In this document: piece after piece, positions 1 to 64,000 of the stretch
How the letters are laid out: every line of letters begins with the position of its first letter
Position numbering within the stretch: position 1 is the stretch's first letter
DNA from: Candidatus Cloacimonadota bacterium
Lineage (GTDB): Bacteria > Cloacimonadota > Cloacimonadia > JGIOTU-2
Length of the DNA: 64,000 nt
Reading direction: 5' to 3'
Assembly: GCA_023129415.1 (NCBI GenBank)
Contig: JAGMCF010000151.1
Coordinates: 1,616-65,615 of the forward strand
The notes under the pieces: model-generated
Seen by the model: the letters and a program-made list of their open reading frames with translations, nothing else
Database searches by the model: none
Told to the model about the DNA's origin: nothing
Translations under genes and position numbers: made by a program

Positions 1-968
1 GATGAATATTTAAAACCCAGGTCTTCAATATTATTTCCAAGATTATAATTCCATTCTCCATAAGGAGAAACGAAACCAATTGGATTAATCCCATATTTTT
101 CTAAAATTTTCTGACCCTTTTCTAAATTTTTTCGATTATTATTATAATCTTTAAAAACACGATGTCTATAACAATGCAATCCAATCTCTTGATTCTTCAT
201 TTTAGTGAAATCAGAAATCCAATTTTCTGAAGACTTTGTATCAATAAACCAACTACAAGGAATTCTATTCTCTTCACATATTTTATATAATTCAATAACA
301 TCTTTTTGTTCACAAAAGTCTGTATCAACTCTAAATGCAAAAATATTGCTGTATCCTTTTGGGTAATACCATAGTTGGACAAATGGCAATTCTCGAAAAT
401 GATGCAAATATTCTAAAGATATTCTGACAATTCTTCTTATTTCACCTTTTGAAATTTTTGCAATTCTTTCAGAAGGTAACTCCTTTCTTTTGAAATAGAA
501 TTTTTTACGAGAATTTGAAATATCAAGAATGGCTTTATTAACATTAAAGGGCAGTATTAATACAATGCCTTTACCAATCCTCTTTATCTTAATTTTCAAT
601 CCACTATCTAAGCTGGTTATATCCTTATCTTTTGGAATCAATCCATTTTGATAAATATTAGCTAAACCAACTTCAGAATAAATTGAATTTTTTTCAGGAA
701 TTAAATACTTGATTCTAAACTTTTTCATATTAATATTTAACAACTCTGATGACATTTCTGAATCAACGAGAACTGCACCGCCAGATTTAACATAATCTAA
801 AATATTATTGCATTGCTTCAAACAATTAAAGCTACTAACAATCAGAGTAGAAAAATCTGAGTATTTAACGACATCAAAACAAGAGATAATTTCATATGAA
901 ACACCTTCCTGGTTAAGTATAATTTCCCAACCCGGTTTCCTGTCAGTAAGACCAATTTTCAAATTCAT
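1..968 (-). CDS. Polysaccharide deacetylase (NodB-type) family protein, 3' end beyond window
   Basis: Not in the ORF track because there is no stop codon inside the window. My own minus-strand translation from the ATG at 966-968 gives MNLKIGLTDRKPGWEIILNQ...NIFAFRVDTDFCEQ...EIGLHCYRHRVF...GFVSPYGEW. The D-x-D and H-x-x-x-H motifs fit NodB-type deacetylases. ATGA start/stop overlap with the upstream flippase gene. Confidence 0.65.
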   Translation of the reverse strand, partial: MNLKIGLTDRKPGWEIILNQEGVSYEIISCFDVVKYSDFSTLIVSSFNCLKQCNNILDYVKSGGAVLVDSEMSSELLNINMKKFRIKYLIPEKNSIYSEVGLANIYQNGLIPKDKDITSLDSGLKIKIKRIGKGIVLILPFNVNKAILDISNSRKKFYFKRKELPSERIAKISKGEIRRIVRISLEYLHHFRELPFVQLWYYPKGYSNIFAFRVDTDFCEQKDVIELYKICEENRIPCSWFIDTKSSENWISDFTKMKNQEIGLHCYRHRVFKDYNNNRKNLEKGQKILEKYGINPIGFVSPYGEWNYNLGNNIEDLGFKYS

Positions 969-2368
969 ACAATTTTGTTTATCAAAAATTTCAATTCTTC
1001 TCTTTTGATACCTATTAACTGAGAAATCGGAATCATACAAATCAATATTACTAAAATTTTAAAAATGATACTCAAATCTATAATAAATATTAATGGCAAA
1101 AATATTACAATTGAAATAATTAAAGGTAATCCTACAACTTTCCAAAACTTAATTTCTAAGAAATTTTTTAATTTATTATTCATTATTAAAAGAACAACAG
1201 CTTGATAGAGGCCAAGTCCAACTCCCATCCCAGCAGGTCCAAAAATTCTTAATAAAAACCAAGCTGAAGCAAAAAAGACAATAGAACCAATAAAGAGAGA
1301 AAAAGTATAGACTTTTTCTTGTTTAAGTGCTATTAATGTAAATGTGAATACGGAACTAATCAAAGTGATCATAAAATAACTCATAACAGTATGAAAAACT
1401 GGTATTGAATATAAATATTCTTCTCCAAAGACAAATAATACTAAATATTTACCAAATAATATTCCTGAAAATCCAAATAAAATTACAATAATAACAATCC
1501 ATTTTAAAGTTTGATTAAAAACATTATTCAGTCTTTCTGGAGTTTTTGTTGCGCATTTACTAATTGCCGGAAAGAATGAAAAAGAGAAAACTCTATCTAA
1601 TATTAAAAACAGAAATACTATTTTAGCAGCAGCACTATAAAAACCAGCTTCTTTGGGAGACATTACAAAACCAAGAAAAATTGGTGGAAGATACAAAGTA
1701 ATCTGGCCTATCAAATTTGCTACTCCCAAAGGAAAGGCTTCTAAAAATAATGATTTTATTCTATAAAATGAAAATCTAATCTTTATTCTATTACCTCTAA
1801 ATACATATATCAAAATAAAAAATAAAGATGTTACTAAACCACAAACAAACCAGCAATATGGGACATAGATAATATCTTTATTAGTCTTGACGAAAGTTAA
1901 AATTAAAATAAGATAAAATATCAAACCAACCGCTCTTCCAGAAACAATCAAGCCCATCTGCTCCTTAGCTTGAAAATACCAGACCAATAAAAATGCTGTT
2001 GGAAATAAGTAAAGTGAATAGACTAAAATTATACTCCTCAGCTGTGAAGATTTTATAAAAAAACTTATTAGAAATATTAAGATAACCACAAAAATTGAGA
2101 AAACGAATCTGGTAGAAATAAAATTTCCAACAATTTCGTTATCATCTTTACATTTAATAATTTTTCTTACACCTAATGTTGGGAGTCCATTGCTACTTAT
2201 AGTTAAAAAATAACTTAGAAATGCTAAACCAATACTTATCAAACCAAAATTTGAAGCACCCAAAATCCTTGCTAAATATGCAACAGCAATAAAACCAATT
2301 AAGCGGTTAAATATGTCGCCTAAAAATAGTGCTGCAACATTTTTTGCTGTTCTCTTTATCTTAGGCAC
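965..2368 (-). CDS. Wzx-like oligosaccharide flippase (MOP superfamily)
   Basis: 467 aa, many hydrophobic helices. N-terminus KNVAALFLGDIFNRLIGFIAVAYLARILG is typical of polysaccharide flippases. Glycan-locus context. Confidence 0.8.
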   Translation of the reverse strand: MPKIKRTAKNVAALFLGDIFNRLIGFIAVAYLARILGASNFGLISIGLAFLSYFLTISSNGLPTLGVRKIIKCKDDNEIVGNFISTRFVFSIFVVILIFLISFFIKSSQLRSIILVYSLYLFPTAFLLVWYFQAKEQMGLIVSGRAVGLIFYLILILTFVKTNKDIIYVPYCWFVCGLVTSLFFILIYVFRGNRIKIRFSFYRIKSLFLEAFPLGVANLIGQITLYLPPIFLGFVMSPKEAGFYSAAAKIVFLFLILDRVFSFSFFPAISKCATKTPERLNNVFNQTLKWIVIIVILFGFSGILFGKYLVLFVFGEEYLYSIPVFHTVMSYFMITLISSVFTFTLIALKQEKVYTFSLFIGSIVFFASAWFLLRIFGPAGMGVGLGLYQAVVLLIMNNKLKNFLEIKFWKVVGLPLIISIVIFLPLIFIIDLSIIFKILVILICMIPISQLIGIKREELKFLINKIV

Positions 2369-2494
2369 TTTTCTATTTCACTTTGTATCTTCACAATAAA
2401 ATTTGCAGTTTATAATTTACAATCAGATACCTGCTCTTGAAAGAAACTAATTGATGAGACTCTAAGGGAATGGGAAGAATTATTTAAAAAAGCT

Positions 2495-3535
2495 TTATAA
2501 TTTATTCAATACTTCTTTATATATTTCTACAGTTTTTTGTGCAATTACACTCCATAAAAAATTTTTCTTAATATATTCTTTAAGTCGTTCATTAGGTTTT
2601 TTATTCAACGAATTAAGGATTGTCTCCCTAATAGAATCAATGGAGTATATATCAACATAATCCACCATATCTTTGAAATATTCTTTCGTGCCACCATAAG
2701 GGGTAATAACAATATTTGCACCAGCAAGTCCTGCTTCCATAGCCGCTATTCCGGGGGTTTCAAACATTGATGGCAAAACAAATGTTTTGCAAGATGCATA
2801 AGCAGAGGCCAAAAGTGGATCATCGTGGGCTATTTCATTAACTATCAAGAGATTTTTATTTTTTCGGGCTTTTCTAATACATTCATTGGTTAATTCATTT
2901 TTGAAAAAATCAGTTATAATTACTGCTGGATGATCAATCTTCTGTAATGCCTTAATTAAAGAAAAAGTATTTTTCCTTTCAGAACCAATATGTCCGACAT
3001 TAAGAATGAAATCTTTCATCCCATATTTTTTCTCAAAAAGAGAGGGGTCTCCATGCAAAAACCTCTCCTCCACTCCGTTATACATTAGTCTTATTTTATT
3101 TCTGGCAACCCCCAATCCTTTTATTAGCAGATTTGCTTCAGCCATTGTATTAGGCAAAATCAATTCAGCATTATTGCAGACCATTTTTACCATAGAAAAC
3201 TCTGAATAAATTCCTTTAAGAATTTTTCTGGAGATGCTTTCCAAAATTCGGTATGATTTTATAAGAAAGGGGGAATGCCTGCTAAAAAAAATTGGTGAGA
3301 CAACATATTTGATTCCAGTTTTTACCAAACTCTTAGCAAATGCATAGTTCCTTACATCTGCTACAAAAATATGAAAAATATCATCTTTACCAAATTCAAA
3401 ATTTCCCTTCCACAGGTTAAAAAAGGGAGCTTCTAAACCCAATTTCTTAAATTCTTTTTTCAATTCAATTAGAACATAGGTAGGACCTCCACGAGTAAGC
3501 ATTATGGATTGATAAGTTGCTAAAAATACTCGCAT
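2495..3535 (-). CDS. Glycosyltransferase, GT4/GT1-like
   Basis: 346 aa. The C-terminal FVLPSMFETPGIAAMEAGLAG matches the E-x7-E region of retaining GT4 enzymes. Confidence 0.8.
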   Translation of the reverse strand: MRVFLATYQSIMLTRGGPTYVLIELKKEFKKLGLEAPFFNLWKGNFEFGKDDIFHIFVADVRNYAFAKSLVKTGIKYVVSPIFFSRHSPFLIKSYRILESISRKILKGIYSEFSMVKMVCNNAELILPNTMAEANLLIKGLGVARNKIRLMYNGVEERFLHGDPSLFEKKYGMKDFILNVGHIGSERKNTFSLIKALQKIDHPAVIITDFFKNELTNECIRKARKNKNLLIVNEIAHDDPLLASAYASCKTFVLPSMFETPGIAAMEAGLAGANIVITPYGGTKEYFKDMVDYVDIYSIDSIRETILNSLNKKPNERLKEYIKKNFLWSVIAQKTVEIYKEVLNKL

Positions 3536-3636
3536 AGTTTTGATTTCCTCTTTTCAATAATATCTCAAATCTAATAATTTTTTACTTTTGCCCTTCGCCC
3601 ATAAGTTTGCGAAGAAACTGTTCATCCCGCATAATA

Positions 3637-4383
3637 CTATTTTTTTATTACTATAATCTGCGATAATTTAAAAGAAGGGATAAAAGCAGTAATTAACTTA
3701 AATATCTTTATCTTAAACGAAATTGTTTCCTCTATAAAATTTTTATATTCGTGTTTTACTAATTTTAACTCACATTTATTTACCATTTCAATTAGTTCTT
3801 TTTTTGTGTATTCTCTAAAATGTCCCGGGTTTTTATTATAGAATCGTATTTTTTCGTAAGGATTTTCCCCAAATAGTAATTTAAATCTTTTATAAAGCGA
3901 TGCAGCATTAGGAGTAGAACAAATAATAAATCCTCCGGGATTAAGTAAATGCTTAAGAAACAGTAGTGAATATTCTGGTGCCTCAAACAAATGTTCAATT
4001 ACTTCAGAATAAACTATTATATCAAACTTTTCTTGAGGCCATAGATTAACTTTTTTACATTCATTTAAATCAAATACAATATGTTCTATGTTTGAACTTT
4101 CTATTTCTCTGTGTCCTCCGATATCCTCTTCAAGATCAAATCCTAATGTAACTACCTTATTATAATAGTTTGAAAACAGAACAGACAATTGACTTCTTCC
4201 TATATCTATAATTTTAGCTGATTTATTTAAATTTATACTTAAACATAGATTAAACAAGTAATTAAAGTGATATTTATGCTCAGACATATAGTGTTGTTGT
4301 GATTCTTTACCACAAGAAATCTTTTTTTCATCTTCCACCCATTTATCTATTAAATTATAATAATGCTTCTTTGCCCTATTCAT
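3637..4383 (-). CDS. Class I SAM-dependent methyltransferase
   Basis: 248 aa. IIDIGRSQ (motif I-like) and DIIVYSEVIEHLFEAPEYSLLFLKHLLNPGGFIICSTPN are typical of Methyltransf_11/23. Confidence 0.75.
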   Translation of the reverse strand: MNRAKKHYYNLIDKWVEDEKKISCGKESQQHYMSEHKYHFNYLFNLCLSINLNKSAKIIDIGRSQLSVLFSNYYNKVVTLGFDLEEDIGGHREIESSNIEHIVFDLNECKKVNLWPQEKFDIIVYSEVIEHLFEAPEYSLLFLKHLLNPGGFIICSTPNAASLYKRFKLLFGENPYEKIRFYNKNPGHFREYTKKELIEMVNKCELKLVKHEYKNFIEETISFKIKIFKLITAFIPSFKLSQIIVIKK

Positions 4384-4414
4384 AATATTGATTTCTTTCT
4401 GTATAAAATTTAAC

Positions 4415-5554
4415 TTAATTTGTCATCTCATTATACAGTTTGATATATTCTGCAACTGTATTTTGCCACTTATTTTTATCCAAGTATCGTTTGAAATACG
4501 AATTTTGAATTTCTTCATTTTCTATTAAATTCCTAATCTTAATAATTCCATTCGCCAAATCCGTATATTCTGGTTTCACAATCACGGAAAAATCAGTTGA
4601 AACTTGCTCCGGCAAGCCGCCCACATTAGTAACGACCAAAGGCTTATGAAAAGATATAAAAATATAAGGAACTCCACTTTGAGTTGCCCTTTTATAGGGC
4701 AAAATCCCAATATCCGTATTTATTATATACTTGAACAACTCATCGTAAGTGAGAAATCTGTTTTCAAATATTACTTTTTTATCCAGGTTTTTGTTCTCTA
4801 TTATTTTATTAATCTTATTCGCATACGCAGAACTCCCAAAGCCTACTATATGCAGTTGAATATCGTTCATATCTTTTTCTTTTATTAGAAAATTTACCGA
4901 AGCCAGCAGAAGTTCTATCCCTTTATGAGGCCTGATACTACCAATAAATAAAATCTTAAAATCTGAGGTATTATTCTTTCTCCTTATCTTTTTAGAGTAA
5001 TATTCAATCTCCTTTTGATAACAATTTCCATGTTCTATCACGACTATTTTGTCTGCAAAGCAGTCATTAAATTGTCTTTTTACATATGATGATAAACAGA
5101 TGATTTTATCAACGGTCTTCAAAATACTTTCTTCAAAAAATCTTATATTCTTCCTATGGTGCTGTAAATAATCATGCTGGGTAAGCACAATCTTTATCCT
5201 AAACAATTTATAAATTTTAATAAAAAAAAACTCTACAGGCGGAATAGAAAGCCAATTATAATGAATAATATCCGGCTTCTCCTCTAGAATTTTTAATAAT
5301 AGAAGAAAATTGCTTACAGGATAGGTTATAAGTTTTAGCATCCGCCTTATTGTCTTATTATCTATCCTGTTGGTGTATCTAAAAAATAAATACTGTGGAT
5401 GAATGGCATAGCTATTATGATAATAATTAGTAGTTATTAAATTTACAGCCGAGACATATCTTATATCTATTTTGTTAACCTCTTGAATAGATTTTATAAG
5501 TGGATAATTTAATTGTGGAGTAGTATTATTAGGGTCAATGTATATAATTTTCAT
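4415..5554 (-). CDS. Glycosyltransferase, GT4-like
   Basis: 379 aa. FIGSIRPHKGIELLL, and PYKRATQSGVPYIFISFHKPLVVTNVGGLPE, are GT4 C-terminal domain signatures. Confidence 0.8.
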   Translation of the reverse strand: MKIIYIDPNNTTPQLNYPLIKSIQEVNKIDIRYVSAVNLITTNYYHNSYAIHPQYLFFRYTNRIDNKTIRRMLKLITYPVSNFLLLLKILEEKPDIIHYNWLSIPPVEFFFIKIYKLFRIKIVLTQHDYLQHHRKNIRFFEESILKTVDKIICLSSYVKRQFNDCFADKIVVIEHGNCYQKEIEYYSKKIRRKNNTSDFKILFIGSIRPHKGIELLLASVNFLIKEKDMNDIQLHIVGFGSSAYANKINKIIENKNLDKKVIFENRFLTYDELFKYIINTDIGILPYKRATQSGVPYIFISFHKPLVVTNVGGLPEQVSTDFSVIVKPEYTDLANGIIKIRNLIENEEIQNSYFKRYLDKNKWQNTVAEYIKLYNEMTN

Positions 5555-5556
5555 TG

Positions 5557-7452
5557 TTAATTTTGCAGAACAGCTTCCATTCTCTCTGCCACAGTTTGTA
5601 CATCCAACCCTTGCATCCCATAAACCTCTTTATTTATCCCAGAAGCTCCATAATTAGTAACGCCAAACTTTGCCAATTTACAGATGATTTCGTAATCCAC
5701 CATTTTAGTTGCAATAATGCTTCCCAAACCTGTATTTACATTATGGTCTTCATAAATAAATATAAAACCTGTTGAAGCGGCAGCTGTTAAATCATTCTCG
5801 CTTATTTCTGAAATACATGAAAAATTCCAAACTGAGACATTAATTCCATCATTCTTTAGAATCTCATATACTTTTAAAGCTTTTTCAACCATTACACCAG
5901 TAGCAATTATAGTTGCATCATTTCCTAATCGAAGTTTATTGGCTTTACCATATTGAAATTGATAATTTTCATTGTAAAAAACTTCATTATTTTCATCTAA
6001 AATAATTTCAGTTTTAGAACGTCCAAGTGGTATGAAAAAGTTACCATTTTCAGAAGCAATATATCTTATCACCTTATCTGTCTGGTTAGCATCAGCAGGA
6101 ATTATTATTTTATAACCAAAGAGGTTTCGCATTACTCCAATATAATCAATACATTGATGAGTTTTACCGTCTTCCCCGACATCCAGACCTACATGAGTTG
6201 TTACAAGCTTCAAATTAGTATTATTAATATCATTTAATCTTTGTTGGTTATAGGTTTCATCAACGCCAAAAACTCCGAAATCAGAAAAGAAGGTAATAAT
6301 GCCATCTTTAGACATTGCTCCAGCAATAACAGCTGTATTATGCTCTTGAATTCCGCCTTGATAAAATTTTTCAGGATTCTCTTTTGCGAAACTATCTGTG
6401 CGAACTGAGCCAGCCAAATCACAATCAAAAACAGCAAACTCAACTTTATCTTTATTCATACGAGCAAGGTCTGCCAAAGCATTTCCAAAAGCATCGCGAT
6501 TGGCAATCTTTGTGCCTTTTTCATATTTGTGAAAACCTCCTAAGTTTATACGCAATTTTCTATTCTTTTTAGTTTTCAATTTAGATGGCGTAAATTTTTC
6601 TCGCACTTCTCTATATTTTTCTAAATCATTTACAAAACCTAATTCTTCTAATGCTTGTTCGCACTGAGGTTCTGTAAGCGGTTTGCCGTGGAACTGCTCA
6701 TCATTCTCCATAAAGGAGATGCCTTTGCCCATTGTTGTACTTGCCAGAATCGCTGTTGGAACATCCTTATTAGATGTTGCCTTTTCCAATGCAGAAAAAA
6801 CTTGATTAAAATTATGACCATTAATTTCAAGCACTTCCCACCCATCGGAAATATAATTTTCTTTGATATTTTGTGGCATTACATCAATGATTTTTCCGCT
6901 AATTTGCAATTTATTATAATCAATTAACACAGTAATATTATTTAGTCCATATTTTTTTGCAAATCTTCTCGCTTCTGAAATCTGTCCTTTTTGCTGCTCT
7001 CCATCGCCCATAACTACATAAACATTGTATTTCAAACCTTTTTGTTTCCCTGCCAAAGCAAATCCACATCCAGCAGAAAGTCCCTGCCCTAAATTACCAG
7101 TTGCCCATTCAATTCCAGGAACAGATGGTTCTACATGTCCTTCAAATATGCTTCCAGCTTTTCTGAAATAAGCGATAGCTTCATCAATATCAAAAAAACC
7201 AAATCTTCCAAGTACTGAATAAATACCAGGTGCAGTATGACCATGACTGATAACAATTCTATCTCGATTTATATATTTGAAATTTTGTTTGGAAATATTT
7301 GCATAATGATACAAAGCTAAATATAAATCTAATGAGGACATTGAACCACCAGGGTGACCACTTTTTGCCAAAGTAGTCATTTTGAGTATATCCCCTTTAC
7401 AAATTCTACTTAATTCCTGCAAATTTCCAAAATTAGCTATACTTCTATTCAT
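5557..7452 (-). CDS. tkt: Transketolase
   Basis: SGHPGGSMSSLDLYLAL, GHTAPGIYSVLG, GNLGQGLSAGCGFALA and VVMGDGEQQKGQ are ThDP-binding motifs. The track start at 7470 is a TTG. The ATG at 7452 lies 1 nt after the rph stop and is preferred. Confidence 0.9.
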   Translation of the reverse strand: MNRSIANFGNLQELSRICKGDILKMTTLAKSGHPGGSMSSLDLYLALYHYANISKQNFKYINRDRIVISHGHTAPGIYSVLGRFGFFDIDEAIAYFRKAGSIFEGHVEPSVPGIEWATGNLGQGLSAGCGFALAGKQKGLKYNVYVVMGDGEQQKGQISEARRFAKKYGLNNITVLIDYNKLQISGKIIDVMPQNIKENYISDGWEVLEINGHNFNQVFSALEKATSNKDVPTAILASTTMGKGISFMENDEQFHGKPLTEPQCEQALEELGFVNDLEKYREVREKFTPSKLKTKKNRKLRINLGGFHKYEKGTKIANRDAFGNALADLARMNKDKVEFAVFDCDLAGSVRTDSFAKENPEKFYQGGIQEHNTAVIAGAMSKDGIITFFSDFGVFGVDETYNQQRLNDINNTNLKLVTTHVGLDVGEDGKTHQCIDYIGVMRNLFGYKIIIPADANQTDKVIRYIASENGNFFIPLGRSKTEIILDENNEVFYNENYQFQYGKANKLRLGNDATIIATGVMVEKALKVYEILKNDGINVSVWNFSCISEISENDLTAAASTGFIFIYEDHNVNTGLGSIIATKMVDYEIICKLAKFGVTNYGASGINKEVYGMQGLDVQTVAERMEAVLQN

Positions 7453-7453
7453 A

Positions 7454-8194
7454 TTAGAATAATTCTTCAAAAACTAATTGTTTAAGTATACCAATTATAT
7501 GTTTAATTCCATCATCAGCATGCTTAAGCATTTCCATTAATTGTTTATCTGAAAAAGCTTTATGCTCGCTTGCTCCTTGAATTTCAATATAATTACCATC
7601 TTCATCCTTTACAATATTCATATCCACTTCAGCAATTAGATCCTCATTAAAATTTAAATCAAGAAGAGCATTACCGTCAACAATACCAACACTAACTGCA
7701 CCTAAAAACTTATTTAAAGGAAATTCTTGAATTTTTTTTTCTTTTTTCATTTTTGTAAAAGCATCATAAAGAGCAATAAAACATCCATTAATTGCAGCAG
7801 TTCTTGTTCCGCCATCTGCTTGTATCACATCACAATCTAAATATATAGTTCTGTCAGGAAACAAAGTAAGATCAGTAATAGCTCTTAATGATCGACCAAT
7901 TAATCTTTGAATTTCCTGACTTCTTCCTTTTATTATTCCCTGATATCTATCACGAATTATCCTTTTTCTCGCACTTCTCGGGAGCATATCATATTCAGCA
8001 GTAATCCATCCCTGATTCTTGCCTTCTTCTCGTAAAAAAAATGGAAGTCTATACTCAACTGAAGCTGTACAAATGACTTTTGTGCTGCCCATTTCAACAA
8101 GTACTGAACCTTCGGGATCGTGCAAATAATTCCTTGTTATTTTGATATTACGAAGTTCGTTTGGTTTCCTGCCATCACTTCTCTGGTAAATCAT
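7454..8194 (-). CDS. rph: Ribonuclease PH
   Basis: RSDGRKPNELRNIKITRNYLHDPEGSVLVEMGSTKVICTASVE and ADGGTRTAAINGCFIAL are canonical RNase PH sequence. Confidence 0.95.
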   Translation of the reverse strand: MIYQRSDGRKPNELRNIKITRNYLHDPEGSVLVEMGSTKVICTASVEYRLPFFLREEGKNQGWITAEYDMLPRSARKRIIRDRYQGIIKGRSQEIQRLIGRSLRAITDLTLFPDRTIYLDCDVIQADGGTRTAAINGCFIALYDAFTKMKKEKKIQEFPLNKFLGAVSVGIVDGNALLDLNFNEDLIAEVDMNIVKDEDGNYIEIQGASEHKAFSDKQLMEMLKHADDGIKHIIGILKQLVFEELF

Positions 8195-9197
8195 TATCTT
8201 TTTCCTTATCTTTATCGTTAGATTCTTTGAAATTAATTATTTCTTTTATTAACTTTAATAAATTTGCTTTATTAATATTTGTCTCTGAGAATTTTAGGTC
8301 TTTCACTTTTTTAGACAGATTGTCATTTATATTTTTTTCAATGGTTAATCTAAAAGTAATTTTATCTTGATTCTCTTTTTCATTTACTTTCATTGGTTTA
8401 AACCCTGAGTAATATGAAACTATCTCCATACCAAAAAGGATAGCCAACCAGTTAAAATACAGCCAGATCATAAAAATTGGGAAAGAACCAAGAGCACCGT
8501 AAACAGAACGAGTATTGGTTAAATTAGCTATATACCAATCAAAACCAAACTTAAGAATAATCCAGATTATACTTGTAAATGCTGCACCAATTAGTGCATG
8601 TATTGCCTTGGGATGAATAAAAGTAACAAATTTATATATTACAAAAAGGAGTAAATAAATGCCAAAATATGGTGTAATTTTAATAAATACTGCTAAATTA
8701 GTTACTTTACTAATCACTGGAACAGATGTTGTAAAAAGAAGTGCAGCAACAACTACTAATCCCCCAATAATTGCAGTTATGAACCTTTCAAATTCTCTTA
8801 ATAATGAAGCATTTTTCCTATGATAAACCTTAAGTATCTTTTCAAATGTATTTGAAATAGATTTGAATAGGAAAAAAGAGGTAACTAAAAGTAAGATAAA
8901 ACCAATAACATCAAGACCAAATCTTCTTTCTAAAAGTTGATTGAATACTGTTCTCATTGTCTCAGCAGAGGTTGGCATAAAAGTTTTAAAAATAAATCCA
9001 ATGATTGCTTCACGAATTTTTACTACTGTAATATCAGGTGTAAAAAGGAAAACTACCATCACAAATGGAATGAATCCAAGAAAGGTAATATATGCTAAAG
9101 ATGAAGCTCTAAGATAACACTGGTCAGCAACAAATCTGGAATAAATCTGTTTTAAACCTTTGCGGAACTTTTTAAAAAGGCTTTTCAATTTATTCAT
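8175..9197 (-). CDS. YihY/BrkB family membrane protein with Lys/Asp-rich C-terminal tail
   Basis: CYLRASSLAYITFLGFIPFVMV and multiple transmembrane segments. Overlaps the rph start by 20 nt. Confidence 0.8.
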   Translation of the reverse strand: MNKLKSLFKKFRKGLKQIYSRFVADQCYLRASSLAYITFLGFIPFVMVVFLFTPDITVVKIREAIIGFIFKTFMPTSAETMRTVFNQLLERRFGLDVIGFILLLVTSFFLFKSISNTFEKILKVYHRKNASLLREFERFITAIIGGLVVVAALLFTTSVPVISKVTNLAVFIKITPYFGIYLLLFVIYKFVTFIHPKAIHALIGAAFTSIIWIILKFGFDWYIANLTNTRSVYGALGSFPIFMIWLYFNWLAILFGMEIVSYYSGFKPMKVNEKENQDKITFRLTIEKNINDNLSKKVKDLKFSETNINKANLLKLIKEIINFKESNDKDKEKDNDLPEK

Positions 9198-10413
9198 ATC
9201 GTAAAATCTTTATCGGGTCAGAACGACTTGCATTAATTGCAGGAAAAATGCCAGCAAATAATCCAACTCCAAATGCCAAAATTATTGCTATCAAAATCAT
9301 TTGAAAATTTGCTGCTATAGGTGATTGCAAAAATTTTCCTAAAATAGTCAAAAGTGAGAGACCAAAAAGAATTCCAATTGCTCCTCCTATAAAACTTACC
9401 AGTAGTGCCTGCACTAAAAATTGAATCAGGATATCCTTTCTTTTCGCTCCGACTGCCATTCTTACCCCGATCTCTCGCAATCGCTCTTTTACTGAAGCCA
9501 GCATAACATTTGTGATTACAATTCCGCCTACAATCAATGAAATCCCGCCTATCAACAGAAAAATTATTTGTGATTTACTTGATCGTTTTTCAATATCTGC
9601 AAGACGGTCACTATTAGCTCTTACCTCAAATATTTCCTTTCCGTCCCGAAGAGCTAACAAGAATTTTGATAACCTTTCTTGAGTAGGTTTTACAACTTCT
9701 GCTGAGGTTACTTGAAAATCTATAGAACTTAATGGTTCCTCACCATATAACTTCTTAACAATTGTAGTAAGAGGAATAAAAGCCCGACGATTCATCCACT
9801 CTAATGCATTATGACTCCATCCACTTACAAACATCTCCTTATTTTCCATTATACCAATAACAGTAAAATTTGTACTACCAATAGTGACATTCCTGCCCAA
9901 TGCAGGTTCTGTCAAGAATAATTCGCTCTTTGTTTTTGTGCCCAATACAACAACCTTGCTTGCTTCCTGAATATCAAATTCTGAAATGAATCTTCCCTTA
10001 TCAACAAAAAAATTTTCTGCGTTTTGATATTCCGGATATATTCCGCTTAATTGGCAGTTATATACATTTTCTTTATATTTTAGTCCCATCCATTTTGAAA
10101 TTCTCGGGCTGAAATATTGTAAATCAGGAAAATATCGCCTAATTAATCTCATATCTTTTAGTGTTAATCTTTTTTGTGCAACTTCTTCTCGTGTTTCTAA
10201 ATCAAAGCTCCGTTTTGGATGGATAGATAATTTAAGGACCCCACCTCTTTCTTCTAACCATTTTAAGGATTGTTCTCTTCCTCCATTAACAATTGCTAAA
10301 ACAGCAATGATCGACATTGTGCCCAAAATGATTCCAAGCATTGTAATCAATGTTCTGCCAATATTATGTAGCATATCAACGATACCCAATCTGACATTAT
10401 AAAAGATACTCAT
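9190..10413 (-). CDS. ABC transporter permease, MacB/FtsX type
   Basis: N-terminal transmembrane segment, large periplasmic domain, and a C-terminal FtsX-like region (VKERLREIGVRMAVGAKRKDILIQFL). Confidence 0.85.
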   Translation of the reverse strand: MSIFYNVRLGIVDMLHNIGRTLITMLGIILGTMSIIAVLAIVNGGREQSLKWLEERGGVLKLSIHPKRSFDLETREEVAQKRLTLKDMRLIRRYFPDLQYFSPRISKWMGLKYKENVYNCQLSGIYPEYQNAENFFVDKGRFISEFDIQEASKVVVLGTKTKSELFLTEPALGRNVTIGSTNFTVIGIMENKEMFVSGWSHNALEWMNRRAFIPLTTIVKKLYGEEPLSSIDFQVTSAEVVKPTQERLSKFLLALRDGKEIFEVRANSDRLADIEKRSSKSQIIFLLIGGISLIVGGIVITNVMLASVKERLREIGVRMAVGAKRKDILIQFLVQALLVSFIGGAIGILFGLSLLTILGKFLQSPIAANFQMILIAIILAFGVGLFAGIFPAINASRSDPIKILRYE

Positions 10414-11078
10414 TATTCGACAACCTTACCATCACTTAATTCAATCACATTATTAGCCATTTTAGCGACATTGTTGTCATGGGTCACAACTATAATCGTA
10501 TGTCCATTTTCATAAAGGTAATTAAAAATTTTCATTATACTATTACCAGAAGCGCTATCTAAATTCCCGGTTGGTTCATCTGCTAAAATAATCGATGGAT
10601 TATTCACTAATGCTCTTGCTATCGCTGTTCTTTGTCGTTCTCCCCCAGACAATTCTGATGGTTTGTGTTTAAGTCGTTCAATTAAACCTACTTCATCGAG
10701 TACTTTTTCAGCTCTCTTTTTTCTCATTTTTTTGCTCATCCCAGCATAAAGTAAAGGCAGACTAACATTTTCTAAAACATTCATATTCGGTAATAGATTG
10801 AATGTCTGGAACACAAAGCCAATCTTTTTATTTCGAATTTCAGCTAATTTATTATGACTTAATCCACTTACTTCTTCATCTCCTAAAAAATACTTCCCTT
10901 TAGTTGGAGTATCTAAACAACCAAAGATATGCAAAAGTGTAGATTTCCCTGAACCTGAAGGACCGATAATTGCTGTATAGCTATTCTTCTCAATCTCGAT
11001 AGATACACCATCCAGAGCACTAACTTTCACTTTGCCCATATTATAGATTTTGTCTAGACTTTCTACTCTTATTAACAT
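10413..11078 (-). CDS. ABC transporter ATP-binding protein (MacB/LolD-like)
   Basis: Walker A GPSGSGKST, signature LSGGERQR, Walker B ILADEPTGNLD. Confidence 0.9.
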   Translation of the reverse strand: MLIRVESLDKIYNMGKVKVSALDGVSIEIEKNSYTAIIGPSGSGKSTLLHIFGCLDTPTKGKYFLGDEEVSGLSHNKLAEIRNKKIGFVFQTFNLLPNMNVLENVSLPLLYAGMSKKMRKKRAEKVLDEVGLIERLKHKPSELSGGERQRTAIARALVNNPSIILADEPTGNLDSASGNSIMKIFNYLYENGHTIIVVTHDNNVAKMANNVIELSDGKVVE

Positions 11079-11105
11079 AATGTAAAATCTACCTTTCCTT
11101 TCAGG

Positions 11106-11957
11106 CTACGGCGCCCAGACGAGTAGACAAATTTTACCGTTGCGATAAATTTTGATATAATATCGCTTATTGAGATCAATTTCTTCTTGAAGCTGATTTA
11201 ATAATTTATAGTAAGCAATTTGTTTTTTATATTTTTTTATAGATTCTTCAAAAATAAACCAGATATTAGCAATACTTTTTATTGCACGAGAAATACAATC
11301 CTCAGTCAAATTTATAGATTTTTCCCAACGGTCAGGTTTTACTTTAGTTTGAGAAAGAAAATAATTATCAATAAGCATATCATAATATCTATTAGATTTA
11401 TTTATCTGCTTATAAAGATACTCATCAATCCCCGATTTAATCGGGGATTTAATTTTATATCTTCTCTTCCCAGTATTCAAATTTAGACTTTCAAATCTTT
11501 TTCGCACATCGCATTCATAAACCTTATGTGGAGTTTCTTCATATTCAAAGCGATATTTTCCATCTGTATGAAAAGGTTGATGCAAATCAGCAGTATAATG
11601 GGAAATTACTCCTATTTCAAATATAATAGTTTTAAGTGGATTATCCAAAATTCTTTTAAGATATTCTGCACACTTAGGATGATAAATTAAATCTTTGTTA
11701 TTATCAATTATTTTTTGAATTAAGGATATCTCTTTTTTTATCTTCTTTACTACAGAACCAGAATGTCTTCCTTTCTTATCTGGTGTGCAATTGAAATAAT
11801 GATTTGTAGTATCACAAAATATTTTATCTGGAGAAATTATTCCTAACTCAAAATATTCCGGATAAATACTTATTAATCGATTAAATTGCCGAGACATTTT
11901 ATTTAATGCTAATCGGCACATTTTTATGTGAGTTGAAGGATTCCAAATCCATTTCAT
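11106..11957 (-). CDS. Hypothetical protein, possibly phospholipase C / S1-P1 nuclease superfamily
   Basis: 283 aa. N-terminal W-x-x-x-T-H and HYTADLHQPFHT resemble the metal-ligand motifs of that superfamily. Contains an in-frame palindrome at 11427-11449, and the last codons LLVWAP come from a repeat module. Confidence 0.4.
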   Translation of the reverse strand: MKWIWNPSTHIKMCRLALNKMSRQFNRLISIYPEYFELGIISPDKIFCDTTNHYFNCTPDKKGRHSGSVVKKIKKEISLIQKIIDNNKDLIYHPKCAEYLKRILDNPLKTIIFEIGVISHYTADLHQPFHTDGKYRFEYEETPHKVYECDVRKRFESLNLNTGKRRYKIKSPIKSGIDEYLYKQINKSNRYYDMLIDNYFLSQTKVKPDRWEKSINLTEDCISRAIKSIANIWFIFEESIKKYKKQIAYYKLLNQLQEEIDLNKRYYIKIYRNGKICLLVWAP

Positions 11958-11990
11958 AATATTAAATAAGTAACAAATTCCAGAAATATT

Positions 11991-12431
11991 TTAATTTACT
12001 AATTTTGCACTTTCCATTTCTCTATGAGCCTCTCGTTCTTTAATTTTTTCACGCTTTTCATATTCCCTCTTACCTTTTGCTATAGCCAATTCTATTTTTG
12101 CTAAACTCTTTTCATTTATATATAATCTAATTGGTATTAATGTAAATCCTTTTTCTTGAATCTTTTTTTCAAGTCTATTTATTTCATGTTTATTGAGAAG
12201 TAATTTCCTGATTCTGGTGGGACTATAATCTTGATAACTTCCTTTGTTATATGGGCTGATATGCAAATTATACAACCAAACTTCACCATTCTTAATTGCA
12301 GCATAACTATCTTTGAAATTAATCTTTCCGGCTCGAATTGATTTTATTTCATTTCCTGTTAAAACAATTCCGACCTCTAAAGTTTTTAATATCTGATAGT
12401 TTCTTTTGGCTTTGCGATTTCTGAATTCCAT
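11991..12431 (-). CDS. smpB: SsrA-binding protein SmpB
   Basis: KAKRNYQILKTLEVGIVLTGNEIKSIR...WLYNLHISPY...RIRKLLLNKHEI is canonical SmpB. Confidence 0.95.
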   Translation of the reverse strand: MEFRNRKAKRNYQILKTLEVGIVLTGNEIKSIRAGKINFKDSYAAIKNGEVWLYNLHISPYNKGSYQDYSPTRIRKLLLNKHEINRLEKKIQEKGFTLIPIRLYINEKSLAKIELAIAKGKREYEKREKIKEREAHREMESAKLVN

Positions 12432-12488
12432 TTTTTTAGCAACGAATTAATACAAACCTACACGAACTTAATTTGTAACCAATTAAAC

Positions 12489-12505
12489 TCCCGATTTATC
12501 GGGGT
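12489..12505 (-). terminator. CCCGAT..ATCGGG hairpin downstream of the epimerase gene
   Basis: Plus-strand tcccgatttatcggggt. On the minus strand it is followed by agtttaatt. Member of the recurrent CCCGAT hairpin family. Terminator function is only inferred. Confidence 0.35.
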
Positions 12506-12506
12506 C

Positions 12507-12580
12507 AATTCAACCAGTTCAACCAGTTCAACCAGTTCAACCAGTTCAACCATTTCAACCAATTCAACCAATTCAACCAG
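12507..12580. repeat. Tandem 9-bp repeat (WWTTCAACC), 8 units
   Basis: Units: aattcaacc, agttcaacc x4, atttcaacc, aattcaacc x2, then ag. Directly abuts the stop codon at 12582-12584 and lies upstream of smpB. Confidence 0.95.
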
Positions 12581-12581
12581 C

Positions 12582-13541
12582 TTATTTTTTATAATATTCA
12601 ATAATTTCTTTTAAGATTTCATCAAGGGGGACTTTTGGTTCAAAGCCTATTGCTTTTTTAATTTTCGATATATCTGGGACACGACGGTTCATATCTTCAA
12701 ATCCTTCTTCATAAGCTTCATTATATGGGATTAATTTTATTGTAGATGAACTATTTGTTAATTTCTTTACCTTCTTGGCAAGGTCAAATATCGTTATTTC
12801 TTTATCTGAACCGATATTATATATTTGACCTACGGACTTGTCATCTTCCATGAGTTTAACAAGAGCATCTACAACATCACCTACATAGGCAAAACAACGA
12901 GATTGTTTCCCATCACCATAAACAGTTATTGGATGATCTAACAAAGCTTGTTGTACGAATCTTGGAACAACCATTCCATATTGACCTGTTTGTCGAGGTC
13001 CAATAGTATTAAACAATCTACCAATAACAACAGGAAGCTTTTTCTCATGCCAATATGCTAAAGCTAAAAATTCATCCACTGCTTTTGATTCTGCATAAGA
13101 CCATCTTCTTATATTTGTTGAACCATAAATTCTATCAATCCCTTCTTTAAATGGCAAAGAATTAGACTTTCCGTAAAGCTCAGAAGTGGAAGCGATAAAG
13201 ATTTTTTTCTTATACTTATTAGCAAATTTAATCATAATTTCGGTGCCAGCAACATTTGTTTCAATTGTTAGAACTGGATTGTCAACAATGAATCTAACAC
13301 CGACAGCAGCAGCTAAATGATAAACCTGGTCGCAATCTTTCACCAAATGGTCAATTAATTCTCTATTAAAAATTGTATCAACATGAACTTCGAGATTTTT
13401 ACTCTTATAAATATTTCTAATATTAGATAGCCTTCCTGTAGAAAGATTATCAAGAGCTATAACTTGATGCCCTTTCTTTAGGAGATATTCAGCTAAAAAA
13501 GAGCCAATAAATCCTGCCCCGCCAGTTATAAGTATTCTCAT
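12582..13541 (-). CDS. NAD-dependent epimerase/dehydratase (UDP-glucuronate decarboxylase-like SDR)
   Basis: ILITGGAGFIGSFLAEYLL Rossmann motif and YAESKAVDE (Y-x3-K). The track start at 13559 is a TTG. The ATG at 13541 is preceded by GGAGA. Confidence 0.85.
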   Translation of the reverse strand: MRILITGGAGFIGSFLAEYLLKKGHQVIALDNLSTGRLSNIRNIYKSKNLEVHVDTIFNRELIDHLVKDCDQVYHLAAAVGVRFIVDNPVLTIETNVAGTEIMIKFANKYKKKIFIASTSELYGKSNSLPFKEGIDRIYGSTNIRRWSYAESKAVDEFLALAYWHEKKLPVVIGRLFNTIGPRQTGQYGMVVPRFVQQALLDHPITVYGDGKQSRCFAYVGDVVDALVKLMEDDKSVGQIYNIGSDKEITIFDLAKKVKKLTNSSSTIKLIPYNEAYEEGFEDMNRRVPDISKIKKAIGFEPKVPLDEILKEIIEYYKK

Positions 13542-13726
13542 GTTATCTCCAGAATTCAAATCTTGTGAAGTATAAAAACTAGCACAAGATCAAAATTGAA
13601 TTTAGTGCATAAGATGAAAGTGATTATTTTTAGGCAAGTTTTTTAGAAGAGATATATTATAAAAATAGTAAAAGTGATTTTATACTGCAAAGAAAGCGTT
13701 CAAATTTATTGAAAAGCTTATGATAT

Positions 13727-14791
13727 TTAACAGATAAGCTCTTTTACAATTTTTCTGGATGCTTTCCCATTTCCATACAAATCAATTTTGAAATCTAATT
13801 TTTTATCTATCATTTTTTTATATCCAATTATAATATTTTCTTTATCAGTTCCAACGACTTCATTAAAGCCATTCTCAACAAGTTCTACCCATTCGGTCTC
13901 TTCTCGTAAAGTTACACAGGGCTTTTTGAAGAAAAAAGCTTCTTTTTGTAAACCACCACTATCAGTCATAACCAACGAGCAATTTTCAAGAAGATATAGC
14001 ATTTCAAGATAGCCAACAGGGTTGACAATATATAATTTTGAATTTTCAAATCTGAATGCTAAATTACCTATTATTTTTCTTGTTCGTGGATGTAATGGTA
14101 AAATAATTGGAATATCTTTTGAAATCTTATTAAATGCACTGAATATAGAACATAATTTTTCAGGATCATCTGTATTTTCAGCTCTGTGAATAGTTGACAG
14201 GATAAATTTTTGAGGAATTTTGAAATCGGGGTTCTTTGAGAATTTTTTATAAAATAGCAGAGCATCCAGCATTACATCTCCGCTTTTTATTATTTTGCAA
14301 TCAAAATTATCAAAGCCTTCTTTTTTCAGATTTTCTACTGCATTATTAGAGGGGCAAAAGAGAATATCAGAAATTCTATCGGTTAATATTCTATTTATCT
14401 CTTCCGGCATTTTCATATCAAAGCTCCTTAGTCCAGCTTCAATATGGATTACTTTTATTCCAAGCTTCTTTGCCACCAAGGCACAGGCAATTGTGGAATT
14501 AACATCACCAACAACAAGAACATAATCCGGGTTTTCCTTAATACAAACCTTTTCAAATTCTATCATAATATTTGCTGTCTGAACTGCATGACTTGCTGAG
14601 CCAACATTCAGATTAATATCAGGTCTTGAAATCTTTAAATCATCAAAAAAAGATTTGCTCATATTCTCATCGTAATGCTGCCCAGTATGAATTAACAAAG
14701 ATTCAATCTCTTTATATTTTTTCATTTCAGACATTATCGGGGCAATTTTCATAAAATTAGGTCTGGCACCTACAATGTTGATTATTTTCAT
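13727..14791 (-). CDS. wecB: UDP-N-acetylglucosamine 2-epimerase (non-hydrolysing)
   Basis: MKIINIVGARPNFMKIAPIM...HTGQHYD...HRAENTD are canonical WecB/MnaA motifs. Confidence 0.9.
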   Translation of the reverse strand: MKIINIVGARPNFMKIAPIMSEMKKYKEIESLLIHTGQHYDENMSKSFFDDLKISRPDINLNVGSASHAVQTANIMIEFEKVCIKENPDYVLVVGDVNSTIACALVAKKLGIKVIHIEAGLRSFDMKMPEEINRILTDRISDILFCPSNNAVENLKKEGFDNFDCKIIKSGDVMLDALLFYKKFSKNPDFKIPQKFILSTIHRAENTDDPEKLCSIFSAFNKISKDIPIILPLHPRTRKIIGNLAFRFENSKLYIVNPVGYLEMLYLLENCSLVMTDSGGLQKEAFFFKKPCVTLREETEWVELVENGFNEVVGTDKENIIIGYKKMIDKKLDFKIDLYGNGKASRKIVKELIC

Positions 14792-14919
14792 TTAGTATTT
14801 ACCCCGATATACCATTTACAGGTTTTCCTTATTTCATCTTTAATTGAATGTTTTTGAATATAACCAATTTCGCGACTAAAAAAACCATTCCAACATTTCC
14901 TTTTCTGCTGCCCTATAAA
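14788..14919 (-). pseudogene. Possible 3' remnant of an SDR-type sugar epimerase gene
   Basis: My translation: ...SREIGYIQKHSIKDEIRKTCKWYIGVNTK*. It resembles the conserved C-terminus of sugar epimerases/dehydratases (LGW-P--S--EGL--T--WY). No start codon; an in-frame TAG lies 44 codons upstream. Its TGA overlaps the wecB ATG. Confidence 0.3.
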
Positions 14920-14969
14920 CTATGATCATGCTTCTATGATTGCAATAGTTCCATACACTATTCTTTAGA

Positions 14970-16127
14970 CTATCCTTTCAGTTCTTTTAAAATTTTTCGA
15001 ATTGAATTCTTTGAATACTTTTTTTCAATCAAAGCTCGTCCGTTTCTTCCGATTTTTTCTCGTAAAGATTTATCTTTATACAAAAGTTTAATTTTTTTGA
15101 CAAATTCATCTTTTGTTGCAGCAATTATAAGATTAGTGTCCTGTGTTGCTTGTATTGATAATGCTACATTTTTTGTAGTGATAACCGGAAGTCCTGCCGC
15201 CATTGCTTCTAATACTTTATTTTGAATACCAGACGAAAAAAAGATCGGTGCAATAAATATATCTGAATTTACTAATTCAGTATACAAATCATCCACAAAC
15301 CCGACCACGTTAGTATTATTAATACCTTCCATTTTCAAAACTCGTTTAGATAGATTTGCTCCGATTATGTTAAATTTAACATCTTCATCATTCAATAGTG
15401 TGGGCATAATCTCATTTGTAACAAAATCAACAGCAGAGATATTGTGTTCTACCGACATATTACCGACAAATGTTATTATTCCTTTCTGTGAATAGTCTTG
15501 CTTCATTTTGCTTGTCTCCACCGAATTGGGTAAAATCTTAATCTTTGGATCTTTTTCAAATCCCAAATCCATAATGTCTTCAGGCGATATAAACCAACCT
15601 TCATCAAAATATTTTATTATTTTTTTCTCGTACTTTCGGGTTCGTTTTGCTTCAATGTTAAAGAAAATTTTTTCAAATAGTTTTTTTCTGAATGGTAAAG
15701 AACGTTTGTATTCCATTGATATTGCATCTGTATAATCTAGAATCTTTTTCACATTTATTTCTTGTACATAAGGAGCCATTCTTATCAGATGCGCATAAAT
15801 AATATCAATTTTATTAACCTTTACATAATTTGATATTTTTTTCTTAATATGTGGAAAGAAATAATATGCCACCTGAAAGGGTAATCTGTTCAATAATCCC
15901 ATTACAAATCGTTGAATATGCTGTGGTTTACTTTTTTTAATAAGAACAATATCTGAACAATAATCATACAATTGTTTTTTAAATTTTAGTTCTTCTTCAC
16001 TCTCAATAAAAGAAAAAAGATGAATATCATGAAATTCAGACATCAGTTTAAGAAACTGATAAGTTCGGACTTTATCTCCTCTGTTTGGAGGAAATGGAAA
16101 TCTTGAAGTTAAAAAAAGGATTTTCAT
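14970..16127 (-). CDS. Glycosyltransferase, GT4-like
   Basis: 385 aa. N-terminus MKILFLTSRFPFPPNRGDKVRTYQFLK, and FIAPIFFSSGIQNKVLEAMAAGLPVITT in the C-terminal domain. Confidence 0.8.
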   Translation of the reverse strand: MKILFLTSRFPFPPNRGDKVRTYQFLKLMSEFHDIHLFSFIESEEELKFKKQLYDYCSDIVLIKKSKPQHIQRFVMGLLNRLPFQVAYYFFPHIKKKISNYVKVNKIDIIYAHLIRMAPYVQEINVKKILDYTDAISMEYKRSLPFRKKLFEKIFFNIEAKRTRKYEKKIIKYFDEGWFISPEDIMDLGFEKDPKIKILPNSVETSKMKQDYSQKGIITFVGNMSVEHNISAVDFVTNEIMPTLLNDEDVKFNIIGANLSKRVLKMEGINNTNVVGFVDDLYTELVNSDIFIAPIFFSSGIQNKVLEAMAAGLPVITTKNVALSIQATQDTNLIIAATKDEFVKKIKLLYKDKSLREKIGRNGRALIEKKYSKNSIRKILKELKG

Positions 16128-16133
16128 GACTTT

Positions 16134-16306
16134 TTATTTTTCTTCCTCATTGTAGGCAGGACACAACACTGTAATTGTAGGATATTCTTCTAATAATTGG
16201 ATATCATTATTTTTTTTCTTCTATTGCTAAAAATATAAAGCAATATTCCGTAGCCAAAAAGATGATAAATAACGACGAGACAAGCAAACCCAAAAACAAT
16301 TATCAT
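16134..16306 (-). pseudogene. GT2 glycosyltransferase N-terminal fragment, frameshifted in an A8 tract and truncated
   Basis: My translation: MIIVFGFACLVVIYHLFGYGILLYIFSNRRKK (transmembrane anchor). After a frame change in the A8 run (16210-16217) it reads NNDIQLLEEYPTITVLCPAYNEEEK*. The PAYNEE motif marks the start of a GT2 catalytic domain. The rest of the gene is absent. Confidence 0.55.
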
Positions 16307-17445
16307 CACGATTCTTCTAATATTTCTTGATACAGTACAAAAAGTTTTTTCTCTTCAATTTTCCAATTATAATGTTTTTCAACAGCTTTTCTACCATTCC
16401 GTCCCATTCTTTGTGCAACATTGGGATTATTTATTAAAAATTCTATGGCATGAGACATCTCTTTTGGTTTTAGTGGATTAACACAAATACCACAATCATT
16501 GGTTTCAACAATTTTTCGCCAAAGAGGAAAATTCGATGCAATAACCGGAACACTACAAAGCATATACTCAAATATTTTTGTTGGATATGAGTTTACAAAA
16601 TTTTTAATTGGATGTAAACAAACAATACCAGCAATTGCCCCTTCTATCAGAGAAAATAATTTATAATAATCCAACCATCCATAAAATATTATTTGATTTG
16701 CAAGTTTATTTTCTTTAATAAAATTATTTAGTGTATCTTCCAAATTTGAATTTCTAAAAATTTTACCTATAATATGTAATTCAATATTGAAACCATTATT
16801 TTTTAAAATCTTAATAGTTTGAAGTAATTCCATAACTCCTCTCTCTTTTTGAATCCAATTACCTACATAAACTATTTTATTTTGCTTTGGAGTTTTGTTT
16901 TCAATATTTATACAAATTGGAAAATTATGAACAGCGATTGCTTTGGTGGAAGGGTACAAATAATTGTAAGAATCTTCGGCAATAATAAAAACATCTACAA
17001 ATGGAATTACTATTTTTTCAATAAAGTAATAAAGCGTCGAAAATAAAATCTTTGATATGCTACTCAAATATTCTTTACTTATTATTTGTTTTACAATATT
17101 TTCATGAATATCATAAATTACTTTTTTTCTTTTTACAACCTTTATCCATATGCCTACAAAAATTAATTCCGGATCGTGAAAATGAAAAACATCGGCATTA
17201 GATTTTAGTGCTCTATAAAAAAGAATAAACACTGTCTTAATTCTAGTTAATCTTTTTTCCCATTGTGGTAAGCCATAAATTTTAATTCCCTTCACTTCCC
17301 GAAATGAAAAATCAGCAGGAGCATGTAATTCAACTTCATATTTTTTGGCTAATGATACAGCTTCTTTATAAAAAATTCGAGTATCGTTCCAATTATGAAC
17401 TGAAGAAAAAATAAATAATTTTTTTAATTTTGATAATTCTTTCAT
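16306..17445 (-). CDS. Glycosyltransferase, GT4-like
   Basis: 379 aa. FEYMLCSVPVIASNFPLWRKIVE matches the E-x7-E region. ATGA overlap with the upstream gene. Confidence 0.8.
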   Translation of the reverse strand: MKELSKLKKLFIFSSVHNWNDTRIFYKEAVSLAKKYEVELHAPADFSFREVKGIKIYGLPQWEKRLTRIKTVFILFYRALKSNADVFHFHDPELIFVGIWIKVVKRKKVIYDIHENIVKQIISKEYLSSISKILFSTLYYFIEKIVIPFVDVFIIAEDSYNYLYPSTKAIAVHNFPICINIENKTPKQNKIVYVGNWIQKERGVMELLQTIKILKNNGFNIELHIIGKIFRNSNLEDTLNNFIKENKLANQIIFYGWLDYYKLFSLIEGAIAGIVCLHPIKNFVNSYPTKIFEYMLCSVPVIASNFPLWRKIVETNDCGICVNPLKPKEMSHAIEFLINNPNVAQRMGRNGRKAVEKHYNWKIEEKKLFVLYQEILEES

Positions 17446-18668
17446 TCTCTATCCAAACTATTATTGATAATCTTTAAATCAATAAGGTTTCTATCCTTCC
17501 AATCTAAAAAGAATTTATTTGCCACCTTCATTATTTCATTTTTTATAGTTGATTTTAACTCTTTATTATGTTCTAGTTCAAATATTTTTGCGCCTGCATT
17601 TAAATATTGCAATTCATCAAACAGAAAGGCATTTTTTTTGTCTATCAATAAATCCTTAAAACAAAATTGTTTTAGTGAAATAATAACTCTACCAAGATGC
17701 ATTGCTTCAATTAATGAATTCCCTAAATTGGAAAACTCATAAAAAGATAGGAAATAATCGCAAGTTTTTACCCATCTTAAAGCTTCATTGTGTGGCAGCG
17801 AACCAATAAAATGAACTTTTTCATAAATACCAATACTCTGGGCAAATTTCTTAAGATGATTAATCATACTCCCTTCACCTAAAATAACTAAGTGGAAATT
17901 TATACCGTTTTTATTTACATTTTTACAAATTTCAATACATTTATCAATTCTTTTCCACTTTTCCAATCTGGAAGAAGAACATCCCAATACCACATCTGAC
18001 GATATATCTAACTGTTCAAAAACTTCTTCTTTTGAAAAAGGATTAATCCTACTTAAAAGCTTCTTATTTACCCCATTTTTTAGAAAATGAAATGTATTCA
18101 AATTTATGTTCAAAGCTTGAGCAACTTCATATCCTTTTGTACCATCATCAGTTACTATTAAACCATTAGAAGGTAAAATCCAACTCAGATACTCTAGAGA
18201 ATGTTTAAATAATAAGTTAAAATGAAAGAAAACTTTCGATTTATATATTGCTTTATTGAAAGCAAAAAAAGAACCAAACAATCTTCTAAAATTGGGAACT
18301 TTTGTAAAAAATGACAAAATGCCTACAATTGCGCTATAATAACCAAAGCCGTAAAAAAAATTATAATTATTTTTCTTAATTAATTTTTTTGCTAGCAACA
18401 GTCCGTTAACTAGAGATATAATAATATAGAATTTCCTTTCTCCTGTATTATTAACATGGTATAAATTTAGATTTTTAAATATTTTTGTATTATTTTTAAC
18501 TTTATGTTTGCTAATTATTATCATATCAACATGATAATTATCTGATAATGTTTTCAAAACATTAAAATAAGCTGGCATTCCATTGATTGATTTATTTCCA
18601 TCAACAAAAATAGGGTTCATACCAGTAAAAAGTGACGAAACAACTAATATTTTGGATTGTTTATTCAT
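17442..18668 (-). CDS. Glycosyltransferase (GT4-like, divergent)
   Basis: 408 aa. LSFYEFSNLGNSLIEAMHLGRVIISL resembles a GT4 C-terminal domain. Glycan-locus context. Confidence 0.65.
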   Translation of the reverse strand: MNKQSKILVVSSLFTGMNPIFVDGNKSINGMPAYFNVLKTLSDNYHVDMIIISKHKVKNNTKIFKNLNLYHVNNTGERKFYIIISLVNGLLLAKKLIKKNNYNFFYGFGYYSAIVGILSFFTKVPNFRRLFGSFFAFNKAIYKSKVFFHFNLLFKHSLEYLSWILPSNGLIVTDDGTKGYEVAQALNINLNTFHFLKNGVNKKLLSRINPFSKEEVFEQLDISSDVVLGCSSSRLEKWKRIDKCIEICKNVNKNGINFHLVILGEGSMINHLKKFAQSIGIYEKVHFIGSLPHNEALRWVKTCDYFLSFYEFSNLGNSLIEAMHLGRVIISLKQFCFKDLLIDKKNAFLFDELQYLNAGAKIFELEHNKELKSTIKNEIMKVANKFFLDWKDRNLIDLKIINNSLDRE

Positions 18669-18893
18669 TTATCTTTCGTATAATTTTGCAGGATTTCCCG
18701 CAATAACATAGTTTGCGGGAAAACTTTTCGTTACGAATGCTCCTGCACCTATAATACAATTATCACCTAATTCAATTTCAGGTAAAATGATTGCATTGGC
18801 TCCAATCCAGCAGTTATTACCAATAACGACAGAATTTGACTTTTTATTATTTTGAAATACGAGTAAAAATAACTTTTTCATATATACCGCCAT
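18669..18893 (-). pseudogene. C-terminal fragment of a hexapeptide-repeat (LbH) sugar O-acetyltransferase
   Basis: Only 74 codons. [53 protein letters not shown] is the last ~55 aa of a ~180-200 aa LbH acetyltransferase. Its 5' part overlaps the end of the flippase gene by 47 nt. Confidence 0.6.
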
Positions 18894-20313
18894 ATATTAT
18901 AAAAAACAAACTAAATTTAATAATAAAATTAAGAAATATTCCTAAATGAGAGAAACTTAGAAAATATATGATAATTGCAGGAATAAAACTAATAAACAGT
19001 ATTTTACTTAATTGTCGAGAAGGTATTAATTGAAAAAAATTCAAGTTCAGAGATTTTGATATTTCATACATTTGTCCAATATTAATAATATAAATTGAAA
19101 TGACTGTGGCTATTGCAATTCCTGATACATTACAATAATGAAAACCAATAATTGAAAAAACAAAATTAATAACAACTGCAATAATTGTATATTTCAAAAT
19201 CGTTTTTGTTTTTCCAATTGCGATTAAAATACTACCAAAAGTTGCCAATCTCATTGGTAAGATAAAAAGATAAATAAAAAAGATAATCGCACTATTTACA
19301 TATTTTGAACTGAAAAGGATAGTGATAATTTCCCTATGCATTACCATTGAAAAAATCATAATTGGAACAATTATTGTCGCTGTTTTTATAATTGAATTAT
19401 TCCAAATATTAATAATCCTCGATTGATTTTTTTCTTTCCATAATCTTACATATTCCGGCAATAAAATAGCCATCACTGAATTAGTAATTAAATTGATAAA
19501 GGGTAATTCAACAGCCCCATTGGCATATATTGCAAATGTTTCTGAATTTGTAAAGTAACTGACTAAAAATTTATCCAATTGTTTTGATATTATACCCAAA
19601 AAAAGAGCTAAACCCAAAGGAGCAGAAAAAACGATTTGATTTTTTATACTCTGCCAGTTTATTGTGACTTTTTTTATACCTGAAATTGAGTAAATTATAA
19701 CAAATATTACAATAGCATTGAAAACCATTACAATAGATAGAATGGGTAAAAATATTTCAAAAGAGCTATTAGTAAAAACTATAGCGATAACATACAGAAG
19801 TATTATAATTGATGTTATCACACTAATTAAAACAACTAACTTATATTTTTTTAATGATACAAGAATTGGTTGGTAAAGGTAGAACATTGGGGCAAAAATC
19901 TGTAAAATAATAAGAGGAAAGATAAATTTAATCAATTTCTGATTTTTAATTATTACAATAAATTCATTACGAAGAAGAAAAAATAATAAGCCAACAAAAA
20001 CTGTCATTGCTGTAGAAATAATAAATGAATTTATTATAGCTGTTTTTTGGTGTTGCGATTTCGCTCCTGCAATAAAATAAGTTATTGAAGATGGAATCCC
20101 AAGCAAGAATATTGGTATTAAAGTAAAACCAAACAACCAGAATTGTCTATAAGTTCCATAATCCGTTTTAGTAAAGTAACGTGAAAGAATCATAAAAATA
20201 ATCAAACTACTTATCGAATGAAATAATTTCCCTAAAAATAATATAAGCGAAGAGTAACTTAAACTATTTTTTTTTAATCCAAATAAAACAATTATTTTAT
20301 TTAATGATATCAT
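18847..20313 (-). CDS. Wzx-like oligosaccharide flippase (second copy in window)
   Basis: 488 aa polytopic membrane protein with a typical flippase hydrophobicity pattern. Confidence 0.75.
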
Positions 20314-21688
20314 AAGTTTTCTTTTTTTTATATTGTAATATTAATCCCACTACACCACCCTGAAAGAACCATAATAATCTGTTATCATTAATATCACCAC
20401 TAACTTGAGCATTCAACAAAAATAGAACCGTTAGCATTATCCAAAAAATAATCTGACCGTATTCACTTTCATTTATTTTATTCTTTGTTAAGATAAAATC
20501 ATTGAGCAAAAACAGAAAGGGTAAAATAAATAAAACCAAACCAATTATTCCTAACTCTAAAATAATTTCTACAAAAATATTATGAGGATATGCTCTTATA
20601 TCTCTATTTGTAATAATATAGCTAAAACCACCTAAACCAACTCCAAAAATTAACTTTTCAGGATTCTCATTTAAATAAGCTAAAGATTTTTTAATATAAT
20701 TTTCTCTTATTATAAAAGTGTTGAATACACTGACTTGTTTTTTCGAAATATGAACTTCTTTGTTCCCAAATAATTTGTAACGAGATATTAAACTCTCAGG
20801 TAATAATGAAAATATAATAATAAACAATAATGATATCAAAATCAAAGCATATACAATTTTCTTCATGTTTAGCTTTGTAAAGAAGAATAGATAAATCAAT
20901 ATTGAAATTATTAATGCAAAAAATGGTCCTCTTGAATTTGTTGATATGGTGATAATCAATCCCAAAATCGTACACAAAATATAAAATATTTTTTTATAAT
21001 TATTTTTTTCATAAAAAAGACATATTATTGAAATTAGAGATAATATGCTAAAAATCCGACCTACACCTATCGGATTCCCAACTAAAGAAAGTCGCATATG
21101 GTAATTTGCCAATTCTTTAAAATTCATCCCTATCATACCTTTTAGGAAATAAACATAAATTAGACTGTAGATAAAAATCATAAAATGTAATATTTTCAGA
21201 AATCTAATTCTAGTCTTTTTAGTAAAACCGATACTAATTCCACCTAAAAATAAAAAGGAATTAAATATAGAAAATCTCATTGTTTTTAAGAAACCAGAAT
21301 TGGGGGATTTTGTGTATAGGTTGCTAATAATTAACATTGAAACAAAAAAGAAAAAGAATAAAACATATTTATTTATTAAATCAATTTTATATCGCCTAGT
21401 CACTGACTTATATAACATTGAAAAAGAAGTTAATATAAAAATCAATAAAGTAAAATCAATAGGGAAATTTTGAGTAATACCTTTTACAATTCCAGTCAAT
21501 AAGAAAATTGAAAATCCTATTTCTGGAAATTTAAAAATTAAAAATACTAATATTAATGAAGATATTACAATTAATATTTTGTTAAGAGGTATTAATGTTG
21601 ATAAAAAAATAGAAGTTACAAAAAAAAATATGTAAAAAGGAATGTACGAGGATTTTAACAAACTATCCTCTTTTAGGAGTAAATCCAT
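20297..21688 (-). CDS. O-antigen ligase/polymerase (Wzy-like) family membrane protein
   Basis: 463 aa polytopic. Central region SRGPFFALIISILIY...YPHNIFVEIILELGIIG resembles the Wzy_C/O-antigen ligase domain. Confidence 0.7.
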   Translation of the reverse strand: MDLLLKEDSLLKSSYIPFYIFFFVTSIFLSTLIPLNKILIVISSLILVFLIFKFPEIGFSIFLLTGIVKGITQNFPIDFTLLIFILTSFSMLYKSVTRRYKIDLINKYVLFFFFFVSMLIISNLYTKSPNSGFLKTMRFSIFNSFLFLGGISIGFTKKTRIRFLKILHFMIFIYSLIYVYFLKGMIGMNFKELANYHMRLSLVGNPIGVGRIFSILSLISIICLFYEKNNYKKIFYILCTILGLIITISTNSRGPFFALIISILIYLFFFTKLNMKKIVYALILISLLFIIIFSLLPESLISRYKLFGNKEVHISKKQVSVFNTFIIRENYIKKSLAYLNENPEKLIFGVGLGGFSYIITNRDIRAYPHNIFVEIILELGIIGLVLFILPFLFLLNDFILTKNKINESEYGQIIFWIMLTVLFLLNAQVSGDINDNRLLWFFQGGVVGLILQYKKKKTYDIIK

Positions 21689-21692
21689 AAAT

Positions 21693-22787
21693 TTATTCTT
21701 TTATGTTTATTTTAATAATAAAAAATGAAAGAAGAAACAGACAGAATATAAAATCCGTTGCTATAACAACCAAAGCCCTTCTTGGTTTGCATTTCCATTC
21801 AGGTCGTTTTGCCCTATCCAGAACCTGCACAGTTGGAACATCCCTTGCTTCTTCAATCTTTGCTTGTTCGTATTGTGGTCCTAAATACTCTAAAAGTTTA
21901 GCATAATATTCTGCTTTTCTTTTAAGTTGTAAATATTCTTTCTCCATATCTGGAATTTTATCAAAATTGAGAAAGAGTTTCTCTGACGAAGCTTCTGAAT
22001 AAAATTCATTAAACTTTTTCCGTAAAATCACCAACTCGCTTTCTAATGACTCTACTTCAGGACTTTTTATACTAAGCACTCTTTTTTTAACTTCCAATTC
22101 AACCTCTTTTGCCATAATTGCTGCTTTCATATCTGCTGCTTTTTCTACAGCTGTTTTCATCTGGTCAGAAATGCTTATTATCCCTTTTTTCTGCATAAAC
22201 ATACTAATTTCATTTTCTAATTTATTCAGACTATCCCTCACAATTTGTATTCTATTCTCAATAAATTCTCTGCTGCTTTTTGCTTTGCTAGCAGTTAATG
22301 TTATATTTAAATTGTCCAAACAATATACAATATGGTTTGCCATATCTGCTACCATTTCCTGGTCTCTATCTAACATTGAAACAACAATCTGCTCTTCTTC
22401 TTCAACTTTTATATTTATATTCTCCCGCAATGCTTTTATAGTGCTTTCCAAGTTTTCTGTTTTGTAGCGTTTCTGGAAATCAAACTTCTTATTCATCGCT
22501 TCTAATAAAGTTCTACTCTTCAAAATTGCTAAGAATCTCATCTGGCTTTCACTCCCACCAAACATGCCACCTAATCCAAATGCACCCAAATTAGCGCTTA
22601 ATCCTCCAAATCTGCTTTCTTCTGTTTCGGGAGGCATAATAACAGCAGTTGCTTTATACCATTTTGGTAGAATTAAACTAATTACCGCAGATATGACTGT
22701 AACGATAATTACTGAAATTATAATAAATTTTTTTCTTTTCCAGATAATATTCCAATAATCAATCAGGTTTATTTCTTTTTCTTGCAT
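21693..22787 (-). CDS. Wzz-like polysaccharide chain-length determinant protein (no kinase domain)
   Basis: N-terminal IDYWNIIWKRKKFIIISVIIVTVISAVISLILPKWYKA, a long coiled-coil periplasmic region, and a C-terminal transmembrane segment. Confidence 0.8.
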   Translation of the reverse strand: MQEKEINLIDYWNIIWKRKKFIIISVIIVTVISAVISLILPKWYKATAVIMPPETEESRFGGLSANLGAFGLGGMFGGSESQMRFLAILKSRTLLEAMNKKFDFQKRYKTENLESTIKALRENINIKVEEEEQIVVSMLDRDQEMVADMANHIVYCLDNLNITLTASKAKSSREFIENRIQIVRDSLNKLENEISMFMQKKGIISISDQMKTAVEKAADMKAAIMAKEVELEVKKRVLSIKSPEVESLESELVILRKKFNEFYSEASSEKLFLNFDKIPDMEKEYLQLKRKAEYYAKLLEYLGPQYEQAKIEEARDVPTVQVLDRAKRPEWKCKPRRALVVIATDFIFCLFLLSFFIIKINIKE

Positions 22788-22802
22788 TTTATCCTCTTTT
22801 TC

Positions 22803-24425
22803 TTACTTACTCGTTGCATTTTGAATTACGATAAGAACAGTTGCGATTTGTGCAGATACAACCATTATATCCTTAAATAATTCCCAGAACTCTATTTCAG
22901 GTTTTTCAGGGATGAATATCATATCACCAACTTCCACAGTTGTATTTGCTCCTGGTTTTAACCATTCACCAGTTATGGCTTTAATTAATCTTATTTTTCC
23001 TTTGCGCGCTCTCCAGGCATAACCACCTGCTTTATCGATGTAATATAAATAATTTTTACCTGGAATATATGTAACAAGTCCTGGATTCTTTACTTGACCT
23101 GAAACTGTCACTGTAATTGTTTTATCAGGGATATAGATAAAATCTCCATTCTTTAATAAAACATCTGCATCTTTGTCCTTATCAAACCAAAGCTTAACAA
23201 AATCAGTAGAAAGTCTTCCTTTTAGTTCTCGGGATTTAGTCTTAAAATATTCATATTCCATATCTGACATATCTTCAACAAGCATTTTCTTTAATCTTTC
23301 AAATTCAGAATCAATAACATCTTCTTTGCTTTTTCTTTGAAGATAAGCATTTTGCAAATCTGCTTTATTAGTTATCCCGCCACATTTTTCAAGAATTTCT
23401 GAAAGATAAACTTTACCCTCTTTAATAGTATATACTCCTAAAAATTTAACTTCACCAGAAATTGTAATACTTTTCTTTTCATGAAATTCAGGAAGTGAGC
23501 GAATGAATACCCTATCATCATTTTTAAGTAATAAATTATCTTCACATTCTGGATTCTCTATCACATTCTTTAAATTAACTGTTATAATTTCTGTATCAAT
23601 AAGATCATTTTTGAATCTAACAATTTCAGCTCTTTCTAAATATGTATCATCTCTTAACCCACCAGAAGCAGCAATTGCATCTGAAAGTCTATATCCCTCA
23701 GTAAAATTATATTGATCAGGATTTTGCACTGCACCATAAATGGTAACTTTTAACTCCTCTCTTTTATGATATTCAGGAATTGCTTTTATAAAAATCCTAT
23801 CGTCATTTTTTAAAAGTAAATTATCATTGCATTCTGTATTCTCAATTATTTTTCTTAAATCTATACTTATAATTTCAGTTTCCATATAATTATCTTTAAA
23901 CCTGACAACTTCAGCTTTATCCAGATATACATCATCTCGAAAACCCATTGCAAGTTCAATTATATCACTGACTTTATCACCTTCTACCAATTCATAGGTG
24001 CCGACTCTGTTTATTGCCCCATAAATTGATACCTTTTTTTGCAATGCTGGCACAAAGATAATATCACCATCCATAATATAAGGATTATTTTCTTCATCAC
24101 CAAGGGTATAAAATCTTTGCAAATCAACCTTTATTGTTTTATCCTCGCGTTTCAAGCTAATATTTCTTGTGGAAGCATTACTCATGATGCTTTCAATATC
24201 AACTAATAATGTATCCCTCAGAAGATTTGCTTGCATAACAGCTTCAGAAACTCGACTTGTTGGAATCATAAAATATACGCCAGGACTCAAAACTTTCCCA
24301 ACTACTGAAACACTATAATATACTTCATCCTTTTGGGGTATAGTTTGAGCAAATAAAGAATATTCTACAATAATAAAACTAAATATAAAAATAAGGATAA
24401 AATATTTTTTATTATGATTAACCAT
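22803..24425 (-). CDS. Polysaccharide export protein (Wza-like, tandem SLBB domains)
   Basis: Signal peptide. Duplicated segment AE[IV]VRFK...NLLLKNDDR[IV]FI. C-terminal transmembrane segment. Confidence 0.8.
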   Translation of the reverse strand: MVNHNKKYFILIFIFSFIIVEYSLFAQTIPQKDEVYYSVSVVGKVLSPGVYFMIPTSRVSEAVMQANLLRDTLLVDIESIMSNASTRNISLKREDKTIKVDLQRFYTLGDEENNPYIMDGDIIFVPALQKKVSIYGAINRVGTYELVEGDKVSDIIELAMGFRDDVYLDKAEVVRFKDNYMETEIISIDLRKIIENTECNDNLLLKNDDRIFIKAIPEYHKREELKVTIYGAVQNPDQYNFTEGYRLSDAIAASGGLRDDTYLERAEIVRFKNDLIDTEIITVNLKNVIENPECEDNLLLKNDDRVFIRSLPEFHEKKSITISGEVKFLGVYTIKEGKVYLSEILEKCGGITNKADLQNAYLQRKSKEDVIDSEFERLKKMLVEDMSDMEYEYFKTKSRELKGRLSTDFVKLWFDKDKDADVLLKNGDFIYIPDKTITVTVSGQVKNPGLVTYIPGKNYLYYIDKAGGYAWRARKGKIRLIKAITGEWLKPGANTTVEVGDMIFIPEKPEIEFWELFKDIMVVSAQIATVLIVIQNATSK

Positions 24426-24724
24426 TTTTACCTCACATAATTATTCACTGTTATTTAAATATTTTAGTTTGCTATTTTTGCCAAATCAAACCGCTCACTT
24501 CTTTTAATGTTCTTCAGGACCAATAAGTATATGTAATCGTATTTGAAAATTCTCACTATCCTACTTTTCGCTGTCAAACTCACTGATAAATTCTTCTGCC
24601 TTTTTAAGAAAAAATTCTTTTAATTCTTTAATAGTAACTTTTTCAATCTTCCTGGGCAATTTTCCTATCTTTCTGATTTCCTATCTCACTCTTACCTAAA
24701 CCTTTGAGTATCTTCTTTTGAAAA

Positions 24725-24973
24725 TTAGTGAGAATTCCCATATTTTTTTCTAACATCTGGTAATGAAAAATACCATTCCCAGAACTCTCTTTGTGAACGA
24801 CTTAGATTTAATTCTTTTAAATACTTAAATATATTTTTTATACCAATTTGCTGTAAATCCTTGTCAGTTCCTCGTTCTAATACTCTTACAATATACCATT
24901 TTAGAAACATTTCAGAATGTAGCTCACTTTCAGAAAACTCATAATCCCAGATAAGCTTCTTGTTTATTTTCAT
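24725..24973 (-). CDS. Small hypothetical protein (82 aa)
   Basis: ORF only. The IWDYEF...FLKWYIVRVLERG pattern resembles small proteins I recall next to TA/abortive-infection antitoxins, but I cannot assign a family. Confidence 0.35.
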   Translation of the reverse strand: MKINKKLIWDYEFSESELHSEMFLKWYIVRVLERGTDKDLQQIGIKNIFKYLKELNLSRSQREFWEWYFSLPDVRKKYGNSH

Positions 24974-25017
24974 TGTATCCCGAGAAATTAAAATTTACGA
25001 TTTTATATTATCACAAA

Positions 25018-26250
25018 CTATCTTCCTTTTTTTATCACAATCTCCACGCAATTACTGCCAAGATGGTAAGGAAGATATTTATATGAAGGCATATCCATTA
25101 TCAAAATATCTGCTTGCTTTCCAACTTCTATTGAACCAATTGTGTCCCCTAATTCTAAGGAATAAGCAGCATTAATCGTAGATGCAGTAATGGCTTCAGA
25201 AGGCAGTAAACCCATTTCTATACATGCTATACTAATTACAGTTTGCATAGAATCACAATGACAGGAACCAGGATTAAAATCTGTTGCTAAAGCAATAGGT
25301 AAACCAGTTTCTATCATTTTTCTTGCTGGTGTATATTTTTTCAATCCTAAACTAAAAGTCGTGCCCGGAAGCAAAATTGGAATTACATTTGCTTCCTTCA
25401 TCTTTTGAATTCCATTATCAGAAACTGCTACTAAATGGTCAGCAGTAACTGCACCGATTTCTGCGGCGAGTTCGGCGCCACCAATTGGTTCTAATTCATC
25501 AGCATGCATACGAATCTTAAAGCCTATTTTTTTTGCTTCTGTTAAAATTCTTTTAGATTGCTCAATATTAAAAACATGTTTCTCACAAAAAATATCACAA
25601 TATTCGGCAAGATTTCGCTTTTTAACTTCCGGTAGCATTTCGTCAATTAAAATTTTAATATATTCTTCGCGATTATTTTTATATTCTTCTGGAAATTCGT
25701 GAGCACCTAAAAATGTAGGAATAATATCCATTTTTGTAATTCTGTTAATCTCTGAGAGGGCTTCTAACATTTTTATTTCTGACTCTGTGGAAAGTCCGTA
25801 TCCGCTCTTTGCTTCAATTGTTGTCGTGCCTTGTTCAAGCATTTTATTTACTCGTTTTAGACCCAACTCAACTAATTCTTCTTTTGAAGCATTGCGGACA
25901 TCATTTACACTTGAACGAATTCCACCACCAGATTGAGAAATTTCCTTATATGACTTACCCATAATTCGCATTTCAAACTCATTTTCGCGGGTTTTCACAA
26001 AAATCGGATGAGTGTGTGGGTCAACAAAACCGGGCATAACAACTTTTCCAGTTGCATCGATGATATTCTCTGAATAAAACTTTCTTAAGATTTTCTTTGT
26101 GACTCCAACATCTACGATTTTTTCGCCAAGAATGGCAACAGCCCCATCTTGAATGATACCAAGATTTTGCATCTCAATACCAAATTTAAGACCTTCCGAC
26201 TTAATTGTCAGAAGTTGATTTGCATTTCCTATTATTAAATCTACTTTCAT
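25018..26250 (-). CDS. hutI: Imidazolonepropionase
   Basis: VMPGFVDPHTHPIF, SGGGIRSSV, AHEF and DFNPGSC are amidohydrolase/HutI motifs. Confidence 0.9.
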   Translation of the reverse strand: MKVDLIIGNANQLLTIKSEGLKFGIEMQNLGIIQDGAVAILGEKIVDVGVTKKILRKFYSENIIDATGKVVMPGFVDPHTHPIFVKTRENEFEMRIMGKSYKEISQSGGGIRSSVNDVRNASKEELVELGLKRVNKMLEQGTTTIEAKSGYGLSTESEIKMLEALSEINRITKMDIIPTFLGAHEFPEEYKNNREEYIKILIDEMLPEVKKRNLAEYCDIFCEKHVFNIEQSKRILTEAKKIGFKIRMHADELEPIGGAELAAEIGAVTADHLVAVSDNGIQKMKEANVIPILLPGTTFSLGLKKYTPARKMIETGLPIALATDFNPGSCHCDSMQTVISIACIEMGLLPSEAITASTINAAYSLELGDTIGSIEVGKQADILIMDMPSYKYLPYHLGSNCVEIVIKKGR

Positions 26251-26619
26251 TATTGACTTTTATATTTTAGTTTCGTTCGCCAAGTACTCTGAACAATATC
26301 TCGCATCACAACTATCAAACCAGACCATTCCTCTAATGTAAATTGATTCATTGCTGTCATAACTCGCTGGTGAATCTTGCGACTATTTGGCTGTCTGAGA
26401 CGAACAATTAAAATGCCTGAATGTTGTTCGTTACGGTATTGGGTGAAACCCTTATCTGTTGTAATCAACAATCGCCCTTCTTGTTGGACCCTGACCCAAA
26501 GAGATTCATCTTGCCATACCTTCATCATCGGTGCCACGAATGTCTATTACATCGTGCCCTATCTCACGCAAAGTCTGGACAGTTATTAATGGTATGTTTT
26601 CATCCACAAATATCTTCAT
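26250..26619 (-). pseudogene. DUF5615-type (PIN-like) toxin gene, frameshifted
   Basis: Frame A from the ATG at 26617-26619 reads MKIFVDENIPLITVQTLREIGHDVIDIRGTDDEGMAR*, with the stop at 26507-26509. Frame B continues QDESLWVRVQQEGRLLITTDKGF...ILIVRL. Together they make one DUF5615-like protein interrupted by a 1-nt frameshift near 26510-26520. Confidence 0.6.
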
Positions 26620-26852
26620 CTCATACTTACTACTTTTTCAATTGGTGTAATCTGCTCTTCAGCCAGAGATGCTGCATAGTCTAAACAGGCAAGAATATCA
26701 TTCCATTCAAGAGAAGGATACTCTTTGAGAAGTCCAGCAATTGTATCTCCATTAGCTAACATTCGTACAACTTGGTGGACAGGAATGCGAGTTCCTTTAA
26801 TACAAGCTTGCCCATGACAAACTTTTGGGTCAATTGAAATATGTGCATACAT
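26616..26852 (-). CDS. DUF433-type antitoxin
   Basis: DPKVCHGQACIKGTRIPVHQVVRMLANGDT is the DUF433 signature. Its stop overlaps the toxin ATG (ATGA). Confidence 0.75.
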   Translation of the reverse strand: MYAHISIDPKVCHGQACIKGTRIPVHQVVRMLANGDTIAGLLKEYPSLEWNDILACLDYAASLAEEQITPIEKVVSMR

Positions 26853-26940
26853 ATATAACCTCCTGAAATCTTATAGATAATATCAAAAATTGAAGGGTCA
26901 GAAGTTCTTTTGCATTTTTGATTACTAAATCTGCTTTCAC

Positions 26941-27140
26941 TTAACCCCGTTTCTTACTTTTTGGAGTGCTTGCCTTCGCGTAGCCTATCTTCCATTCCAA
27001 TATAATCTGGATTGAGGGCAGGCTACGGCGAAGCGAGGCGAAAACGATCCCCGATTTATTCGGGGAGAACTTTTCGCAAGTCTCGTTATGCTGAAAGTTC
27101 GTCTCCCGATAAATCGGGATCCTCGTTTCAGCACTCCACA
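26941..27140. repeat. GC-rich composite hairpin element
   Basis: Outer arms ggagtgct (26963-26970) and agcactcc (27130-27137). Arms gccttcgcgtagcct and aggctacggcgaagc. Nested tccccgatttattcgggga and tcccgataaatcggga. The 66-aa track ORF here is rejected. Confidence 0.8.
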
Positions 27141-27614
27141 TTAAAACTCTTTTATTAAAGCAACAGCATAAACTTTTATACCTTCACCTTTTCCTACAAA
27201 TCCCAGTCCTTCTTCTCTTGTGGCTTTTATAGAGATTTGTCCTATTTCAATGTCAAGTTTATCAGCAATATTACTTTTCATTGATGGAATGTATTTCTGT
27301 AACTTAGGCTTTTCAAGAACAATAGTTGAATCAATATTAATTATATAAAATTCTTTGTTAGCCAAAATCTTACCTGTTTCTTCTAATAAAATTAAACTGG
27401 AAATGTCTTTATATTTTGAATCCGTATCAGGAAAATGAGAGCCAATATCTCCCAAGCCAGCTGCACCGAAAAGTGCATCAATAATGGCATGTATCAATGC
27501 ATCACCATCTGAGTGACCTAACAATCCCTTTTCAAATGGGATTTCAACTCCACCTAATACAAGTTTTCTATCCTTTACTAAAGGATGCACATCATAACCG
27601 AAACCTATTCTCAT
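27141..27614 (-). CDS. ispF: 2-C-methyl-D-erythritol 2,4-cyclodiphosphate synthase
   Basis: [12 protein letters not shown]...[33 protein letters not shown]. The track start at 27647 is a GTG; the ATG at 27614 is preferred. Confidence 0.95.
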
Positions 27615-27740
27615 ATTTTTTAACCCTAATTCGACACAGAAGAACACTGATAAGGCTGATGACCGCTGATTAAATAAAATATCTAATTTAATGGAATAAT
27701 ATAACTTTTCATCAGTCTCACCGCTTACACAGGGCGTTAA

Positions 27741-28457
27741 TTAGCGTCGTTTCTGTGTGCTATTCATATTTTTCGACATAATCGCTTCTGCAATTTTCAA
27801 ATCAAATTTATCTGTAATTTTAATATTTTCTGGTGAACCTTCCAAAACGAAAACAGGCACACCTATCTTCTCTACTAATTCTGCATCATCATTCGCAAAA
27901 AATCCTGTATCAAGAGATTGTTGATGTGCATCATAGATAATTTGGAACCGAAAAGCTTGTGGTGTAAAAATTTCCCAAAGATATTCTCTTGGCAACGTAT
28001 TAACTACTTCGTTATGAGTCACAGATTTTATTGTATTTTTTACCGGTAAACCATAAGAAACAGCACTCTTTTCATAGACAATATCTACAATCTCTTTAAT
28101 TTCTTCTACTTTTACAAATGGACGAACTCCATCGTGAATCACTACTATATCTCTATCAGATGGAGAAACTTCTAAAGCATTTAATACTGATTGCTGTCTT
28201 GTTTCTCCACCATTCACAATGATAAATTTATTCTGAGGAAATTTATATTCATTAAAAAATAATTTTCTGGCAAACTGCATATCTTCTGGATTTAATGTAA
28301 CTAAAATTTTATAAAAAATATCTGCTTTGAGAAATTTCTCAATTGTATGAATTACGATTGGTTTTCCGGCAAGTAGCATAAACTGCTTTTTTACAGATGA
28401 ATTCATCCTTTCACCTTTTCCTGCGGCAGTGATGATTGCTGAGATTTTGTTTTTCAT
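27741..28457 (-). CDS. ispD: 2-C-methyl-D-erythritol 4-phosphate cytidylyltransferase
   Basis: ISAIITAAGKGERM...KQF, VVIHDGVRPF. Confidence 0.9.
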   Translation of the reverse strand: MKNKISAIITAAGKGERMNSSVKKQFMLLAGKPIVIHTIEKFLKADIFYKILVTLNPEDMQFARKLFFNEYKFPQNKFIIVNGGETRQQSVLNALEVSPSDRDIVVIHDGVRPFVKVEEIKEIVDIVYEKSAVSYGLPVKNTIKSVTHNEVVNTLPREYLWEIFTPQAFRFQIIYDAHQQSLDTGFFANDDAELVEKIGVPVFVLEGSPENIKITDKFDLKIAEAIMSKNMNSTQKRR

Positions 28458-28576
28458 TTCAATCTTTTACTATTTCTATTATCAACAGAAAAAAAACGGA
28501 GAGATTCTTTATCAAAGAGCATATTCCAAATAATATGTTCTTAGCTCTCTCATTAGAATAATGTGTACTATAAAAA

Positions 28577-28882
28577 CTATTTATAAGCCTTATTATGAAT
28601 ATCTATTGTTATGAATACAATGGATTTTTTTCCCAAATCTTTACACTTGGGATGGAAGAATTCTTCACAAATCACAAAAATTATTCGTATATTTTTTGTA
28701 AATCTTGCACTTCTTAAACCCTTAAGGTTTGCAACTAAAAGTTCACTTTTACAATTATGATATGGGTCTTTACAAAGTAAATCAATTTTAGTTTTGATTT
28801 GCCTTTTCAAGTGCTTGTATCTATCAATTCTTTTGACAAACTCCTTAGTGAAAAGTTTTTTATAAATCACCAAAGACCTCAT
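28577..28882 (-). CDS. RelE/ParE-superfamily toxin (putative)
   Basis: 101 aa. LKGLRSARFTKNIRIIFVI fits the RelE/ParE core pattern. Overlaps the upstream small gene by 23 nt. Confidence 0.55.
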   Translation of the reverse strand: MRSLVIYKKLFTKEFVKRIDRYKHLKRQIKTKIDLLCKDPYHNCKSELLVANLKGLRSARFTKNIRIIFVICEEFFHPKCKDLGKKSIVFITIDIHNKAYK

Positions 28883-29096
28883 CTTCAGTTTCTATATTTC
28901 CGGCCTCAAAATCCTTAAAACCCATCTTAATTGAGTCCATAAGTTCCGAATTAAGGTTTATATCAACTGTTTCAATTAGCCTTATAAAATCATCAATATT
29001 GATTAATACAGACTTAATCTCATTATTTGAATAAATATATTCCACTTTAGGAATATTATATCGTCTTGTAATTTTTGTAAGTTCACTTTGTAGCAT
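28860..29096 (-). CDS. Putative antitoxin of the 28577-28882 toxin
   Basis: 78 aa, acidic C-terminus, overlaps the toxin start. Family not recognised. Confidence 0.45.
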   Translation of the reverse strand: MLQSELTKITRRYNIPKVEYIYSNNEIKSVLINIDDFIRLIETVDINLNSELMDSIKMGFKDFEAGNIETEDEVFGDL

Positions 29097-29154
29097 TGTT
29101 GTTCCTTTCTCTCCGATTGGAGTAATTTTTATAAAAAATCTAAAATTCTAGAAA

Positions 29155-30093
29155 TTAAGTCAAGTTTCTAATATCAATTATACATCTTGCAATGCTTTCA
29201 TCTAACTTTATTTGCTCAATAAGTTCTTCTCGATTTGCAAATTCTTTTTCATTACGCATTTTTCTAATAAAAATAAGTTCTATTTCTTCAGAATAAATGT
29301 CTTCATTAAAATCAAAGATATAGGTCTCAATAAATTTTCTTCTGTTATTCCTTTTTATTGTTGGCTTTCTTCCAATATTTGTAATCCCCCATAAATATTT
29401 GTGGTGAAATTTTACTTTTGTTAAATAAACACCATATTCAGGAAGTAATTTTCTTGGCTCAACAGGTTCAAGATTTGTAGTGGGAAATCCAAGTTGTCTC
29501 CCAATTTTATCCCCTTGTGCAACTCTTCCTAAAATCGAATAATCTCTTCCTAACATCTTTTTCGCAAGTTCTATGTTTCCTTTCCTTATATACTCGCGAA
29601 TTTTTGTACTGGATATGATTTCACTCCCAACTTTTACTTCTCTTACCACATCTGTCTTATAGCCATATATCTTTTCAAACTTTTTTAATAGATGATAATC
29701 TCCTTCACGATTCTTTCCAAAATGCCAATCATAACCTATAATTATTTCTTTTGATGCTAACATTTCAACAAAATATTTCTTAATAAAATCTTCTGGAGAA
29801 AGGTTTACCAATTGCTCATTAAAATCAAGCCAGAGAACATAATCAATGCCTATCTCTTTGAGAAAATCTTCCTTTTTGATCTTCTCAGTAAGAAGATATG
29901 GAAAATGTCTATTATTTAGAATCTCTAATGGATGTGGATGATAAGTTATAACTACAGATACTCCACCAATTGTTTTTGCTCTATTTACTAAAGTGTTCAT
30001 AATCTTCTGATGTCCTAAATGCACACCATCAAAAGTACCGACTGTTACAACAGGATTTTTTAATTTATGCTTAATTTTGTGTATACTTTTCAT
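29155..30093 (-). CDS. ribF: Bifunctional riboflavin kinase / FAD synthetase
   Basis: VVTVGTFDGVHLGHQKI. C-terminal GFPTTNL...YLWGITNIG riboflavin kinase domain. Confidence 0.9.
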   Translation of the reverse strand: MKSIHKIKHKLKNPVVTVGTFDGVHLGHQKIMNTLVNRAKTIGGVSVVITYHPHPLEILNNRHFPYLLTEKIKKEDFLKEIGIDYVLWLDFNEQLVNLSPEDFIKKYFVEMLASKEIIIGYDWHFGKNREGDYHLLKKFEKIYGYKTDVVREVKVGSEIISSTKIREYIRKGNIELAKKMLGRDYSILGRVAQGDKIGRQLGFPTTNLEPVEPRKLLPEYGVYLTKVKFHHKYLWGITNIGRKPTIKRNNRRKFIETYIFDFNEDIYSEEIELIFIRKMRNEKEFANREELIEQIKLDESIARCIIDIRNLT

Positions 30094-30106
30094 TATTCAA
30101 TCTTAT

Positions 30107-30187
30107 TAGCCACAAAATCACACAAAAATTCACAAAAGGCAAAAAAAATAATAATTCTTTTCGTGTTATTTTGTGTTTTTTGTGGCT
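30107..30187. repeat. Long imperfect hairpin between the TonB receptor stop and the ribF start
   Basis: Arms agccacaaaatcacacaaaa (30107-30126) and ttttgtgttttttgtggct (30169-30187). Ends 14 nt upstream of the ribF ATG. Confidence 0.7.
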
Positions 30188-30225
30188 TATTCCAAATTTC
30201 ATAATTCAATATACTATCCTTGTAG

Positions 30226-32643
30226 CTAAAATTCAATCATCACTCCACCAACAATCATTCTACCCCATTGATAAACCTTTTCTTTTGTTCCGTCCTCCCT
30301 ATATGCATAGTCCCAGATATTTTTTGTATTGAATAGATTATCAATTTCAAGATAACTTACTATATTTAGCTTGTCAAAAAACCAGCGATGATGTATATGG
30401 AGATCAAATCTTTTATAAGGAGGAAAACGTTTATCGTTGATATCCTTGTCTGGTAAAATTCTCCATCTTCTTAAACTATCAATATAAGTCTGTTCTGTGT
30501 ATGGTTTGCCACCTAAATACCTAAACTTGATAGAGATTTCTGTTTCATCAGAAGGGACAAGGCAAGTCCATGCAAAATAGCGTAGCCATTTACTTGCCTG
30601 TTCATACCAATTGTATTTCATAAATTCAATTTTGTAACCCAAAACACCTGTGAATACTTGCCGATAATCAAAATCCCAATCAAACTCTTTTTTGCCGGTT
30701 GAGTCTCGTGGGTCTTTTGCTTTAGCAACTGAATAGGAATAGCTTAAAGTTCCCCAGAAATCATCTTTGACCTTTTTCTGCAAAAAGAATTCTATACCTT
30801 TTGCATATCCCTTACCAACATTAACAAAATAGGTATCCCGATCATTTGGCTCAGCAGTTGTCATAGCATAATTTATAGGAACATCTTTGTATTTTTTGTA
30901 GTATGTTTCCACACTTGCTTTAATATCTTCAGAAAGTAACTGCTCAAATCCAAGAATAATCTGGTCTGTAAATTTTGGCTTTAAAACCTTATTTCGTTCA
31001 TCAAAAGTTAATTGATAATACTCAGGATTTTGATAGTGACGACCTAATCCAAAATTAAGGCTTGAATTTTCAGATAATGTATATTTCAATCCTAATCGAG
31101 GTGCAATACCCTCTTGTTCTGAATATGTAAAATAATCATATCTAAAACCGACATTAATATTTAGTAAACCGAAATTATTTTTCCATTGTATAAAAGAACC
31201 AATTTTGAAAGCATTGATATCAGCATCAATTTTGTTATCTGGTCCATAAGAATAGATATTTAAAGTATCTACGATAATCGTATCTACTATTATTGAATCA
31301 ACAACTGGATATTCATAAACAAAAACCGTATCTGGTTTCATAAACCGTTCATCTTTGGTTTCTACATTTTTCAGGTTTAAACCAAAAGAGAGTTTACCAA
31401 TCCTTGTTTTAGGAAAATTGAGGTCAAATTTAAGGGTATTATGGGCTTCATAAGAATGATTATAAAATACTCTGTGATCTGCAACTTTCTTATTTGCTTC
31501 ATAGATATCAATATGCCACCAGTTATAATTTCTGTAAAGGGTTAAAAGGGAGTAACTATTTTTGAAAATACTCCTCAGTGTTGCACCAATTGCATATTGT
31601 CCTGATTTCGCATAAATATCTTCATCTCCTGCTCCTTGTGTATAGGTTGATTCTTCATGTTTGATATCAATCCAATCATTTGCCCAAATTTGATTAAGGG
31701 TTAGCTTCTGAGTAGATGAAATATTAATCACTTGTTTGGCAAAAATGGAATGGTAATTTGGCACAGCTGTTAACCCAAAACTCTCACTAACCAAACTAAG
31801 AAAACTCCGATGGTATGAAAAGATATATGAACCACTTTTTGCTGGGAAAGGTCCTTCTATATTTCCACCATAACCAGCCATTCCAATATCGAGTTTAGCT
31901 TCAAATCGGTTTTCATTTCCATTTCTGGTAGTAATGTCTAACACCGATGATGCTTTATCTCCATATTTACTTGGGAATGCTCCAGCATAAAAATCAATTT
32001 CTTTAATAAATTCTGGGCTGAGGATACAGATTGGACCGCCACCAGAGCCCTGCCAGGCAAAATGATTCGGGTTTGATAATTCTATGTTATCTATTACAAA
32101 TAGATTCTCACCGTAATTTCCTCCCCTCACAATTATTTCATTTTCAGTATCTGAACCAGAAACTACAGCAGGAAGTGCCTGAATTGCTCTTTGAATATCA
32201 TAAGTCCCTGAAGGTTGAAGACGGATCTCTTCAACATCCAGATTTTTTGAACTAACTGGGGCATCTGGAATTTCAATGAAAAATTGTTTATTTTTAACTG
32301 TTATCCCTGACATTTTAATGGCTTCAAGATGCAAACTCACATTGAGAATTGTATTACGGTTCGGTTTAACAAATATATTTGTTTTTGTTTGGGTCTTGTA
32401 CCCCAATCTATTAAAAGTAATTTGATATGAGCCAATAGGAATATTATGAATGATATATCGTCCTTTCTCATCACTGATATATCTTATTGAATCCTCAACC
32501 ATCACTGCCACACCCGTAATTGGCTTTTTGGTTTCTTTATCAGTTATCCAGCCTGATAAACCGCCAATTTTTTCGGCAGACAAAAGATTAGTAACTATGG
32601 TAAACAGCAATAAGATTGTTAGTAGCAATTTTGATAGTTTCAT
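30226..32643 (-). CDS. TonB-dependent receptor with N-terminal carboxypeptidase-regulatory-like domain
   Basis: Signal peptide, GWITDKETKKPITGVAVMV...GSYQITFNRLGY (CarbopepD_reg-like), plug region, and terminal aromatic residue F. Confidence 0.85.
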   Translation of the reverse strand: MKLSKLLLTILLLFTIVTNLLSAEKIGGLSGWITDKETKKPITGVAVMVEDSIRYISDEKGRYIIHNIPIGSYQITFNRLGYKTQTKTNIFVKPNRNTILNVSLHLEAIKMSGITVKNKQFFIEIPDAPVSSKNLDVEEIRLQPSGTYDIQRAIQALPAVVSGSDTENEIIVRGGNYGENLFVIDNIELSNPNHFAWQGSGGGPICILSPEFIKEIDFYAGAFPSKYGDKASSVLDITTRNGNENRFEAKLDIGMAGYGGNIEGPFPAKSGSYIFSYHRSFLSLVSESFGLTAVPNYHSIFAKQVINISSTQKLTLNQIWANDWIDIKHEESTYTQGAGDEDIYAKSGQYAIGATLRSIFKNSYSLLTLYRNYNWWHIDIYEANKKVADHRVFYNHSYEAHNTLKFDLNFPKTRIGKLSFGLNLKNVETKDERFMKPDTVFVYEYPVVDSIIVDTIIVDTLNIYSYGPDNKIDADINAFKIGSFIQWKNNFGLLNINVGFRYDYFTYSEQEGIAPRLGLKYTLSENSSLNFGLGRHYQNPEYYQLTFDERNKVLKPKFTDQIILGFEQLLSEDIKASVETYYKKYKDVPINYAMTTAEPNDRDTYFVNVGKGYAKGIEFFLQKKVKDDFWGTLSYSYSVAKAKDPRDSTGKKEFDWDFDYRQVFTGVLGYKIEFMKYNWYEQASKWLRYFAWTCLVPSDETEISIKFRYLGGKPYTEQTYIDSLRRWRILPDKDINDKRFPPYKRFDLHIHHRWFFDKLNIVSYLEIDNLFNTKNIWDYAYREDGTKEKVYQWGRMIVGGVMIEF

Positions 32644-32649
32644 ATTAAC

Positions 32650-32940
32650 TCATTTTTGGGAGTGCTTGCTCTGTTAAGCAAAAGGCGACAGACCCCTCAA
32701 TTAAATCTGTTCATTATACATAACTCTGTAGATTGGCTTCTACAGAGCATTTAGAAGCCCACGATTTTAATCGTGGGTAACAATGGGAATCCACATTTCT
32801 AACCATTTTAATGGTTTATAAATTTGATAAACCGTTGAAACGGTTGATATTTTAGCCTTTTATTCTTATTATACCCACAAATGAATTTGTGGGCTTCTAT
32901 GGAGAATTCCATATTTGTGTATAATGGATAGCAATTAAAT
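32650..32940. repeat. Cluster of at least 5 short perfect hairpins upstream of the TonB receptor gene
   Basis: ctctgtagattggcttctacagag, cccacgattttaatcgtggg, aaccattttaatggtt, aaccgttgaaacggtt, cccacaaatgaatttgtggg. Confidence 0.8.
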
Positions 32941-32946
32941 TGAGGG

Positions 32947-33621
32947 CTACTCCACATTGTGAATATATTTTTCAATTTTTTCCTTATCAAGTTCACCCAA
33001 ATTTAATGCTTTTTCAATCACAAAATCCCCAATTCGCATTCTTCGCAACTCAACTAAATGTCCAACTGTTCCAAGTTTTTCAGCAATATCCTCTGCTAAT
33101 GTGCGTATATAAGTTCCTTTAGAAACTACTGTTGAAAACTTTAAAAATGGCTTCTTATAATCTAACAATCTCAACTCTTTTATCACAACAGTTCTTGGCT
33201 TTCGTTCAACAATTTCACCTTTTCTGGCAAGTTTATAAAGCCTAATACCATCCTTTTTGACTGCTGAATACATTGGTGGAATTTGCTCAATATTGCCAAT
33301 GAAATTTTTAAAAACTGCTTCTATTTGAGGAATTGACAATTCAGCAATAGGTTTTTCTTCAATAACTTTGCCTGTTAAGTCTGCTGTATCGGTCTTTTCG
33401 CCAAATTTAATCTTAGCAAAATATTCTTTATATAAATCTGAGAAATTTGAAATATATTTAGTTGCTTCTCTTCCGACAAAAACCAAAAGTACTCCAGTAG
33501 CAAATGGATCAAGCGTGCCTGCATGACCAACTTTCTTTACCCCGGTAAGATAACGGATTCTCTTAACAACTCCAAAAGAGGTTATTCCAGTCGGTTTATC
33601 AATATTAAGCAAGCCATACAT
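32947..33621 (-). CDS. truB: tRNA pseudouridine(55) synthase
   Basis: MYGLLNIDKPTGITSFGVVKRIR...GHAGTLDPFATGVLLV. The track start at 33648 lies inside the 33641-33657 hairpin. The ATG at 33621 gives the canonical N-terminus. Confidence 0.9.
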   Translation of the reverse strand: MYGLLNIDKPTGITSFGVVKRIRYLTGVKKVGHAGTLDPFATGVLLVFVGREATKYISNFSDLYKEYFAKIKFGEKTDTADLTGKVIEEKPIAELSIPQIEAVFKNFIGNIEQIPPMYSAVKKDGIRLYKLARKGEIVERKPRTVVIKELRLLDYKKPFLKFSTVVSKGTYIRTLAEDIAEKLGTVGHLVELRRMRIGDFVIEKALNLGELDKEKIEKYIHNVE

Positions 33622-33640
33622 ATAAAAAATCCTAAATCCT

Positions 33641-33657
33641 CCCGACATTTGTCGGGA
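33641..33657. mobile_element. 17-nt hairpin module flanked by a perfect 9-bp direct repeat
   Basis: cccgacatttgtcggga between ctaaatcct (33632-33640) and ctaaatcct (33658-33666). Confidence 0.6.
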
Positions 33658-33776
33658 CTAAATCCTAAATAAATTCAAAATCCAAATTTCAAATTAACAC
33701 GCATGCCAAAAGCATAATTTGCATTTGCCATTTTTCCTTTATTTATCGTTTACTTTCTGCTTCGTGTTTCTCATTG

Positions 33777-33960
33777 ATAATTAGTGTCTGTTCGTAAAGT
33801 CATTGTTTGTAGAACGACCTTTCCGTCTGGGCGCCGAGACCGACCAAGGTCGTTAATGTAAATAGGCTTTTCATGCCAAAGGCAGATCCCTCGGAAAATG
33901 TGCCTTAAGAAAACGAGCTAGGAACCTCGTTCTACATTTACGGACAGACTCTAATTAATT
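33777..33960 (-). mobile_element. MITE-like element, copy A (TIR-bounded, non-coding)
   Basis: Reverse complement of copy B apart from a few substitutions and a 25-nt insertion at 33871-33895. Termini are ttagtgtctgttcgtaaag and catttacggacagactctaattaa. The right TIR encodes the last 7 codons and stop of nrnA. Confidence 0.7.
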
Positions 33961-34918
33961 CCACAAGTTTTTCCTTTAATTCCTGTAATTCCATTTCTAC
34001 CTCAAAACCTGCAGCATGCCTATGTCCCCCACCATCATAATTTTTTGCAATTTTTTGAACATTTAGATTTTTCGATCTGAGGGAGCAACGATAATGATTT
34101 TTGTTTAGTTCACGAAAATAGATAATTACTTCATGTTCATCTGTAGGTTTTACTTCTTTTGAAAATCCTGATGTCAGTTCCATATCTACATTACAATCCT
34201 TAAGCATCTTCTGAGAAGTTAAATAACAAACAACTTTACTATCAAAATATTCTTCTATAGATGATAAAGTTTCACCTAACAATCTTAATTCAGATAATGA
34301 CCTGTTTTCAAAAAGATTAAGATAACATAAATTATTATTAGCTCCTAATTCAATCAACTTACTAGCTATTGAAAAGGTTACTGGTTTAACATTACTATTT
34401 GCAAAATTATTAGTATCATAAATCAAACCAGTATATAAAAAATTAGCAAATTTTTGTTTCCAGATTGAGGAAAAATTATTAATCTCATCTTTTAAAAGTA
34501 AATAAATTATCTCACAAGTTGAAGAAGAATAAATATCAATATATGATATTGAATTAGTAAGCTCCTCTGGTTCCTTATGATGGTCAATACAAATCAAATT
34601 CTTATAATTATCAAATATTTTTTGGATTTTTTGCCCAACTCTCTTTTTTTCATTAAAGTCGAGCATAATAATTATATAATCTGCACTATTAATAACCTTA
34701 GTTTGAACTTTATCAGATAGACCAAGAAAATGATACTTGCTCAATGGTTTATCCTGATTAATTATTTTAATATTTTTACCTAATTGTTTTAGATATAAGA
34801 ATAAAGCAAACTGTGCTCCTATTCCATCACCATCTGGATTTTCATGTGTTGTAAGAATAAAATTCTTATTATTATCAATTATCTTCCGGAATTCAAATTT
34901 AAATTCATCAATCTTCAT
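33938..34918 (-). CDS. nrnA: DHH-family phosphoesterase (NrnA-like oligoribonuclease/pAp phosphatase)
   Basis: ILTTHENPDGDGIGA, DHH at IDHHKEP, and GGGHRHAAGF (DHHA1). Confidence 0.8.
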   Translation of the reverse strand: MKIDEFKFEFRKIIDNNKNFILTTHENPDGDGIGAQFALFLYLKQLGKNIKIINQDKPLSKYHFLGLSDKVQTKVINSADYIIIMLDFNEKKRVGQKIQKIFDNYKNLICIDHHKEPEELTNSISYIDIYSSSTCEIIYLLLKDEINNFSSIWKQKFANFLYTGLIYDTNNFANSNVKPVTFSIASKLIELGANNNLCYLNLFENRSLSELRLLGETLSSIEEYFDSKVVCYLTSQKMLKDCNVDMELTSGFSKEVKPTDEHEVIIYFRELNKNHYRCSLRSKNLNVQKIAKNYDGGGHRHAAGFEVEMELQELKEKLVELIRVCP

Positions 34919-35258
34919 ATTTTTTGCGTTCTTTTTCTATAAGCAATTCTATTGAATGAGCATCTTTAGGAATATTATCATAAACAAAATTTAATTCTGG
35001 AGTATATCTTAAGTTAAGAGTTTTTGCCAGTCTCATTCTAATATATTTCTTAGCTCTATTTAAACCCTTGTGAGCATATTTACTTTCTTTATCACCAAAA
35101 ATTGAGAAATATATCGTTGCATAATGCATATCAGGAGAAACATCAACCTTTTCAATTGTAATATTTTTTACTCTTTTATCTCGTAAATCAAATCGGACTA
35201 TTTTCGACAGATTTTGTTTAATAAGTACATTTAATCTCTCTTGATGAAATTTTGACAT
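34908..35258 (-). CDS. rbfA: Ribosome-binding factor A
   Basis: 116 aa with the RbfA pattern (ITIEKVDVSPDMHYATIYFS...LRYTPELNFVYD). Operon context after infB. Confidence 0.9.
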   Translation of the reverse strand: MSKFHQERLNVLIKQNLSKIVRFDLRDKRVKNITIEKVDVSPDMHYATIYFSIFGDKESKYAHKGLNRAKKYIRMRLAKTLNLRYTPELNFVYDNIPKDAHSIELLIEKERKKYED

Positions 35259-35539
35259 TAATAATAATCCTCAATTTTAGTTATCTCAATATTAATATAG
35301 TTATTTTCAATAAAATTGATAATTGCTGATAATTGCTTCTCAATATAAGGCATTTCATTGGCAATTATAGAAATACCAAGTGTAGCATTTTTCCACTTAT
35401 CATTATTATTTATTTCAGAAATTGAAACATTATATTTATTATGTACTTTTTGTATGATACTTTTTATAATACTTCTTTTGCTTTTTAAAGATCTTGATAA
35501 TGGCAAATAAAGATTTATTATTATGCTTTTTACTGGCAT
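35258..35539 (-). CDS. DUF503 (YlxP-like) protein
   Basis: 93 aa, LYLPLSRSLKSKRSIIKSI. Conserved position between infB and rbfA. Confidence 0.8.
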   Translation of the reverse strand: MPVKSIIINLYLPLSRSLKSKRSIIKSIIQKVHNKYNVSISEINNNDKWKNATLGISIIANEMPYIEKQLSAIINFIENNYINIEITKIEDYY

Positions 35540-35548
35540 AAATTTATA

Positions 35549-37879
35549 TTATTCTATTTTTTTTCTTTCTTCGGTTTTTATGTACGCTTCAATAATAGCC
35601 CCCACCTTTATATCATTAAAATTTTCAATAGCAATTCCACATTCCTGGTCTTCATTTACCTCTTTCACTTCATTCTGAAATTTTCTAAGGGAAGCAATCT
35701 TTCCCTCATAAATTTTTATATCTTCATAGAAAAGTCTGACAAGAGCGTTATTAATAATTTTCCCTTCAGTAACAAAGCAACCAGCAACAGTACCAACTTT
35801 AGAAATTTTAAATATCTGCTTCACTTCTGCAGTTCCCATAATTTCTTCATGAATAACTGGTGCAAGTAAACCTTCAAGTGATTTTTTTACATCGTCAATT
35901 GCTTCAAAAATAACATCATATAATCTTATCTCAATCTTACTAAATTCAGCAGCTTTCCTCGCTTCAGCATTTGGACGAACATGGAAGCCAATAATAATTG
36001 CATTTGAGGCTGCAGCCAGATTTGCATCAGCTTCAACGATTCCACCAACTGCCTTATGAATTACATTAACTTCAATTTCTTCTGTTCGTATCTTTTGAAG
36101 AGCATCACAAATCGCTTCAACTGAACCATCAGTATCTGCTTTTACTATTACATTCAGTGCATTTGCCTTGATCTGTTGAATTCTATCAAATAAATTATCT
36201 AAAGTTATATCTTTACCACTTGCAATCTGTCGCTGTCTAATAATAAATTGTCTTTTGGAAGTTATTTCTCTTGCACTTTTTTCATCTTTTACAACATTAA
36301 AAGTATCACCTGCTTGCGGAACTCCATTTAAACCTAAAATCTGCACAACTCCGGATGGATAGCAGGATTTTACTGTTTGCATTCGTTCATCAATCATTAA
36401 ACGAACTTTCCCAAATTGAGCACCACAAATTGCAATATCACCAGTTTCTAAAACACTATTTTGTACTAATATTGTGGCTATTGATCCCTTTCCTTTGTCC
36501 AACTTTGCTTCAATAACAACTCCTTCTGCATTACCAGTATATCTCGCTGTCAATTCTTCAACTTCAGCAACTAAAAGAATTGTTTCTAATAAATTATCAA
36601 TACCTTCTCCAGTTTTCGCAGAGCATTCAACATACTCTACAGAACCACCCCAACCGTGCAGTCTGATATTTTGTTGACCAAGTTGAACTTTTACCTTCTC
36701 AGTATCAGCATTAGGTAGATCAATTTTATTAATGGCAATAATTATAGGTATATCTGCAGCTTTTGCATGGTCAATCGCTTCAATTGTTTGGGGCATAACG
36801 CCATCATCTGCAGCAATTACAATCACAGCAATATCTGTAATCTCTGCTCCTCTGGCTCTCATAGCAGTAAAAGCTTCATGACCGGGTGTATCAACAAATG
36901 AAATCTTTTGATTGTTAAATTCTACTTGATATGCTCCAATATGCTGAGTTATTCCACCAGCTTCACCAGCGATAATGTTACTTTTTCTTATATAATCAAG
37001 TATGGATGTCTTGCCATGATCAATATGACCCATAATTGCAACTACAGGGGGTCTTGTTTTAACCTCAACCTTATCAATCTCTTTTTGCTCTACAGATAAA
37101 ATATCACTTCCATATTGTTCTGCAAAGTCCACTTCAAAATTGAATTCATCACAAATCATTATCAACGACTCTTTATCCAACCTCTGATTGATTGTAATCA
37201 TCTTTCCAAGCTCCATGAATTTAGCAACTATCTCAATTGAATTTTTACCCATAATCTTTGCTAATTCCGAAGCTGAAGTAAACTCGCTTATAACTATTTT
37301 TTGTGGTTTTTCTTCTTTTACAACCTTATCTTTTTTATATTTTTTTACTTTTGATTCCTTTGAAAGAGTAGCTTTTATATTTCCCTTTATTTGTTGTTGA
37401 TCAAAAAATTTCTTTTCTCGTTCTTCACGAAGTCTTGCCTTTTTGTCTTTAAATCTAACTTTTTCTTTTTTCTTTTCTGTGCCAGGTTTGGTTGGAGAAG
37501 GTTTTTTTTCTAATGTTGGTTTTGCTTTTTCCTCTTCTGCTTTTATTTTTTCCAAAGGTTGTTTTTTAAACTCTCCCTTTTTTGATGACTCTTGTAAAAC
37601 TTTCTCTTCAGGACTGACGGTTTTTTCACTAACAGGTTTTCTAGATCTTTGATACTTTTTAGAACGCAATTGTTCCTGATAGGTTTTTCTCTGTTTTTGC
37701 CTTACTTTAGCTGCTTCCATCTGCTCAGAAAACATTTTATTAATTTTTTCAACAGACTCTTTATCAATATAGCTCATATGACTTTTTACAACTACAGTCA
37801 TATCCTTTAAAATCGAGATTAATGCTTGCGGAGAAATTTTTAATTCCCGAGCAAGTTCATAAACCCTTTTTTGATTCAT
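35549..37879 (-). CDS. infB: Translation initiation factor IF-2
   Basis: N-terminal [11 protein letters not shown], Lys-rich linker, GTPase motifs [21 protein letters not shown]. Confidence 0.95.
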
Positions 37880-37888
37880 ATTTTGCCT

Positions 37889-38200
37889 CTAATCATTTAA
37901 AATCTTCTTAATACCTTCTATAAAATGTATGTTGTTAATAGCTACTAATGTTAATTTTCGTCTGCCAAAAATTTTACCTAAATCTTCATCAGAAAAAATA
38001 AAGGAAATTTGAAAACCTTTTAGCTTACATATTTCAGCCTTCTTTCTTATAAAACTGTTATCTTTCTTTCCAGAAAATATTAACCCGTTCTTATGTCTGA
38101 AAATCCATTTTTCTACCGCCTTTCTGCCTAATTCAACAGCTTTAGCTTTCCTCGCTAATCTTAACATATTAGCTATTTTCTCTTTCTTTTCTTCAACCAT
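37889..38200 (-). CDS. L7Ae-family RNA-binding protein (YlxQ-like)
   Basis: 103 aa. Conserved position between ylxR and infB. LRLARKAKAVELG pattern. Confidence 0.7.
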   Translation of the reverse strand: MVEEKKEKIANMLRLARKAKAVELGRKAVEKWIFRHKNGLIFSGKKDNSFIRKKAEICKLKGFQISFIFSDEDLGKIFGRRKLTLVAINNIHFIEGIKKILND

Positions 38201-38394
38201 TTTTCAAGTTTATTTATGCAATTTGAAGTTACACAGCAATAATATCCTCTACCTTGCATTTTTTGTTTATAATCAAAAACTATAATATCATTTTTAATTA
38301 CGAATCTTAATAAATTTGGTTTTGCATCTTTATTTTTACATATAACACAAGTTCGGCTGGGTATATGTCCTGCATTACTTGCTTTGTTTACCAT
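38173..38394 (-). CDS. YlxR (DUF448) RNA-binding protein
   Basis: IPSRTCVICKNKDAKPNLLRFV, GRGYYCC. Confidence 0.85.
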   Translation of the reverse strand: MVNKASNAGHIPSRTCVICKNKDAKPNLLRFVIKNDIIVFDYKQKMQGRGYYCCVTSNCINKLEKWLKKRKRK

Positions 38395-38464
38395 CTCGCC
38401 CGGTTAGAAATTTTATCTGAATTATTATTTTCTTATATTTGCATTTAGCCAATTTCTAATAGGG

Positions 38465-39700
38465 TTAGAAATATTTAGCAGATTCTTTAATTTTTTCTGC
38501 AGTTTTCACACCGATACCTTCAATCTGGCAAAGTTCACGAATGGAAGCAAGATGTATATCCTGAACAGAAGTATAACCTGCATTATGTAAGATTCTTCCA
38601 ATATTTTCCGTAACACCTTCAAGTTCAAAAATAGGACTTGTAATTCTGCGTTCATTAGCTGATATTTCTTCATATTCCTCTTCTAATAAGACATCCAATT
38701 TATAATTCGTAAGTTTTGCTGCTAATTTAATATTTTTACCACCTTTACCAATTGCAATATTCTTATTCTTTGGGTCAGCAATAATTTGTGCAAATTTTCC
38801 TTTATCCGCCAAATATACTCTTTTTACTAACTCATTACCAACACTATTTTTAATAAATTGTTCATGATTCTCACTCCAAACAATTATATCAACCTGTTCA
38901 CCGTGAAGTTCCTTTTTTATCTCTTCAATTCTCATACCTTTTGGTCCAACACAACTTCCAAATGCATCAATATTTTTATTTGTACTATAAACAGCAACTT
39001 TGGTTCGATATCCCGGTTCTCTTACAATCTTCTTAATAACAACATATCCATCTAATATTTCTGGGATCTCACTTTCAAATAATTTTATTATAAATTCCGG
39101 TCTCCTTCTTGAAAGTATTACCCTTACTCTTCCTTTTTGATTTCTAATATTAGCAATATATGCTTTTATATAATCGCCTGACTTATAAAATTCAGTCTCA
39201 ATTTGTTCTTCTGTTGGGAGTAACCCTTCAGTAAAACCAATATTAACAATATAACCATTATATTCCACCTTTTTTACAACACCAGATACAATTTGTCCTT
39301 TTTGCTTTTCATAATCAACCTTGATTTTTTCAGTTTCAGACTCCCTTATTCTATTAATTATAGCCTGTCTTGCTGATTGAATTGTTTTCCTGCCAAATTC
39401 AGAGATAGGAATTTCAACTGAAATATAATCATCGATCTGAGCTGTTGGAATAATCTTCTGAGCATCTTTTATGCTGATTTCATCAAAATTCTTCTTGACT
39501 TCTTCAACTACTTTTGTTGATAATTTGGCAACCACTTTATTTTCATCAAAATTAATTTCAACAGATAATTCACAATTTGGATTTAACTTCTTTGATAATG
39601 TTGCTTCTAAACTATCTTTAATTATATCTGCAATAACTTCCCTTTTTATCTGTTTAAGCCTTGCAAATTCATCTATAATTGCAATTAAATTAAATCCCAT
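38465..39700 (-). CDS. nusA: Transcription termination/antitermination factor NusA
   Basis: N-terminal domain, S1 domain (GQIVSGVVKKVEYNGYIVNIG), KH domains (GSCVGPKGMRIEEI, IAIGKGGKNIKLA). The track start at 39766 overlaps rimP by 59 nt. The ATG at 39700 has an AGGTG 5 nt upstream and is preferred. Confidence 0.95.
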   Translation of the reverse strand: MGFNLIAIIDEFARLKQIKREVIADIIKDSLEATLSKKLNPNCELSVEINFDENKVVAKLSTKVVEEVKKNFDEISIKDAQKIIPTAQIDDYISVEIPISEFGRKTIQSARQAIINRIRESETEKIKVDYEKQKGQIVSGVVKKVEYNGYIVNIGFTEGLLPTEEQIETEFYKSGDYIKAYIANIRNQKGRVRVILSRRRPEFIIKLFESEIPEILDGYVVIKKIVREPGYRTKVAVYSTNKNIDAFGSCVGPKGMRIEEIKKELHGEQVDIIVWSENHEQFIKNSVGNELVKRVYLADKGKFAQIIADPKNKNIAIGKGGKNIKLAAKLTNYKLDVLLEEEYEEISANERRITSPIFELEGVTENIGRILHNAGYTSVQDIHLASIRELCQIEGIGVKTAEKIKESAKYF

Positions 39701-39707
39701 CTCGCAC

Positions 39708-40196
39708 CTAATTCTTTCTATTTTTTTTAGAGAATTCAGATGACCAGTTAAATACTGCCTTGGCATTCTTTATCTGTTCATAAAATATGGTAATATTTTT
39801 TTCCTCATCTAATTTAATAGAGATAGAATCTTCATTGGCAGATTTCAGAACGCCTTTTACTATTTGAATGTTCTGTTCATCGTTAAGAAATTTAATCTTA
39901 ACTAATTCATTTAGAGCATCAATAAAATGTTGAGGAGTTTTCAAATTTCTATTAAGACCTGGAGATGAAACTTCCAAAACATATCTTGATTCAAATATGT
40001 CTCTCATATCCAATTCATCTCCAATCTCCTGGCTAATTTTCTGGCAGTCATCCAATGTAACACCATTTTTCCTGGTAATATAAACCACCAGAGATTGATT
40101 ATTATGTCTTCCTTTTAACTGCCAATCATAGAGCTGAATATTCATTCTTTGACATACTTTTTTAATAATATCTTCCAAAATTTCATTATTTTTCAT
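39708..40196 (-). CDS. rimP: Ribosome maturation factor RimP
   Basis: 162 aa, YVLEVSSPGLNRNLK motif, position upstream of nusA. Confidence 0.9.
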   Translation of the reverse strand: MKNNEILEDIIKKVCQRMNIQLYDWQLKGRHNNQSLVVYITRKNGVTLDDCQKISQEIGDELDMRDIFESRYVLEVSSPGLNRNLKTPQHFIDALNELVKIKFLNDEQNIQIVKGVLKSANEDSISIKLDEEKNITIFYEQIKNAKAVFNWSSEFSKKNRKN

Positions 40197-40213
40197 ACTG
40201 TATTTTTCTCATA

Positions 40214-40240
40214 CAAAAAATGCTCCGAACAATCGGAGCA
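40214..40240 (-). terminator. Intrinsic-terminator-like hairpin in the rimP leader (candidate attenuator)
   Basis: Minus strand reads gctccgattgttcggagc followed by attttttg. It ends about 18 nt upstream of the rimP ATG. A TTGACA lies at 40286-40291 (minus) upstream of it. Confidence 0.6.
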
Positions 40241-40316
40241 AAAACTCGCTCTGCTTTTAGTTAAATTTGCTGATTAATAATTTTTTGTCAAATATTATAG
40301 GATTTTTCAGGAAATA

Positions 40317-40473
40317 TAATTAGTGTCTGTCCGTAAATGTAGAACGAGGTTCCTAGCTCGTTTTCTTAAGGCACATTTAAAGCCTATTTACATTAACGAC
40401 CTTGGTCGGTCTCGGCGCCCAGACGGAAAGGTCGTTCTACAAACAATGATTTTACGGACAGACACTAATTAAT
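40317..40473 (+). mobile_element. MITE-like element, copy B (157 bp, perfect 21-bp TIRs)
   Basis: taattagtgtctgtccgtaaa (40317-40337) and tttacggacagacactaatta (40453-40473). Internal hairpins gaacgaggttcctagctcgtt and aacgaccttggtcggtctcggcgcccagacggaaaggtcgtt. No ORF. Confidence 0.75.
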
Positions 40474-40548
40474 ATGAACTATTAAGGTTGGGATTTAAAA
40501 TAATGAAAAACACAGTTATTGTAAATAATTGTAAAAAAATTCAATTTT

Positions 40549-42747
40549 TTATTTAACAAAAATTTTCCCAGTACCATTGGAAATTACTCTTCCAATTTTT
40601 GAAAATCCTTGAATTCCCTTTTTCTGAAATTTGTCCATTAATTCTTTACATTCATCTTCTGGAATAGAAACTAACAAACCACCAGAAGTTTGTGCATCGG
40701 ATAAAAGAACTTTCTGAACATAAGAAATTGATGAACTCCATTCCACAATTGGCTCAACAAATTTCAAATTGGATAAAGTCCCTCCGGGAATGATATTCCC
40801 AGTTGCAAATTCAGCTGCACCATTAAGGAGTTTTACATTATCTGCAAATATTTCAACATCCACATCACTTGCTTTTGTCATTTCAGATAAATGCCCTAAT
40901 AGACCAAAACCCGTAACATCTGTGCAAGCATGGACTGTAAAATCATTTAATATTTGAGATGTGTAATTATTCAAAGTTTCCATTGTCTCAACTAATTCTG
41001 ATTTTTGATTTTTGGAAAGTAATCCTCTCTTCATAGCAGTAGATAAAATGCCAGTTCCAATTGGTTTTGTAAGAAGAATCGCATCATTGGGAACCATACC
41101 AATATTTTTCCAAATTTTTTCTGGATGAACAAGACCAACAACAACCATGCCATATTTCGGTTCTGTATCTTCAATAGAATGTCCGCCAATGATAGTTATA
41201 CCAGCTTCTCTCGCTTTTTTCTGGGCACCTTGTAAAATTTCTTCCAATACACTTATTGGCAGACGATTGGTTGGGAATCCAACAATATTTAATCCAAAGA
41301 GTGGTTTTGCACCCATTGCATAAATGTCACTTAAAGCATTTGCAGTAGCTATCATTCCAAAATCAAAAGGGTTATCTACAATAGGGGTAAAGAAATCTAC
41401 AGTAACAACTATTGCAGTATTTTCATCAATTTTGTAAACAGCAGCATCATCAGCAGTATTTGTGCTTACCAGAATATTCTTATCATCTGGAATGGGCAGT
41501 TTCTGTAATATTGTTTCCAATATTTGGGGTTCAATCTTGCAAGCACATCCCATTCCATGAGTAAAATGAGTCAATTTGATTTCTTCTTTCATATCAATTA
41601 TAATATGCTCTTTCTTTGCTTGAAATTTTTGCACAGTTTTGATAATAATTTCCGCCGCTTGCTCAATTTCTTCTTCAGTTGTAAATTTACCTGTTGAAAA
41701 ACGAATAGTTCCCATTGCATAATCAATGGGCACATTCATTGCTTGCAAAACAGCAGAAACATCTATCCTGTCAGAATGACACGCAGCACCAGCAGAAGCT
41801 GCAACTCCACTCATTTCAGAAAGAATAGTGTTCGCTTCTACTTTATAAAATCCTAAACTTAAAGTATTAGGCAAACGCTTTTCTGGATGCCCATTCAAAT
41901 GAAAATTAAGATTTGATTCATTGAGTTTTTGATGAAGTAGGTCCCTCATCTTTTTCATATATTTACTATTTTTCTTAAGGTCCCTCCCTGCAATTTCACA
42001 GGCTTTTCCTAGACCGACAATACCCAGAACATTCTCAGTTCCAGCCCGTAGATTCTGCTCGTGATCTGCACCATGAATGAACTTTTGCAAAGTTATTCCT
42101 CTACGAATATAAAGAGCTCCAACCCCTTTCGGAGCATATATTTTATGACCTGCGATTGTCAGAAGATCAATCCCTAACTCATCCACATACACGGGAATTT
42201 TTCCGATGGATTGTGCTGTATCTGTATGAACAAAAATATCGTTTTGTTTTGAAATCTTTGCAATTTCTGAAATAGGCTGAATTGTTCCAACCTCATTATT
42301 GGCATGCATAATTGTAATCAAAATAGTTTGAGGAGTGATAGCTTTTTCAACATCTTTTGGGTTAACCAAACCATATTCATCTACAGGTAGATATGAAATA
42401 TTGAATCCCTGTGATTCTAAATATTCACAAACTTCCATAACAGAAGGATGCTCAATTGAAGAGGTTATAATATGATTTCCCCTATCTTTATGAGATAATG
42501 CAATCCCTTTAATAGCAAAATTATTTGATTCTGAGCCACCACTGGTAAAAATAATCTCATCAGGATAAGCATGTATCAAATCAGCAATTTGTTTGCGTGC
42601 ATTTTCAATAGCCTTTTTAGTTTGAATTCCATACCAGTGCATGCTGGAAGGGTTACCAAAATGATTATCTAAAAAAGGTCTCATAGCTTGTGCTACTTCA
42701 GGTGCAACGGGAGTTGTGGCATTATAATCTAAATAAATCGGTTTCAT
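40549..42747 (-). CDS. selD: Fusion protein: NifS-like cysteine desulfurase/selenocysteine lyase (N) + selenophosphate synthetase SelD (C)
   Basis: N-terminal half is a class V aminotransferase (LDYNATTP, HANNEVGTIQP, AGHKIYAPKGVGALY, SAGAACHS). From about residue 390 it is SelD (LTHFTHGMGCACKIEPQILETIL, GGHSIEDTEPKYG). The catalytic position is Cys, not Sec. No stop or frameshift between the halves. Confidence 0.85.
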   Translation of the reverse strand: MKPIYLDYNATTPVAPEVAQAMRPFLDNHFGNPSSMHWYGIQTKKAIENARKQIADLIHAYPDEIIFTSGGSESNNFAIKGIALSHKDRGNHIITSSIEHPSVMEVCEYLESQGFNISYLPVDEYGLVNPKDVEKAITPQTILITIMHANNEVGTIQPISEIAKISKQNDIFVHTDTAQSIGKIPVYVDELGIDLLTIAGHKIYAPKGVGALYIRRGITLQKFIHGADHEQNLRAGTENVLGIVGLGKACEIAGRDLKKNSKYMKKMRDLLHQKLNESNLNFHLNGHPEKRLPNTLSLGFYKVEANTILSEMSGVAASAGAACHSDRIDVSAVLQAMNVPIDYAMGTIRFSTGKFTTEEEIEQAAEIIIKTVQKFQAKKEHIIIDMKEEIKLTHFTHGMGCACKIEPQILETILQKLPIPDDKNILVSTNTADDAAVYKIDENTAIVVTVDFFTPIVDNPFDFGMIATANALSDIYAMGAKPLFGLNIVGFPTNRLPISVLEEILQGAQKKAREAGITIIGGHSIEDTEPKYGMVVVGLVHPEKIWKNIGMVPNDAILLTKPIGTGILSTAMKRGLLSKNQKSELVETMETLNNYTSQILNDFTVHACTDVTGFGLLGHLSEMTKASDVDVEIFADNVKLLNGAAEFATGNIIPGGTLSNLKFVEPIVEWSSSISYVQKVLLSDAQTSGGLLVSIPEDECKELMDKFQKKGIQGFSKIGRVISNGTGKIFVK

Positions 42748-42954
42748 GTTTTCTCCAAATTAAAAAAATTTAACACTTTCTGGCTTATGCACAATTCCTT
42801 TATATTTTCTTGACACCTTTTATAATTTAAAATGTGTGTGCAATAAATATTTAATAATAAATACAAAGCAAGTTTTTTATTATCACTTAAATTTATTAAA
42901 CTCAATTGTTTGTTATTCTGTGTCTTGCATTATCATTGGGGGAAATACTCTATA

Positions 42955-43140
42955 TTTACATAGCGCGGTAAACCGCAGAGAACGCAAATCCCGATAGATA
43001 CGGGATCCCGACTAAAGTCGGGAGAAGACGCAGAGTTCACTGAGTTATTTATTATCTTTGTGTCCTTTGCGTCCATTCTCCGTAGTAGTAAGACTGCTAC
43101 TGCGAAGGATGAACCTACTCAGCGAACTTTGCGGTTAATT
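42955..43140. repeat. GC-rich composite hairpin element
   Basis: gcggtaaaccgc, tcccgatagatacggga, tcccgactaaagtcggga, cgtagtagtaagactgctactgcg. Long-range arms cgcagagttcactgagt (43029-43045) and actcagcgaactttgcg (43108-43124). Confidence 0.8.
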
Positions 43141-43199
43141 TTTTTGCCAAAAAAACAAAGATTTCATTTGTAATACTATAAAAAAGGTTAGGATAAAAC

Positions 43200-43796
43200 A
43201 TGAAAATGATTGAATTGAAAAAAGAGGATTACAATAATGTAAAGCTTCATTATCGTTATATCAGTGATAAATACTATAAAGTAATTTATACACAAACCAA
43301 CAATGGTTGGAATATCCAATTTAAACTAACTCAATCTGAAAATAAAATTATAAAGGATTATGAAGAACCCTTAATTGAGGATTGGATGGAAGAAGAAAGT
43401 GAAAATGGTTGTCAAATATTCGGAATCGAAGATGATGGCAATATTGTTGCCTGGCTTACAATTGGAAAGGAAAGTTGGAGTGATAGATTAAGGATATACG
43501 AATTACTTGTTCATGAAGATCATAGAAAGAAAGGTTACGGAAAATTACTTGTCCAAAAAGCAAAAGAAATAGCTAAAGAAAAAAGATGCTATTGTGTAAT
43601 TTTAGAAACACAAACTAACAATTATAATGCGATTGAATTTTACAAAAAATATGGTTTTAAATTATTCGGATGTGACTTAAACTGTTATCAATATAATGAT
43701 ATTAAAAGAAATGAAGTAAGAATTGATATGGTTTGTTATTTAACTCAAGTTTCGCAGGTGGCAGACGGAACAGAGTTCCGTGTTAACCTGAAATGA
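43200..43796 (+). CDS. GNAT-family N-acetyltransferase
   Basis: LLVHEDHRKKGYGKLLVQKAKEIAKE (acetyl-CoA binding Q/R-x-x-G-x-G/A motif), NYNAIEFYKKYGF. The last ~18 codons (LTQVSQVADGTEFRVNLK) are encoded by the repeat element starting at 43741. Confidence 0.75.
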   Translation: MKMIELKKEDYNNVKLHYRYISDKYYKVIYTQTNNGWNIQFKLTQSENKIIKDYEEPLIEDWMEEESENGCQIFGIEDDGNIVAWLTIGKESWSDRLRIYELLVHEDHRKKGYGKLLVQKAKEIAKEKRCYCVILETQTNNYNAIEFYKKYGFKLFGCDLNCYQYNDIKRNEVRIDMVCYLTQVSQVADGTEFRVNLK

Positions 43797-43998
43797 GGTG
43801 GATTAAAATTGTAACTCGCTTCTCTGAAGCGTCTGTCAGCTGGTCTGGGCGCCTGTCTCCCCATATATCGGGAGCCAAGACGGGCCCGAGCCTGAAAGGA
43901 GCTCTGCTCCATATTATGAACCAGAGATTCATAATACAGACGGAACAGAGTTCCGTGTTACTGAGGGAATAGAGTTACCAAGTGCGAAACTTGAGTTA
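43741..43998. repeat. GC-rich mosaic element with 16-nt TIRs and an internal 24-nt direct repeat
   Basis: TIRs taactcaagtttcgca (43741-43756) and tgcgaaacttgagtta (43983-43998). cagacggaacagagttccgtgtta occurs at 43762-43785 and 43937-43960. The right 193 nt is homologous, in inverted orientation, to 50112-50323. Confidence 0.8.
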
Positions 43999-44404
43999 TT
44001 TAAAAAAATAAAAAGATACAAAATATAAAAAAAAAGAATGACAAAATATGAAACCTGAAAACAGTACCTGTATTGTATGGAATGAAAGGAACAGCATATT
44101 GGATATTGTTGTTTGCAAGATATTGAAAGAAAAGAGTTCTAAGGAAGGATTGGTAGCACTTCCGATATTCCATTTAGTTATGTCAATCTATGTTAGTTCA
44201 ATAATCCTTGATTACATATTTTAGGAAAGATAAACGAATAGGGTTGAAGAGAATATAATCTTCTTTTCGAATGGCATTATGTAATAGTATATAAAAATTG
44301 TAATCCTCTTCATTTCTTTTAAAAAAATTTGACAAATAAAATAACACTTCCTGCTTTTACCCTGCTAATTTGGATAAAACAAACAATAGATTTAGGATGT
44401 ATAT

Positions 44405-44620
44405 TATGAAGCGGAGATATCCCGTTCTCCGAAGGATGAAAAGGGTGTTATCTTGTCATGCCAAAGGCATCATGCCCGAGGCAAATCCCGACTTGTCGGG
44501 AGATCCTTCGGATAAATTATCTACCCTGTCTGGGCGCCTGTCTCCCGATATATTCACCCTTCGTAGTACTACGGAGAACGGGTCGGGAGCCAAGACTGAC
44601 CAAGATCGACGGGGTTAAAT
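44405..44620. repeat. GC-rich mosaic element sharing modules with 43741-43998 and 50112-50325
   Basis: catgccaaaggcatcatgcccgaggcaaatcccgacttgtcgggagatccttcgga matches the 50214-50270 module with 3 differences. gtctgggcgcctgtctccc...cgggagccaagac is shared with 43843-43881. Long-range arms cccgttctccgaagg and ccttcg..cggagaacggg. Confidence 0.8.
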
Positions 44621-44803
44621 TATTACACCCCCTAAACCGATAGTTGGTATGGGCTGATGCCTTTTTTAGTCAATTTGGTTAGATGGTAGAGATAAGTCAA
44701 AATCTAATTTTAATCGTCATTTGTATTAACAGCATGGTCAATGGGTTATTCCTGAAATTCAGGAATAAATGCTCATGACCAGTTTAATAATAAGGAGTTA
44801 ATA

Positions 44804-45094
44804 ATGAATATCTATGTAGGCAATTTGTCACGCGAGGTCACCGAAGAGGATTTGCGACAGGCTTTTGAGCCCTTCGGTCAGGTCGATTCCGTCACTGTTA
44901 TTAAAGACAAGTTCAGTGGCGAATCAAGAGGATTCGGATTTGTGGAGATGCCCACTAAAGCTGAAGCCCAGTCCGCGATCAATGGACTGAACGACAAGGA
45001 GTTGAAGGAACGAACGCTTAAAGTCAATGAGGCTCGTCCTCGCTCTGAAGACCGTCGAGGTGGAGGAAGACGAGGTGGGGGGAGGCGCTTCTAG
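44804..45094 (+). CDS. RRM-type glycine/arginine-rich RNA-binding protein
   Basis: NIYVGNL (RNP2), RGFGFVEM (RNP1), C-terminal RRGGGRRGGGRRF. AAGGAG RBS at 44792-44797. Visibly GC-richer than the neighbouring genes. Confidence 0.9.
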   Translation: MNIYVGNLSREVTEEDLRQAFEPFGQVDSVTVIKDKFSGESRGFGFVEMPTKAEAQSAINGLNDKELKERTLKVNEARPRSEDRRGGGRRGGGRRF

Positions 45095-45278
45095 TAAACG
45101 GCATTTCAGACCTACCTGCGGTAGGCAGACATAACAGAGTCATAGTAGAACTTCGCCTGACTTCGCCGTGGAGCTGATGGCAGGGCACTTGCTCTTTGGT
45201 TGAGTTTTGTGCCCTTTCAGAGCTTATTTTGAGATTAGCAGCAGCGCCCCCAAACCTGCCGCAGCTCACGCTTGACCG

Positions 45279-45407
45279 TTATTCTTCCAATTCCTCAAAC
45301 TTCTTTCTCCCCTTTTCAGTAATAATTCTAAAATCTTCTTTTCTAACTGTTATACCTTCTGTATCAAATTGAGTAAGCATCAAAAGGCATATTTTGCGAT
45401 TACCTTA
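45279..45407 (-). pseudogene. Duplicated 3' end of selB (42 codons plus stop), detached copy
   Basis: About 90 percent identical (12 mismatches in ~126 nt by my count) to 46098-46228. Translates without interruption as GNRKICLLMLTQFDTEGITVRKEDFRIITEKGRKKFEELEE*, versus selB GNRKICLLMITQFDSEGITVRKGDYRFITEKGRKKFEELED*. Confidence 0.85.
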
Positions 45408-45601
45408 TTGAAAAATTTGACAATCAATTTTATCAAATTTTATTTTGATTTCATAATAAGTTGAAGTATTGGAAAAGTTAATTTCAAAAGTATGGTGTTA
45501 GTTTTCGAATGTTGAATTACAAATCATAATGTATTATATAATAAAATATTTTGCAATAAGACACATTTAACAAGCAATAGTAGCATGTAATCATCATAAC
45601 T

Positions 45602-45883
45602 ATGCGTATAGAATTTGAATGGGATTCTGACAAAGGAAATAAGAATATCAAGAAACACAGTGTTTCTTTCAATGAAGCTGCAACGATATTTGGCGATCCT
45701 CTGTCTATGACTTTTTACGATCCTGACCATTCCATTGACGAAAACCGATACATCACTATCGGGTTATCATATCTGGGAAAACTGCTTATTGTTTCACATA
45801 CAGATCGGGTGGAGCGCATACGTATCATTGCAACGCACCAAGAGAGTAAATTTTATGAAGAACAAAAATTACACAAAAACTGA
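45602..45883 (+). CDS. brnT: BrnT-family toxin (DUF497)
   Basis: MRIEFEWDSDKGNKNIKKHSVSFNEAATIFGDP...RYITIG...LLIVSHTDR...IRII is the DUF497/BrnT pattern. Confidence 0.85.
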   Translation: MRIEFEWDSDKGNKNIKKHSVSFNEAATIFGDPLSMTFYDPDHSIDENRYITIGLSYLGKLLIVSHTDRVERIRIIATHQESKFYEEQKLHKN

Positions 45884-46094
45884 TAACGAGCTTCGGGCTG
45901 AGTATGATTTATCTCAGTTACATGGAGGTGCCAGGGGTAAATATGTCCAGCGTTTTAACGAAGGTACAAATTTAGTGCTGATAGCCCCAGATGTTGCAAA
46001 GGTTTTTCCAAGTGATAAGGCAGTGAATGAAGCATTACGGTTACTTATGAAAATCGCAAAGACACAAGTCAAACAGAGAGTTCACCTAGGGTGA
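45855..46094 (+). CDS. brnA: BrnA-type antitoxin
   Basis: ATG at 45855, within track ORF 45735-46094. 79 aa, EYDLSQLHGGARGKY pattern. Overlaps the brnT end by 29 nt. Confidence 0.7.
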   Translation: MKNKNYTKTDNELRAEYDLSQLHGGARGKYVQRFNEGTNLVLIAPDVAKVFPSDKAVNEALRLLMKIAKTQVKQRVHLG

Positions 46095-46101
46095 TTTTTC
46101 G

Positions 46102-48054
46102 TTAGTCTTCCAATTCCTCAAACTTCTTTCTCCCCTTTTCAGTAATAAATCTATAATCACCTTTTCTAACTGTAATACCTTCGCTATCAAATTGTGTAAT
46201 CATCAAAAGGCATATTTTACGATTCCCACCTACCAAATCACGGAACTCCGAAACTTTTATACCCTCTTTATGCTCTGAAAGATACTTCAGTAATACATTT
46301 CTGCACTTATTTACAACTAAAGAATAAATAAAATTTCCCTCAATATTATATATTTTACCTTGATTCGTTAATAAGTTAAGAATCTGTTTTAACTTATTCT
46401 CATCAATATCTTGTGCTTTTGCTTGTGGAATCAATTCTGAAATTAGCGGAGTTTTCATTCCAGAATTTTGAATATAATCCTCTACAAAATCCACTTGCTT
46501 TTTATTTTCTGAAGAAAGAATCACATTATGAGATTTCAAAGCCCAGGTATGATGAACTTTCTTTAATTTATTCGAATCTATCATTTCTTCTAAAATCAGT
46601 TTCATCATATTTTCAGTTGTTGAATCACGGTTGATTCCAAACAAACCCATCAATTCCTCAAAGTTTCTGCCCCGTTCATCAAAGGGATTTCTTTTATGAA
46701 AAGTTTCTAAATTTCGTATAACTTTCTGTTCCAGCTTCTCTTTCTCCTTTTTGAGCATCAAATATCCCTTTTCCTTTGAAGAAATAACAACAATATCTTC
46801 AGGTAAAGATTTGGAAACAACTTCCTGGATATTCTGTTTGGGAATATTTAGAATATCTCCAATTTCCTGGTAACTAACAGGGATTAATCTTTTTCGCACT
46901 TCTGCGGCAATCAATTCAGATACTCCTCCTTCAGTTACTTTACGAAGTTCACTTATAAGTTTTTTAGTTCTACGACGATGGTGGAGAGGATGCGCATCAA
47001 TTATTTCACCTCCACCAAGAGTAATATCACAAGAACTACTTCGAATAACAAATCTATCTCCATATTTTGCAATACAAGGTGAATCAAGATGAATTTGAAC
47101 GATTGCTGTTTTCCCTGGTTCGAGCAGGTTTTTGTCTATAAAATGAATCCGAGCTTGAGCTTGATATGTACCCAAAAGGAAAACCGCTTGAGTCCAGATT
47201 TTAAAATTCCTATTATGTTGAAAAAGTGTAAGTTTTGCATCTATCATTGTTGTGGCTTGCAAAATCCTATCAGAAACACTCATACCTCTCTTAAAATCAT
47301 CCTTGTTCAAACCGACAAGATTTAAAGAAGCTCTATCCCCAGCAGTTATCTCCTCAACCTCATTACCATGACGTTCCATACGACGAATTCGTAATTTTTT
47401 CTCTACTGGTAAAAGATATACTGAATCCTTTTTCTTCAAATGCCCACTAATAACTGAACCATTTACTATCGTTCCAAAACCCTTTACACTAAAAATTCTA
47501 TCAATAAACATTCTGAATAGTTTACCAGTGTGTCTTTGTTCAACTTTGGAACACATTTCTTGTAAAAACTCTTTCAATTCACCGATACCTTCTCCCGTTT
47601 TTGCAGAAATTTTTATGACTGGGAAATCTTGCAGAAATGTTCCTTTTGTAAAATCTGAGATTTCTTCTTCAGCTATCTGGAGAATTTCTTCTTCAACAAG
47701 ATCAATTTTAGTTAAAGCAACAAATCCTTTTTTTACTCCGAGAATCTCCATAATTTTAAGATGTTCAACTGTCTGTGGCATTACTCCACTATCTGCAGCA
47801 ATTACAAGCATAACAAAATCAATACTGCTTACCCCAGCAACCATTGTGTTTACGAAATCCTTATGACCGGGAACATCTATGATACCTATACTATTTCCAC
47901 TTGGCAAATCAATATGAGCAAATCCGAGATTTATTGTTATTCCGCGTAGTTTTTCTTCTTTGTGAGTGTCGCAATCTATATTTGTTAATGACTTTATTAA
48001 AGCAGTTTTGCCATGGTCAATATGACCGGCAGTTCCCATTATTAGGTGTTTCAT
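46102..48054 (-). CDS. selB: Selenocysteine-specific elongation factor SelB
   Basis: GTPase motifs [17 protein letters not shown]. Long C-terminal winged-helix extension (650 aa). Adjacent to selA and tRNA-Sec. Confidence 0.9.
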   Translation of the reverse strand: MKHLIMGTAGHIDHGKTALIKSLTNIDCDTHKEEKLRGITINLGFAHIDLPSGNSIGIIDVPGHKDFVNTMVAGVSSIDFVMLVIAADSGVMPQTVEHLKIMEILGVKKGFVALTKIDLVEEEILQIAEEEISDFTKGTFLQDFPVIKISAKTGEGIGELKEFLQEMCSKVEQRHTGKLFRMFIDRIFSVKGFGTIVNGSVISGHLKKKDSVYLLPVEKKLRIRRMERHGNEVEEITAGDRASLNLVGLNKDDFKRGMSVSDRILQATTMIDAKLTLFQHNRNFKIWTQAVFLLGTYQAQARIHFIDKNLLEPGKTAIVQIHLDSPCIAKYGDRFVIRSSSCDITLGGGEIIDAHPLHHRRRTKKLISELRKVTEGGVSELIAAEVRKRLIPVSYQEIGDILNIPKQNIQEVVSKSLPEDIVVISSKEKGYLMLKKEKEKLEQKVIRNLETFHKRNPFDERGRNFEELMGLFGINRDSTTENMMKLILEEMIDSNKLKKVHHTWALKSHNVILSSENKKQVDFVEDYIQNSGMKTPLISELIPQAKAQDIDENKLKQILNLLTNQGKIYNIEGNFIYSLVVNKCRNVLLKYLSEHKEGIKVSEFRDLVGGNRKICLLMITQFDSEGITVRKGDYRFITEKGRKKFEELED

Positions 48055-48073
48055 AGATTTCTTTCAACCGCGA

Positions 48074-48420
48074 ATGTACGCTAATTTACGCAAATATTTT
48101 TTCTTTGCCACGAATTTACCCTGTGAAATCCTTCAAAGAAGGAATCCCGATATATCGGGATTATTTCACAGGGCAAGCACGAACTGGCACGAACATTTAT
48201 GTATCAATGTAAAAGGCATTTTTGTATTTCTTGTGATACATAATCTATATCACACTTCGCTGGTTCAAGTATGTTACTTGAACCGTTTATTTTAATTCTC
48301 CGGTTCAGATTGCAAATCTGAACCAGCATATAGATTTTAATTTTTGACCTCATCCCTAACCCTTCTCCTATGAGGAGAAGGGAACTAATCTCCCGCGTTT
48401 TAGGAGAAGATTAGTGCAAG
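48074..48420. repeat. selA-selB intergenic region filled by at least 6 hairpin modules
   Basis: ccctgtgaaat[ccttcaaagaagg][aatcccgatatatcgggatt]atttcacaggg, ggttcaagtatgttacttgaacc, ggttcagattgcaaatctgaacc, cccttctcctatgaggagaaggg, ctaatctcc..ggagaagattag. Frame gccacgaatttaccc...gggcaagcacgaactggcacgaaca is shared with 50468-50573. Confidence 0.8.
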
Positions 48421-48421
48421 G

Positions 48422-49822
48422 TTAATTCCTAACCATTTTTCGTGTAATTTCGTGTATTTCGCGGGCAATAAAATGAATATCCTCTTCAAAAATTGTTAAA
48501 ACATCAAAATGCAGATTTCCTTCCCGAAGAATTCCAAGTATTGGTCTTTCAAGTTTCAATAGGTTTTTAAAAACAGATTCAGCAAATTTTTTATAATTTT
48601 TTGGTGAGGTGAGCATTACAGAATAACTATCAATTTTGAGACGAGGAAGTGTTCCACCACCGCTATGTGCAGTGCTTTCAACAATTCTGGCTTTTACACT
48701 ATATTTTTTCAATTCTTCCAATAATTTTTGAGCTAGACTATGAAGTTCAATTTTAGTTCTTTTTAACATCATAAAAATTGGGATCTTTGATCGCAGCTCT
48801 TCTTCATTTATGTAATATTTTAAAACAGTTGATAGAGCTGCAATTGTCATTTTACCCACACGAAGAGCTCTCATTAATGGCGTTTTTGCAATTTTATTGA
48901 TCAATTCCTTTTTGCCTGCAACAATTCCTGCTTGGGGTCCGCCAAGTAATTTGTCACAGCTAAAAGTAATTAAATCGGTTCCAGCTTTCAAACTAGATTG
49001 AACATCTGGCTCATCTTTTAGCGGTAAACCTTCTGGCTTTCTCAAAAGTCCTGAACCAATATCATAGATCAAAATCAGATTATACTTTTTCGCAAGTTTA
49101 GAAAGCTCCCCTATCTCAACCTCTTCTGTAAATCCCTCGATGTAATAATTTGATTTATGTGCTTTTAAGATGATTGTTGTATCATCAGTTATTGCCTTTT
49201 CATAATCAGAAAGTCGTGTCCGATTTGTGGTGCCAACCTCAACCATTTTGGCTCCGCTTGCTTTCATAATTTCTGGAATGCGGAAAGAACCGCCGATTTC
49301 TATCAATTCACCACGAGAAATAATAGCTTCTTTATTTTCAGCAAAGGTTTTCAAACAAAGCAATACTCCTGCAGCATTATTATTCACAACAACAGCATCT
49401 TCTGCTTTTGTTACAAATTTAATCAGTTCAGAAATATGGGTGTTCCTATGACCTCGTTTGCCAGTTTCTAAATCAAACTCCAGATTTGAATATTCAGTAA
49501 TAATAGGCTCTAATTCTTTTAAAACAGCTTTTCCAAGAGGAGCTCTTCCTAAATTTGTATGTAGAACAATTCCTGTGGCATTAACCACAGGTTTCAAAGA
49601 TTTTTCAGATACTATAGAAATGTATGATAGAACTTTTTGAATGATTTGGTCAGTATCCCAGGCTTTTTCGCCTTGTAAAACCTTTGCTCTAATCTGCTCT
49701 AAAATTTGTCTGATTGCATAAGTCACTAATTCTAGACCAAATTTCTCTTTCAGTTTCAAAATTTCAGGTTGATTTAATAGTTTATCAACTCCAGGGATTC
49801 TTTTCAATTCTTCTTTCTGCAT
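48422..49822 (-). CDS. selA: L-seryl-tRNA(Sec) selenium transferase
   Basis: RIPGVDKLL N-terminus, NATGIVLHTNLGRAPL, FSCDKLLGGPQAG (PLP lysine). Confidence 0.95.
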   Translation of the reverse strand: MQKEELKRIPGVDKLLNQPEILKLKEKFGLELVTYAIRQILEQIRAKVLQGEKAWDTDQIIQKVLSYISIVSEKSLKPVVNATGIVLHTNLGRAPLGKAVLKELEPIITEYSNLEFDLETGKRGHRNTHISELIKFVTKAEDAVVVNNNAAGVLLCLKTFAENKEAIISRGELIEIGGSFRIPEIMKASGAKMVEVGTTNRTRLSDYEKAITDDTTIILKAHKSNYYIEGFTEEVEIGELSKLAKKYNLILIYDIGSGLLRKPEGLPLKDEPDVQSSLKAGTDLITFSCDKLLGGPQAGIVAGKKELINKIAKTPLMRALRVGKMTIAALSTVLKYYINEEELRSKIPIFMMLKRTKIELHSLAQKLLEELKKYSVKARIVESTAHSGGGTLPRLKIDSYSVMLTSPKNYKKFAESVFKNLLKLERPILGILREGNLHFDVLTIFEEDIHFIAREIHEITRKMVRN

Positions 49823-49834
49823 ATTTCTATTCCT

Positions 49835-49963
49835 AAAAAAGCCACAGATTCACCCCGTTAGATAACCTTGCTCTATGCGATAACAAAATACATTGGCTGT
49901 AAAAAATTTTACCTCATTACATAAAACAATTAATGGACAAATATCTAACGGATTAATCTGTGT
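49835..49963 (-). promoter_or_regulatory. Long hairpin plus U-tract between tRNA-Sec and the selA start
   Basis: Arms gccacagattcaccccgttagat (49841-49863) and atatctaacggattaatctgtgt (49941-49963), with a ~77-nt AT-rich loop. On the minus strand the 3' arm is followed by tttttt, then AGGAA and the selA ATG 12 nt later. Confidence 0.5.
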
Positions 49964-49984
49964 TAAAACATTTTTATGAATTAG

Positions 49985-50076
49985 CAGAGAGGGCAGGAAT
50001 CGAACCTGCCACAGACGGTTTCATCCGCCCACTACTGGTTTTGAAGACCAGCCGAAACACCAGTTCCATCCTCTCT
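49985..50076 (-). tRNA. selC: tRNA-Sec (anticodon UCA)
   Basis: Minus strand: AGAGAGGATGGAACTGGTGTTTCGGCTGGTCTTCAAAACCAGTAGTGGGCGGATGAAACCGTCTGTGGCAGGTTCGATTCCTGCCCTCTCTG. Anticodon loop CUUCAAA; 6-bp anticodon stem; D stem (U)GGAAC/GUUUC(G) with 4-nt loop; long variable arm GGCGG-AUGAAA-CCGUC; T arm GCAGG-UUCGAUU-CCUGC. No encoded CCA. Ends uncertain by 1-2 nt. Confidence 0.85.
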
Positions 50077-50111
50077 TTTTCTTCTCTATAAACTAATTAT
50101 TGAATTATTAC

Positions 50112-50325
50112 TTAACTCAAGTTTCGCACTTGATAACTCTATTCCCTCTGTAACACGGATCCCCGCGTCCGCGGGGACTGTTCCGTTTGTATTATGAATC
50201 TCTGGTTCATAATCCGAAGGATCTCCCGACAAGTCGGGATCTGTCTCGGGCATGATGCCTTCGGCATGATATGGAGCAGAGCTCCTTCTGGCAGACGCTT
50301 CAGAGAAGCGTGTTACAATTTTTAA
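50112..50325. repeat. GC-rich mosaic element, inverted paralogue of 43806-43998
   Basis: Shared backbone: aaaattgtaacNcgcttctctgaagcgtctg / aaggagctctgctccatat / aaccagagattcataataca / ccgtgttacNgagggaatagagttaNcaagtgcgaaacttgagtta. Extra modules at 50214-50270 and 50160-50177. The 87-aa track ORF here is rejected. Confidence 0.8.
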
Positions 50326-50467
50326 TAGTCTTTCATCAATAATTGCCAATGTAAATATTCAATATAAACAAAGAAATTTTGAAGTATATTTTTGTCAAAC
50401 TTATTATATTTATTGTATAAGTAGTTTTTATCCAAAGTTTTCAGTTATTACATTTTCATCTGAAAAT

Positions 50468-50640
50468 CCTTTTTAGCCACGAATTTACCCCGTTAGATAG
50501 CACCCCATTAGAATAGGAAGTATCTAACTAGGAAGAATATCTAACGGGGCAAGCACGAACTGACACGAACAAAATCTTATTCATAAAATTACACTCTCAT
50601 TCCCAAGCCCTCCCCAATTGAATTGGGGATTGGGAATGCT
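50468..50640. repeat. GC-rich hairpin elements upstream of the tRNA-Sec region
   Basis: gccacgaatttacc-ccgttagata...tatctaacgg-ggcaagcacgaactgacacgaaca (50468-50573), and the nested attcccaagccctccccaattgaattggggattgggaat (50591-50629). Confidence 0.8.
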
Positions 50641-50651
50641 TAATGCCATTT

Positions 50652-52361
50652 TCATGATCCTTTCAGGCTCGGCGCCCAGACGGGTGTGTCCCGATTTGTT
50701 TTCGGGACAAGAACAACATAAGTTGGCAGTCCAAGCACTCCAAAATAATCAAGAATTTCTTTCGTTGGAGATTCGTTTAGATTTTCTGCTTTATATTTCA
50801 CCCAGACATAGTTTTCAAGTTTTTCAACAACTTCATCATCCTTAAAAGTCGTAGCATCCATTACCAAACAGTTTTTACACCATGTAGCCCAGAAATCAAT
50901 CATTACAGGTTTTCCTTCTTTTTTTGCTTTTTCAAGTCCTTGAGAAAAAGAATATATCCATGGAAGAGTTGATGTTTCTTCTGCGACTTTAATTTGCTCT
51001 ACAGACTTTAATCTGCTGTGAAATATCTTTACTCCTGTATAACCATAATAAATTGCTATAACAAAAATAATAACACCAAAAATATATTTAATCCAGTCCA
51101 TCCAATTTCCTGGTTTAGGAAGGAATGAAAGACCAGCACCAGCAAATGGCCAGGGGATTGCCATTCCTGCTCCAAGTAAAAATGGTAGCAATAGTCCTGC
51201 TGAATTTCCTTTGGCATAAAGCGTTGTGGAATACAGAATGACAGAAATTAGGACAGGGGCGACACATGCTCCTGCAAGAACAGCAGCAATAACACCCAAT
51301 ACAAAAACGGTTATAAATTTTCCTCTACTTTTTCCTTGTATATTACCACTTCTAAATTTTGAGAAATCAATTGGAATGATATCAAACATAGCCAGTGCAA
51401 GAAGCACAAAGATTACCGCAATAATAATATTAAACCAAGGAGAAGCATTAATGGCACCAAATTTTGAGCCCGTTAAAACCACGATAACCCCAAGCGCTCC
51501 ATAGGCTAAAGTCATACCAAGTCCATAGGTCCCGCCAATTAAAAATCCCCTACCTTTTGATTCTGATTGGGTGCCAGCCCCAAGCACAGCGATTGTAATA
51601 GGTATCATTGGAAGAACACAGGGAGTAAGATTAAGTGCTATCCCTCCAATCAAAATCAGTAGAACAACTAACCAAATACTTTTCCCGGTAAATGTATTAG
51701 AATTAAAATCATTTGAACTTTCCGCCTGATCTAAAAAGGCGATAAATTCATTACTTTTTTGATATCCTCCGGTGACACCTGCAATAACAAAATCATCTAA
51801 TAATTTTTTAATTTCATTAAACTCATAGTCTGAAGTAATATGCTTTGTGGAAATTATTTCCTTTAGAGAAGCAATACTATCTTCTTTGTTAATACTGCCA
51901 ATGGTAACAGGTAATACCAATTCAACCTCTTCAGGAAAAAGGCACAGACCAGCATCATCACAAAATTGATAGCCAGCCACAACTTTTATTTCGTAAAAGC
52001 CATGCTTAACCTTTTTACTAACAGTAAAATCTCTTATTAAGGTAACCTTATGATGATAAGTTATTACTCCATCTTTATCTTTTTCTCCTACTGGATAAAC
52101 AGTGGACTTAAATGAAATTCCATCTATTTTATCAACTTCAATAAAAAAATAATCCTTTTCCAGAAGTTGATGATGTCCTGGAGGAATTAAAAAATTAACA
52201 CTAATTTGTCCTTTTTGTCCTATTTTGATTGTTTCAGGTTCAATTTTTCCTGAAACAACTTGTTCTTCTGCAGAAATCTTCACAACAGAAAATATAAAAA
52301 GAATTGCGATGAGTATAATATAGTTTCTTTTTTGTGTCATCGTGCCCATTTTCTTCATCAT
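50652..52361 (-). CDS. DsbD-like thiol:disulfide interchange protein (CcdA-type membrane core plus C-terminal thioredoxin domain)
   Basis: Signal peptide, LNLTPCVLPMIPITI (DsbD/CcdA transmembrane Cys motif), C-terminal FWATWCKNC thioredoxin motif. The last ~17 codons (VPKTNRDTPVWAPSLKGS) lie in a repeat module. Confidence 0.8.
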   Translation of the reverse strand: MMKKMGTMTQKRNYIILIAILFIFSVVKISAEEQVVSGKIEPETIKIGQKGQISVNFLIPPGHHQLLEKDYFFIEVDKIDGISFKSTVYPVGEKDKDGVITYHHKVTLIRDFTVSKKVKHGFYEIKVVAGYQFCDDAGLCLFPEEVELVLPVTIGSINKEDSIASLKEIISTKHITSDYEFNEIKKLLDDFVIAGVTGGYQKSNEFIAFLDQAESSNDFNSNTFTGKSIWLVVLLILIGGIALNLTPCVLPMIPITIAVLGAGTQSESKGRGFLIGGTYGLGMTLAYGALGVIVVLTGSKFGAINASPWFNIIIAVIFVLLALAMFDIIPIDFSKFRSGNIQGKSRGKFITVFVLGVIAAVLAGACVAPVLISVILYSTTLYAKGNSAGLLLPFLLGAGMAIPWPFAGAGLSFLPKPGNWMDWIKYIFGVIIFVIAIYYGYTGVKIFHSRLKSVEQIKVAEETSTLPWIYSFSQGLEKAKKEGKPVMIDFWATWCKNCLVMDATTFKDDEVVEKLENYVWVKYKAENLNESPTKEILDYFGVLGLPTYVVLVPKTNRDTPVWAPSLKGS

Positions 52362-52411
52362 TTTTTAATTAAAAAATATGGGGTAATGAAACTGATATTC
52401 CTTTTTGGAAG

Positions 52412-52445
52412 TCAACAAAAAGGCGGAATATTTCTATTCCGCCCC
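52412..52445 (-). terminator. Rho-independent terminator of the YVTN-repeat gene
   Basis: Minus strand reads ggcggaatagaaatattccgcc followed by tttttgttg. Confidence 0.8.
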
Positions 52446-52712
52446 TTGTTACCCTTGCGAAGGTTTAGAACCTTCGCAAGGTTCTTTGTTTCCAATCTTA
52501 ATTATCTTATCAAAATTTATTATACGACCTGTCCTTCGTAGTCTTGACGAAGGAGGAAGCACCACTTCGTCCTGATGATCCCCAATTCCTGAGCTCGTCA
52601 GGAACGGGCTTAATCGGGGAGGGACTTCGTAGTGTAAACTTTTCTGAACTCCATAGTTTTAACGAAGGAGTTAGCGAAGGAGAATTTATCCTCCGAAGCC
52701 TTAGCGAAGGAG
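52446..52712 (-). repeat. Conserved 3'UTR backbone with 4 extra hairpin modules (paralogue of 56633-56782)
   Basis: 59 nt (52469-52527) are identical to 56671-56729. Extra modules at about 52528-52557, 52573-52621 and 52644-52671. A 12-bp direct repeat ttagcgaaggag (52671-52682 and 52701-52712) flanks an 18-nt spacer. Confidence 0.85.
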
Positions 52713-55286
52713 GATCATTTTCTTGATTTGAGACTTAAAGTTCGTGGTTTCTATCTGATAGAAATAGATTCCGGACGATAGCTTTTTGCCACTCTCATCT
52801 TGTCCATTCCAGGCTACAGAATGTTTGCCAACGGTTTCTCTACTATGAACCAACTTCTTTACTAATTGTCCTCGTAGATTATAGATATTAAGGATAATTT
52901 TCCCGGGTTTTTGCAATTGGTAGGAAATGATTGTTTCAGATCTTAACGGGTTGGGATAGTTTTGTCCAAGTTTCGCTACAGGAGGCTGACCACTGTATGG
53001 CTCTTCTACACTAACAACGAAACTGTCTGTGATTACCGAAATGTTGCTAGAATATGGATTAGCAATGTAAACACTGTTTTGAAACTCGTTCCATATTCCA
53101 GCATCTGGTCCTATGCCCACAGGAATGGTAGCAACAACCTCATTAGTTCCTCCATCAATAATGGTGACATCGTTACTCCACCAGTTACCACAATAGACCT
53201 TGTTGTTAATAGAGTTCCAGAGCAAGAAATCTGGCATAGCTCCAACTGAAATAGTAGTAATCACCTCGTCCGTCTCACCATTGATAACAGTGATGTCATC
53301 ACTAAAATCGTTTGCACAGTATATTTTATTATCTATAGAGTTCCAGACCAGGTCCCATGGCATGTCACCTGCAGGAACAGTAGTAATAACTATATCACTT
53401 GCACCATCAATTATAGTGACATCGTTACTTAACTGGTTAGCACAGTAAACCTTATCGTTGGTAGAGTTCCAGCAAAGAGCTTGAGGCCCTGTCCCCGCTG
53501 GGATAGTAGCGATAACCGCATTTGTCTGACCGTCAATAACAGTGAGATTATCAGTAAATATATTCGCATGATACACCTTATTGTCGGTCTGATTCCAACA
53601 CAAGACACCCCATGATTCATCAGGCAAAGGCACGGAAGCAATAATTGCGTTACTCACTCCGTCAATGATATCTACCGCATATCCTTGACAACCACAGTAA
53701 ACCTTATTATTGATCGAATTCCAGCAAAAACCTTGGGGTCCCCATGTTACTGGGATTGTGGTGATAATGTTATTAGTTTGTCCATCAATGATGGTTACAT
53801 TGTCACCCCAGTAATTTGAGCAGTATATTTTGTTGTTAATGGAGTTCCAGATAAGAGCCCAAGGGGTCTCTCCTACTGGGATATTAGTAATAACCTGATT
53901 AGATTCTCCATCAATCACAGTAACGCTATTGCTCATCTGATTTGCTGAATAGACCTTGTTGTTGGTGGAGTTCCAAGTAAGTGCGCGAGGTTCATCCCCT
54001 ACCTGGATGGTGGAGACCAACCCGTTTGTCTCACCATTGATAATTGCTACCTTGGCACCATTGTGATCCACACAGTAAATTTCATTTTCTATGAGGTTCC
54101 AAGCCATATCCTGAATATTGGTACCAATTGAAAGTGTAGTGATGACTTCATCTGTCTCTCCATCAATGATGGTGACACTCTGACCTGTATAGCCGTTTGC
54201 ACCACAGTAAACTTTATTGTTAACCTGATTGCAACACATATCACGTGAATAGGAACATACAAGTGGAATAGTAGTAAGTACGGTATTTGTCTCTCCATCA
54301 ATGATAGTGATACTGGGCGATGACTGATTGGACGAATACACCTTGTTGCTCACAGGATTCCAGATGATCCAGAGCGGCTTATCTCCTACAGAAATAGTAG
54401 TAATCACTGTATTTGTCTCTCCATCTATAATAGTAATATTATCACTTCCACAGTTTGCACAGTAGATCTTATTGTTAGTTTCATTCCAGCAAAGGCGACT
54501 GGGGTTAGTGCCAGCTGGAATATTAGTGATGACCTGATTCGTTATTCCATCAATGACCGTCACAGTTCCATTTTCCCAGTTAGCACAATAGACATTATTG
54601 TTAGTTGAGTTCCAGACAATACCGTAAGGATTGCCACCGACTGCAATCTCCGTAATAATTGTATCCGTTTCACCATCAATCACGGTTACAGTGCCGCTAT
54701 AGAAATTAGCTGCATAGACCTTATTCTCGGTCTGATTCAGAGTTAGCTCGTAGGGCTGATCTCCCACAGGTAAAGTAGTAATAATTGTATCTGCCACACC
54801 GTCAATGATAACCACATTAGCACTGTAGTACATATCACTTGAGCAATAGATCTTGTTATTGATAGGGTTCCATATTATACTCCAGCAAACTCCATTAAAT
54901 GGAATTAGTTTGGTCCTTTGATGAGTGGCTCCACCAAAGACAATAACGCCTTCTTGAGAATCGTAATAGCCACCTCCACCAACATAGATCTTATTGTTGG
55001 CATTACAAGTAACACTTCTAGGACCATACATACCGCCCAGACTATCTGGCAAAGTAATGGTTGTTTCAAGCCATTGTCTTGGTGTATATCCATCACGTAT
55101 TCTATCCTTACTCTCGAATACCTCAAACTCGTTAGTAAATGCTGACATCCCTTGCTCGAGCTTAATCTTAACACCTGGTTCCAGCAATTTGCCGGAATAT
55201 TCCCGAGGCTTTTTCACCTCGTTAGCCGAAAGCCCAAAGCCCACAAAAAGTAGGATGGACATAGTTATTAGCATTGCTTTTTTCAT
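52701..55286 (-). CDS. YVTN-family beta-propeller repeat protein with T9SS-type C-terminal sorting domain
   Basis: Start at MKKAMLITMSILLFVGFG (AAGGAG RBS). About 16 repeats of VTVIDG-TN-VITTIPVG--P--L-WN--NNKVYCAN. C-terminus NYPNPL...IYNLRGQLV...GIYFYQIET. The track start at 55397 is rejected. Confidence 0.8.
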   Translation of the reverse strand: MKKAMLITMSILLFVGFGLSANEVKKPREYSGKLLEPGVKIKLEQGMSAFTNEFEVFESKDRIRDGYTPRQWLETTITLPDSLGGMYGPRSVTCNANNKIYVGGGGYYDSQEGVIVFGGATHQRTKLIPFNGVCWSIIWNPINNKIYCSSDMYYSANVVIIDGVADTIITTLPVGDQPYELTLNQTENKVYAANFYSGTVTVIDGETDTIITEIAVGGNPYGIVWNSTNNNVYCANWENGTVTVIDGITNQVITNIPAGTNPSRLCWNETNNKIYCANCGSDNITIIDGETNTVITTISVGDKPLWIIWNPVSNKVYSSNQSSPSITIIDGETNTVLTTIPLVCSYSRDMCCNQVNNKVYCGANGYTGQSVTIIDGETDEVITTLSIGTNIQDMAWNLIENEIYCVDHNGAKVAIINGETNGLVSTIQVGDEPRALTWNSTNNKVYSANQMSNSVTVIDGESNQVITNIPVGETPWALIWNSINNKIYCSNYWGDNVTIIDGQTNNIITTIPVTWGPQGFCWNSINNKVYCGCQGYAVDIIDGVSNAIIASVPLPDESWGVLCWNQTDNKVYHANIFTDNLTVIDGQTNAVIATIPAGTGPQALCWNSTNDKVYCANQLSNDVTIIDGASDIVITTVPAGDMPWDLVWNSIDNKIYCANDFSDDITVINGETDEVITTISVGAMPDFLLWNSINNKVYCGNWWSNDVTIIDGGTNEVVATIPVGIGPDAGIWNEFQNSVYIANPYSSNISVITDSFVVSVEEPYSGQPPVAKLGQNYPNPLRSETIISYQLQKPGKIILNIYNLRGQLVKKLVHSRETVGKHSVAWNGQDESGKKLSSGIYFYQIETTNFKSQIKKMILLR

Positions 55287-55453
55287 CTTAACTCCTTTAT
55301 TCCGCCAGTTAACTGCGGAATTTTTTCTCTTTTTTCGATTAACATAATAATGAGCACTTCTCAATAGAAGTATCTCTCCTATTTTAGACATTAACATTCC
55401 GACATTTTCCCCAATAAAAATAAGTGTCTAAAAACAAAATCAGATACACATTT

Positions 55454-56317
55454 TTATTGTATTCTATCTCTATCAAAGGTTTCCAAAGGATCCACCTTTG
55501 GCGGAGATTCTTCGTATTTAATCTTAAACTCTTTAAAAGGCATTGCTTTTTCCCAAACACTCTCAAATACATACTTTTGTGCCTTTGCAAAACCAGCATG
55601 GTTTATAATAATAGTTGTTATGCTGGGTTTTAAGGAAACAGGATCGTTCAAAGCAAACATTGTTATTTTCTCATCAAATATAACCATTTTCATTGGCAAT
55701 TCTTCTACTATTCTTGCCTTTTCACCAGCAGAAATCCAGAAAGATATTACCTTCAGAAATTCTTCTTTTATAGTATCCTTATATTCATAGATACCCCTGA
55801 TATTTACTTTTCTCTTTAGAACCTCAATTTCTGCATTCATATCCTTAGTAACTGGAGTAGTGTATGGTGCTTTTGTGAAAGCAAAAATTTCTGTCTTTGC
55901 TTTCCTAAACTGGTAGAGCCATCTTTTATGAATCTGTTTTTTATCTTTAAGAACTTCAATGTATTCTAAAGGATTGTCATCTGTTTCTCTTTCTTTATAT
56001 AAAGGTGAAAGAATCTTCAATACATTATTGGCTATATTTTCTTTTTCTTCCAAATCCTTTAATAATCTATCAAAAACAGAAACAGGGTTCACAGCCTCAT
56101 ACTTTTTATAATGTCCAATTTTTTTTTCTGTACACATCCCTTTACTAATTAACTGATGCAATACCTCATAAACCTTGGTTCTTGGTATATCTACGAGCTG
56201 CTGAATTTCAGAAGCGGTAAAATCCTTTTTGCGAAATAGGGTGGTATATACCTTTGCCTCACGCATTGATAAACCAAAGTTAGTTATAAGTTTTTCTACT
56301 TCTTTTAGGTCTTTCAT
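55454..56317 (-). CDS. TrmB-family transcriptional regulator
   Basis: LSMREAKVYTTLFRKKDFTASEIQQLVDIPRTKVYEVLHQLISKGMC winged-helix region plus a TrmB-type C-terminal domain. Confidence 0.8.
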   Translation of the reverse strand: MKDLKEVEKLITNFGLSMREAKVYTTLFRKKDFTASEIQQLVDIPRTKVYEVLHQLISKGMCTEKKIGHYKKYEAVNPVSVFDRLLKDLEEKENIANNVLKILSPLYKERETDDNPLEYIEVLKDKKQIHKRWLYQFRKAKTEIFAFTKAPYTTPVTKDMNAEIEVLKRKVNIRGIYEYKDTIKEEFLKVISFWISAGEKARIVEELPMKMVIFDEKITMFALNDPVSLKPSITTIIINHAGFAKAQKYVFESVWEKAMPFKEFKIKYEESPPKVDPLETFDRDRIQ

Positions 56318-56597
56318 TTTTTGTTACCCTTTTGGGTGTAATTAAATTTTATAAAAATTTTCTTTGTCAAGAAAAATTTTATTTTTTGAAAAAAGTTATC
56401 TGGCTTCAAGGCTTTTTATACACTTAACTGACGCAATAGGCGTAAGTTAGAAATAAAGTATTGTAATGAGAATTTATAAAAAAATCTTATCCATTTATTT
56501 GTGTGGAACTGATTAGCTTTACATCTTTTAGCTTAACCTTCTAATTTTTCTTTGTTAGACTCTCCAACAAAATGTTAAAATTGTTTATAAATAGTTC

Positions 56598-56632
56598 ATA
56601 AAAACGAAAGGCGGAATATTGCTATTCCGCCC
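56598..56632 (-). terminator. Rho-independent terminator of the FG-GAP gene
   Basis: Minus strand reads ggcggaatagcaatattccgcc followed by tttcgttttt. Near-identical to the 52412-52445 terminator. Confidence 0.8.
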
Positions 56633-56782
56633 CTTGTTACCCTTGCGAATCCCCAATTAAATTGGGGATCAAACCTTCGCAAGGTTCTTTGTTTCCAATC
56701 TTAATTATCTTATCAAAATTTATTATACGAAGCACCACTTTGTCCCGAATATAGGGACTTCGTAGTGTAAACTTTAGCGAAG
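56633..56782 (-). repeat. Conserved 3'UTR backbone (paralogue of 52446-52712) with one private hairpin insertion
   Basis: Private module tccccaattaaattggggatca (56649-56670) sits in the loop of ccttgcgaa..ttcgcaagg. The small hairpin gtcccgaatatagggac sits where the other copy has a 49-nt nested structure. Confidence 0.85.
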
Positions 56783-59761
56783 TATAATCATTTTCCTAAT
56801 TTCTGATTTGAAATTCTTAGTTTCGAGTTGATAGAAATATACACCATTTGACACCAATTTTCCAGAAAAATCTTTTCCGTTCCAATATATGGAGTAGCCC
56901 CGATGTATCGGGGCTATTGTGGAGAGAGACTCTCCACACTCCAAAGTTTTCACTAATTGCCCCTTGATGTTATAAATCTTTATCTGCCGTGATCCGTGTA
57001 AATCTGTGGCTAAATTAAATGAGATCGTAGTATATATGCTGAAAGGATTAGGATAATTCTGTAAAATAATTGAATTTTTCACTTTTGTTGATTGCTCATC
57101 CACACCAACTATTGCATCAAGTCCTCCTGAATAGCAATATACCCAGCCATTTCTACCACCAACCACCATTTCCATTGAACCATCACAAGCAATATCTGGG
57201 ATTGCTGCAATAGCATCAACAGGTGTTCCAACATATATTGACTCCAATTCTGAGCCATTTACTCCATTAAGGAAATAAGCATAATTATTTGAGTAAAGAG
57301 TTCCAACAACCAAATCATTAATTCCATCTCCACTTACATCAGCAATTCTTGAAGCATTCCACGGTTGGTCTGCAACTGGATGATTCCAAATTTGATTTCC
57401 ACTATATCCATCAACTACAAGAGCATTATGAAAACCGCTATGTGCAATAACAAAATCTGAATAGCCATCACCGTTTACATCATCTAATTTGTCCAATCTA
57501 AGTATGATGGCTGTTCCAATGTAACCATTATAGATTTCATCTCCATTTGTTGGATCAATAAAATAATAATGCCCACTAAAGTCACCGGAAATAATATCCT
57601 TAATTCTATCTCCATTGACATCATCTAACTGTGCTAATGCCCAGACAGAGGAACCAGGAGTATCAAATGACCAGAATATAGTACCAGTTTCTCCATTAAT
57701 ACCATAGGCATAACCTATGGTTTCATATTCATTAGAAGCACCAGCCAATACATCTGGTTGTCCGTCACCTGTGCAGTCTTCAATTCCAATTACAGAGAAA
57801 CCGGGTCCACCTAATGGGCATTCCCAAATTGATAATCCAGTTAAACCATCAAGACAATATATTCTTTTTGGACCTGTATCGCTTGCATCATCACCAGTAG
57901 AAGCCAAAACATCAAGAACACCATCACTGTTATAATCGTATTTACAATTAACCTGATAGACCCAGCCACCGCTTCCATATTCGTGTGTATCATGTGTCCA
58001 TATAGTTTCTCCCGTTTTTCCAGAAAGTGTATGTATTGAACGGTCACCACCTGTAGTGCCTACAACTACATCTTTATAGGAATCACTATCTACATCTTGT
58101 GTAATAAATAAACCACGATGTGAAAAGATATTTCCTGAATATATTTCTTTCTCCCAAAGAATATCTGCATAACCAGAAGAATTTCCATTAAAGCAACGAA
58201 TATAATTATCTTCTGAACAGATAATTACATCATCAATATCATCATAATTAATATCGGAAATATGTTCAATTGCTTTGGGACTATTATCCCAGCTCGTTGT
58301 TATTTGATATTGCCATAAAGTCTCACCAATTTCATAATCAGAATCATCACCTGTTCCTTCTAAAGTTACTTCAACAGGATCTTTTCCAGGATCATTACTT
58401 ACGATAAACAATGTTCCTTCATATAAAATAGCTTCTTCAGGATTAAACCAGATACCAATTTGGACAGTATCAAGGACATTTATATTTATTGGAAAACTTA
58501 CATCAGAATCCACAATAAAGTGAGTATCATCACAGTAAATACTATCTATCACTAATGTGGAATCTCCAATGTTTTGAATCTCCATAAACCAGCGAGTTAT
58601 TGCATTGATTCTCACTAAACCGTAATTATGGCTTGTTACGGGTACATAAATACTTGGTCCCGGATTAACTGCATTTCCTGTAAGAGTAATATCAACTTCT
58701 ATGTGTAATGGGTCATTAGATTGTATTGTTGCAATTGCGTTTAAAGGTTCAGGATTTATTGGTGTATATATAAAAGGTATTTCTTCTTGATTTCCAGGAT
58801 TGATAGTTATTGGAAATTCAAGGGGGCAGGTAACACAAATATTGTATCCTGTGAAGTAGACATTATCAATCACTAAATCTGCAGTGCCGATATTTTCAGC
58901 AATTGCATTCCAGGTTGCAGAATCTCCGATAGTTACAGTTCCAAAGTTATGATTTGTAATTGGAACATAGATCTCTGGTGTTCCACCTCCTCCTAAATCA
59001 ATCTTGTAAAGAAAGTCAACATCATAACCTTCTCCATTATCACAATACCAGAGATATTGTCCATCAAATACAATACCTGCGGGATCAACACCTTCTGAGG
59101 GGTATGTCTCTAAAAGAGTTCCATTTGAAGCATCAATCATATAAAGCGCATCTCCCCAGTAGTCAGCCATCCATAGATTGTCGTATTCAATACATAGATC
59201 CCATGGTTGATTATCCGGTGCTGGAAATTGAGTAAAAATATTTCCCAGGGTATCAACCTTATAGATCTCACCATTAGGATCGTAATAGGCAGCAACCCAG
59301 AAATCTCCCTCATCATAAGCAATGCCGGACATATAGTGAGTTGGAAGATCAAATTGTGAAATTAAGTTACCGCTCATATCAAGTTGCATAGCAACAGCTG
59401 GAATTGAACTGCTTCCCGGATGATCGGTTGTCCAGAGATATGAGCCATCATAGGTAAGCCCAAAAGCATCTCCTTGGGGTCCTGTAAATAGTAGAGAATA
59501 ACTTCCATCGCTCGGGTCAATCTGGTATATTCTACCTCCATCTGCGCCATAGATTCCACAGTAAAGATTTGTGCCATCATAAGCAAGTCCGGAAGCACTT
59601 TCTGGAATGGGGTAAGTTGCTACAATCGTCCAATCACGATTTTTTAAACTATTATTTTCAAATTCATTTGCTTGAAGATTATTTGAAGAGCTCGCTAATA
59701 CAAATGTTGGTAATATTAACAAGGTAAGAAATAAGCCAATCATTTTACTTTTTTTCATCAT
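56774..59761 (-). CDS. Large secreted protein: N-terminal propeller-like region, two Ig-like (HYDIN/ASH-type) domains, FG-GAP/VCBS repeats, T9SS-type C-terminal sorting domain
   Basis: Signal peptide. Repeated HNFGTVTIGD...GTADLVIDNVYF and HNYGLVRIN...GDSTLVIDSIYC. FG-GAP-like DVNGDGYSDFVIA, DVSGDGINDLVVG, DCTGDGQPDVLAG. C-terminus NYPNPF...IYNIKGQLV...GVYFYQLET. Confidence 0.75.
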   Translation of the reverse strand: MMKKSKMIGLFLTLLILPTFVLASSSNNLQANEFENNSLKNRDWTIVATYPIPESASGLAYDGTNLYCGIYGADGGRIYQIDPSDGSYSLLFTGPQGDAFGLTYDGSYLWTTDHPGSSSIPAVAMQLDMSGNLISQFDLPTHYMSGIAYDEGDFWVAAYYDPNGEIYKVDTLGNIFTQFPAPDNQPWDLCIEYDNLWMADYWGDALYMIDASNGTLLETYPSEGVDPAGIVFDGQYLWYCDNGEGYDVDFLYKIDLGGGGTPEIYVPITNHNFGTVTIGDSATWNAIAENIGTADLVIDNVYFTGYNICVTCPLEFPITINPGNQEEIPFIYTPINPEPLNAIATIQSNDPLHIEVDITLTGNAVNPGPSIYVPVTSHNYGLVRINAITRWFMEIQNIGDSTLVIDSIYCDDTHFIVDSDVSFPININVLDTVQIGIWFNPEEAILYEGTLFIVSNDPGKDPVEVTLEGTGDDSDYEIGETLWQYQITTSWDNSPKAIEHISDINYDDIDDVIICSEDNYIRCFNGNSSGYADILWEKEIYSGNIFSHRGLFITQDVDSDSYKDVVVGTTGGDRSIHTLSGKTGETIWTHDTHEYGSGGWVYQVNCKYDYNSDGVLDVLASTGDDASDTGPKRIYCLDGLTGLSIWECPLGGPGFSVIGIEDCTGDGQPDVLAGASNEYETIGYAYGINGETGTIFWSFDTPGSSVWALAQLDDVNGDRIKDIISGDFSGHYYFIDPTNGDEIYNGYIGTAIILRLDKLDDVNGDGYSDFVIAHSGFHNALVVDGYSGNQIWNHPVADQPWNASRIADVSGDGINDLVVGTLYSNNYAYFLNGVNGSELESIYVGTPVDAIAAIPDIACDGSMEMVVGGRNGWVYCYSGGLDAIVGVDEQSTKVKNSIILQNYPNPFSIYTTISFNLATDLHGSRQIKIYNIKGQLVKTLECGESLSTIAPIHRGYSIYWNGKDFSGKLVSNGVYFYQLETKNFKSEIRKMIILR

Positions 59762-59944
59762 AACTCCTTTTTGATTTTGTTATGTGTAAAGTAAGCATTT
59801 TTTCTCCATTTGAATTTTGAGCTTACTCTAAAAAGGTCAAAATTAAAACATGTTAGAAAATCTTTCAAATATTTGGAAACCGATCCCAGTTAAATAAAAA
59901 AGGATTTAACGGGACAAGTGAATCGGTTAAGAGTTACTATCTTA

Positions 59945-60040
59945 TTATTAACCACCAACTTAAGTTGGTGGTTAATGAAACAAAAAAAAGCATTAACCGT
60001 TTTACTCGTCTGGGCGCCGTAGCCTGAACGGTTTCGTATT
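59945..60040. repeat. Palindrome ttaaccaccaacttaagttggtggttaa plus a GTCTGGGCGCCGTAGCCTGAA module
   Basis: 28-nt perfect palindrome at 59951-59978. aaccgttttactcgtctgggcgccgtagcctgaacggtt at 59996-60034 carries the same 24-mer found (inverted) at 11103-11126. Confidence 0.8.
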
Positions 60041-60446
60041 TTATTAAATATGACTTTTTAGAGTGGACTCAATTTTATTTAATCAAATTTAATATTTTTT
60101 TAAATAGCTTCAATTAAAATTGTCAAGAAATAATTTCAAATATTTTTTTCTTAACTAATAAAGATAAAATAGAGTAAAGATAAGAACATAACTTTGTAAA
60201 TTGATTAAACACCGTAAACACTGAAATGCACCGAAAAAAGATAATTACTTTCGGTGTTCCTCGGTGTTCTCGGCTTGCCTCGTAAGGAAGAATGACCCCA
60301 GTTGGATAAAAGAATCAAACGGGGTAAACTGTATCGGGGTGGTGAATAAAAACATTGAAATTCCGATACAATAAAACACGGTGTCCACCCGAATAGGCAT
60401 GAACACCGCTTTGATTTTTCAATTCTAATATTTTTTATTTTAAATT

Positions 60447-62102
<1,656 letters not shown>

Positions 62103-62117
62103 TTATTTTATTAATTT

Positions 62118-64000
62118 TTATTTTTGCACAATGAAAATTCTTTCATTTTTGCTGTCAACAAAAATTCTATGTATTCTATCAGAATTTTGAACTTCATCAT
62201 GTTTTTTGGGGATACCTTTTAATATTTCAATAGCAATTTTATTTTCAACCTCTCTTTGAATAAGCCTCTTTAAAGGCCTTGCTCCATACTGCGGATCAAA
62301 ACCGTGTTGTGTTAGATATTTCTTAGCTGGTTCAGAAATCTCCAACTCCAGACCTTGATGTGACAACCTTTCTCGTAAATCAGCAATTTGAATGTCAAGA
62401 ATCTTAACTAAATCATCTTTAGTTAGTCTATGGAAAATTATTATCTCATCTAAACGGTTCAAGAATTCTGGACGGAAATGAGATTGTAGTGCTTTCATTA
62501 AAACTGGTCTGGAAACCTCATCATTACTATCCTCCATAAAAATTTGTTCAGAAGCAATATTAGAGGTCATAATTATAGCAGAATTTGAAAAATCTACTGT
62601 CCTGCCTTGTCCATCAGTAAGTCTACCATCTTCCATTATCTGAAGCAGGATGTTAAAAACATCGTGATGTGCTTTCTCAATTTCATCAAACAAAATCACA
62701 CTATATGGTCTTCTTCTTACAGCTTCAGTTAGCTGACCACCTTCTTCATATCCAACATATCCGGGAGGAGCACCAACTAATTTTGAAACAGTATGTCTTT
62801 CCATAAATTCTGACATATCAATTCTAACCATAGCTTTTTCAGAATTAAACAGGAATATTGAAAGTGTTTTTGCTAATTCAGTTTTACCAACACCAGTTGG
62901 ACCAAGAAACATAAAAGTTCCAATCGGTCTGTGTTCCGGACTTATTCCAGCACGATTCCTACGAATAGCATTTGCAACAGCATTTATAGCTTCATCTTGA
63001 CCAATAACACGCTTATGCAACTCATCTTCCATTCGCAAAAACTTACTGGTTTCACTCTCAAGCATTTTTGAAATAGGTATATGAGTCCATTTAGAGACAA
63101 TTTCAGCAATATCATTTTCATCAATCTCTTCTTTTAAAATTCGAGTATCTTTTTGAAGGTTTTCCAATTTTTTATTCATCTTTTTTAGTTCATCAGATAG
63201 TTCTCGTAATTTTCCATATTTCAATTCTGCCGCTCTTGTAAGATTACCTTCTCTCTCTGCTTTTTGCATCTCAATCTTTGTTGTATCAATTTGTTTTTTT
63301 ATTTCTCCAATTTTACTAATCAACTCCTTTTCAAAATTCCAATGAGTTCTAATGTGATTTGCCTTTTCTTTCAAATCAGATAATTTCTTTTTAATCTCTT
63401 CCTGTCTTGCTTTTGATTTTGCATCCTTTTCTTTACGGAGGGAATGATTTTCAATTTCAAGCTGACGGATTTTTCTTTCGATCTCGTCTAATTCTTCTGG
63501 CAGGCTGTCAATTTGTAAACGGATATGAGCACAAGCTTCATCAATCAAGTCAATTGCCTTGTCTGGCAAAAAACGATCTGAAATATATCTTTCTGAAAGT
63601 GTCGCGGCAGCAATAATTGCAGAATCCTTAATTTTCACACCATGATGAATTTCATATTTTTCTTTGATTCCTCTTAATATTGAAATTGTATCATTCACAT
63701 CTGGTTCAAAAACCATAATTGGTTGAAATCGTCGCTCCAAAGCAGCATCTTTCTCAATATATTTTCTGTATTCATTTAAAGTAGTTGCACCAATACAATG
63801 TAATTCTCCTCTTGCCAGAGCAGGTTTTAACATATTTGAAGCATCTATCGCACCTTCAGCAGCACCGGCTCCAACAACTGTGTGCAACTCATCAATAAAA
63901 AGTATTATTCGTCCTTGTGCAGATTCAACCTCCTTTAACACAGCTTTTAATCTATCTTCAAATTCTCCTCTAAATTTTGCTCCAGCCAAAAGTGCTCCCA
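62118..64000 (-). CDS. clpB: ClpB disaggregase (AAA+), N-terminal part beyond window
   Basis: [19 protein letters not shown], long coiled-coil M-domain, second AAA module [29 protein letters not shown]. The open frame continues to the window edge. Confidence 0.95.

Follow-up and report, generated by a model that had tools for sequence, protein, structure and literature searches.

Three layers of small hairpin repeats in the intergenic DNA of a Cloacimonadota genome

Hairpin-rich spacers of the window

The window analysed here is a stretch of 64,000 nt from a Candidatus Cloacimonadota MAG (GCA_023129415.1, contig JAGMCF010000151.1, positions 1,616-65,615 of the forward strand). Its spacers, which separate genes such as smpB, truB, selA, selB and groEL, carry the features listed in Table 1. 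The earlier note on this DNA had singled out fourteen hairpin-rich gaps, and these are real: all 14 out-fold shuffled sequence on both strands, with fold z-scores of -2.9 to -9.6, as against +1.5 to -4.4 for the remaining spacers of the window. Perfect hairpins (stem of 6 or more with 4 or more GC pairs, loop of 3-9) number 43, compared with 2-6 expected from ten first-order Markov shuffles, and 31 of them lie in the non-coding DNA that makes up 14% of the window. The k-mer enrichment check proposed with the gaps, run here within the window, gave the same picture for the palindromic words: CCCGA-N3-8-TCGGG has 11 matches where 0.02 are expected, and GTCTGGGCGCC has 7 exact matches where 0.06 are expected. 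The gaps were also said to be GC-rich, which is true relative to the other spacers (32-51% against 24-34% GC) but not in absolute terms, as three or four of them scarcely exceed the genome mean (32% for the entire window). Fold energies are nearly equal between strands, a symmetry that suits DNA palindromes better than strand-specific RNAs.

The recurrent words were recovered with two corrections of position. CCCGAT..ATCGGG occurs at 11431, 12490, 27105, 48146 (previously placed 10 off, at 48156) and 56899, TCCCGAC..GTCGGGA at 33640, 43006, 44486 and 50224, CCCCAATT-N-AATTGGGG at 50612 (previously 50605) and 56651, and GTCTGGGCGCC at 11110(-), 33825, 40414(-), 43843, 44528, 50671(-) and 60008. 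The segment 30106-30189 uses the same vocabulary and was missing from the earlier list; a chance miRNA-like Rfam match there reflects its hairpin.

The words do not, however, define one window-wide family, as had been claimed. There are several families with words in common, and for three gaps (26941-27140, 42955-43140 and 60073-60446) no second copy beyond the mini-hairpin words themselves was found in the DNA searched. The repeats fall into three layers: MITEs, sense-oriented cassettes and mini-hairpins. The claim that paralogous copies differ by whole hairpin modules is borne out by the pairs 33778-33959/40317-40471, 43741-43998/50112-50325 and 52419-52712/56607-56790, dispersed copies within the window being 95-100% identical outside such whole-module indels. 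As proposed, the apex of another hairpin is a frequent location for modules, but a general preference for loops was overstated, since about half of the scorable indels lie elsewhere, between hairpins or between iterons.

Table 1. Repeat features of the window, in order of position
Feature	Position	Strand	Description
Solitary G-module	11097..11125	-	CTCGTCTGGGCGCCGTAGCCTGAAAGGA; 3' end of phospholipase-C-like ORF
Mini-hairpin	11427..11449		AATCCCCGATTTAATCGGGGATT; inside ORF 11106-11957, encodes KSPIKSGI
Iterons and mini-hairpin	12440..12503		CAACGAA/CACGAA iterons, mini-hairpin CCCGATTTATCGGG; upstream of smpB
Unique nested palindrome	26941..27140		z -8.7/-8.9; two inverted mini-hairpins and GCCTTCGCGTAGCCT...AGGCTACGGCGAAGC hairpin
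Iteron palindrome	30106..30189		GCCACAAAA/CACAAAA iterons; iteron vocabulary common to T modules
MITE4	32752..32899	+	28-nt TIRs, a CCCACRA..TYGTGGG hairpin in each
Mini-hairpin	33640..33657		TCCCGACATTTGTCGGGA; just upstream of truB
MITE1 copy a	33778..33959	+	21-nt TIR TAATTAGTGTCTGTYCGTAAA; extra 25-nt module 33871-33895 in AGGC..GCCT loop
MITE1 copy b	40317..40471	-	Perfect 21-nt TIRs; without the 25-nt module
Unique nested-hairpin cluster	42955..43140		z -8.2/-6.7; ATCCCGATAGATACGGGAT adjoins TCCCGACTAAAGTCGGGA; CCGTAGTAG..CTACTGCG hairpin
MITE3 copy a	43741..43998	+	TIR TAACTCAAGTTTCGCA; internal direct repeats of ACGGAACAGAGTTCCGT hairpin; 55-nt insertion 43843-43897 (G-module and hairpin)
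Hairpin cluster	44405..44620		Reuses 58-nt module (44456-44513 = 50212-50269 reversed)
T module	48095..48215	-	Upstream of selB start; three TTCGTG iterons and hairpin CCCTGTGAAAT..ATTTCACAGGG
Hairpin series	48216..48420	-	Downstream of selA; three 10-bp-stem hairpins (48262-48284, 48302-48324, 48360-48382)
Degenerate T-like module	49835..49963	-	CACAGATT..CCGTTAGATA...TATCTAACGGGG..TCTGTGGC; abuts selA start codon
MITE3 copy b	50112..50325	-	One end truncated; insertions unlike copy a's: 58-nt module, TCCCCGCGGACGCGGGGA hairpin in ACGGAAC..GTTCCGT loop
X-Y-T intercistronic cassette	50455..50722	-	GTCCCGA..TCGGGAC hairpin; block CACCCGTCTGGGCGCCGAGCCTGAAAGGA-NN-ATGAAAAT; hairpin AAGCATTCCCAA[CCCCAATTCAATTGGGG]..TTGGGAATG; three TTCGTG iterons flanking a hairpin; AAAGGATTTTCAG-ATG
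3'-UTR mosaic	52419..52712	-	Behind 898-aa T9SS gene
3'-UTR mosaic	56607..56790	-	Behind 995-aa T9SS gene; same terminator as 52.4-kb paralog
MITE2	59819..60070	+	TIRs GAGCTTACTCTAAAAAG / CTTTTTAGAGTGGACTC; 13-bp-stem hairpin, and G-module within AACCGTT..AACGGTT hairpin
Hairpin series	60077..60446	-	Downstream of groEL; promoter-like AT-rich stretch and unique hairpins, with no second copy found in the DNA searched

MITEs, cassettes and mini-hairpins

The first layer comprises at least four classical MITEs of about 148-260 bp, devoid of ORFs and bounded by TIRs of 16-28 nt (21 nt in MITE1, 17-19 nt in MITE2, 16 nt in MITE3 and 28 nt in MITE4), which agrees with the roughly 10-40 nt expected for MITEs. 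MITE1 and MITE3 are each present twice in the window, while MITE2 recurs at locus L011 and MITE4 at loci L009, L018 and L032. A clear TSD was seen for MITE2 only, where AATTTT (6 bp) flanks the element at 59813-59818 and 60071-60076; the flanks of MITE1, MITE3 and MITE4 are AT-rich and ambiguous. The second copy of MITE2, from another MAG (L011, 3477-3729), is 91% identical, is bordered by the TSD ATATAA and has unrelated flanks, the identity being confined to the element and absent beyond it. At least one MITE was demonstrably inserted by a cut-and-paste (DDE-type) reaction duplicating a 6-bp AT-rich target. The MITEs are themselves hosts to smaller modules: the inner AACCATT..AATGGTT hairpin of MITE4 is empty in the window but holds a 24-nt G-module in its loop at L009 and L018, and an 18-nt hairpin is present or absent within the ACGGAAC hairpin. 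The right end of MITE1 copy a provides the stop codon of a DHH gene.

The second layer consists of mosaic cassettes; the T modules and 3'-UTR mosaics are described here alongside them. Cassettes span operon spacers from just past the upstream stop codon to the downstream start codon, and in the window the 5' part of the X-Y-T cassette forms the last codons of DsbD. In all informative copies (9-10) the X cassette lies in the sense orientation between co-directional genes. This strict orientation had escaped the earlier reader, and pure selfish spread does not predict it. The genes downstream of cassettes (dnaJ, asnS, selA, selB, a lipoprotein and a methylase gene) are functionally unrelated. 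The cassettes carry a Shine-Dalgarno-like AAAGGA 7 nt upstream of the next ATG, and in a hairpin predicted immediately before ATGAAAAT, a CC pairs with the GG of AAAGGA; on reading of the sequences, 7 of the 10 copies have a short upstream ORF that terminates at an ATGA overlap. Next to the scanned motif, CACC, AGGA and ATGAAAAT are invariant in 10 copies, and the hairpin beside the X block varies with compensatory changes. The agreement among loci over the 21 scanned bases partly reflects how the loci were found. Since the X block is invariant, it offers no covariation.

Between TTCGTG iterons, one and the same site holds either inserts of 52-55 nt or another insert, and the hairpin of the T module upstream of selB contains two smaller hairpins in its loop. 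The final 77 nt of the segment downstream of selA (48216..48420) are conserved in a relative with 87% SelA identity, whose contigs end there. Of the two mosaics, that at 52.4 kb is closed by an intrinsic terminator (52422-52443 with its T-run). It differs from its 56.6-kb paralog in three hairpin modules that are either additional or alternative, including one nested three deep (52575-52620). The 56.6-kb mosaic carries TCCCCAATTAAATTGGGGA at the apex of its CCTTGCGAA..TTCGCAAGG hairpin.

Mini-hairpins, the third layer, measure about 16-24 nt and are of two types, (A)TCCCS-loop-SGGGA(T) and CGTCTGGGCGCCG(T)AGCCTG. Within elements of the first two layers they appear as clean presence or absence of the whole module, with untidy junctions at which 1-3 host bases are replaced and no target is duplicated. 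Related DNA totalling about 170 kb contains 49 mini-hairpins (14-22 nt), most of them in spacers. Their flanking bases are T...A (ATCCCS..SGGGAT), and CGTC/TGTC/CCTC-like tags lie within 8 nt in 13 of the 49, GTAG in 3. The inverted mini-hairpins at 27048-27066 and 27104-27119 form a REPIN-like doublet, and at 44528-44598 a G-module hairpin has another hairpin nested in its loop. With respect to genes, G-modules and mini-hairpins can point either way, and they lie within MITEs bearing TIRs and a TSD and within coding sequence, where short hairpins number only three (11427, 50687 and 56895). A G-module also supplies the end of the phospholipase-C-like ORF, ...VWAP-stop. The GTCTGGGCGCC core is exact in 7 of 7 window copies, in three different contexts, and diverged copies (up to 2 mismatches) are almost absent, which resembles functional constraint more than decaying junk.

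Distribution, search for movers and known systems

At least five Cloacimonadota assemblies carry the same modules at sites that are not orthologous, a range that is a lower bound because the collection scans took exact matches only; TCCCCAATTAAATTGGGGA occurs in the window and at L016, and five assemblies contain CGTCTGGGCGCCG(T)AGCCTG. Modules are absent from more distant relatives (67-71% SelA identity), in one of which the selA-selB spacer is 29 nt long as against 347 nt in the window. In a close relative, assemblies are interrupted at the repeats, and at L033 hairpin arms are tandemly triplicated. Comparison of two assemblies obtained independently from one strain revealed no indel over 14.3 kb, and so no polymorphism between them.

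As the earlier note had it, the window is free of transposases: no transposase domain was detected in any ORF of at least 73 aa. A phmmer search of all ORFs in about 400 kb of Cloacimonadota DNA, a sample of genomes, retrieved no Y1/RAYT homolog; the queries were approximate sequences of IS608 TnpA and the E. coli RAYT, and the best E-values of 0.02-0.04 are noise. No multi-copy ORF was found among related loci. With Rfam 15 only tRNA-Sec matched, an E-value search of 26-61 kb giving chance matches only. A single conserved structured-RNA family was rejected, as the differences are mainly whole-module indels and folding is equal on both strands. A description of such repeats in Cloacimonadota was not found in the literature searched.

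The earlier reader could match the combination to none of the repeat classes it knew. Much of the material does fit a known class: at least four elements are ordinary MITEs, the mini-hairpins are REP-like, and the mosaic has precedents in BIMEs and NIMEs. MITE1-4 resemble the Correia/NEMIS elements of Neisseria and Nezha of cyanobacteria in size, TIRs, lack of ORFs, folding into long hairpins, multiple copies and insertion beside or into gene ends, and MITE2 in its TSD. Unlike these, they share internal sub-modules across families and have received secondary hairpin insertions; no sequence similarity links them to described families, and no parent IS was found in the window or related loci. 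Correia elements have a 26-bp TIR of defined sequence, a TA duplication and a length of 104-157 bp, and membership was rejected because the TIR sequences are unrelated and MITE2 duplicates 6 AT-rich bp rather than TA. RPEs (Rickettsia palindromic elements) are 100-150-nt palindromes inserted in frame within protein genes; they were likewise set aside, as the elements here lie in spacers and gene ends, with only the three short intra-ORF hairpins, and have no homology to them.

REPs are extragenic, imperfect palindromes of 20-40 nt in high copy number, associated with a RAYT (Y1 HUH transposase) gene that has REPs on its flanks. Mini-hairpins, here of 16-23 nt, share with REPs and REPINs GC-rich stems of 5-10 bp, A-T closing pairs, AT-rich loops of 3-5 nt and a mostly extragenic location downstream of ORFs, sometimes as inverted pairs (27048/27104) and occasionally within genes. 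GTAG and CGTC REPs, however, carry a consistent, unpaired tag at one end that is missing here, where no RAYT was found in about 400 kb either. CGTC-tagged REPs, which occur in Bacteroidetes/Chlorobi, likewise have no dedicated transposase, though their stems, at 8-9 bp, are longer than those of the mini-hairpins; the self-complementary loops of GTAG-3 and GTAG-14 are less extreme than the three-deep apex nesting seen here (Di Nocera et al. 2013, PMC3733652). BIME and NIME are terms named in PMC3184786. The BIMEs of E. coli and NIMEs/dRS3 of Neisseria are also combinatorial spacers built from a few short, partly palindromic, shared motifs, but they use other motifs, belong to unrelated phyla and are linear, whereas here hairpins are nested in loops. 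No associated phage or IS110-type integrase was seen. The dRS3 consensus is ATTCCC-N8-GGGAAT, a form resembled by the ATTCCCAA...TTGGGAAT and ATCCCS...SGGGAT hairpins.

For the cassettes, the closest likeness in placement is to MIRUs, which are also orientation-specific in operon spacers, with short ORFs whose overlap with the neighbours' stop and start codons suggests translational coupling; MIRUs, however, are tandem units of 46-101 bp that lack strong hairpins, and the cassettes are hairpin-rich mosaics of 200-270 nt. PATEs derived from IS200/IS605 offer a lead only: like the cassettes they have subterminal hairpins at both ends, a fixed orientation to (leading-strand) genes and head-to-tail arrays abutting a short conserved sequence (here the junction TTTTCAK|ATGAAA) without target duplication. 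PATEs use a specific tetra- or pentanucleotide target and have TnpA in the genome; no TnpA or TnpB was found here, and the geometry of the cassette ends was matched to no known member. Organellar hairpin repeats, among which yeast mitochondrial GC clusters are counted, are also short GC-rich hairpins that invade AT-rich spacers, their stems being conserved, their loops variable and flanking duplications absent, as in sponge mtDNA RHEs (PMC2800124) and Volvox palindromic repeats (PMC2670323); the present case differs in being a free-living bacterial chromosome that also contains bona fide MITEs. The repeats are best read as a previously undescribed, lineage-specific assemblage of MITE, REP and BIME-NIME type, not as a new kind of system.

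Mobility, host function and local origin

On balance, I favour the view that the small hairpin repeats of the gaps are specific to this clade and most likely represent non-autonomous mobile DNA, the enzymes that move it acting in trans from other parts of the genome. MITEs would spread by cut-and-paste (DDE-type) transposition. Cassettes would survive only where downstream translation is preserved, as has reportedly been proposed for mycobacterial MIRUs. Mini-hairpins, each module presumably mobile independently, would spread in a REP-like fashion by a single-strand-specific (HUH/RAYT-like) enzyme or by short-patch copying. Hairpin apexes would be favoured because they are single-stranded on extrusion and because the host hairpin stays intact after insertion, and nesting would accumulate over time from such apex insertions. 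In favour of this view are the folding and word enrichment, the strand symmetry, the TIRs and the MITE2 TSD, the precise module differences between copies, the recurrence of modules in other assemblies beside their absence from distant relatives, the gene ends provided by elements and the lack of an Rfam match. Against it count the failure to detect a transposase in the window or a Y1/RAYT homolog in about 400 kb, the two same-strain assemblies free of indels, the restriction of clear TSDs to MITE2 and the exactness of the GTCTGGGCGCC core.

That the X cassette is found only in sense and is positioned at start codons could also reflect a host function. On a rival reading, the cassettes and modules are host cis-acting RNA elements rather than selfish DNA (3'-UTR stabilisers or terminators, intercistronic translation couplers or gates), with GTCTGGGCGCC as a protein- or RNA-binding motif. 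The placement of X between the upstream stop codon and the next ATG, the predicted CC-GG pairing at AAAGGA, the overlapping ATGA, the invariant flanks beside a hairpin with compensatory changes, the real intrinsic terminators of the 52.4- and 56.6-kb paralogs and the exactness of the 11-mer core in all window copies are all consistent with it. It is nonetheless unlikely: modules occur in both orientations, in MITEs and in coding sequence, folding is strand-symmetric, the downstream genes are functionally unrelated, the invariant block shows no covariation, no Rfam family matches, and close relatives manage without the elements.

A further rival holds that only the MITEs truly transpose, the mini-hairpins arising and being homogenised in place by replication template switching, slippage at palindromes and gene conversion between repeats. 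Junctions without target duplication and with 1-3 replaced bases would fit, as would the 'perfected' 13-bp stem at 52453-52481 (compared with a different apex at 56641-56685), the triplicated arms of L033 and the different inserts at one inter-iteron site. But de novo template switching predicts site-specific sequences rather than a shared vocabulary, identical modules of 17-24 nt occur at unrelated sites and in different species, and gene conversion requires flanking homology that is missing at several sites; a purely local origin is, in my estimate, quite improbable. That the architecture stems from chimeric joins or collapsed repeats in metagenome assembly or binning can be given hardly any credence. 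The source is a MAG and relatives' contigs do break at the repeats, yet the window, GCA_030629245.1 and ERZ23498859, which are separate submissions, agree at 99.85-100% and gaplessly across the repeats, and the same architectures recur both in MAGs obtained independently and in contigs of up to 249 kb from JGI metagenomes.

Beyond the preferred reading, two bolder possibilities can be entertained, though at a fairly low probability. The mini-hairpins may be undescribed ultra-small mobile hairpins (16-24 nt, especially the near-invariant CGTCTGGGCGCCG(T)AGCCTG) that insert without target duplication into single-stranded apexes, the GTCTGGGCGCC core being recognised by a Cloacimonadota enzyme; or the sense-locked X block may be a new cis-acting RNA that gates inter-gene translation in operons.

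If the reading is true, an uncultivated phylum that is common in anaerobic digesters includes a clade with MITE- and REP-like repeats peculiar to it. Such repeats remodel gene ends, since DsbD, the phospholipase-C-like ORF and the DHH gene all take last codons or stops from them; they also expand operon spacers ten-fold, as between selA and selB, and break short-read assemblies. The mover of CGTC-tagged REPs was left as an open question (PMC3733652), and nested apex mini-hairpins together with the exact 11-mer would be a handle for finding the mover of REP-like hairpins that lack a RAYT. The sense-locked cassettes, for their part, would be a testable case of selfish DNA tolerated within operons.

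Enrichment and layering of the hairpin repeats

The recurrent words reported in the earlier note and nearly all of their coordinates are present in the window, two positions being off by 7-10 nt. There are 11 matches to the pattern CCCGA-N3-8-TCGGG where 0.02 would be expected, and 7 copies of the 11-mer GTCTGGGCGCC, core of the mini-hairpin hereafter called the G-module, where 0.06 would be expected; perfect GC-containing hairpins number 43, compared with 2-6 in shuffles; 31 of these 43 hairpins fall in the non-coding 14% of the window. All 14 hairpin-rich intergenic gaps listed between 26941 and 60420 fold on either strand with z between -2.9 and -9.6 and have a GC content of 32-51%, as compared to z of +1.5 to -4.4 and 24-34% GC in the other window spacers. 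The hairpin-repeat feature is real and statistically robust.

To resolve its layers, I used all-against-all spacer comparison, inverted-repeat detection and comparison with related loci from other Cloacimonadota DNA. The single repeat family proposed earlier gives way to a mixture of several families, most of known kinds, arranged in three layers. Three pairwise alignments showed that paralogous copies do differ mainly by whole hairpin modules. The idea of independently spreading palindromic modules is partly right: whole modules are indeed present in some copies and absent from others, and the picture covers several families rather than one.

The first layer comprises at least four elements with terminal inverted repeats (TIRs), MITE1-4, whose TIR sequences are GAGCTTACTCTAAAAAG, TAATTAGTGTCTGTCCGTAAA, TAACTCAAGTTTCGCA and AGAAGCCCACGA. 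A second copy of MITE2 was found in another MAG (locus L011); it is 91% identical, has unrelated flanks and is flanked by ATATAA. Together, the duplication bordering the window copy and the L011 copy are the signature of cut-and-paste insertion: MITE2 inserted via a reaction duplicating 6 bp.

Terminal-inverted-repeat elements of the window and its X-Y-T cassette
Feature	Position	Strand	Termini or parts in order	Remarks
MITE1	33778-33959 and 40317-40471		perfect 21-nt TIRs	one 25-nt module separates the two copies
MITE2	59819-60070		17-19-nt TIRs	flanked by 6-bp direct duplication AATTTT
MITE3	43741-43998; truncated copy 50112-50325		16-nt TIR	each copy has its own 55-nt insert, at its own internal site
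MITE4	32752-32899		28-nt TIRs, each itself a small hairpin	copies in three other loci
X-Y-T cassette	50722 to 50455	minus	hairpin GTCCCGA..TCGGGAC; block CACCCGTCTGGGCGCCGAGCCTGAAAGGA-NN-ATGAAAAT; second hairpin AAGCATTCCCAA..TTGGGAATG; three TTCGTG iterons around a hairpin; AAAGGATTTTCAG-ATG	mini-hairpin at apex of second hairpin

Intercistronic cassettes and mini-hairpins

The X cassette is a hairpin-rich mosaic filling operon spacers, and its architecture is kept in the same order at no fewer than eight other loci from at least four Cloacimonadota assemblies. The first hairpin varies via compensatory changes, the downstream parts are exchanged among a few types, and the flanks CACC, AGGA and ATGAAAAT are invariant in ten copies. 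Every informative copy lies between two co-directional genes, in the orientation of those genes, and starts a few bases from the upstream stop codon or supplies the last codons itself, as for DsbD in the window; at its other end, AAAGGA stands 7 nt 5' of the downstream start codon. The downstream genes (asnS, dnaJ, selA, selB, a lipoprotein and a methylase gene) are mutually unrelated, and one 660-nt spacer (L036) holds three X units head to tail. The X unit was also considered as a small ORF, a reading rejected because its frame is not kept, hairpin length being variable. In one copy of the T module, the TTCGTG-iteron part of the cassette (L033, 5788-5921), each arm of the CCCATTAGATAGC hairpin is present as a tandem triplicate, which suggests slippage inside the palindrome. 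The variable arm of tRNA-Sec (49984-50077), GGGCGG-ATGAAAC-CGTCTG, has 6-7-mers in common with the X cassette (ATGAAAC at the cassette start, CCGTCTGGGCG in the G-module), probably by chance.

The mini-hairpins of the third layer are of two types: (A)TCCCS-loop-SGGGA(T) hairpins, of which the window and the related loci contain 49, and the G-module, CGTCTGGGCGCCG(T)AGCCTG, of about 22 nt. GTAG/CGTC tags were tried as their hallmark and rejected, not being consistently present. Presence and absence of these modules can be followed at several sites. The AACCATT..AATGGTT loop of MITE4 carries a G-module in L009 and L018 and is empty in the window; an X-cassette unit without G-module occurs in L016/L036; and the site between two TTCGTG iterons is filled in L031, L041 and L036, either by a G-module hairpin of 52-55 nt or by another hairpin, and is vacant in the window. 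Within the window, TCCCCAATTAAATTGGGGA is present at the apex of a CCTTGCGAA hairpin at 56.65 kb and absent at 52.46 kb, TCCCCGCGGACGCGGGGA is present in an ACGGAAC hairpin at 50.16 kb and absent at 43.77 and 43.94 kb, and at 52575-52620 hairpins are nested three deep. The suggested preference for hairpin loops describes about half of the roughly 12 scorable events, which are located at apexes, the others falling between hairpins or between iterons. Mini-module junctions show no duplication, and 1-3 bases are often replaced. At two places the G-module is read in frame: the phospholipase-C-like ORF ends ...VWAP-stop (11100-11121) and DsbD ends ...PVWAPSLKGS-stop (50652-50685). Two unrelated proteins thereby share an ending, with repeats in place of their native C-termini. 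At 12506-12586, between an epimerase gene and smpB, 8-9 copies of the 9-nt tandem repeat CAGTTCAAC adjoin CACGAA iterons and a mini-hairpin.

Genomic setting and distribution

The window is a segment of bacterial chromosome (32% GC) with nearly all genes on the minus strand. Pfam annotation identifies housekeeping genes (ispF/ispD, truB, rbfA, infB, nusA, rimP, groEL, clpB), a selenium cluster (NifS-SelD fusion, selB, selA, tRNA-Sec), T9SS cargo proteins and a polysaccharide locus. The fusion, ORF 40549-42747, joins a class-V aminotransferase (NifS/selenocysteine-lyase-like) to SelD (AIRS domains) and clusters with selB, selA and tRNA-Sec; in the relative L029, each part has a gene of its own. 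At 45277-45404 and 46100-46227 the selB 3' end is duplicated as a direct repeat of 128 nt (91% identity) bracketing a BrnT/BrnA toxin-antitoxin cassette at 45602-46094; the arrangement looks like that of a cassette inserted with its target region duplicated. Directly upstream of the first repeat-filled gap, at 26250-26852, is a DUF433/DUF5615 (VapC-like) toxin-antitoxin pair. ORF 52701-55397, a YNCE-like beta-propeller T9SS cargo protein, contains about 12 tandem 126-nt (42-aa) repeats at 53107-54818 that are 60-80% identical. The single-copy stretch 45011-45301, 67% GC in this 32% GC genome, comprises the RGG tail of an RRM-domain RNA-binding protein (44804-45094) and some 200 nt downstream; 45095-45290 was rejected as a structured RNA, z being only -1.2 and -0.3.

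The window SelA and GroEL have identical counterparts in NCBI and ENA MAGs labelled Candidatus Cloacimonetes/Cloacimonadota. Two further same-strain assemblies agree with the window at 99.85-100% identity, without a gap in the repeat-rich part, so the repeat pattern does not stem from an assembly artefact. Comparison of these same-strain assemblies revealed no insertion polymorphism (99.85% identity, zero gaps), and exact-protein look-ups returned those contigs again. Strain-pair differences within the Ga0315547 and Ga0315541 contigs were rejected as clean empty sites since they reflect gene replacement and a synteny break. Two 99.8%-identical Cloacimonadota populations (L037, 2374-3252; L039, 5326-6275) carry unrelated genes at one corresponding position, a clean replacement; judged from the reading frames, one looks like the gene for a Thi4-like thiazole synthase, the other like that for a ThiM-like hydroxyethylthiazole kinase.

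When 185,579 species genomes were scanned for the exact pattern, the G-module was located at 13 places, 11 of them in Cloacimonadota MAGs (five assemblies) and two being chance matches in 67-71% GC genomes; a metagenome scan led to the same few populations. Since the scans needed exact 21-mers, this taxonomic range is a minimum, and the fetched loci agree at the scanned 21 bases partly as a product of exact-match retrieval. Three observations stand outside that bias: the 7 exact 11-mer copies in the window lie in three different contexts, the flanks CACC, AGGA and ATGAAAAT do not vary in ten copies, and diverged copies are nearly absent. The repeat vocabulary is absent, even at 2 mismatches, from relatives whose SelA is 67-71% identical, in one of which selA and selB are 29 nt apart versus 347 nt in the window; in a relative with 87% SelA identity, contigs end where the repeats start. 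Module copies are scattered over non-orthologous sites, both inside one species and across species, with precise presence/absence boundaries.

Known repeat classes and proposed routes of spread

Searches of Rfam, at the gathering cut-off and at E up to 5, returned tRNA-Sec and chance matches only; ribozyme, riboswitch and omega-RNA readings were dropped. The earlier note could not match the combination of features to a known repeat class; by form, most families fit known kinds. The layer 1 elements belong by form to the MITEs. The sense-locked X cassettes are similar to MIRUs, in which chains of overlapping short ORFs have been proposed to sustain translation of the downstream gene. In their combinatorial build the repeats are reminiscent of BIMEs and NIMEs. 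The mini-hairpins resemble REPs, in particular the CGTC-tagged superfamily, found without a dedicated transposase in Bacteroidetes/Chlorobi (PMC3733652), although its defining tag is inconsistent in the Cloacimonadota mini-hairpins. Organellar hairpin elements are a further parallel, being GC-rich hairpins that have invaded spacers in AT-rich genomes (PMC2800124, PMC2670323). The degree of apex nesting and the sub-modules common to otherwise unrelated MITE families exceed the descriptions of all these systems. Palindromic repeats, inverted repeats and transposable elements are not mentioned in the Cloacimonadota literature searched, a set to which the original Cloacimonas genome paper does not belong.

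A viral origin was rejected, viral-contig scans having given nothing or chance matches in 62-67% GC contigs, and no plasmid similarity was found. Pfam domain annotation of the window ORFs agrees with the earlier note that no transposase is encoded there; about 400 kb of related Cloacimonadota DNA contained no RAYT/Y1 homolog, and no multi-copy ORF appeared among the related loci as a candidate transposase. That the repeats serve the host is quite unlikely, although such a function is favoured by the strictly kept orientation of the X cassette and by the exactness with which GTCTGGGCGCC is conserved. Strand-asymmetric folding, sought in the gaps as a sign of RNA function, was not seen. A novel insertion mechanism or a novel cis-acting RNA behind the mini-hairpins is unlikely but not remote.

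As to spread, transposases with genes elsewhere in the genome would act in trans on the MITEs. The mini-hairpins would follow a REP-like, duplication-free route, driven either by short-patch copying or by an HUH-type enzyme specific for single strands. Extruded hairpin apexes would be favoured, insertion there presumably also being least harmful. The sense-locked cassettes would be tolerated through a Shine-Dalgarno sequence and chained short ORFs (ATGA junctions) that maintain downstream translation, and may persist because the downstream gene stays translated.

Follow-up and report, generated by a model that had tools for sequence, protein, structure and literature searches.

Two copies of a short non-coding element lie in opposite orientation on either side of the rimP–nusA–infB–rbfA–nrnA genes in a 64-kb stretch of Cloacimonadota DNA (64,000 nucleotides, hereafter the window). 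We consider it very probable that they represent two independent insertions of a MITE into the hexamer TAATTA, moved by an ISNCY-family transposase that is encoded elsewhere. The evidence comprises the repeat structure of the copies, the spread of their ends through many genomes, a duplicated target with matching empty sites, autonomous elements that share these ends, and orthologous sites in relatives at which the element is lacking. The symmetry of the pair is best read as a coincidence of two transposon insertions.

Structure and distribution of the element

Copy A, located by a repeat search and alignment, occupies positions 33778–33957 on the minus strand (180 nt including both TAATTA duplications; body 33784–33951). 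Copy B, found by the repeat search, lies in the opposite orientation at 40317–40471 on the plus strand (155 nt including both duplications; body 40323–40465). The search returned the pair as two inverted repeats, 33778–33875/40374–40471 (98 nt, 96%) and 33896–33957/40317–40378 (62 nt, 98%). On gapped alignment the copies are 98% identical, with three substitutions in 155 aligned positions, one 25-nt indel and perfectly identical stretches of 54 and 71 nt, which confirms a preliminary description of copy A as the reverse complement of copy B save for a few substitutions and a 25-nt insertion. The segment missing from copy B lies at 33871–33895, its boundary being ambiguous by a few nucleotides.

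The 21-nt terminal inverted repeats of copy B, TAATTAGTGTCTGTCCGTAAA, are perfect, as had been described, and their outer six nucleotides are the target-site duplication TAATTA. This leaves perfect 15-nt arms at 40323–40337 and 40451–40465; in copy A each arm contains one mismatch. With up to three mismatches allowed, the 21-mer occurs at four sites in the window, which are the four element ends, and at none in 100 shuffled sequences. Copies A and B are the only two in the 64 kb.

For both copies the predicted RNA fold is a long stem that encloses three hairpins (−62.7 kcal/mol, z = −8.6 for copy B; −61.8 kcal/mol, z = −5.4 for copy A). No open reading frame of 50 or more residues was found inside either copy. 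Rfam covariance models gave no match to either at the gathering threshold and, at E ≤ 1, a chance miRNA match only.

In MAGs of Cloacimonadota, Bacteroidota, Marinimicrobia, Calditrichota and other groups, more than 150 short non-coding elements have ends that consist of TAATTA and GWGTCTGTCCGTAAA. The same 21-mer is present at at least 112 genome loci from at least 26 assemblies and at at least 120 metagenome loci. At least 66 pairs of ends, 110–633 bp long, were formed in the genome set. The metagenome set gave at least 91, all but eight of them shorter than 420 bp among the matches listed, and some of these eight long pairs join ends from different elements. Saprospiraceae SGMAG-24 holds at least 64 ends and Cloacimonadota NIOZ-UU1 at least eight loci, and decayed copies are present in a cultured isolate, Anaerophaga thermohalophila. 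Solo ends at genome loci with space for a long element all proved to be MITEs with one end decayed, lying beside ordinary genes. Scans of plasmids (blastn) and viral contigs for the end sequence gave nothing relevant. The ends are frequently located at contig ends, and the lineage therefore breaks many MAG assemblies.

Element interiors are mostly unrelated between lineages. For the window copies the interior signals conflict: a GC-rich interior module is private to copies A and B, yet both states of the 25-nt segment occur in other metagenomes, the long form at locus L189 and the short form at L231.

Element ends, target site and transposase

The element body starts and finishes with an inverted repeat of about 15 nt, GWGTCTGTCCGTAAA, next to TAATTA; the true inverted repeat begins at GWGTCTG, on the inner side of the hexamer. 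Conservation across the ends breaks off abruptly at the first T of TAATTA and, in the inward direction, declines past about position 23. A filled site at L076, which reads GGAT–TAATTA–element–TAATTA–ACCC, can be compared with empty paralogous sites at L014, L070, L054 and L091, which read GGA(T/G)–TAATTA–ACCC with a single TAATTA. From this comparison we conclude that TAATTA is the target and is duplicated upon insertion. A related IS, with a transposase 57% identical, carries direct, non-palindromic 6-bp duplications, TAAATA/TAAATA at L251 and TAAGTA/TAAGTA at L252. Where elements adjoin, the whole TAATTA hexamer is common to both at the junction, and such end-to-end junctions hold about 15% of the ends among the matches listed. 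The near-invariance of the 15-nt end with its TAATTA, together with the frequency of these junctions, suggests from sequence that insertion may be aimed at the element's own ends.

As no direct repeat is present beyond TAATTA, we considered a TA duplication of the IS630-like kind, or no duplication at all. Both are ruled out by the empty site, the shared-hexamer junctions and the non-palindromic 6-bp duplications; the copies thus do not show the TA duplication of a MITE derived from the IS630/Tc1-mariner group. Two further readings of the palindromic junctions, as a recombinase-type site (arm–spacer–arm, dif or lox-like) and as REPIN/RAYT sequences, were dropped because elements were found that have the same ends and encode a DDE transposase.

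These autonomous elements are 1.65–1.72 kb long and carry the ends of the MITE (TAATTA-GTGTCTGTCCG). They are present at L223 (199–1900, 1702 bp), at L237 (695–2340, 1646 bp) and at L257–L260 (about 1715 bp), each with one open reading frame of 452–456 residues and a TAATTA duplication as in the MITE. The L223 transposase passes the NCBIfam model NF033593 (ISNCY) with 344.8 bits against a cut-off of 325; it falls far under the cut-offs of the IS5_1 and IS1182 models and is sub-threshold for Pfam DDE_Tnp_1 and DDE_Tnp_1_6. The L237 protein is 47% identical to that of L223 and the L257–L260 proteins are 74% identical. The near-invariant 15-nt end and TAATTA are accordingly common to transposases that are only 47% identical and to MITEs in several phyla. 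The description of the window elements as MITE-like and bounded by terminal inverted repeats is thereby borne out by their multi-copy occurrence, by the target-site duplication and the empty site, and by the autonomous elements that share their ends.

A tblastn search of the window with the L223 transposase returned no homologue, and the window copies are on this evidence non-autonomous. The host names of the transposase homologues include Latescibacterota and Saccharibacteria, with no Cloacimonadota record among them. A two-ORF transposase of the DUF6399 family (PF19936) was at first a candidate parent since it adjoins a MITE end at L055; its 1.68-kb IS has ends of its own (GGCTATNCG.CTAA.GTTGGACA) and 8-bp duplications, and is merely inserted into a MITE copy.

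The closest parallel that we can name is the ISRsp17 type of ISNCY element (NF033593, transpos_ISNCY_1) annotated in Sinorhizobium and Rhizobium plasmids, the transposases of which are 35% identical to the L223 protein. Like the autonomous elements described above, it has one open reading frame of some 455 residues in about 1.65–1.7 kb, and it shares with the present family tandem copies that hold the hexamer in common. The end architecture is also alike, a palindromic hexamer followed by GTGNCNGTCCNTAAA, with TAGCTA-GTGCCCGTCCATAAACG in the rhizobial elements and TAATTA-GTGTCTGTCCGTAAA here. The two differ in the hexamer itself, in their hosts (rhizobia as against Cloacimonadota, Bacteroidota, Marinimicrobia and Calditrichota MAGs) and in that the window holds a non-coding derivative only. 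We take the ISDol1 group of ISNCY in ISfinder, with duplications of 6–7 bp, to be a possible formal home of the family. A literature search for the end sequence gave unrelated primer matches only and no description of this MITE/IS lineage, and a search on the TAATTA duplication, ISDol1 or ISRsp17 gave nothing relevant.

Similarities to other short repeats are more general. The Correia elements of Neisseria and the RUP elements of pneumococcus are likewise non-coding, multi-copy sequences of 100–200 bp with terminal inverted repeats and long hairpins, and they also insert near or into gene ends, where they can furnish stop codons. They are, however, IS630-related with a TA duplication, whereas the present element has a 6-bp duplication and an ISNCY parent related to IS5 and IS1182. 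REPIN and REP-BIME sequences, mobilized by RAYT (Y1) transposases, are also short doublets of inverted repeats that lie between genes, form hairpins and recur widely within a genome. In contrast to them, our element has a target-site duplication and ends common to IS copies encoding a DDE transposase, and its 15-nt arm does not by itself form a REP-type palindrome.

Insertion sites in the rimP–truB gene string

Copy B precedes the rimP ATG by 121 nt and stands shortly before a conserved leader (40197–40308, minus strand) that is also present in a relative without the MITE (L127). Within the leader, 25 nt ahead of the ATG, a terminator-like hairpin at 40240–40221 precedes a T-run. The genes between the copies, besides nrnA, span 34908–40196 and are all on the minus strand: rimP (39708–40196), nusA, ylxR (38173–38394), an L7Ae-like open reading frame (37889–38200), infB (35549–37879), DUF503 (35258–35539) and rbfA (34908–35258). 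At the rimP side the upstream neighbour is a different one in the closest relatives.

Copy A reaches into the 3′ end of nrnA, and in this the placement given for both copies in the preliminary description was correct. The nrnA gene (DHH/DHHA1; 33938–34918, minus strand) encodes 326 residues. Copy A, through its duplication and its inverted repeat, supplies the stop codon (33938–33940) and the last six codons (LIRVCP). The insertion point is a TAATTA within nrnA, 12 codons before the stop, and the C-terminus has been rewritten. The nrnA-proximal duplication (33952–33957) lies within the reading frame and the truB-proximal one is at 33778–33783, an assignment that draws on the empty-site comparison and the related IS. 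The reconstructed pre-insertion NrnA ends in ELIINEKHEAESKR followed by the stop and has 332 residues; NrnA in relatives has 335–339. The C-terminus in this genome is therefore chimeric, with six codons and the stop derived from a transposon.

Downstream of nrnA the next gene is truB (32947–33648, minus strand), which has the same orientation. The nrnA–truB gap is 290 bp here as against 30–133 bp in relatives, copy A having moved truB 174 bp further off, and the nrnA tail and the nrnA–truB spacer carry on across the copy. The orthologous junction in relatives L125–L127 is without the element. A comparison of synteny showed that relatives keep the operon order, the rimP leader and a compact nrnA–truB junction, all without the element. 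It had been allowed that the two sequences might be conserved, single-copy features of related genomes; a check of copy A and of the rimP leader showed otherwise. The copies do enclose rimP to nrnA, as first described, but the conserved gene string that they were thought to bracket as a whole extends to truB. With truB lying beyond copy A and reading in the same direction, the end of the operon is not marked by the pair.

The non-coding MITE integrates into the palindromic TAATTA and duplicates the hexamer, and we propose that the DDE transposase of 1.65–1.72-kb IS with the same ends would act on it in trans; mobilization in trans is inferred because the window encodes no transposase. On this reading one copy inserted into the spacer immediately before the conserved rimP leader and the other into a TAATTA within the last 12 codons of nrnA, replacing the C-terminal tail. 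The insertions are probably neutral or mildly deleterious passengers, and any effect would stem from the strong RNA hairpin added to read-through transcripts.

Possible roles of the pair and significance

The pair might have been recruited as operon punctuation, with the hairpins serving as terminators, insulators or RNase-processing or stabilizing sites that delimit expression of rimP to nrnA. We consider this improbable. The RNA folds of both copies are very stable, both occupy transcribed or promoter-proximal positions, and Correia elements and similar MITEs affect transcription and RNA processing. Nevertheless, a terminator-like motif, a stem followed by a T-run, was sought in copies A and B and found in neither, and the copies are oppositely oriented relative to transcription. 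Relatives without the copies have the same operon, leader and compact nrnA–truB junction. Copy A breaks into a coding tail instead of occupying a spacer and sits inside the conserved rimP–nrnA–truB string, and family members elsewhere mostly have unrelated interiors. The suggestion of an operon boundary, as a terminator or insulator, thus finds no support. More generally, we see little chance that the pair amounts to more than passengers, whether through rare RecA-dependent inversion, through use of the outermost ends by an ISNCY transposase or through hairpins recruited as termination or RNA-processing sites, uncoupling truB from the operon.

The preliminary description also noted that inverted repeats of this length are substrates for homologous inversion. 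On that reading the enclosed 6.3-kb block would be invertible, with both orientations in the population. In principle this could occur, as the copies are inverted and 98% identical, and perfect stretches of 54 and 71 nt suffice for RecA-dependent recombination at low frequency. We found no sign of it and regard it as very unlikely. Two independent assemblies are collinear, 36 of the 37 large open reading frames are on the same strand, and relatives show no change in gene order or in orientation with respect to truB. The GC skew of the block at 32–40 kb (−0.22) is like that of its flanks, which argues against long residence in the other orientation. Assemblies, skew and synteny, examined for both orientations or a compositional trace, thus indicate a single orientation throughout. 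Inversion would, moreover, uncouple truB and make essential, highly expressed genes run counter to the prevailing orientation.

A composite transposon, in which the outer ends at 33784 and 40465 are used together and the operon came, or could depart, as one unit, is scarcely credible. In its favour, any two copies give a correctly oriented outer pair, and TAATTA flanks both outer ends; these flanks are uninformative because every insertion has them. The operon is in its ancestral context (rbfA–nrnA–truB and the downstream genes being syntenic in relatives without the element), sequence is continuous across copy A, and the block has the composition of its flanks (30% GC). Were inversion or outer-end use to be true, the essential rimP–nusA–infB–rbfA–nrnA block would be an occasionally rearranged or mobilizable cassette.

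With two independent insertions as the preferred explanation, we advise against labelling the pair a regulatory RNA, a boundary of the operon or a switch for inversion. The analysis defines a MITE/IS lineage with a strict 6-bp palindromic target, TAATTA, 15-nt ends conserved in several phyla and a marked tendency toward insertion beside its own ends. The lineage could be masked in assemblies or serve as a marker, and its end sequences and duplication length are added to what is recorded for the poorly characterized ISNCY group.

Anatomy of the repeat pair

The preliminary description reported an inverted pair of elements resembling miniature inverted-repeat transposable elements (MITEs). The two reverse-complementary copies are indeed present, copy A at window positions 33778–33957 (180 nt) and copy B at 40317–40471 (155 nt). 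The 21 nt terminal inverted repeat, TAATTAGTGTCTGTCCGTAAA, is perfect in copy B and has one mismatch in each arm in copy A, but its outer six bases are a target-site duplication, TAATTA, without which the element proper spans 33784–33951 in copy A and 40323–40465 in copy B. In a gapped alignment the copies differ by three substitutions over 155 aligned positions and by a 25 nt extra segment in copy A (about 33871–33895). At up to three mismatches the 21-mer occurs in the window only at the four element ends, and it was absent from all 100 shuffles of the window. The GC content of the copies is 42–44%, against a window average of 32%, and each is predicted to fold into a long terminal stem around three hairpins (copy A, −61.8 kcal/mol, z = −5.4; copy B, −62.7 kcal/mol, z = −8.6).

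Distribution, target site and parent elements

An exact search of species-representative genomes, in which two positions of the end sequence were degenerate, gave at least 112 loci in at least 26 genomes, and metagenomes contributed at least 120 more. Among the hosts of the matches listed are several MAGs of Cloacimonadota and one single-cell genome. A Saprospiraceae MAG contains dozens of copies, and further hosts include Bacteroidales, other Bacteroidota, Marinimicrobia, Caldithrix, two Armatimonadota MAGs, one Altarchaeum MAG and the cultured Anaerophaga thermohalophila. Scans of viral contigs and plasmids found no end sequence. The ends form at least 66 pairs in the genome set (110–633 bp) and at least 91 in the metagenome set, most pairs among the matches listed spanning 120–230 bp. 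Many unpaired ends sit at contig ends, the signature of an assembly-breaking repeat. In a taxon-weighted profile positions 1–21 are near-invariant and position 23 is conserved more weakly, with zero conservation outward of position 1. Element interiors are mostly unrelated from lineage to lineage, with two exceptions: the interior of the window copies recurs in the metagenome elements L189 and L231, and modules are common to elements from Cloacimonadota (L016), Marinimicrobia (L059) and an unclassified MAG (L038).

One Saprospiraceae copy (L076:136–297) is inserted in another repeat family, which provides a filled site, ...GTCTGTAGGAT TAATTA [GAGTCTG...CAGACTC] TAATTA ACCCAAAATTCC, and, in four paralogues, the empty site, ...GTCTGTAGGA(T/G) TAATTA ACCCAAAATTCC. 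The comparison identifies TAATTA as the target, a single copy of which becomes two on insertion; no direct repeats lie outside it at element flanks. Since TAATTA is palindromic, this comparison alone leaves the duplication length unfixed. A related insertion sequence (transposase 57% identical) is flanked by direct non-palindromic hexamers, TAAATA...TAAATA (locus L251) and TAAGTA...TAAGTA (L252), which set the length at 6 bp. The empty-site reference is a second short repeat family of Saprospiraceae SGMAG-24, unrelated to the MITE (L014, L054, L070, L084, L091 and L076; ends CTACAGACC...GGTCTGTAGG; about 93% identity among copies).

Transposase-encoding elements with the same ends and TAATTA were found by the metagenome scan at L223 (199–1900, 1702 bp) and L237 (695–2340, 1646 bp), and a 1715 bp element of this kind is present in four copies at two distinct sites (L257–L260). 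Each carries one ORF of 452–456 residues. The L223 protein passes the NCBIfam model NF033593, 'ISNCY family transposase' (344.8 bits, cut-off 325). It resembles the IS5 and IS1182 models less closely, and its matches to Pfam DDE_Tnp_1 fall below threshold. The window encodes no transposase of this kind. Copies in multiple genomes, the empty site and these elements together bear out the identification as a MITE. The L223 transposase has 1266 homologues at E <= 1e-20, the majority on contigs of about 1.7 kb. Its closest named relatives, at 35% identity, are of the rhizobial 'ISNCY-like element ISRsp17 family'; a rhizobial member of 1676 bp has ends of like design, TAGCTA-GTGCCCGTCCATAAACG. We know of no description of this ISNCY lineage, of TAATTA as its target or of the MITEs belonging to it.

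Although identity between the L223 and L237 transposases is only 47%, both use the end GWGTCTGTCCGTAAA and target TAATTA. The P0228 group, with transposases 57% identical to L223, has instead the end GTGTCCATCCGTAGC and is less strict in its targets (TAAATA, TAAGTA). In these sequences (L223, L237 and L251), end similarity is decoupled from transposase similarity. A two-ORF DUF6399 transposase beside a MITE end in L055 was rejected as a parent, being part of a different 1.68 kb insertion sequence inserted in the MITE (L055:2389–4064; also L113–L122). The second ORF of that sequence corresponds to Pfam DUF6399 ('unknown function'; 788 homologues); it has 23 nt ends, GGCTATNCGNCTAANGTTGGACA, and 8 bp duplications, TGTTTTTG (L117) and GGGATGAA (L119), and its copies at three loci of one assembly are 99.9–100% identical.

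Among 444 ends from 233 sources, about 33 junctions have two ends abutting around one common TAATTA (L058, L083, L085, L042, L237, L238, L240, L245, L248 and others). The junction is a 36 bp palindrome and tandem arrays result, as in a Bacteroidetes CG23 MAG; the right end of L237 is another example. Tandem copies of the rhizobial relative likewise have a hexamer in common (TAGCTA; L250:2640–2679). These junctions suggest that the duplicated hexamer next to a resident end is a preferred target of the transposase.

The copies and the rimP–nrnA operon

The window comes from a Candidatus Cloacimonetes / Cloacimonadota MAG. Between the copies lie, on the minus strand, rimP, nusA, ylxR, an L7Ae-like ORF, infB, DUF503, rbfA and nrnA. 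The pair had been thought to bracket the whole operon; however, truB (32947–33648) directly follows copy A and continues the gene string, so that part of the conserved cluster lies outside. Three relatives lacking the element (L125–L127; NrnA 82, 79 and 65% identical) have the same order, rbfA-nrnA-truB, with nrnA–truB gaps of 30, 133 and 107 bp, respectively, and no trace of the end sequence at this junction. Comparison with L127 shows a clean insertion between conserved flanks. The copy A site is a TAATTA inside the nrnA reading frame. NrnA now ends ...KLVELIRVCP* at 326 residues (335–339 in the relatives), and if the element is deleted in silico together with one TAATTA, the restored end is ...KLVELIINEKHEAESKR* (332 residues). 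A small palindrome, TCCCGACATTTGTCGGGA, at the truB start (33641–33658) is absent from the same place in L127 and resembles hairpin modules in Cloacimonadota MITE interiors (L005, L098, L041).

Copy B lies about 8 nt upstream of the conservation boundary of the rimP 5' leader (about 115 nt; 40197–40308, minus strand), which is conserved in L127:2520–2635. The leader contains a terminator-like hairpin (40240–40221, TGCTCCGATTGTTCGGAGCA) followed by a T-run, TTTTTTGTAT, 25 nt before the rimP ATG. It has no Rfam match and looks like a conserved attenuator. In Bacillus, NusA autoregulates its own operon via leader terminators. Immediately upstream of copy B, a gene (40549–42747, minus strand) encodes a 732-residue Aminotran_5 and AIRS/AIRS_C fusion resembling selenophosphate synthetase; with a selenocysteine tRNA (49985–50077, minus strand, 59.8 bits), this gene points to selenium use in the organism.

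Rare homologous inversion of the block between the copies is conceivable, given the perfect-identity stretches of 54 and 71 nt that they have in common. We see no sign of it. Plus-strand GC skew is negative across the whole window (−0.05 to −0.22), that of the block (−0.22) equalling that of its flanks, and 36 of the 37 large ORFs (>=180 residues) in the window are on the minus strand. Both copies are arranged identically in another assembly from this population, and all relatives are collinear.

The suggestion that the pair forms an operon boundary, as terminator or insulator, is likewise unsupported. Neither copy has a stem followed by a T-run or matches an Rfam family; the copies are oppositely oriented relative to transcription, copy A disrupts the coding tail of nrnA and the same operon works in relatives without them. 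A hairpin of −62 kcal/mol may nevertheless have a nonspecific effect on read-through RNA. A composite transposon comprising the copies and the enclosed operon is contradicted by the ancestral context of the operon and by its composition, which equals that of the flanks.

The repeat pair is thus real, and none of the tests run supports inversion or a boundary function. It consists of ordinary insertions of transposons that belong to a known insertion-sequence family, ISNCY, and its symmetric placement about the operon is best explained by coincidence.

Follow-up and report, generated by a model that had tools for sequence, protein, structure and literature searches.

Two MITEs flanking the sel genes of a Candidatus Cloacimonadota genome probably arose by independent insertion and were later modified by small hairpin modules

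The window analyzed here is a 64,000-nt stretch of a Candidatus Cloacimonadota contig (JAGMCF010000151.1). About 6 kb of it, containing selB, selA, the tRNA-Sec gene (49984–50077, minus strand) and a small accessory islet, lies between two hairpin-rich elements, A at 43.8 kb and B at 50.1 kb. An earlier sequence-only reading had described these as paralogues in inverted orientation around selB, selA and tRNA-Sec, and both points held. The tRNA-Sec gene neighbors B and belongs to no element.

MITEs are non-autonomous, transposase-less derivatives of insertion sequences. Element A (43744–43995, plus strand) is a complete non-autonomous element of 252 nt with both terminal repeats and a target duplication. 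Its 13-nt terminal inverted repeats are perfect, i.e., CTCAAGTTTCGCA on the left (43744–43756, plus strand) and, as written on the plus strand, TGCGAAACTTGAG on the right (43983–43995, minus strand). They are bordered by the identical 8-bp duplications TTATTTAA at 43736–43743 and 43996–44003 (the former read directly), which correspond to a single uninterrupted site in orthologues L107 and L106. The earlier reading of A missed the left extension to 43744, the second terminal repeat and the 8-bp direct repeat. The insertion took the place of a GNAT gene's final two codons, and 43744–43796 is now read as 17 extra codons and a stop; the product has 198 aa in the window versus 183 aa in orthologues, and the pre-insertion reading reconstructed from the window ends ...VCYLKK* at 183 aa. 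Both arms of A carry the H1 hairpin in a short form without a nested insert, the left-arm copy (CAGACGGAACAGAGTTCCGTGTTA; 43762–43785, plus strand) being 100% identical to the right-arm copy (43937–43960, plus strand), a site at which B and eight of eight sister copies have an 18-nt nested hairpin. Module M1 (43840–43895, plus strand; 56 nt), private to A among the window copies, comprises a 23-nt unit (CTGGTCTGGGCGCC and CGAGCCTGA) with a 30-nt hairpin, TGTCTCCCCATATATCGGGAGCCAAGACGG, nested centrally in its GGGCGCCC core and bordered by a GCC repeat. The predicted fold of A has an energy of −107.6 kcal/mol (z = −7.7).

Element B (50116 to about 50326, plus strand; predicted fold z = −4.5) is a one-ended, truncated copy. 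Its sole terminal inverted repeat (50116–50128, plus strand) lies 38 nt from the tRNA-Sec gene, on its upstream side, next to the retained target duplication TTACTTAA (50108–50115). TTACTTAA was the insertion target; at the orthologous position L101 is empty and reads GAATTATTACTTAATAGAC. The ends of A and B are both CTCAAGTTTCGCAC. The entire far arm, which A retains at 43744–43804, is missing from B; it was removed, along with half of the second target duplication, by a deletion between TTAAT microhomologies (junction at 50322–50326). B carries two modules: N1, an 18-nt GC hairpin (TCCCCGCGTCCGCGGGGA; 50160–50177) that replaces the H1 apex, and M2 (50214–50270, minus strand), which is private to B and separates the block-2 hairpin from that of block 3.

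A and the reverse complement of B share four collinear blocks of 31, 19, 36 and 47 nt with 96–100% identity, as detected by blastn-short searches of the element regions against the window: block 1 (43805–43835 = 50322–50292; 97%, E 9e-10), block 2 (43896–43914 = 50287–50269; 100%, E 6e-5), block 3 (43913–43948 = 50213–50178; 97%, E 1e-12) and block 4 (43952–43998 = 50159–50113; 96%, E 7e-17). This confirms the four-block backbone proposed earlier, and the A-only module was recovered at exactly the coordinates given for it. The B-only module also stood, resolving into 55 nt (50214–50268) plus an AT found on both sides. The hairpin nested in the ACGGAAC/GTTCCGT loop is real, but it is not a pure insertion, as 3 nt were replaced and two stem pairs lost. 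Likewise, the claim that the elements differ only by whole-hairpin indels is right in that the differences are discrete modules rather than diffuse substitutions, and wrong in its "only", given the deleted far arm of B.

The terminal repeats connect both elements to a widespread group of insertion sequences. Other genomes contain full-length IS4-family elements whose terminal repeat is the 19-mer covering the right end of A, and this A/B end sequence occurs at 88 genome loci in several phyla, often 30–50 nt from contig ends. At L030 it ends a 1572-bp IS (4956–6527) with a 7-bp duplication, TTATCTA, whose 477-aa transposase matches NCBIfam NF049925 'IS4 family transposase' (E 1.6e-116), and at seven more loci in other organisms a transposase 35–57% identical adjoins the same terminal repeat. 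The end CTCAAGTTTCGCA fits the ISPepr1-subgroup consensus YT-AA-YTT---A, and the 7–8-bp duplications, AT-rich targets and 1.5–1.6-kb size all agree with the published table for that subgroup (PMC2266710). On this sequence evidence, A and B are MITEs whose terminal inverted repeats are those of a widespread IS4-family IS of the ISPepr1-subgroup type. These repeats and the 7–8-bp target duplications rule out an identity as unclassified mosaics. No transposase-matching ORF was found in or near A and B in the window, neither the window nor the Cloacimonadota loci retrieved yielded a transposase of the ISPepr1 type, and none of the best 120 database matches was named Cloacimonadota. Mobilization in this genome was presumably by an ISPepr1-type transposase; given these negative results, current mobility of the family here is unproven.

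In relatives with 85–89% DNA identity, the positions of both A and B are empty. The GNAT genes of L107 and L106 end YLKN* and HLQN*, respectively, at 183 aa with no element, and in L101 (SelA 88% identical) ...ATTAAGTAATAATTC precedes tRNA-Sec, with the tRNA-Sec, selA and selB genes in the same order and orientation as in the window. A second metagenome contig (L001) is 99.85% identical without indels and has the same arrangement around the sel genes, and no filled/empty polymorphism was seen within the population by this comparison.

Eight sister copies (seven distinct) were found in a Cloacimonadota MAG and its source metagenome, five of which (L038, L051, L059, L074 and L091) match B with 94–96% identity over 108–119 nt. 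L059 (292 nt, duplication TTACTTAA) and L092 (450 nt, duplication TTATTTA) are complete, and L091 has the target duplication TTATTTAA; L005 and L076 have the same terminal repeats with different interiors. Modules were compared across ten copy sequences, nine of them distinct (L094 repeats L051). M2 is in B only; neither A nor any of the seven sister copies covering the site has it. The 23-nt M1 unit is shared by A, L074 and L092, the latter two carrying that unit alone at the same site, which is vacant in L038, L051, L059 and L091; A alone has the 30-nt inner hairpin, and L091 alone has a 25-nt module in the block-1 hairpin loop. N1 occupies the left H1 in all eight sister copies, and the right H1 in L059 and not in L092 or A. 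Internal losses are also documented in the family: B no longer has its far arm, L091 lacks its right end, and a 68-nt segment is missing from A. Parsimony over these ten sequences (nine distinct) suggests the direction of change for the small modules, and the private modules are best read as secondary events, in which small GC-rich hairpin repeats of 18–57 nt came to lie in hairpin loops or between neighboring hairpins, with up to three levels of nesting. The loop preference is drawn from about nine events and from predicted local hairpins, some of whose sites pair differently in the whole-element minimum-energy fold. The 2–3-nt repeats flanking modules are as compatible with slippage deletion as with insertion.

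Hairpin modules are dispersed elsewhere in the window. Cluster C (44405–44620, plus strand), an aggregate of modules without terminal inverted repeats of its own, contains a copy of M2 (44456–44513; 95% over 58 nt) and a partial M1, consisting of the core and inner hairpin (44528–44553 and 44583–44596) with a 29-nt hairpin nested in the M1 loop (44554–44582). Of the suggestion that both private modules recur there, the M2 part is correct and the M1 part only partly so, since GGGCCCGAGCCTGA, the 3' half of the A module, is absent. The GTCTGGGCGCC..GCCTGAAAGG unit encodes the last DsbD codons at 50658–50681 (minus strand), and at 60004–60030 (plus strand) lies inside the loop of an AACCGTT/AACGGTT hairpin that is followed on the minus strand by T8. 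GTCTGGGCGCC occurs 7 times versus 0 expected, and CCCGA-N2-9-TCGGG 11 times versus 0.02 expected. Many intergenic modules recur in non-orthologous Cloacimonadota loci with 92–100% identity. A module difference of the A/B kind recurs in two unrelated pairs in the window. E2, a MITE family unrelated to A and B, has an extra 25-nt module, TCATGCCAAAGGCAGATCCCTCGGA, in copy 1 (33778–33960, plus strand) that is lacking in copy 2 (40317–40471, minus strand; terminal inverted repeats TAATTAGTGTCTGTCCGTAAA). The E3 repeat has the hairpin CTTGCGAAGGTT-tag-AACCTTCGCAAG with a simple loop in copy 1 (52419–52527, plus strand), and the loop is replaced by a nested hairpin, TCCCCAATTAAATTGGGGA, in copy 2 (56607–56730, plus strand).

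We regard it as highly probable that a single MITE family inserted twice, independently, to give A and B, and that small hairpin modules later modified the copies. The family would keep only the IS ends, with a transposase supplied in trans recognizing the terminal repeats and inserting the element into AT-rich TTAnTTA(A) targets with a 7–8-bp duplication; A would have landed intact in the last GNAT codons, and B upstream of tRNA-Sec, later losing one end by microhomology deletion. In a second layer, several families of the GC-rich 18–57-nt hairpins, including the CCCGA-loop-TCGGG hairpins and the GTCTGGGCGCC unit, would have been copied into apical loops or inter-hairpin junctions, leaving the host stems nearly unharmed and so permitting nesting to a depth of three, though some copies may equally have shed modules by hairpin-promoted deletion. 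The nested arrangement would then be ordinary selfish DNA, unusually tidy. Since A and B inserted independently, it is incidental that the sel genes lie between them.

The alternative that the module differences are losses, with a module-rich ancestral MITE shedding whole hairpins by replication slippage across palindromes between short direct repeats, is unlikely, though the likeliest of the rivals. Palindromes in bacteria are prone to deletion, the AT..AT around M2 and GCC..GCC around the inner M1 hairpin are repeats of the type slippage uses, internal deletions did occur in the family, and the presence of N1 in nine of ten left H1 sites means that its absence from A could be a loss. However, M2, the inner M1 hairpin and the L091 module are each found in one of ten copy sequences, with the module-less state common to two organisms, and the short H1 has a perfect 7-bp stem and an AGA loop identical to that of its paralogue, the block-1 hairpin, a form that deletion is unlikely to have recreated. 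Unrelated hosts, namely cluster C, other MITE families and the 3' ends of genes, also contain the same modules, which must therefore at least sometimes have been copied to new places.

As to how the small hairpins are copied, one candidate is an IS200/IS605- or RAYT-like transposase specific for single-strand hairpins, and the other is template switching or repair at hairpin apices. We lean slightly toward the latter: the modules have imprecise boundaries (flanking repeats of 0, 2 or 3 nt, or 3–7 nt replaced), and both donor modules lie within 6 kb. That the small hairpins are of REP type and are moved by their own single-strand tyrosine transposase (RAYT or IS200/IS605-like), not made by template switching or repair, is unlikely, somewhat more so than wholesale loss. 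It would suit short GC-rich palindromes that are heavily over-represented and mostly intergenic or at gene 3' ends, two of the clean insertions (the M1 unit and the L091 module) lack a target duplication, as single-strand transposition predicts, and hairpin loops are single-stranded targets. Yet no Y1 transposase was seen in the window, the variable boundaries, including host apices partly replaced, are unlike the work of a site-specific enzyme, and the end tags by which the two REP super-families are defined, GTAG or CGTC (PMC3733652), are missing from the hairpins. No candidate enzyme for moving the modules was identified.

It is quite improbable that A and B are a structured non-coding RNA gene or cis-regulatory RNA (a 3'-UTR stabilizer, terminator or tRNA-Sec leader) with the modules as variable expansion hairpins. 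Their predicted folds are very stable, existing stems are preserved by the insertions, related hairpins occur at the 3' ends of genes and within a terminator-like stem, and B, lying between conserved upstream sequence and tRNA-Sec, is probably co-transcribed. Such stability, however, is what any set of palindromes gives, and where the stems of H1 and the block-1 hairpin differ, it is paralogous palindromes that are compared, which is not covariation among orthologues. No Rfam family matched even at E values up to 5, copies of the family have unrelated surroundings and face either way relative to neighboring genes, and the terminal repeats shared with a transposase-bearing IS, the target duplications and the empty orthologous sites demonstrate arrival by transposition.

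That the inverted pair delimits a composite transposon or an invertible or recombining sel cassette is hardly credible, although the copies do bracket the sel genes and islet, the islet region being clearly remodeled relative to the compact selA-selB-selD-nifS operon of a relative: the terminal repeats of A and B abut the 6-kb segment with the interiors pointing away, which places the segment outside both elements and leaves the flanking without structural significance; recombination or inversion through A would have separated its identical duplications; the B target reconstructed from the orthologous empty site differs from that of A, indicating independent insertions; B has lost the end that this would require; the longest uninterrupted A–B homology is 47 nt; and the gene arrangement is the same in L001 and, without B, in L101, each site being separately empty in relatives. 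The E2 copies, likewise inverted, lie on either side of the nusA-infB operon, so brackets of this sort arise by chance in this repeat-rich genome.

Inspection of the copy at 43.8 kb (hereafter A) showed that it is bounded by perfect inverted repeats, CTCAAGTTTCGCA (43744–43756 and 43983–43995), and bracketed by a direct repeat, TTATTTAA (43736–43743 and 43996–44003), which sets its left limit further out than the sequence-only reading had placed it. One genome per species (185,579 species) was scanned with a 19-mer from the end of block 4, one of the blocks that A shares with the inverted copy at 50116 to ~50326 (hereafter B). A total of 88 loci matched, from Bacteroidales, Flavobacteriaceae, Erysipelotrichaceae, Cloacimonadota and others, many of them only 30–50 nt from contig ends, the signature of a multi-copy mobile element. 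At one locus (L030) the motif forms the right end, and its inverted copy the left end, of a 1572-bp element (ends CTCAAGTTTCGCAC and GTGCGAAACTTGAG) that is flanked by the 7-bp duplication TTATCTA and encodes a 477-aa DDE transposase matching the NCBIfam model NF049925, "IS4 family transposase" (E = 1.6e-116). Transposases 35–57% identical adjoin the same terminal repeat in seven more loci from other organisms, and with proteins this divergent the repeat marks a whole clade of insertion sequences (IS). A group II intron 5′ end (GTGCG) was also considered for the end of block 4 and rejected, as the DNA beyond is unstructured and AT-rich and the motif is the IS terminal repeat.

The ISPepr1 subgroup of the IS4 family has ends of the form YT-AA-YTT---A, 7–8-bp direct repeats, a size of 1500–1600 bp and a preference for AT-rich targets (PMC2266710, De Palmenaer, Siguier and Mahillon 2008). 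All four features were found here: the terminal inverted repeats of A and B are the same or nearly the same as those of the transposase-encoding IS and share the subgroup's end consensus, the duplications are of 7–8 bp in AT-rich DNA, and the full-length relative is of the expected size. Given this agreement, A and B are MITEs of an IS4/ISPepr1-type insertion sequence, a known kind of element: A is a 252-nt MITE (43744–43995) and B a one-ended copy of the same family. Like other MITEs derived from such IS, they are short, non-coding, multi-copy and absent from the corresponding sites in relatives; the copies are 200–450 nt long and have no transposase gene, and the ORFs running through them are only 61–87-aa read-throughs without a family match. 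In contrast to the IS, their interior, unrelated to that of the IS, carries GC-rich hairpins in a genome of 32% GC (window value), and the same ends enclose at least three different interiors (the A/B type and those of two further MITE loci, L005 and L076). Neither the 64-kb window nor the fetched Cloacimonadota loci contained a cognate transposase or full-length partner, and a profile search seeded with seven transposases gave 689 matches, most without a name, the best 120 including none named as Cloacimonadota. An ISPepr1-type MITE family is hereby documented in an uncultivated phylum.

The window contains two copies, and at least seven distinct ones were found in the Cloacimonadota MAG NIOZ-UU1 and its source metagenome, where eight sequences were aligned (L094 repeats L051). 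Their shared blocks are 94–97% identical to those of B. Complete copies are present in L059 (292 nt; duplication TTACTTAA) and L092 (450 nt; TTATTTA), and a short one in L091 (duplication TTATTTAA, as for A); L005 and L076 (duplication TTAATTA in the latter) have the same ends. A metagenome scan with the invariant 22-mer of block 3 matched seven loci only, all in one assembly (JACKQG01, the NIOZ-UU1 source), and scans of viral contigs with the unit at the core of the A-only module and with the MITE end gave no match. Matches of a 17-mer from the B-only module to 16 high-GC phage contigs were set aside as chance or coding matches with different flanks.

Comparison with relatives revealed empty sites for both window copies. 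In L101 (SelA 88% identical), the orthologous region upstream of tRNA-Sec has no B and reads ...CTATTAAGTAATAATTC..., whereas the window reads ...GACTATTAA/AAATTGTAAC...B...CTTGAG/TTAAGTAATAATTC. From these empty and filled sites, B inserted into TTAAGTAA (TTACTTAA on the plus strand) with an 8-bp duplication, of which one copy is kept; a deletion between two TTAAT/ATTAA microhomologies then removed the far arm of B together with half of the other duplication copy. The A site is empty in L106 and L107, where the GNAT genes run ...TTATTTGAAAAATTGA; orthologous GNAT proteins have 183 aa and end in YLKN* or HLQN*, and the window sequence minus A and one duplication copy ends in ...VCYLKK*, likewise after 183 aa. 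The insertion of A exchanged two GNAT codons for 17 MITE-encoded ones, which accounts for a 15-residue extension of the protein, just as MITE insertion accounts for spurious ORF calls of 60–90 aa. A metagenome contig (L001, ENA ERZ23498859) that spans 38422–52713 at 99.85% identity has no indels. The non-orthologous copy in L059 (2766–2773 and 3066–3073) and B (50108–50115) have the same 8-bp target, TTACTTAA, and a further 12 nt of flank, ATTATTACTTAA, are common to both sites, which hints at an extended target preference of the MITE family.

The tie between these elements and the selenocysteine unit that the first description implied was not supported. A composite transposon or invertible segment was rejected: the terminal repeats of A and B face the 6-kb segment from outside, so the segment belongs to neither element, and outer ends at the segment extremes with a shared duplication were not found. 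A has its own matched duplication, TTATTTAA, which shows that nothing has been exchanged through it; B has a different target (TTACTTAA) and lacks one end, and the order of tRNA-Sec, selA and selB is kept in L101 without B. Another, unrelated MITE pair (E2; 33778–33960 and 40317–40471) likewise brackets the nusA-infB operon in inverted orientation. We conclude that the placing of A and B around the sel genes carries no meaning, and the wrong reading of a selenocysteine gene cluster in a mobile or invertible cassette is removed. The genes of the window form a core chromosomal set (nusA, infB, truB, ispD, ispF, a type IX secretion substrate, a nifS-selD fusion, selB, selA and tRNA-Sec); the best named SelA relatives belong to Candidatus Cloacimonetes/Cloacimonadota MAGs (≤87% identity).

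In other respects the sequence-only reading described the DNA accurately. Alignment of A with the reverse complement of B (blastn-short, MAFFT) recovered the shared backbone as four collinear blocks of 31, 19, 36 and 47 nt at 96–100% identity (E from 6e-5 down to 7e-17 by blastn-short within the window). The differences are discrete and at the positions first described: the 56-nt module at 43840–43895 (M1) is confined to A among the window copies, and 50214–50270, a 55-nt module (M2) plus a duplicated AT, is confined to B. The third difference held in that an 18-nt GC hairpin (N1; 50160–50177) sits at the apex of the ACGGAAC/GTTCCGT hairpin (H1); it is a replacement, 18 nt for 3, with two stem pairs gone. 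Similarly, the joint presence of both private modules in the hairpin cluster at 44405–44620 (hereafter C) was borne out for the B module (95% over 58 nt), but for the A module only its core (26 + 14 nt) is present. A further 29-nt hairpin splits that core; it occupies the inner M1 hairpin's loop, giving three levels of nesting. No terminal repeats were found around C.

Among the aligned copies the common backbone state is module-less (L038, L051 and L059), and M2 occurs in B only. At exactly the site of the 56-nt module, a 23-nt unit, CTGGTCTGGGCGCCCGAGCCTGA, is found in L074 and L092; M1 in A consists of this unit with a 30-nt hairpin placed centrally in the GGGCGCCC core and bordered by a GCC repeat. 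In the L091 copy the block-1 hairpin has a 25-nt module in its loop. The two H1 loops gain or lack N1 independently of each other: L059 has it in both, L092 in the left one only, and A in neither. Two other repeat pairs in the window differ in the same manner as A and B: the E2 copies by one 25-nt hairpin module, present in the 33.8-kb copy, and the direct repeats E3 (52419–52527 and 56607–56730), 98–100% identical but for one hairpin loop, by the exchange of the loop GGTTTAG of a 12-bp hairpin for a nested hairpin, TCCCCAATTAAATTGGGGATCA, in copy 2. The E2 family has terminal repeats TAATTAGTGTCTGTYCGTAAA and a palindrome, GTCTGGGCGCCGAGAC, within a hairpin loop, and its two copies, inverted around a nusA-infB-DHH operon, are 96–98% identical.

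The modules are dispersed repeats in their own right. The motif GTCTGGGCGCC occurs seven times in the window against 0 expected, and hairpins of the form CCCGA-N2-9-TCGGG, which make up the core both of M2 and of M1's inner hairpin, occur 11 times in 64 kb against 0.02 expected, mostly within the loop of a larger stem. Seven of the 11 are intergenic and four lie in annotated ORFs, two of the latter within 125 nt of the ORF 3′ end. Many intergenic modules were found again, at 92–100% identity, in non-orthologous Cloacimonadota loci. High copy number and an extragenic or 3′-of-gene location are REP-like features. The REP super-families are defined by a palindrome of 20–40 nt that bears, on one side, a GTAG or CGTC tag left unpaired (PMC3733652). 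Membership of the small hairpins was rejected, as no such conserved tag is present in the flanks of the 11 hairpins; no Y1 transposase (RAYT) was seen in the 64-kb window. In Rfam searches only tRNA-Sec passed the gathering thresholds across the window, and no credible match, hence none to a curated covariance model, was obtained for the A and B regions at E up to 5 (42750–45650 and 49800–50700). A promoter and terminator scan of 43100–50700 was only modestly above shuffled expectation.

In two unrelated proteins, DsbD (3′ end, 50652–50700) and the product of ORF 11106–11957 (3′ end, 11106–11130), the final codons come from repeat modules, namely a GTCCCGA..TCGGGAC hairpin and a GTCTGGGCGCC..GCCTGAAAGG unit, and the stop codon of the latter ORF is a TGA within that unit. 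The selA-selB spacer (48090–48340) is 367 nt in the window versus 112 nt in L101, the extra ~255 nt being a chain of hairpin modules that includes ATCCCGATATATCGGGAT nested in a CTGTGAAAT/ATTTCACAG stem. A double nested-hairpin unit of ~110 nt is present at 26960–27140, in L005 (1780–1900) and in L076 (2137–2206), and in the Cloacimonadota MAG it sits inside MITEs whose IS4-type ends are those of A and B. The unit has two outer stems, GCGAAAAC..CTTTTCGC and GCTGAAA..TTTCAGC, and each surrounds a hairpin of the CCCGA type; differences between these inner hairpins are compensatory, with one extra nesting level in L005.

Two layers of change would explain these patterns. The first, insertion of the MITE by a transposase, is well supported by the anatomy of the elements. 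In the second, small hairpins would have been copied into existing ones, perhaps through template switching or repair at the apices. Each of about nine module events falls in an apical loop or between two hairpins, never inside a stem, although ~57% of backbone positions are in predicted helices; this suggests, as a rough inference, a preference for loops and junctions, judged on local hairpins, because alternative long-range pairings make the minimum-energy fold of the whole element unreliable at two sites. Module boundaries vary: the M1 unit and the module of L091 have no flanking repeat, M2 has one of 2 nt and the inner M1 hairpin one of 3 nt, while at N1 and E3 3–7 host nucleotides are replaced. 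This pattern is somewhat more in keeping with template switching or repair than with a site-specific enzyme. Within the 64 kb examined, C contains both donor-like modules no more than 6 kb away, which points in the same direction. It is possible that a hairpin-specific single-strand transposase moves the modules, and hairpin-promoted deletion, not insertion, may account for some of the differences.

We regard it as doubtful that the modules record an active and undescribed movement of 18–57-nt palindromes specifically into hairpin apices and junctions, without a fixed target duplication, which would take other repeats, terminators and gene 3′ ends of Cloacimonadota as hosts and leave hairpins stacked like Russian dolls. 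If so, the MITE copies would be natural before-and-after pairs showing the rules of micro-palindrome movement; driven by an enzyme, it would represent a new class of hairpin-targeting mobile micro-element, and driven by repair, a distinct mutational process in palindrome-rich genomes. In any case, the backbone is 94–100% conserved between copies, so that insertion boundaries are resolved to single nucleotides, and the copies form a clean series of paralogues, filled and empty, for 18–57-nt hairpin modules that bears on the poorly understood spread of REP-like and other very small repeats.

REP-like micro-repeats decorating MITEs recall several known systems. Enterobacterial BIMEs are clusters of REP palindromes with other motifs, and neisserial NIMEs have been summarized likewise (PMC3184786). 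As in these, the modules here are mosaics of short GC-rich palindromes in variable combinations, mostly intergenic or downstream of genes, and C is BIME-like; however, the palindromes are nested in one another's loops and inside a MITE, whereas those of BIMEs lie side by side, and they have neither GTAG/CGTC tags nor a known RAYT. The cyanobacterial small dispersed repeats of a 2008 study are reportedly tens of nucleotides long and found in many contexts, also inside other repeats, and their insertions are said to have been read from filled and empty paralogues. They belong to another phylum and have other sequences, whereas the modules here are mostly self-complementary hairpins at hairpin apices, some replacing a few host bases. 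ERIC/IRU and pneumococcal BOX elements are dispersed imperfect palindromes, ERIC copies differing by discrete internal insertions at fixed sites and BOX copies in module number (BOX A-B(n)-C); the MITE copies share with both the discrete internal module differences. Neither is known to have IS-type terminal repeats with 7–8-bp duplications or modules in common with other repeat families. GC palindromes have also spread in AT-rich genomes as Rickettsia palindromic elements and as GC-rich palindromic clusters of AT-rich fungal mitochondria. There, as here, coding regions tolerate palindromes at their ends or internally (the C-termini of GNAT, DsbD and ORF 11106–11957 are repeat-encoded), but the sequences are unrelated and those described here are mostly at extreme gene 3′ ends, not in frame inside genes. 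Nesting within hairpin loops is the only unusual aspect of the elements. Repeats of this kind break metagenome assemblies, as the many matches at contig ends illustrate, and this matters for MAG quality in the phylum.

Between selB and nifS-selD, a plus-strand islet (43200–46100) in minus-strand surroundings contains GNAT, A, C, an RRM-domain protein and brnTA; in the relative L102 (71% SelA identity) nothing separates selB from selD. A relic of the last 41 selB codons (45279–45404, minus strand) is 91% identical in DNA to the functional end (46102–46227, minus strand), 823 nt downstream of which it lies, and a BrnT/BrnA toxin-antitoxin pair (brnT 45602–45883, brnA ~45855–46094, plus strand) occupies the interval. 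It looks as if the toxin-antitoxin cassette had integrated into the selB 3′ end, carrying its own replacement end. The ORF at 40549–42747 (minus strand) encodes 732 aa with an N-terminal NifS-like class-V aminotransferase and a C-terminal SelD (AIRS/AIRS_C), whereas in L102 selD (304 aa) and nifS (378 aa) are two genes that immediately follow selA-selB, with their order reversed.

Elsewhere in the window, an intergenic 9-nt tandem repeat, CAGTTCAAC (7–9 units; 12506–12586), is also present in a Cloacimonadota metagenome contig (L096, ~2300–2945). A DUF433/DUF5615 gene pair (26250–26852, minus strand), a putative toxin-antitoxin module, adjoins a GC-rich repeat cluster, its DUF5615 ORF appearing N-terminally short (profile positions 35–107 matched). 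At least 12 diverged 126-nt (42-aa) tandem repeats (53107–54820) lie in ORF 52701–55397, whose product, a beta-propeller protein of 898 aa, carries a C-terminal sorting domain for type IX secretion.

What the first reader, a model, noticed from the sequence alone, without database searches (positions are those of the whole stretch)
45279..46228. brnTA cassette flanked by direct repeats of the selB 3' end
45279-45407 is a ~90 percent identical direct copy of the last 42 codons, stop codon and a few downstream bases of selB (46098-46228). The only content between the copies is the BrnT/BrnA toxin-antitoxin pair with its own TTGACA-containing upstream region.

The detached copy keeps an open frame, and its differences are mostly conservative (I/L, S/T, Y/F, D/E). 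It therefore looks like the 3' end of a diverged selB allele rather than an in-situ duplication that then decayed. This is the footprint expected when an element integrates into the 3' end of a gene while carrying a replacement end (attL/attR-like), or when a TA module is imported by homologous recombination from a related strain. No integrase is present.
Basis: seen in the sequence. Interest (0 to 1): 0.65.

Follow-up and report, generated by a model that had tools for sequence, protein, structure and literature searches.

The report
Toxin-antitoxin cassette between duplicated selB ends
A small toxin-antitoxin gene pair sits just after the selenocysteine elongation-factor gene selB of an uncultured Cloacimonadota bacterium, bracketed by two copies of the gene's last 42 codons; this is a real, old recombination scar of a kind already described for restriction-modification genes, not a new type of mobile element.

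Summary
Window 45277-45404 is a gap-free, 91% identical direct copy of 46100-46227, which is the last 42 codons of selB, the stop codon and 2 nt. Only a BrnT-family toxin gene and its partner ORF lie between the copies. It is not an assembly artefact: four other metagenome contigs from at least three strain lineages (90-99.9% identical) carry the same layout. The event is old. Detached copies in two lineages share derived bases, one lineage keeps a longer fragment (at least 165 nt), and the junction differs between lineages by deletions. The copies exchange sequence: in one strain they are identical over 119 nt, and that strain's functional selB carries the 'detached-type' residues. The toxin looks disabled in two lineages (loss of the invariant SAR motif, or a stop codon), while the partner ORF stays intact. 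There is no integrase within 10 kb, no dif-like sites, and no comparable duplication in about 155 other selB loci. [quoted passage not shown] No empty site was found, so a decayed att-type island is not excluded. Interest is modest.

The parts
46102..48054 (-). selB, the selenocysteine-specific elongation factor (650 aa), intact. It belongs to the run tRNA-Sec (49984-50077), selA (48422-49822), selB.
   Evidence: ORF list; Pfam GTP_EFTU, EFTU_D2, Beta-barrel_SelB and SelB-wing_3 (residues 591-636); tRNA-Sec
46100..46227 (-). Attached repeat copy: the last 42 codons of selB (residues 609-650, the C-terminal half of the last winged-helix domain), the stop codon and CG.
45277..45404 (-). Detached repeat copy, a selB 3' pseudogene fragment. 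It is 91% identical to 46100-46227, open for 42 codons, and has an in-frame stop directly upstream. It abuts the 3' flank of the RRM gene.
   Evidence: same copy in L161, L163 and L164
45405..45601 (+). Region upstream of brnT. It holds a sigma-70-like match (TTGACA 45417-45422, N18, TATTTT 45441-45446) and an AT-rich palindromic stretch at 45526-45567. From 45415 onward it is conserved in three lineages. The junction 45402-45416 differs between lineages by deletions.
   Evidence: (I4, I14)
45412..45469 (-). Possible further patch of selB-derived sequence, aligning to selB 46330-46383 with 44 of 58 columns matching. It includes the TTGACA. Treated as possible only.
   Evidence: 0 of 1000 Markov surrogates and 1 of 293 real-sequence controls reach the score. 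The intervening stretch in L164 is not selB-like.
45602..45883 (+). brnT (BrnT/DUF497 toxin, 93 aa). A 12-nt in-frame deletion between 45829 and 45830 removes the invariant Ser-Ala-Arg-Lys of the RIISARK motif.
   Evidence: Pfam PF04365 matches profile positions 1-69 of 77 here and 1-77 of 77 in strain B; alignments; PDB 7vd7 alignment
45855..46094 (+). Partner ORF (79 aa) in the antitoxin position, overlapping brnT by 29 nt. Its family is unclassified.
   Evidence: Conserved next to BrnT in six contexts at 68-96% identity. No Pfam, NCBIfam or PDB match. AF2 single-sequence model has low confidence.
46082..46094 (.). Short GC hairpin TCACCTAGGGTGA, followed by TTTTT on the + strand, in the 7-nt gap between the convergent stop codons. 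Terminator-like.
45095..45276 (+). GC-rich (about 51-55%) 3' flank of the RRM gene (44804-45094), with hairpin 45183-45214 and a T-rich tail. The detached copy is contiguous with this flank.

Best explanation
A brnT/partner-ORF cassette entered the chromosome of an ancestor of these Cloacimonadota strains by integrase-free, homology-driven recombination. This could have been one-ended homologous recombination with an illegitimate second join, or a single-crossover (Campbell-type) insertion. The donor DNA came from a close relative in which the cassette already lay 7 nt downstream of selB. Such an event inserts the cargo and duplicates the homologous segment in one step. The result is selB with a complete 3' end, then the cassette, then a displaced copy of the last roughly 150-165 nt of selB joined to the original downstream DNA.

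After the insertion:
- the displaced fragment was trimmed at its inner end, to 128 nt in this genome;
- it accumulated substitutions;
- it exchanged sequence with the functional selB end 823 nt away by gene conversion;
- the toxin gene decayed while the partner ORF stayed intact.

Shown: the anatomy; its presence in several lineages; shared derived bases in the detached copies; junction deletions; identical copies in one strain; lesions in the toxin; absence of recombinase genes and of recurrent use of selB as a target. Inferred: the recombination mechanism, the identity of the donor, and loss of toxicity.
For: 1. The structure is real. L161 is 99.87% identical over 16.6 kb (21 SNPs) and carries both copies. 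L165, L163 and L164 span the inner junctions. They come from other samples, and L164 comes from a different assembly collection (Logan).
2. There was a single old event. The detached copies of W and B share C at core position 41 and A at position 51. These bases are absent from all selB ends and outgroups. The cassette is 90% identical between W and B, with dS about 0.15-0.17.
3. The original duplication was longer. B's fragment aligns to selB out to position 165. A keeps 13 decayed nt, and W has them deleted.
4. Junction logic fits. Both copies end at stop + CG. One is followed by the brnA end and the other by the RRM 3' flank. This is what two native junctions (donor and recipient) would look like.
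5. Gene conversion has occurred. A's copies differ at 0 of 119 positions, whereas W's differ at 11 of 125.
6. There is no recombinase machinery. Genes within about 10 kb are DsbD, selA, selB, RRM, GNAT, NifS-SelD, RimP, NusA and IF2. No dif-like site lies between 43196 and 47203.
7. selB is not a recurrent target. No second 3' end occurs in about 155 other selB loci.
8. There is precedent. Restriction-modification cassettes insert with 46-423 bp target duplications without mobility genes, and some of those repeats overlap gene 3' ends (PMC2853133). HFIR and C-terminal displacement leave displaced 3' ends (PMC5361080).
9. A 77%-identical brnTA in an unrelated genome (L168/L170) is also bracketed by a 47-nt, 79% direct repeat of a neighbouring DUF2283 gene.
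Against: - No empty site and no donor-type locus (selB-brnTA without a detached copy) was found. The closest selB without brnTA (L162, 80% aa identity) has an unrelated downstream flank on a 4-kb contig.
- The left junction (45276/45277) is seen only in the window and in L161.
- A third brnTA context with full flanks (L174-L179) has no flanking repeat. The duplication is therefore not a constant property of this cassette family.
- The data cannot separate one-ended recombination from Campbell insertion. They also cannot exclude an att-type element that lost its integrase before the lineages split.
- Strains A and B are known only from contigs of about 1 kb.
Confidence: 0.5

Rival explanations
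1. Remnant of a site-specific integrative element. An island carrying an integrase and an attP that mimics the selB 3' end integrated into selB and supplied a replacement end (attL/attR). The integrase and other cargo were later deleted, leaving the stabilising TA pair and the two att-derived repeats.
For: Direct repeats of a gene 3' end with an intact reconstituted gene are the classic island footprint. TA pairs are common island cargo (established knowledge). A duplication of about 150-165 nt is within the range seen for long att homologies, for example at tRNA genes (discussed in PMC2853133). B has about 110 nt of unassigned DNA between the fragment and the promoter, which could be element remnant.
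Against: There is no integrase or recombinase gene or fragment within about 10 kb in the window or L161. All three lineages have only 0.7-0.85 kb between the copies. None of about 155 other selB loci has a detached 3' end. There are no matches in viral contigs or plasmids.
Confidence: 0.17
2. Purely local rearrangement. brnTA already lay downstream of selB. A tandem duplication or a replication template switch then copied the selB end to the far side of the cassette, and the released copy simply decayed.
For: 8 of the 11 differences are derived on the detached side, and only 2 are old enough to be shared between lineages. The two copies were therefore nearly identical at the time of the event.
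Against: A tandem duplication of selB-end plus cassette would need a second, precise deletion of the extra cassette ending exactly at stop + CG. Simple decay does not explain A's functional selB carrying the detached-type E/F/I residues, nor the 0 of 119 differences between A's copies. The same near-identity at the time of the event is also expected if the donor was conspecific.
Confidence: 0.18
3. A still-active, integrase-free mobile unit. The cassette together with one selB-end copy is excised as a circle by RecA recombination between the repeats. It re-enters any related genome by homologous recombination with selB, using the host-gene fragment as a homing arm. Addiction would penalise its loss.
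For: B's detached copy is closer to W's selB end (5 of 84 differences) than to B's own selB end (10 of 84). The selB end is the most divergent segment between strains. Variants are distributed in a mosaic pattern. A similar cycle has been proposed for RM cassettes with long target duplications (PMC2853133).
Against: The counts are small and not significant. No empty site, circle junction or second insertion site was found. The toxin appears disabled in W and A, so addiction would not operate there. Shared derived bases argue for vertical descent of the detached copy.
Confidence: 0.1
4. Assembly artefact: strain-variant collapse or a chimeric join that created a false second copy.
For: The window is evidently from a metagenome-assembled genome. 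Repeats with strain variation can mislead assemblers.
Against: The same layout is recovered in L161 (21 SNPs apart), L165, L163 and L164, from different samples and one from a different collection (Logan). The copies differ at 11 positions and have unique flanks on all four sides.
Confidence: 0.02

Closest known systems
Insertion with long target duplication of restriction-modification gene complexes (Nobusato et al. 2000, Gene 259:99; Furuta, Abe & Kobayashi 2010, PMC2853133)
   Same: A small post-segregational-killing ('addiction') gene cassette with no transposase or integrase. It is bracketed by direct repeats of tens to hundreds of bp of host sequence (46-423 bp reported). In some reported cases the repeats overlap the 3' end of a neighbouring gene, and they are imperfectly identical.
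   Different: The cargo here is a type II toxin-antitoxin pair, not R and M genes. The 2013 review of RM and TA mobility ascribes this mode only to RM systems (PMC3874152). The defining empty-site comparison could not be made. This case also shows later trimming, gene conversion into the functional gene, and toxin decay.
C-terminal displacement and homology-facilitated illegitimate recombination (rhs, CDI and T6SS effector-immunity arrays; PMC5361080 and references cited there to Prudhomme 2002, de Vries & Wackernagel 2002, Jackson 2009)
   Same: Incoming DNA anchored by homology in a conserved gene brings a new 3' end plus a linked small gene. The old 3' end is pushed downstream as an orphan fragment, and no recombinase is involved.
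   Different: In those systems the displaced tips are functionally distinct toxin domains, and displacement diversifies the gene. Here the two selB ends are near-identical alleles of a housekeeping translation factor, and the cargo is unrelated to the gene.
Genomic islands integrated in the 3' end of tRNA or protein genes (attL/attR)
   Same: Direct repeats of a gene's 3' end flank foreign DNA, and the gene is kept intact.
   Different: There is no integrase, only 0.7 kb lies between the repeats, and selB is not used as a target elsewhere.
BrnT/BrnA of Brucella abortus (Heaton et al. 2012; summarised in PMC11980606)
   Same: A BrnT (PF04365) toxin gene comes first, followed by a small overlapping partner gene.
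   Different: The partner ORF does not match the BrnA/RHH families. The window's BrnT lacks the invariant SAR(K) residues.
brnTA 'pdif modules' on Acinetobacter plasmids (my recollection of the Blackwell/Hall work; one search shows only that brnTA occurs on such plasmids)
   Same: brnTA behaves as a small discrete cassette without its own recombinase.
   Different: Those modules are bounded by inversely oriented XerC/XerD sites. No dif-like core was found between 43196 and 47203, and no flanking inverted repeat was found.

Membership tests
BrnT toxin family (Pfam PF04365 / DUF497) | Significant match to the family profile | tested here: met
   E = 4.2e-22, 78.7 bits against a cut-off of 34.5. 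Strain B orthologue scores 99 bits over the full profile. PDB 7vd7 toxin, E = 3e-13.
BrnT toxin family (Pfam PF04365 / DUF497) | Intact conserved C-terminal RIISAR(K) motif, i.e. a presumably active toxin | tested here: not met
   The window lacks S-A-R-K through a 12-nt in-frame deletion. S, A and R are invariant in the 9 other sequences aligned. Strain A has a TGA codon at the Arg position. Loss of activity is inferred, not measured.
BrnTA type II TA module | Toxin-first bicistronic order with a small overlapping downstream gene | tested here: met
   brnT is 45602-45883 and the partner is 45855-46094, a 29-nt overlap. The T/A order for BrnT is given in PMC11980606.
BrnTA type II TA module | Antitoxin BrnA with a C-terminal ribbon-helix-helix DNA-binding domain | tested here: inconclusive
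   No Pfam hit even at E <= 10 and no credible NCBIfam family match (only a bacteriocin-like-peptide model at E = 0.13). There are no meaningful PDB matches with a single sequence or a 6-sequence profile. The AF2 single-sequence model has pLDDT 59.7. The ORF is conserved beside BrnT in six contexts.
Insertion with long target duplication (criteria of Furuta et al. 2010) | The inserted segment contains the complete addiction gene set and is shorter than 20 kb | tested here: met
   The 695-nt insert (45405-46099) holds brnT and the partner ORF only.
Insertion with long target duplication (criteria of Furuta et al. 2010) | Direct target duplication longer than 30 bp | tested here: met
   128 nt at 91% in the window and at least 165 nt of selB homology in strain B.
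Insertion with long target duplication (criteria of Furuta et al. 2010) | No mobility genes (integrase or transposase) linked to the insert | tested here: met
   Pfam tables for all genes within about 10 kb in L161; ORF list.
Insertion with long target duplication (criteria of Furuta et al. 2010) | A related genome has an empty site where the repeat sequence occurs once, with both flanks aligned | not testable with these tools
   Only occupied contigs were found for the exact SelB, RRM and partner proteins. The closest brnTA-free selB (L162) has a single selB end but an unrelated downstream flank.
Site-specific integrative island (attL/attR in a gene 3' end) | Tyrosine or serine recombinase gene, or its remnant, inside or next to the repeats | tested here: not met
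   None in the 695-nt insert or within about 10 kb.
Site-specific integrative island (attL/attR in a gene 3' end) | The same target gene end is used repeatedly across genomes | tested here: not met
   No second copy of the selB 3' end in about 155 selB loci from genomes and metagenomes. The only extra hits are low-complexity tandem repeats.
pdif (XerC/XerD) module | Cassette bounded by dif-like sites in inverse orientation | tested here: not met
   No match to ATAA-N6-TTATGTNAA (up to 2 mismatches) between 43196 and 47203, and window-wide counts are near chance. There is no strong inverted repeat around the cassette. Caveat: the Xer site of this phylum is unknown.

The most novel reading that the evidence does not exclude
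The cassette plus one selB-end copy is an integrase-free mobile unit. It moves between related genomes by RecA-mediated excision and re-insertion, using a fragment of a conserved host gene as its homing arm. As a side effect, the detached copy acts as a gene-conversion donor that rewrites the SECIS-binding C-terminal winged-helix domain of SelB, as seen in strain A, whose functional selB carries the detached-type E/F/I residues.
Probability: 0.1. Interest if true: 0.6.

Novelty: new member of a known kind. Interest (0 to 1): 0.3.

Why it matters
The case extends the 'insertion with long target duplication' footprint from restriction-modification cassettes to a classical type II toxin-antitoxin pair. 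The 2013 review I read credits that footprint only to restriction-modification cassettes. It also provides a small time series of what happens afterwards across three lineages:
- trimming of the displaced gene end;
- gene conversion between the pseudogene fragment and the essential gene;
- inactivation of the toxin by two different lesions, with the partner gene retained.

It is a useful example for anyone studying how addiction modules settle into chromosomes without mobility genes. It does not open a new question or reveal a new kind of system.

Tried and rejected
1. **Empty-site search.** The selB protein scans of GTDB genomes and JGI metagenomes found nothing closer than 64% and 58% identity. 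Exact-protein look-ups of SelB, RRM and the partner ORF returned only occupied contigs of the same species. P0003 (88% SelB) is truncated before the C-terminus and has no contig on record.
2. **C-terminal peptide search.** A protein search with the last 71 residues of SelB returned only two distant fragments, so that search was wasted.
3. **Viral contigs and plasmids.** There was no relative of brnT, no copy of the repeat core and no match to the cassette DNA.
4. **Is a flanking duplication a general property of this brnTA subfamily?** It is present at one further locus (L168/L170). It is absent at another locus with full flanks (L174-L179). It cannot be judged at L166, L167 and L171. It is therefore not a constant feature.
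5. **Is the detached copy the remnant of a much longer selB pseudogene reaching into the brnT promoter?** One 58-column patch scores above the controls. The stretch between it and the main fragment in strain B shows no selB similarity, and nothing beyond 45470 does either. I kept this only as a possibility.
6. **Structured RNA.** There are no Rfam hits in 43600-46300 even at E <= 1. Folding of the flank is unremarkable, with z-scores of -1.0 and +0.3.
7. **Fold of the partner ORF.** The AF2 single-sequence model is too poor (pLDDT 59.7) to justify a fold search.
8. **dif-like sites.** None flank the cassette.
Full report
**1. The observation**

The repeat finder reports one long direct repeat in 44000-48500. 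It is 45277-45404 vs 46100-46227: 128 nt, 91% identical, ungapped, spacing 823. The alignment shows similarity starting and stopping sharply at those coordinates. A pairwise BLAST of the two cassette flanks gives E = 6e-46.

The right-hand copy is the end of a 650-codon ORF on the minus strand (46102-48054). That ORF has the SelB domain set, including the C-terminal winged helix at residues 591-636. It lies downstream of tRNA-Sec (49984-50077) and selA.

Translated on the minus strand, the detached copy is open for 42 codons plus a stop, and it is preceded by an in-frame stop. It differs from the real end at six residues: I/L, S/T, G/E, Y/F, F/I and D/E.

Three features lie between the copies:
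- a 197-nt AT-rich region with a TTGACA-N18-TATTTT match;
- a BrnT-family gene (PF04365, E = 4e-22);
- an overlapping 79-codon ORF.

**2. It is not an assembly artefact**

The organism is an uncultured Cloacimonadota-like bacterium. The best named SelB relatives are Cloacimonadota/Cloacimonetes MAGs.

- An ENA contig from sample ERZ23498859 (L161) matches the window over 16.6 kb at 99.87% (21 SNPs, no gaps). It has the same gene order and both copies.
- L165 (99.7%), L163 ('strain A', 93.6%) and L164 ('strain B', 90.3%, from the Logan collection) are short contigs from other samples. They span the fragment-promoter and brnA-selB junctions.
- The outer left junction (45276/45277) is seen only in the window and L161.

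**3. History read from the three lineages**

I aligned all copies with the selB ends of L162 ('O', 80% SelB identity, no brnTA) and L001 (64%).

(a) The detached copies of W and B share two derived bases (core positions 41 and 51). No selB end or outgroup has these bases. The detached copies are therefore orthologous, and the event predates the W/B split. Cassette dS between W and B is about 0.15-0.17.

(b) B's fragment is longer. nhmmer aligns it to selB out to position 165 (window 46264). About 110 nt of unrelated AT-rich DNA follows before the conserved promoter block. Strain A keeps 13 decayed nt of this extension, and W has it deleted. The 42-codon boundary is therefore secondary. The original duplication was about 150-165 nt.

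(c) Of the 11 differences between W's two copies:
- 8 are derived on the detached side (2 shared with B's copy, 4 shared with A, 2 private);
- 2-3 are derived on the selB side.

The two copies were therefore nearly identical when the event happened. The 9% divergence does not measure donor-recipient distance.

(d) In strain A the two copies are identical at 119 of 119 core positions. A's functional selB end carries the E/F/I residues of the detached type, but the selB-type bases at positions 41 and 51. This is a gene-conversion mosaic.
- A double assembly switch is unlikely, because the copies share at most 18 nt of exact sequence near the inner boundary (my reading of the alignments).
- The selB end is the most divergent segment between strains. 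W-A is 6.3% there against 2.6% just upstream, and W-B is 11.9%. This fits repeated exchange.

(e) The toxin has two different lesions.
- B encodes the canonical ...RIISARKTTRRESKFYEE and matches the whole Pfam profile.
- A has TGA at the Arg codon, giving a 78-aa product.
- W has a 12-nt in-frame deletion that removes S-A-R-K. S, A and R are invariant in the nine other family members aligned. The Pfam match stops at profile position 69 of 77.
- The partner ORF is intact in all three (96% and 87% identical).

Loss of toxicity is an inference.

**4. What the partner ORF is**

It is conserved next to BrnT in six genomic contexts at 68-96% identity. It has no Pfam hit even at E <= 10 and no credible NCBIfam family match (the only hit is a bacteriocin-like-peptide model at E = 0.13). 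It has no meaningful PDB relative, whether searched as a single sequence or as a profile. The single-sequence AF2 model is poor, with pLDDT 59.7.

BrnA is defined by a C-terminal RHH domain (PMC11980606). That could not be shown here, so 'BrnA' is a positional label.

**5. Tests of mechanism**

- Recombinase genes: none. The genes within about 10 kb are DsbD-like, selA, selB, RRM, GNAT, a NifS-SelD fusion, RimP, NusA, YlxR and IF2.
- dif-like sites: none between 43196 and 47203. No inverted repeat brackets the cassette.
- Recurrent targeting of selB: none. Among about 155 other selB loci (40-64% identity) fetched with up to 10-kb flanks, none has a second 3' end or a brnTA pair.
- Relatives of the cassette in viral contigs or plasmids: none.
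- Junction logic: both copies run through the stop codon plus CG. One then continues into the end of the partner ORF, 7 nt from the selB stop. The other continues into the 3' flank of the RRM gene.

That is what is expected if one junction is the donor's native selB-brnTA junction and the other is the recipient's native selB-downstream junction. A tandem duplication would need an extra, precisely placed deletion to produce it.

**6. Best explanation**

The best reading is insertion-duplication by homology-driven recombination, with DNA from a close (possibly conspecific) relative that already had brnTA just beyond selB. The route could be one-ended homologous recombination with an illegitimate second join (HFIR) or a single-crossover Campbell-type insertion of a circularised fragment. 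Either inserts the cargo and duplicates the homologous segment in one step without a dedicated recombinase.

Afterwards the displaced end was trimmed, it diverged, and it exchanged sequence with the live gene. The toxin decayed. I put this at about 0.5.

Rivals:
- a decayed att-type island (about 0.17);
- a purely local duplication or template switch (about 0.18);
- a still-active repeat-mediated mobile unit (about 0.1);
- an assembly artefact (about 0.02).

No empty site and no donor-type locus was found, and this is the main weakness.

**7. Comparison with what is known**

The closest described phenomenon is 'insertion with long target duplication' of restriction-modification gene complexes. 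In that case:
- the inserts are small addiction cassettes without mobility genes;
- they are flanked by imperfect direct repeats of 46-423 bp of host sequence;
- some repeats overlap gene 3' ends;
- most cases are in naturally competent species;
- a proposed life cycle runs through insertion, repeat-mediated amplification and release (PMC2853133).

A 2013 review of RM and TA mobility credits this mode to RM systems only (PMC3874152). The present case meets three of the four operational criteria: complete gene set and size, repeat longer than 30 bp, and no mobility genes. The fourth, an empty-site genome, could not be tested.

It also resembles C-terminal displacement by HFIR in rhs, CDI and T6SS loci (PMC5361080). 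The difference is that here the displaced end is a near-identical allele of a housekeeping gene.

One more brnTA locus of the same subfamily (L168/L170: ftsY-brnT-brnA-DUF2283) is bracketed by a 47-nt, 79% repeat of part of the DUF2283 gene. Another locus (L174-L179) has no repeat. The footprint therefore recurs but is not obligatory.

**8. Verdict**

Two corrections apply:
- the divergence between the copies arose mostly after the event and is reshuffled by gene conversion, rather than being imported;
- the 42-codon unit is a trimmed remnant, not an att site.

It is a new member of a known kind of rearrangement. Interest is modest (0.3). Its main value is as a multi-lineage snapshot of how an addiction cassette settles and decays beside an essential gene.

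Noticed in passing
window 43750-43998, 44410-44640 and 50110-50310: GC-rich (45-50%) dispersed repeat pieces in a genome of about 33% GC. 44456-44513, 43952-43998 and 43913-43948 match 50269-50212, 50159-50113 and 50213-50178 at 95-97% in inverted orientation. Short internal copies also occur (43762-43785 / 43937-43960; 43843-43868 / 44528-44553). They bracket the block RRM-brnTA-selB-selA-tRNA-Sec. There is no Rfam match.
   Followed up: partly
window 33778-33960 vs 40379-40471; 52419-52527 vs 56607-56730: Further intergenic repeat families (85-98% identical) turned up in the L161-vs-window BLAST. The genome seems rich in short dispersed intergenic repeats.
   Followed up: no
window 40549-42747 (-): A single 732-aa ORF fuses a class-V aminotransferase (NifS-like cysteine/selenocysteine lyase) domain to a SelD (AIRS/AIRS_C) domain. 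In the closest GTDB relative (L001) the two are separate adjacent genes, alongside two further small ORFs I did not characterise.
   Followed up: no
window 44370-44803: About 430 nt of partly GC-rich, repeat-containing sequence lies upstream of the RRM-type RNA-binding protein gene (44804-45094; NCBIfam Rbp_regulator, 111 bits). The gene itself is about 50% GC, well above its surroundings.
   Followed up: no
L162 3732-3766 vs 3977-4011: In the sister contig that lacks brnTA, a 35-nt, 97% direct repeat lies downstream of selB. One copy is inside a partial minus-strand ORF (3869-4027, no Pfam hit). The other is about 100 nt beyond that ORF's stop. This may be another displaced gene fragment in the same variable slot.
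   Followed up: partly
L168 5914-5960 vs 6734-6780 (same in L170): A 77%-identical brnT/partner pair in an unrelated GC-rich genome is bracketed by a 47-nt, 79% direct repeat. The downstream copy lies inside an intact DUF2283 gene. The upstream copy is a fragment squeezed between ftsY and brnT.
   Followed up: partly
window 45412-45469 vs 46330-46383: The brnT upstream block, including the TTGACA -35 match, aligns with selB coding sequence at 44 of 58 columns. None of 1000 Markov surrogates and 1 of 293 real-sequence controls reach the score. If the similarity is real, the promoter-like site arose within selB-derived DNA. The intervening stretch in strain B gives no support for continuity.
   Followed up: yes
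window 46082-46104: The convergent stop codons of the partner ORF and selB are only 7 nt apart, with a 13-nt GC hairpin overlapping the end of the partner ORF. Transcripts of each gene would probably run antisense into the other.
   Followed up: no
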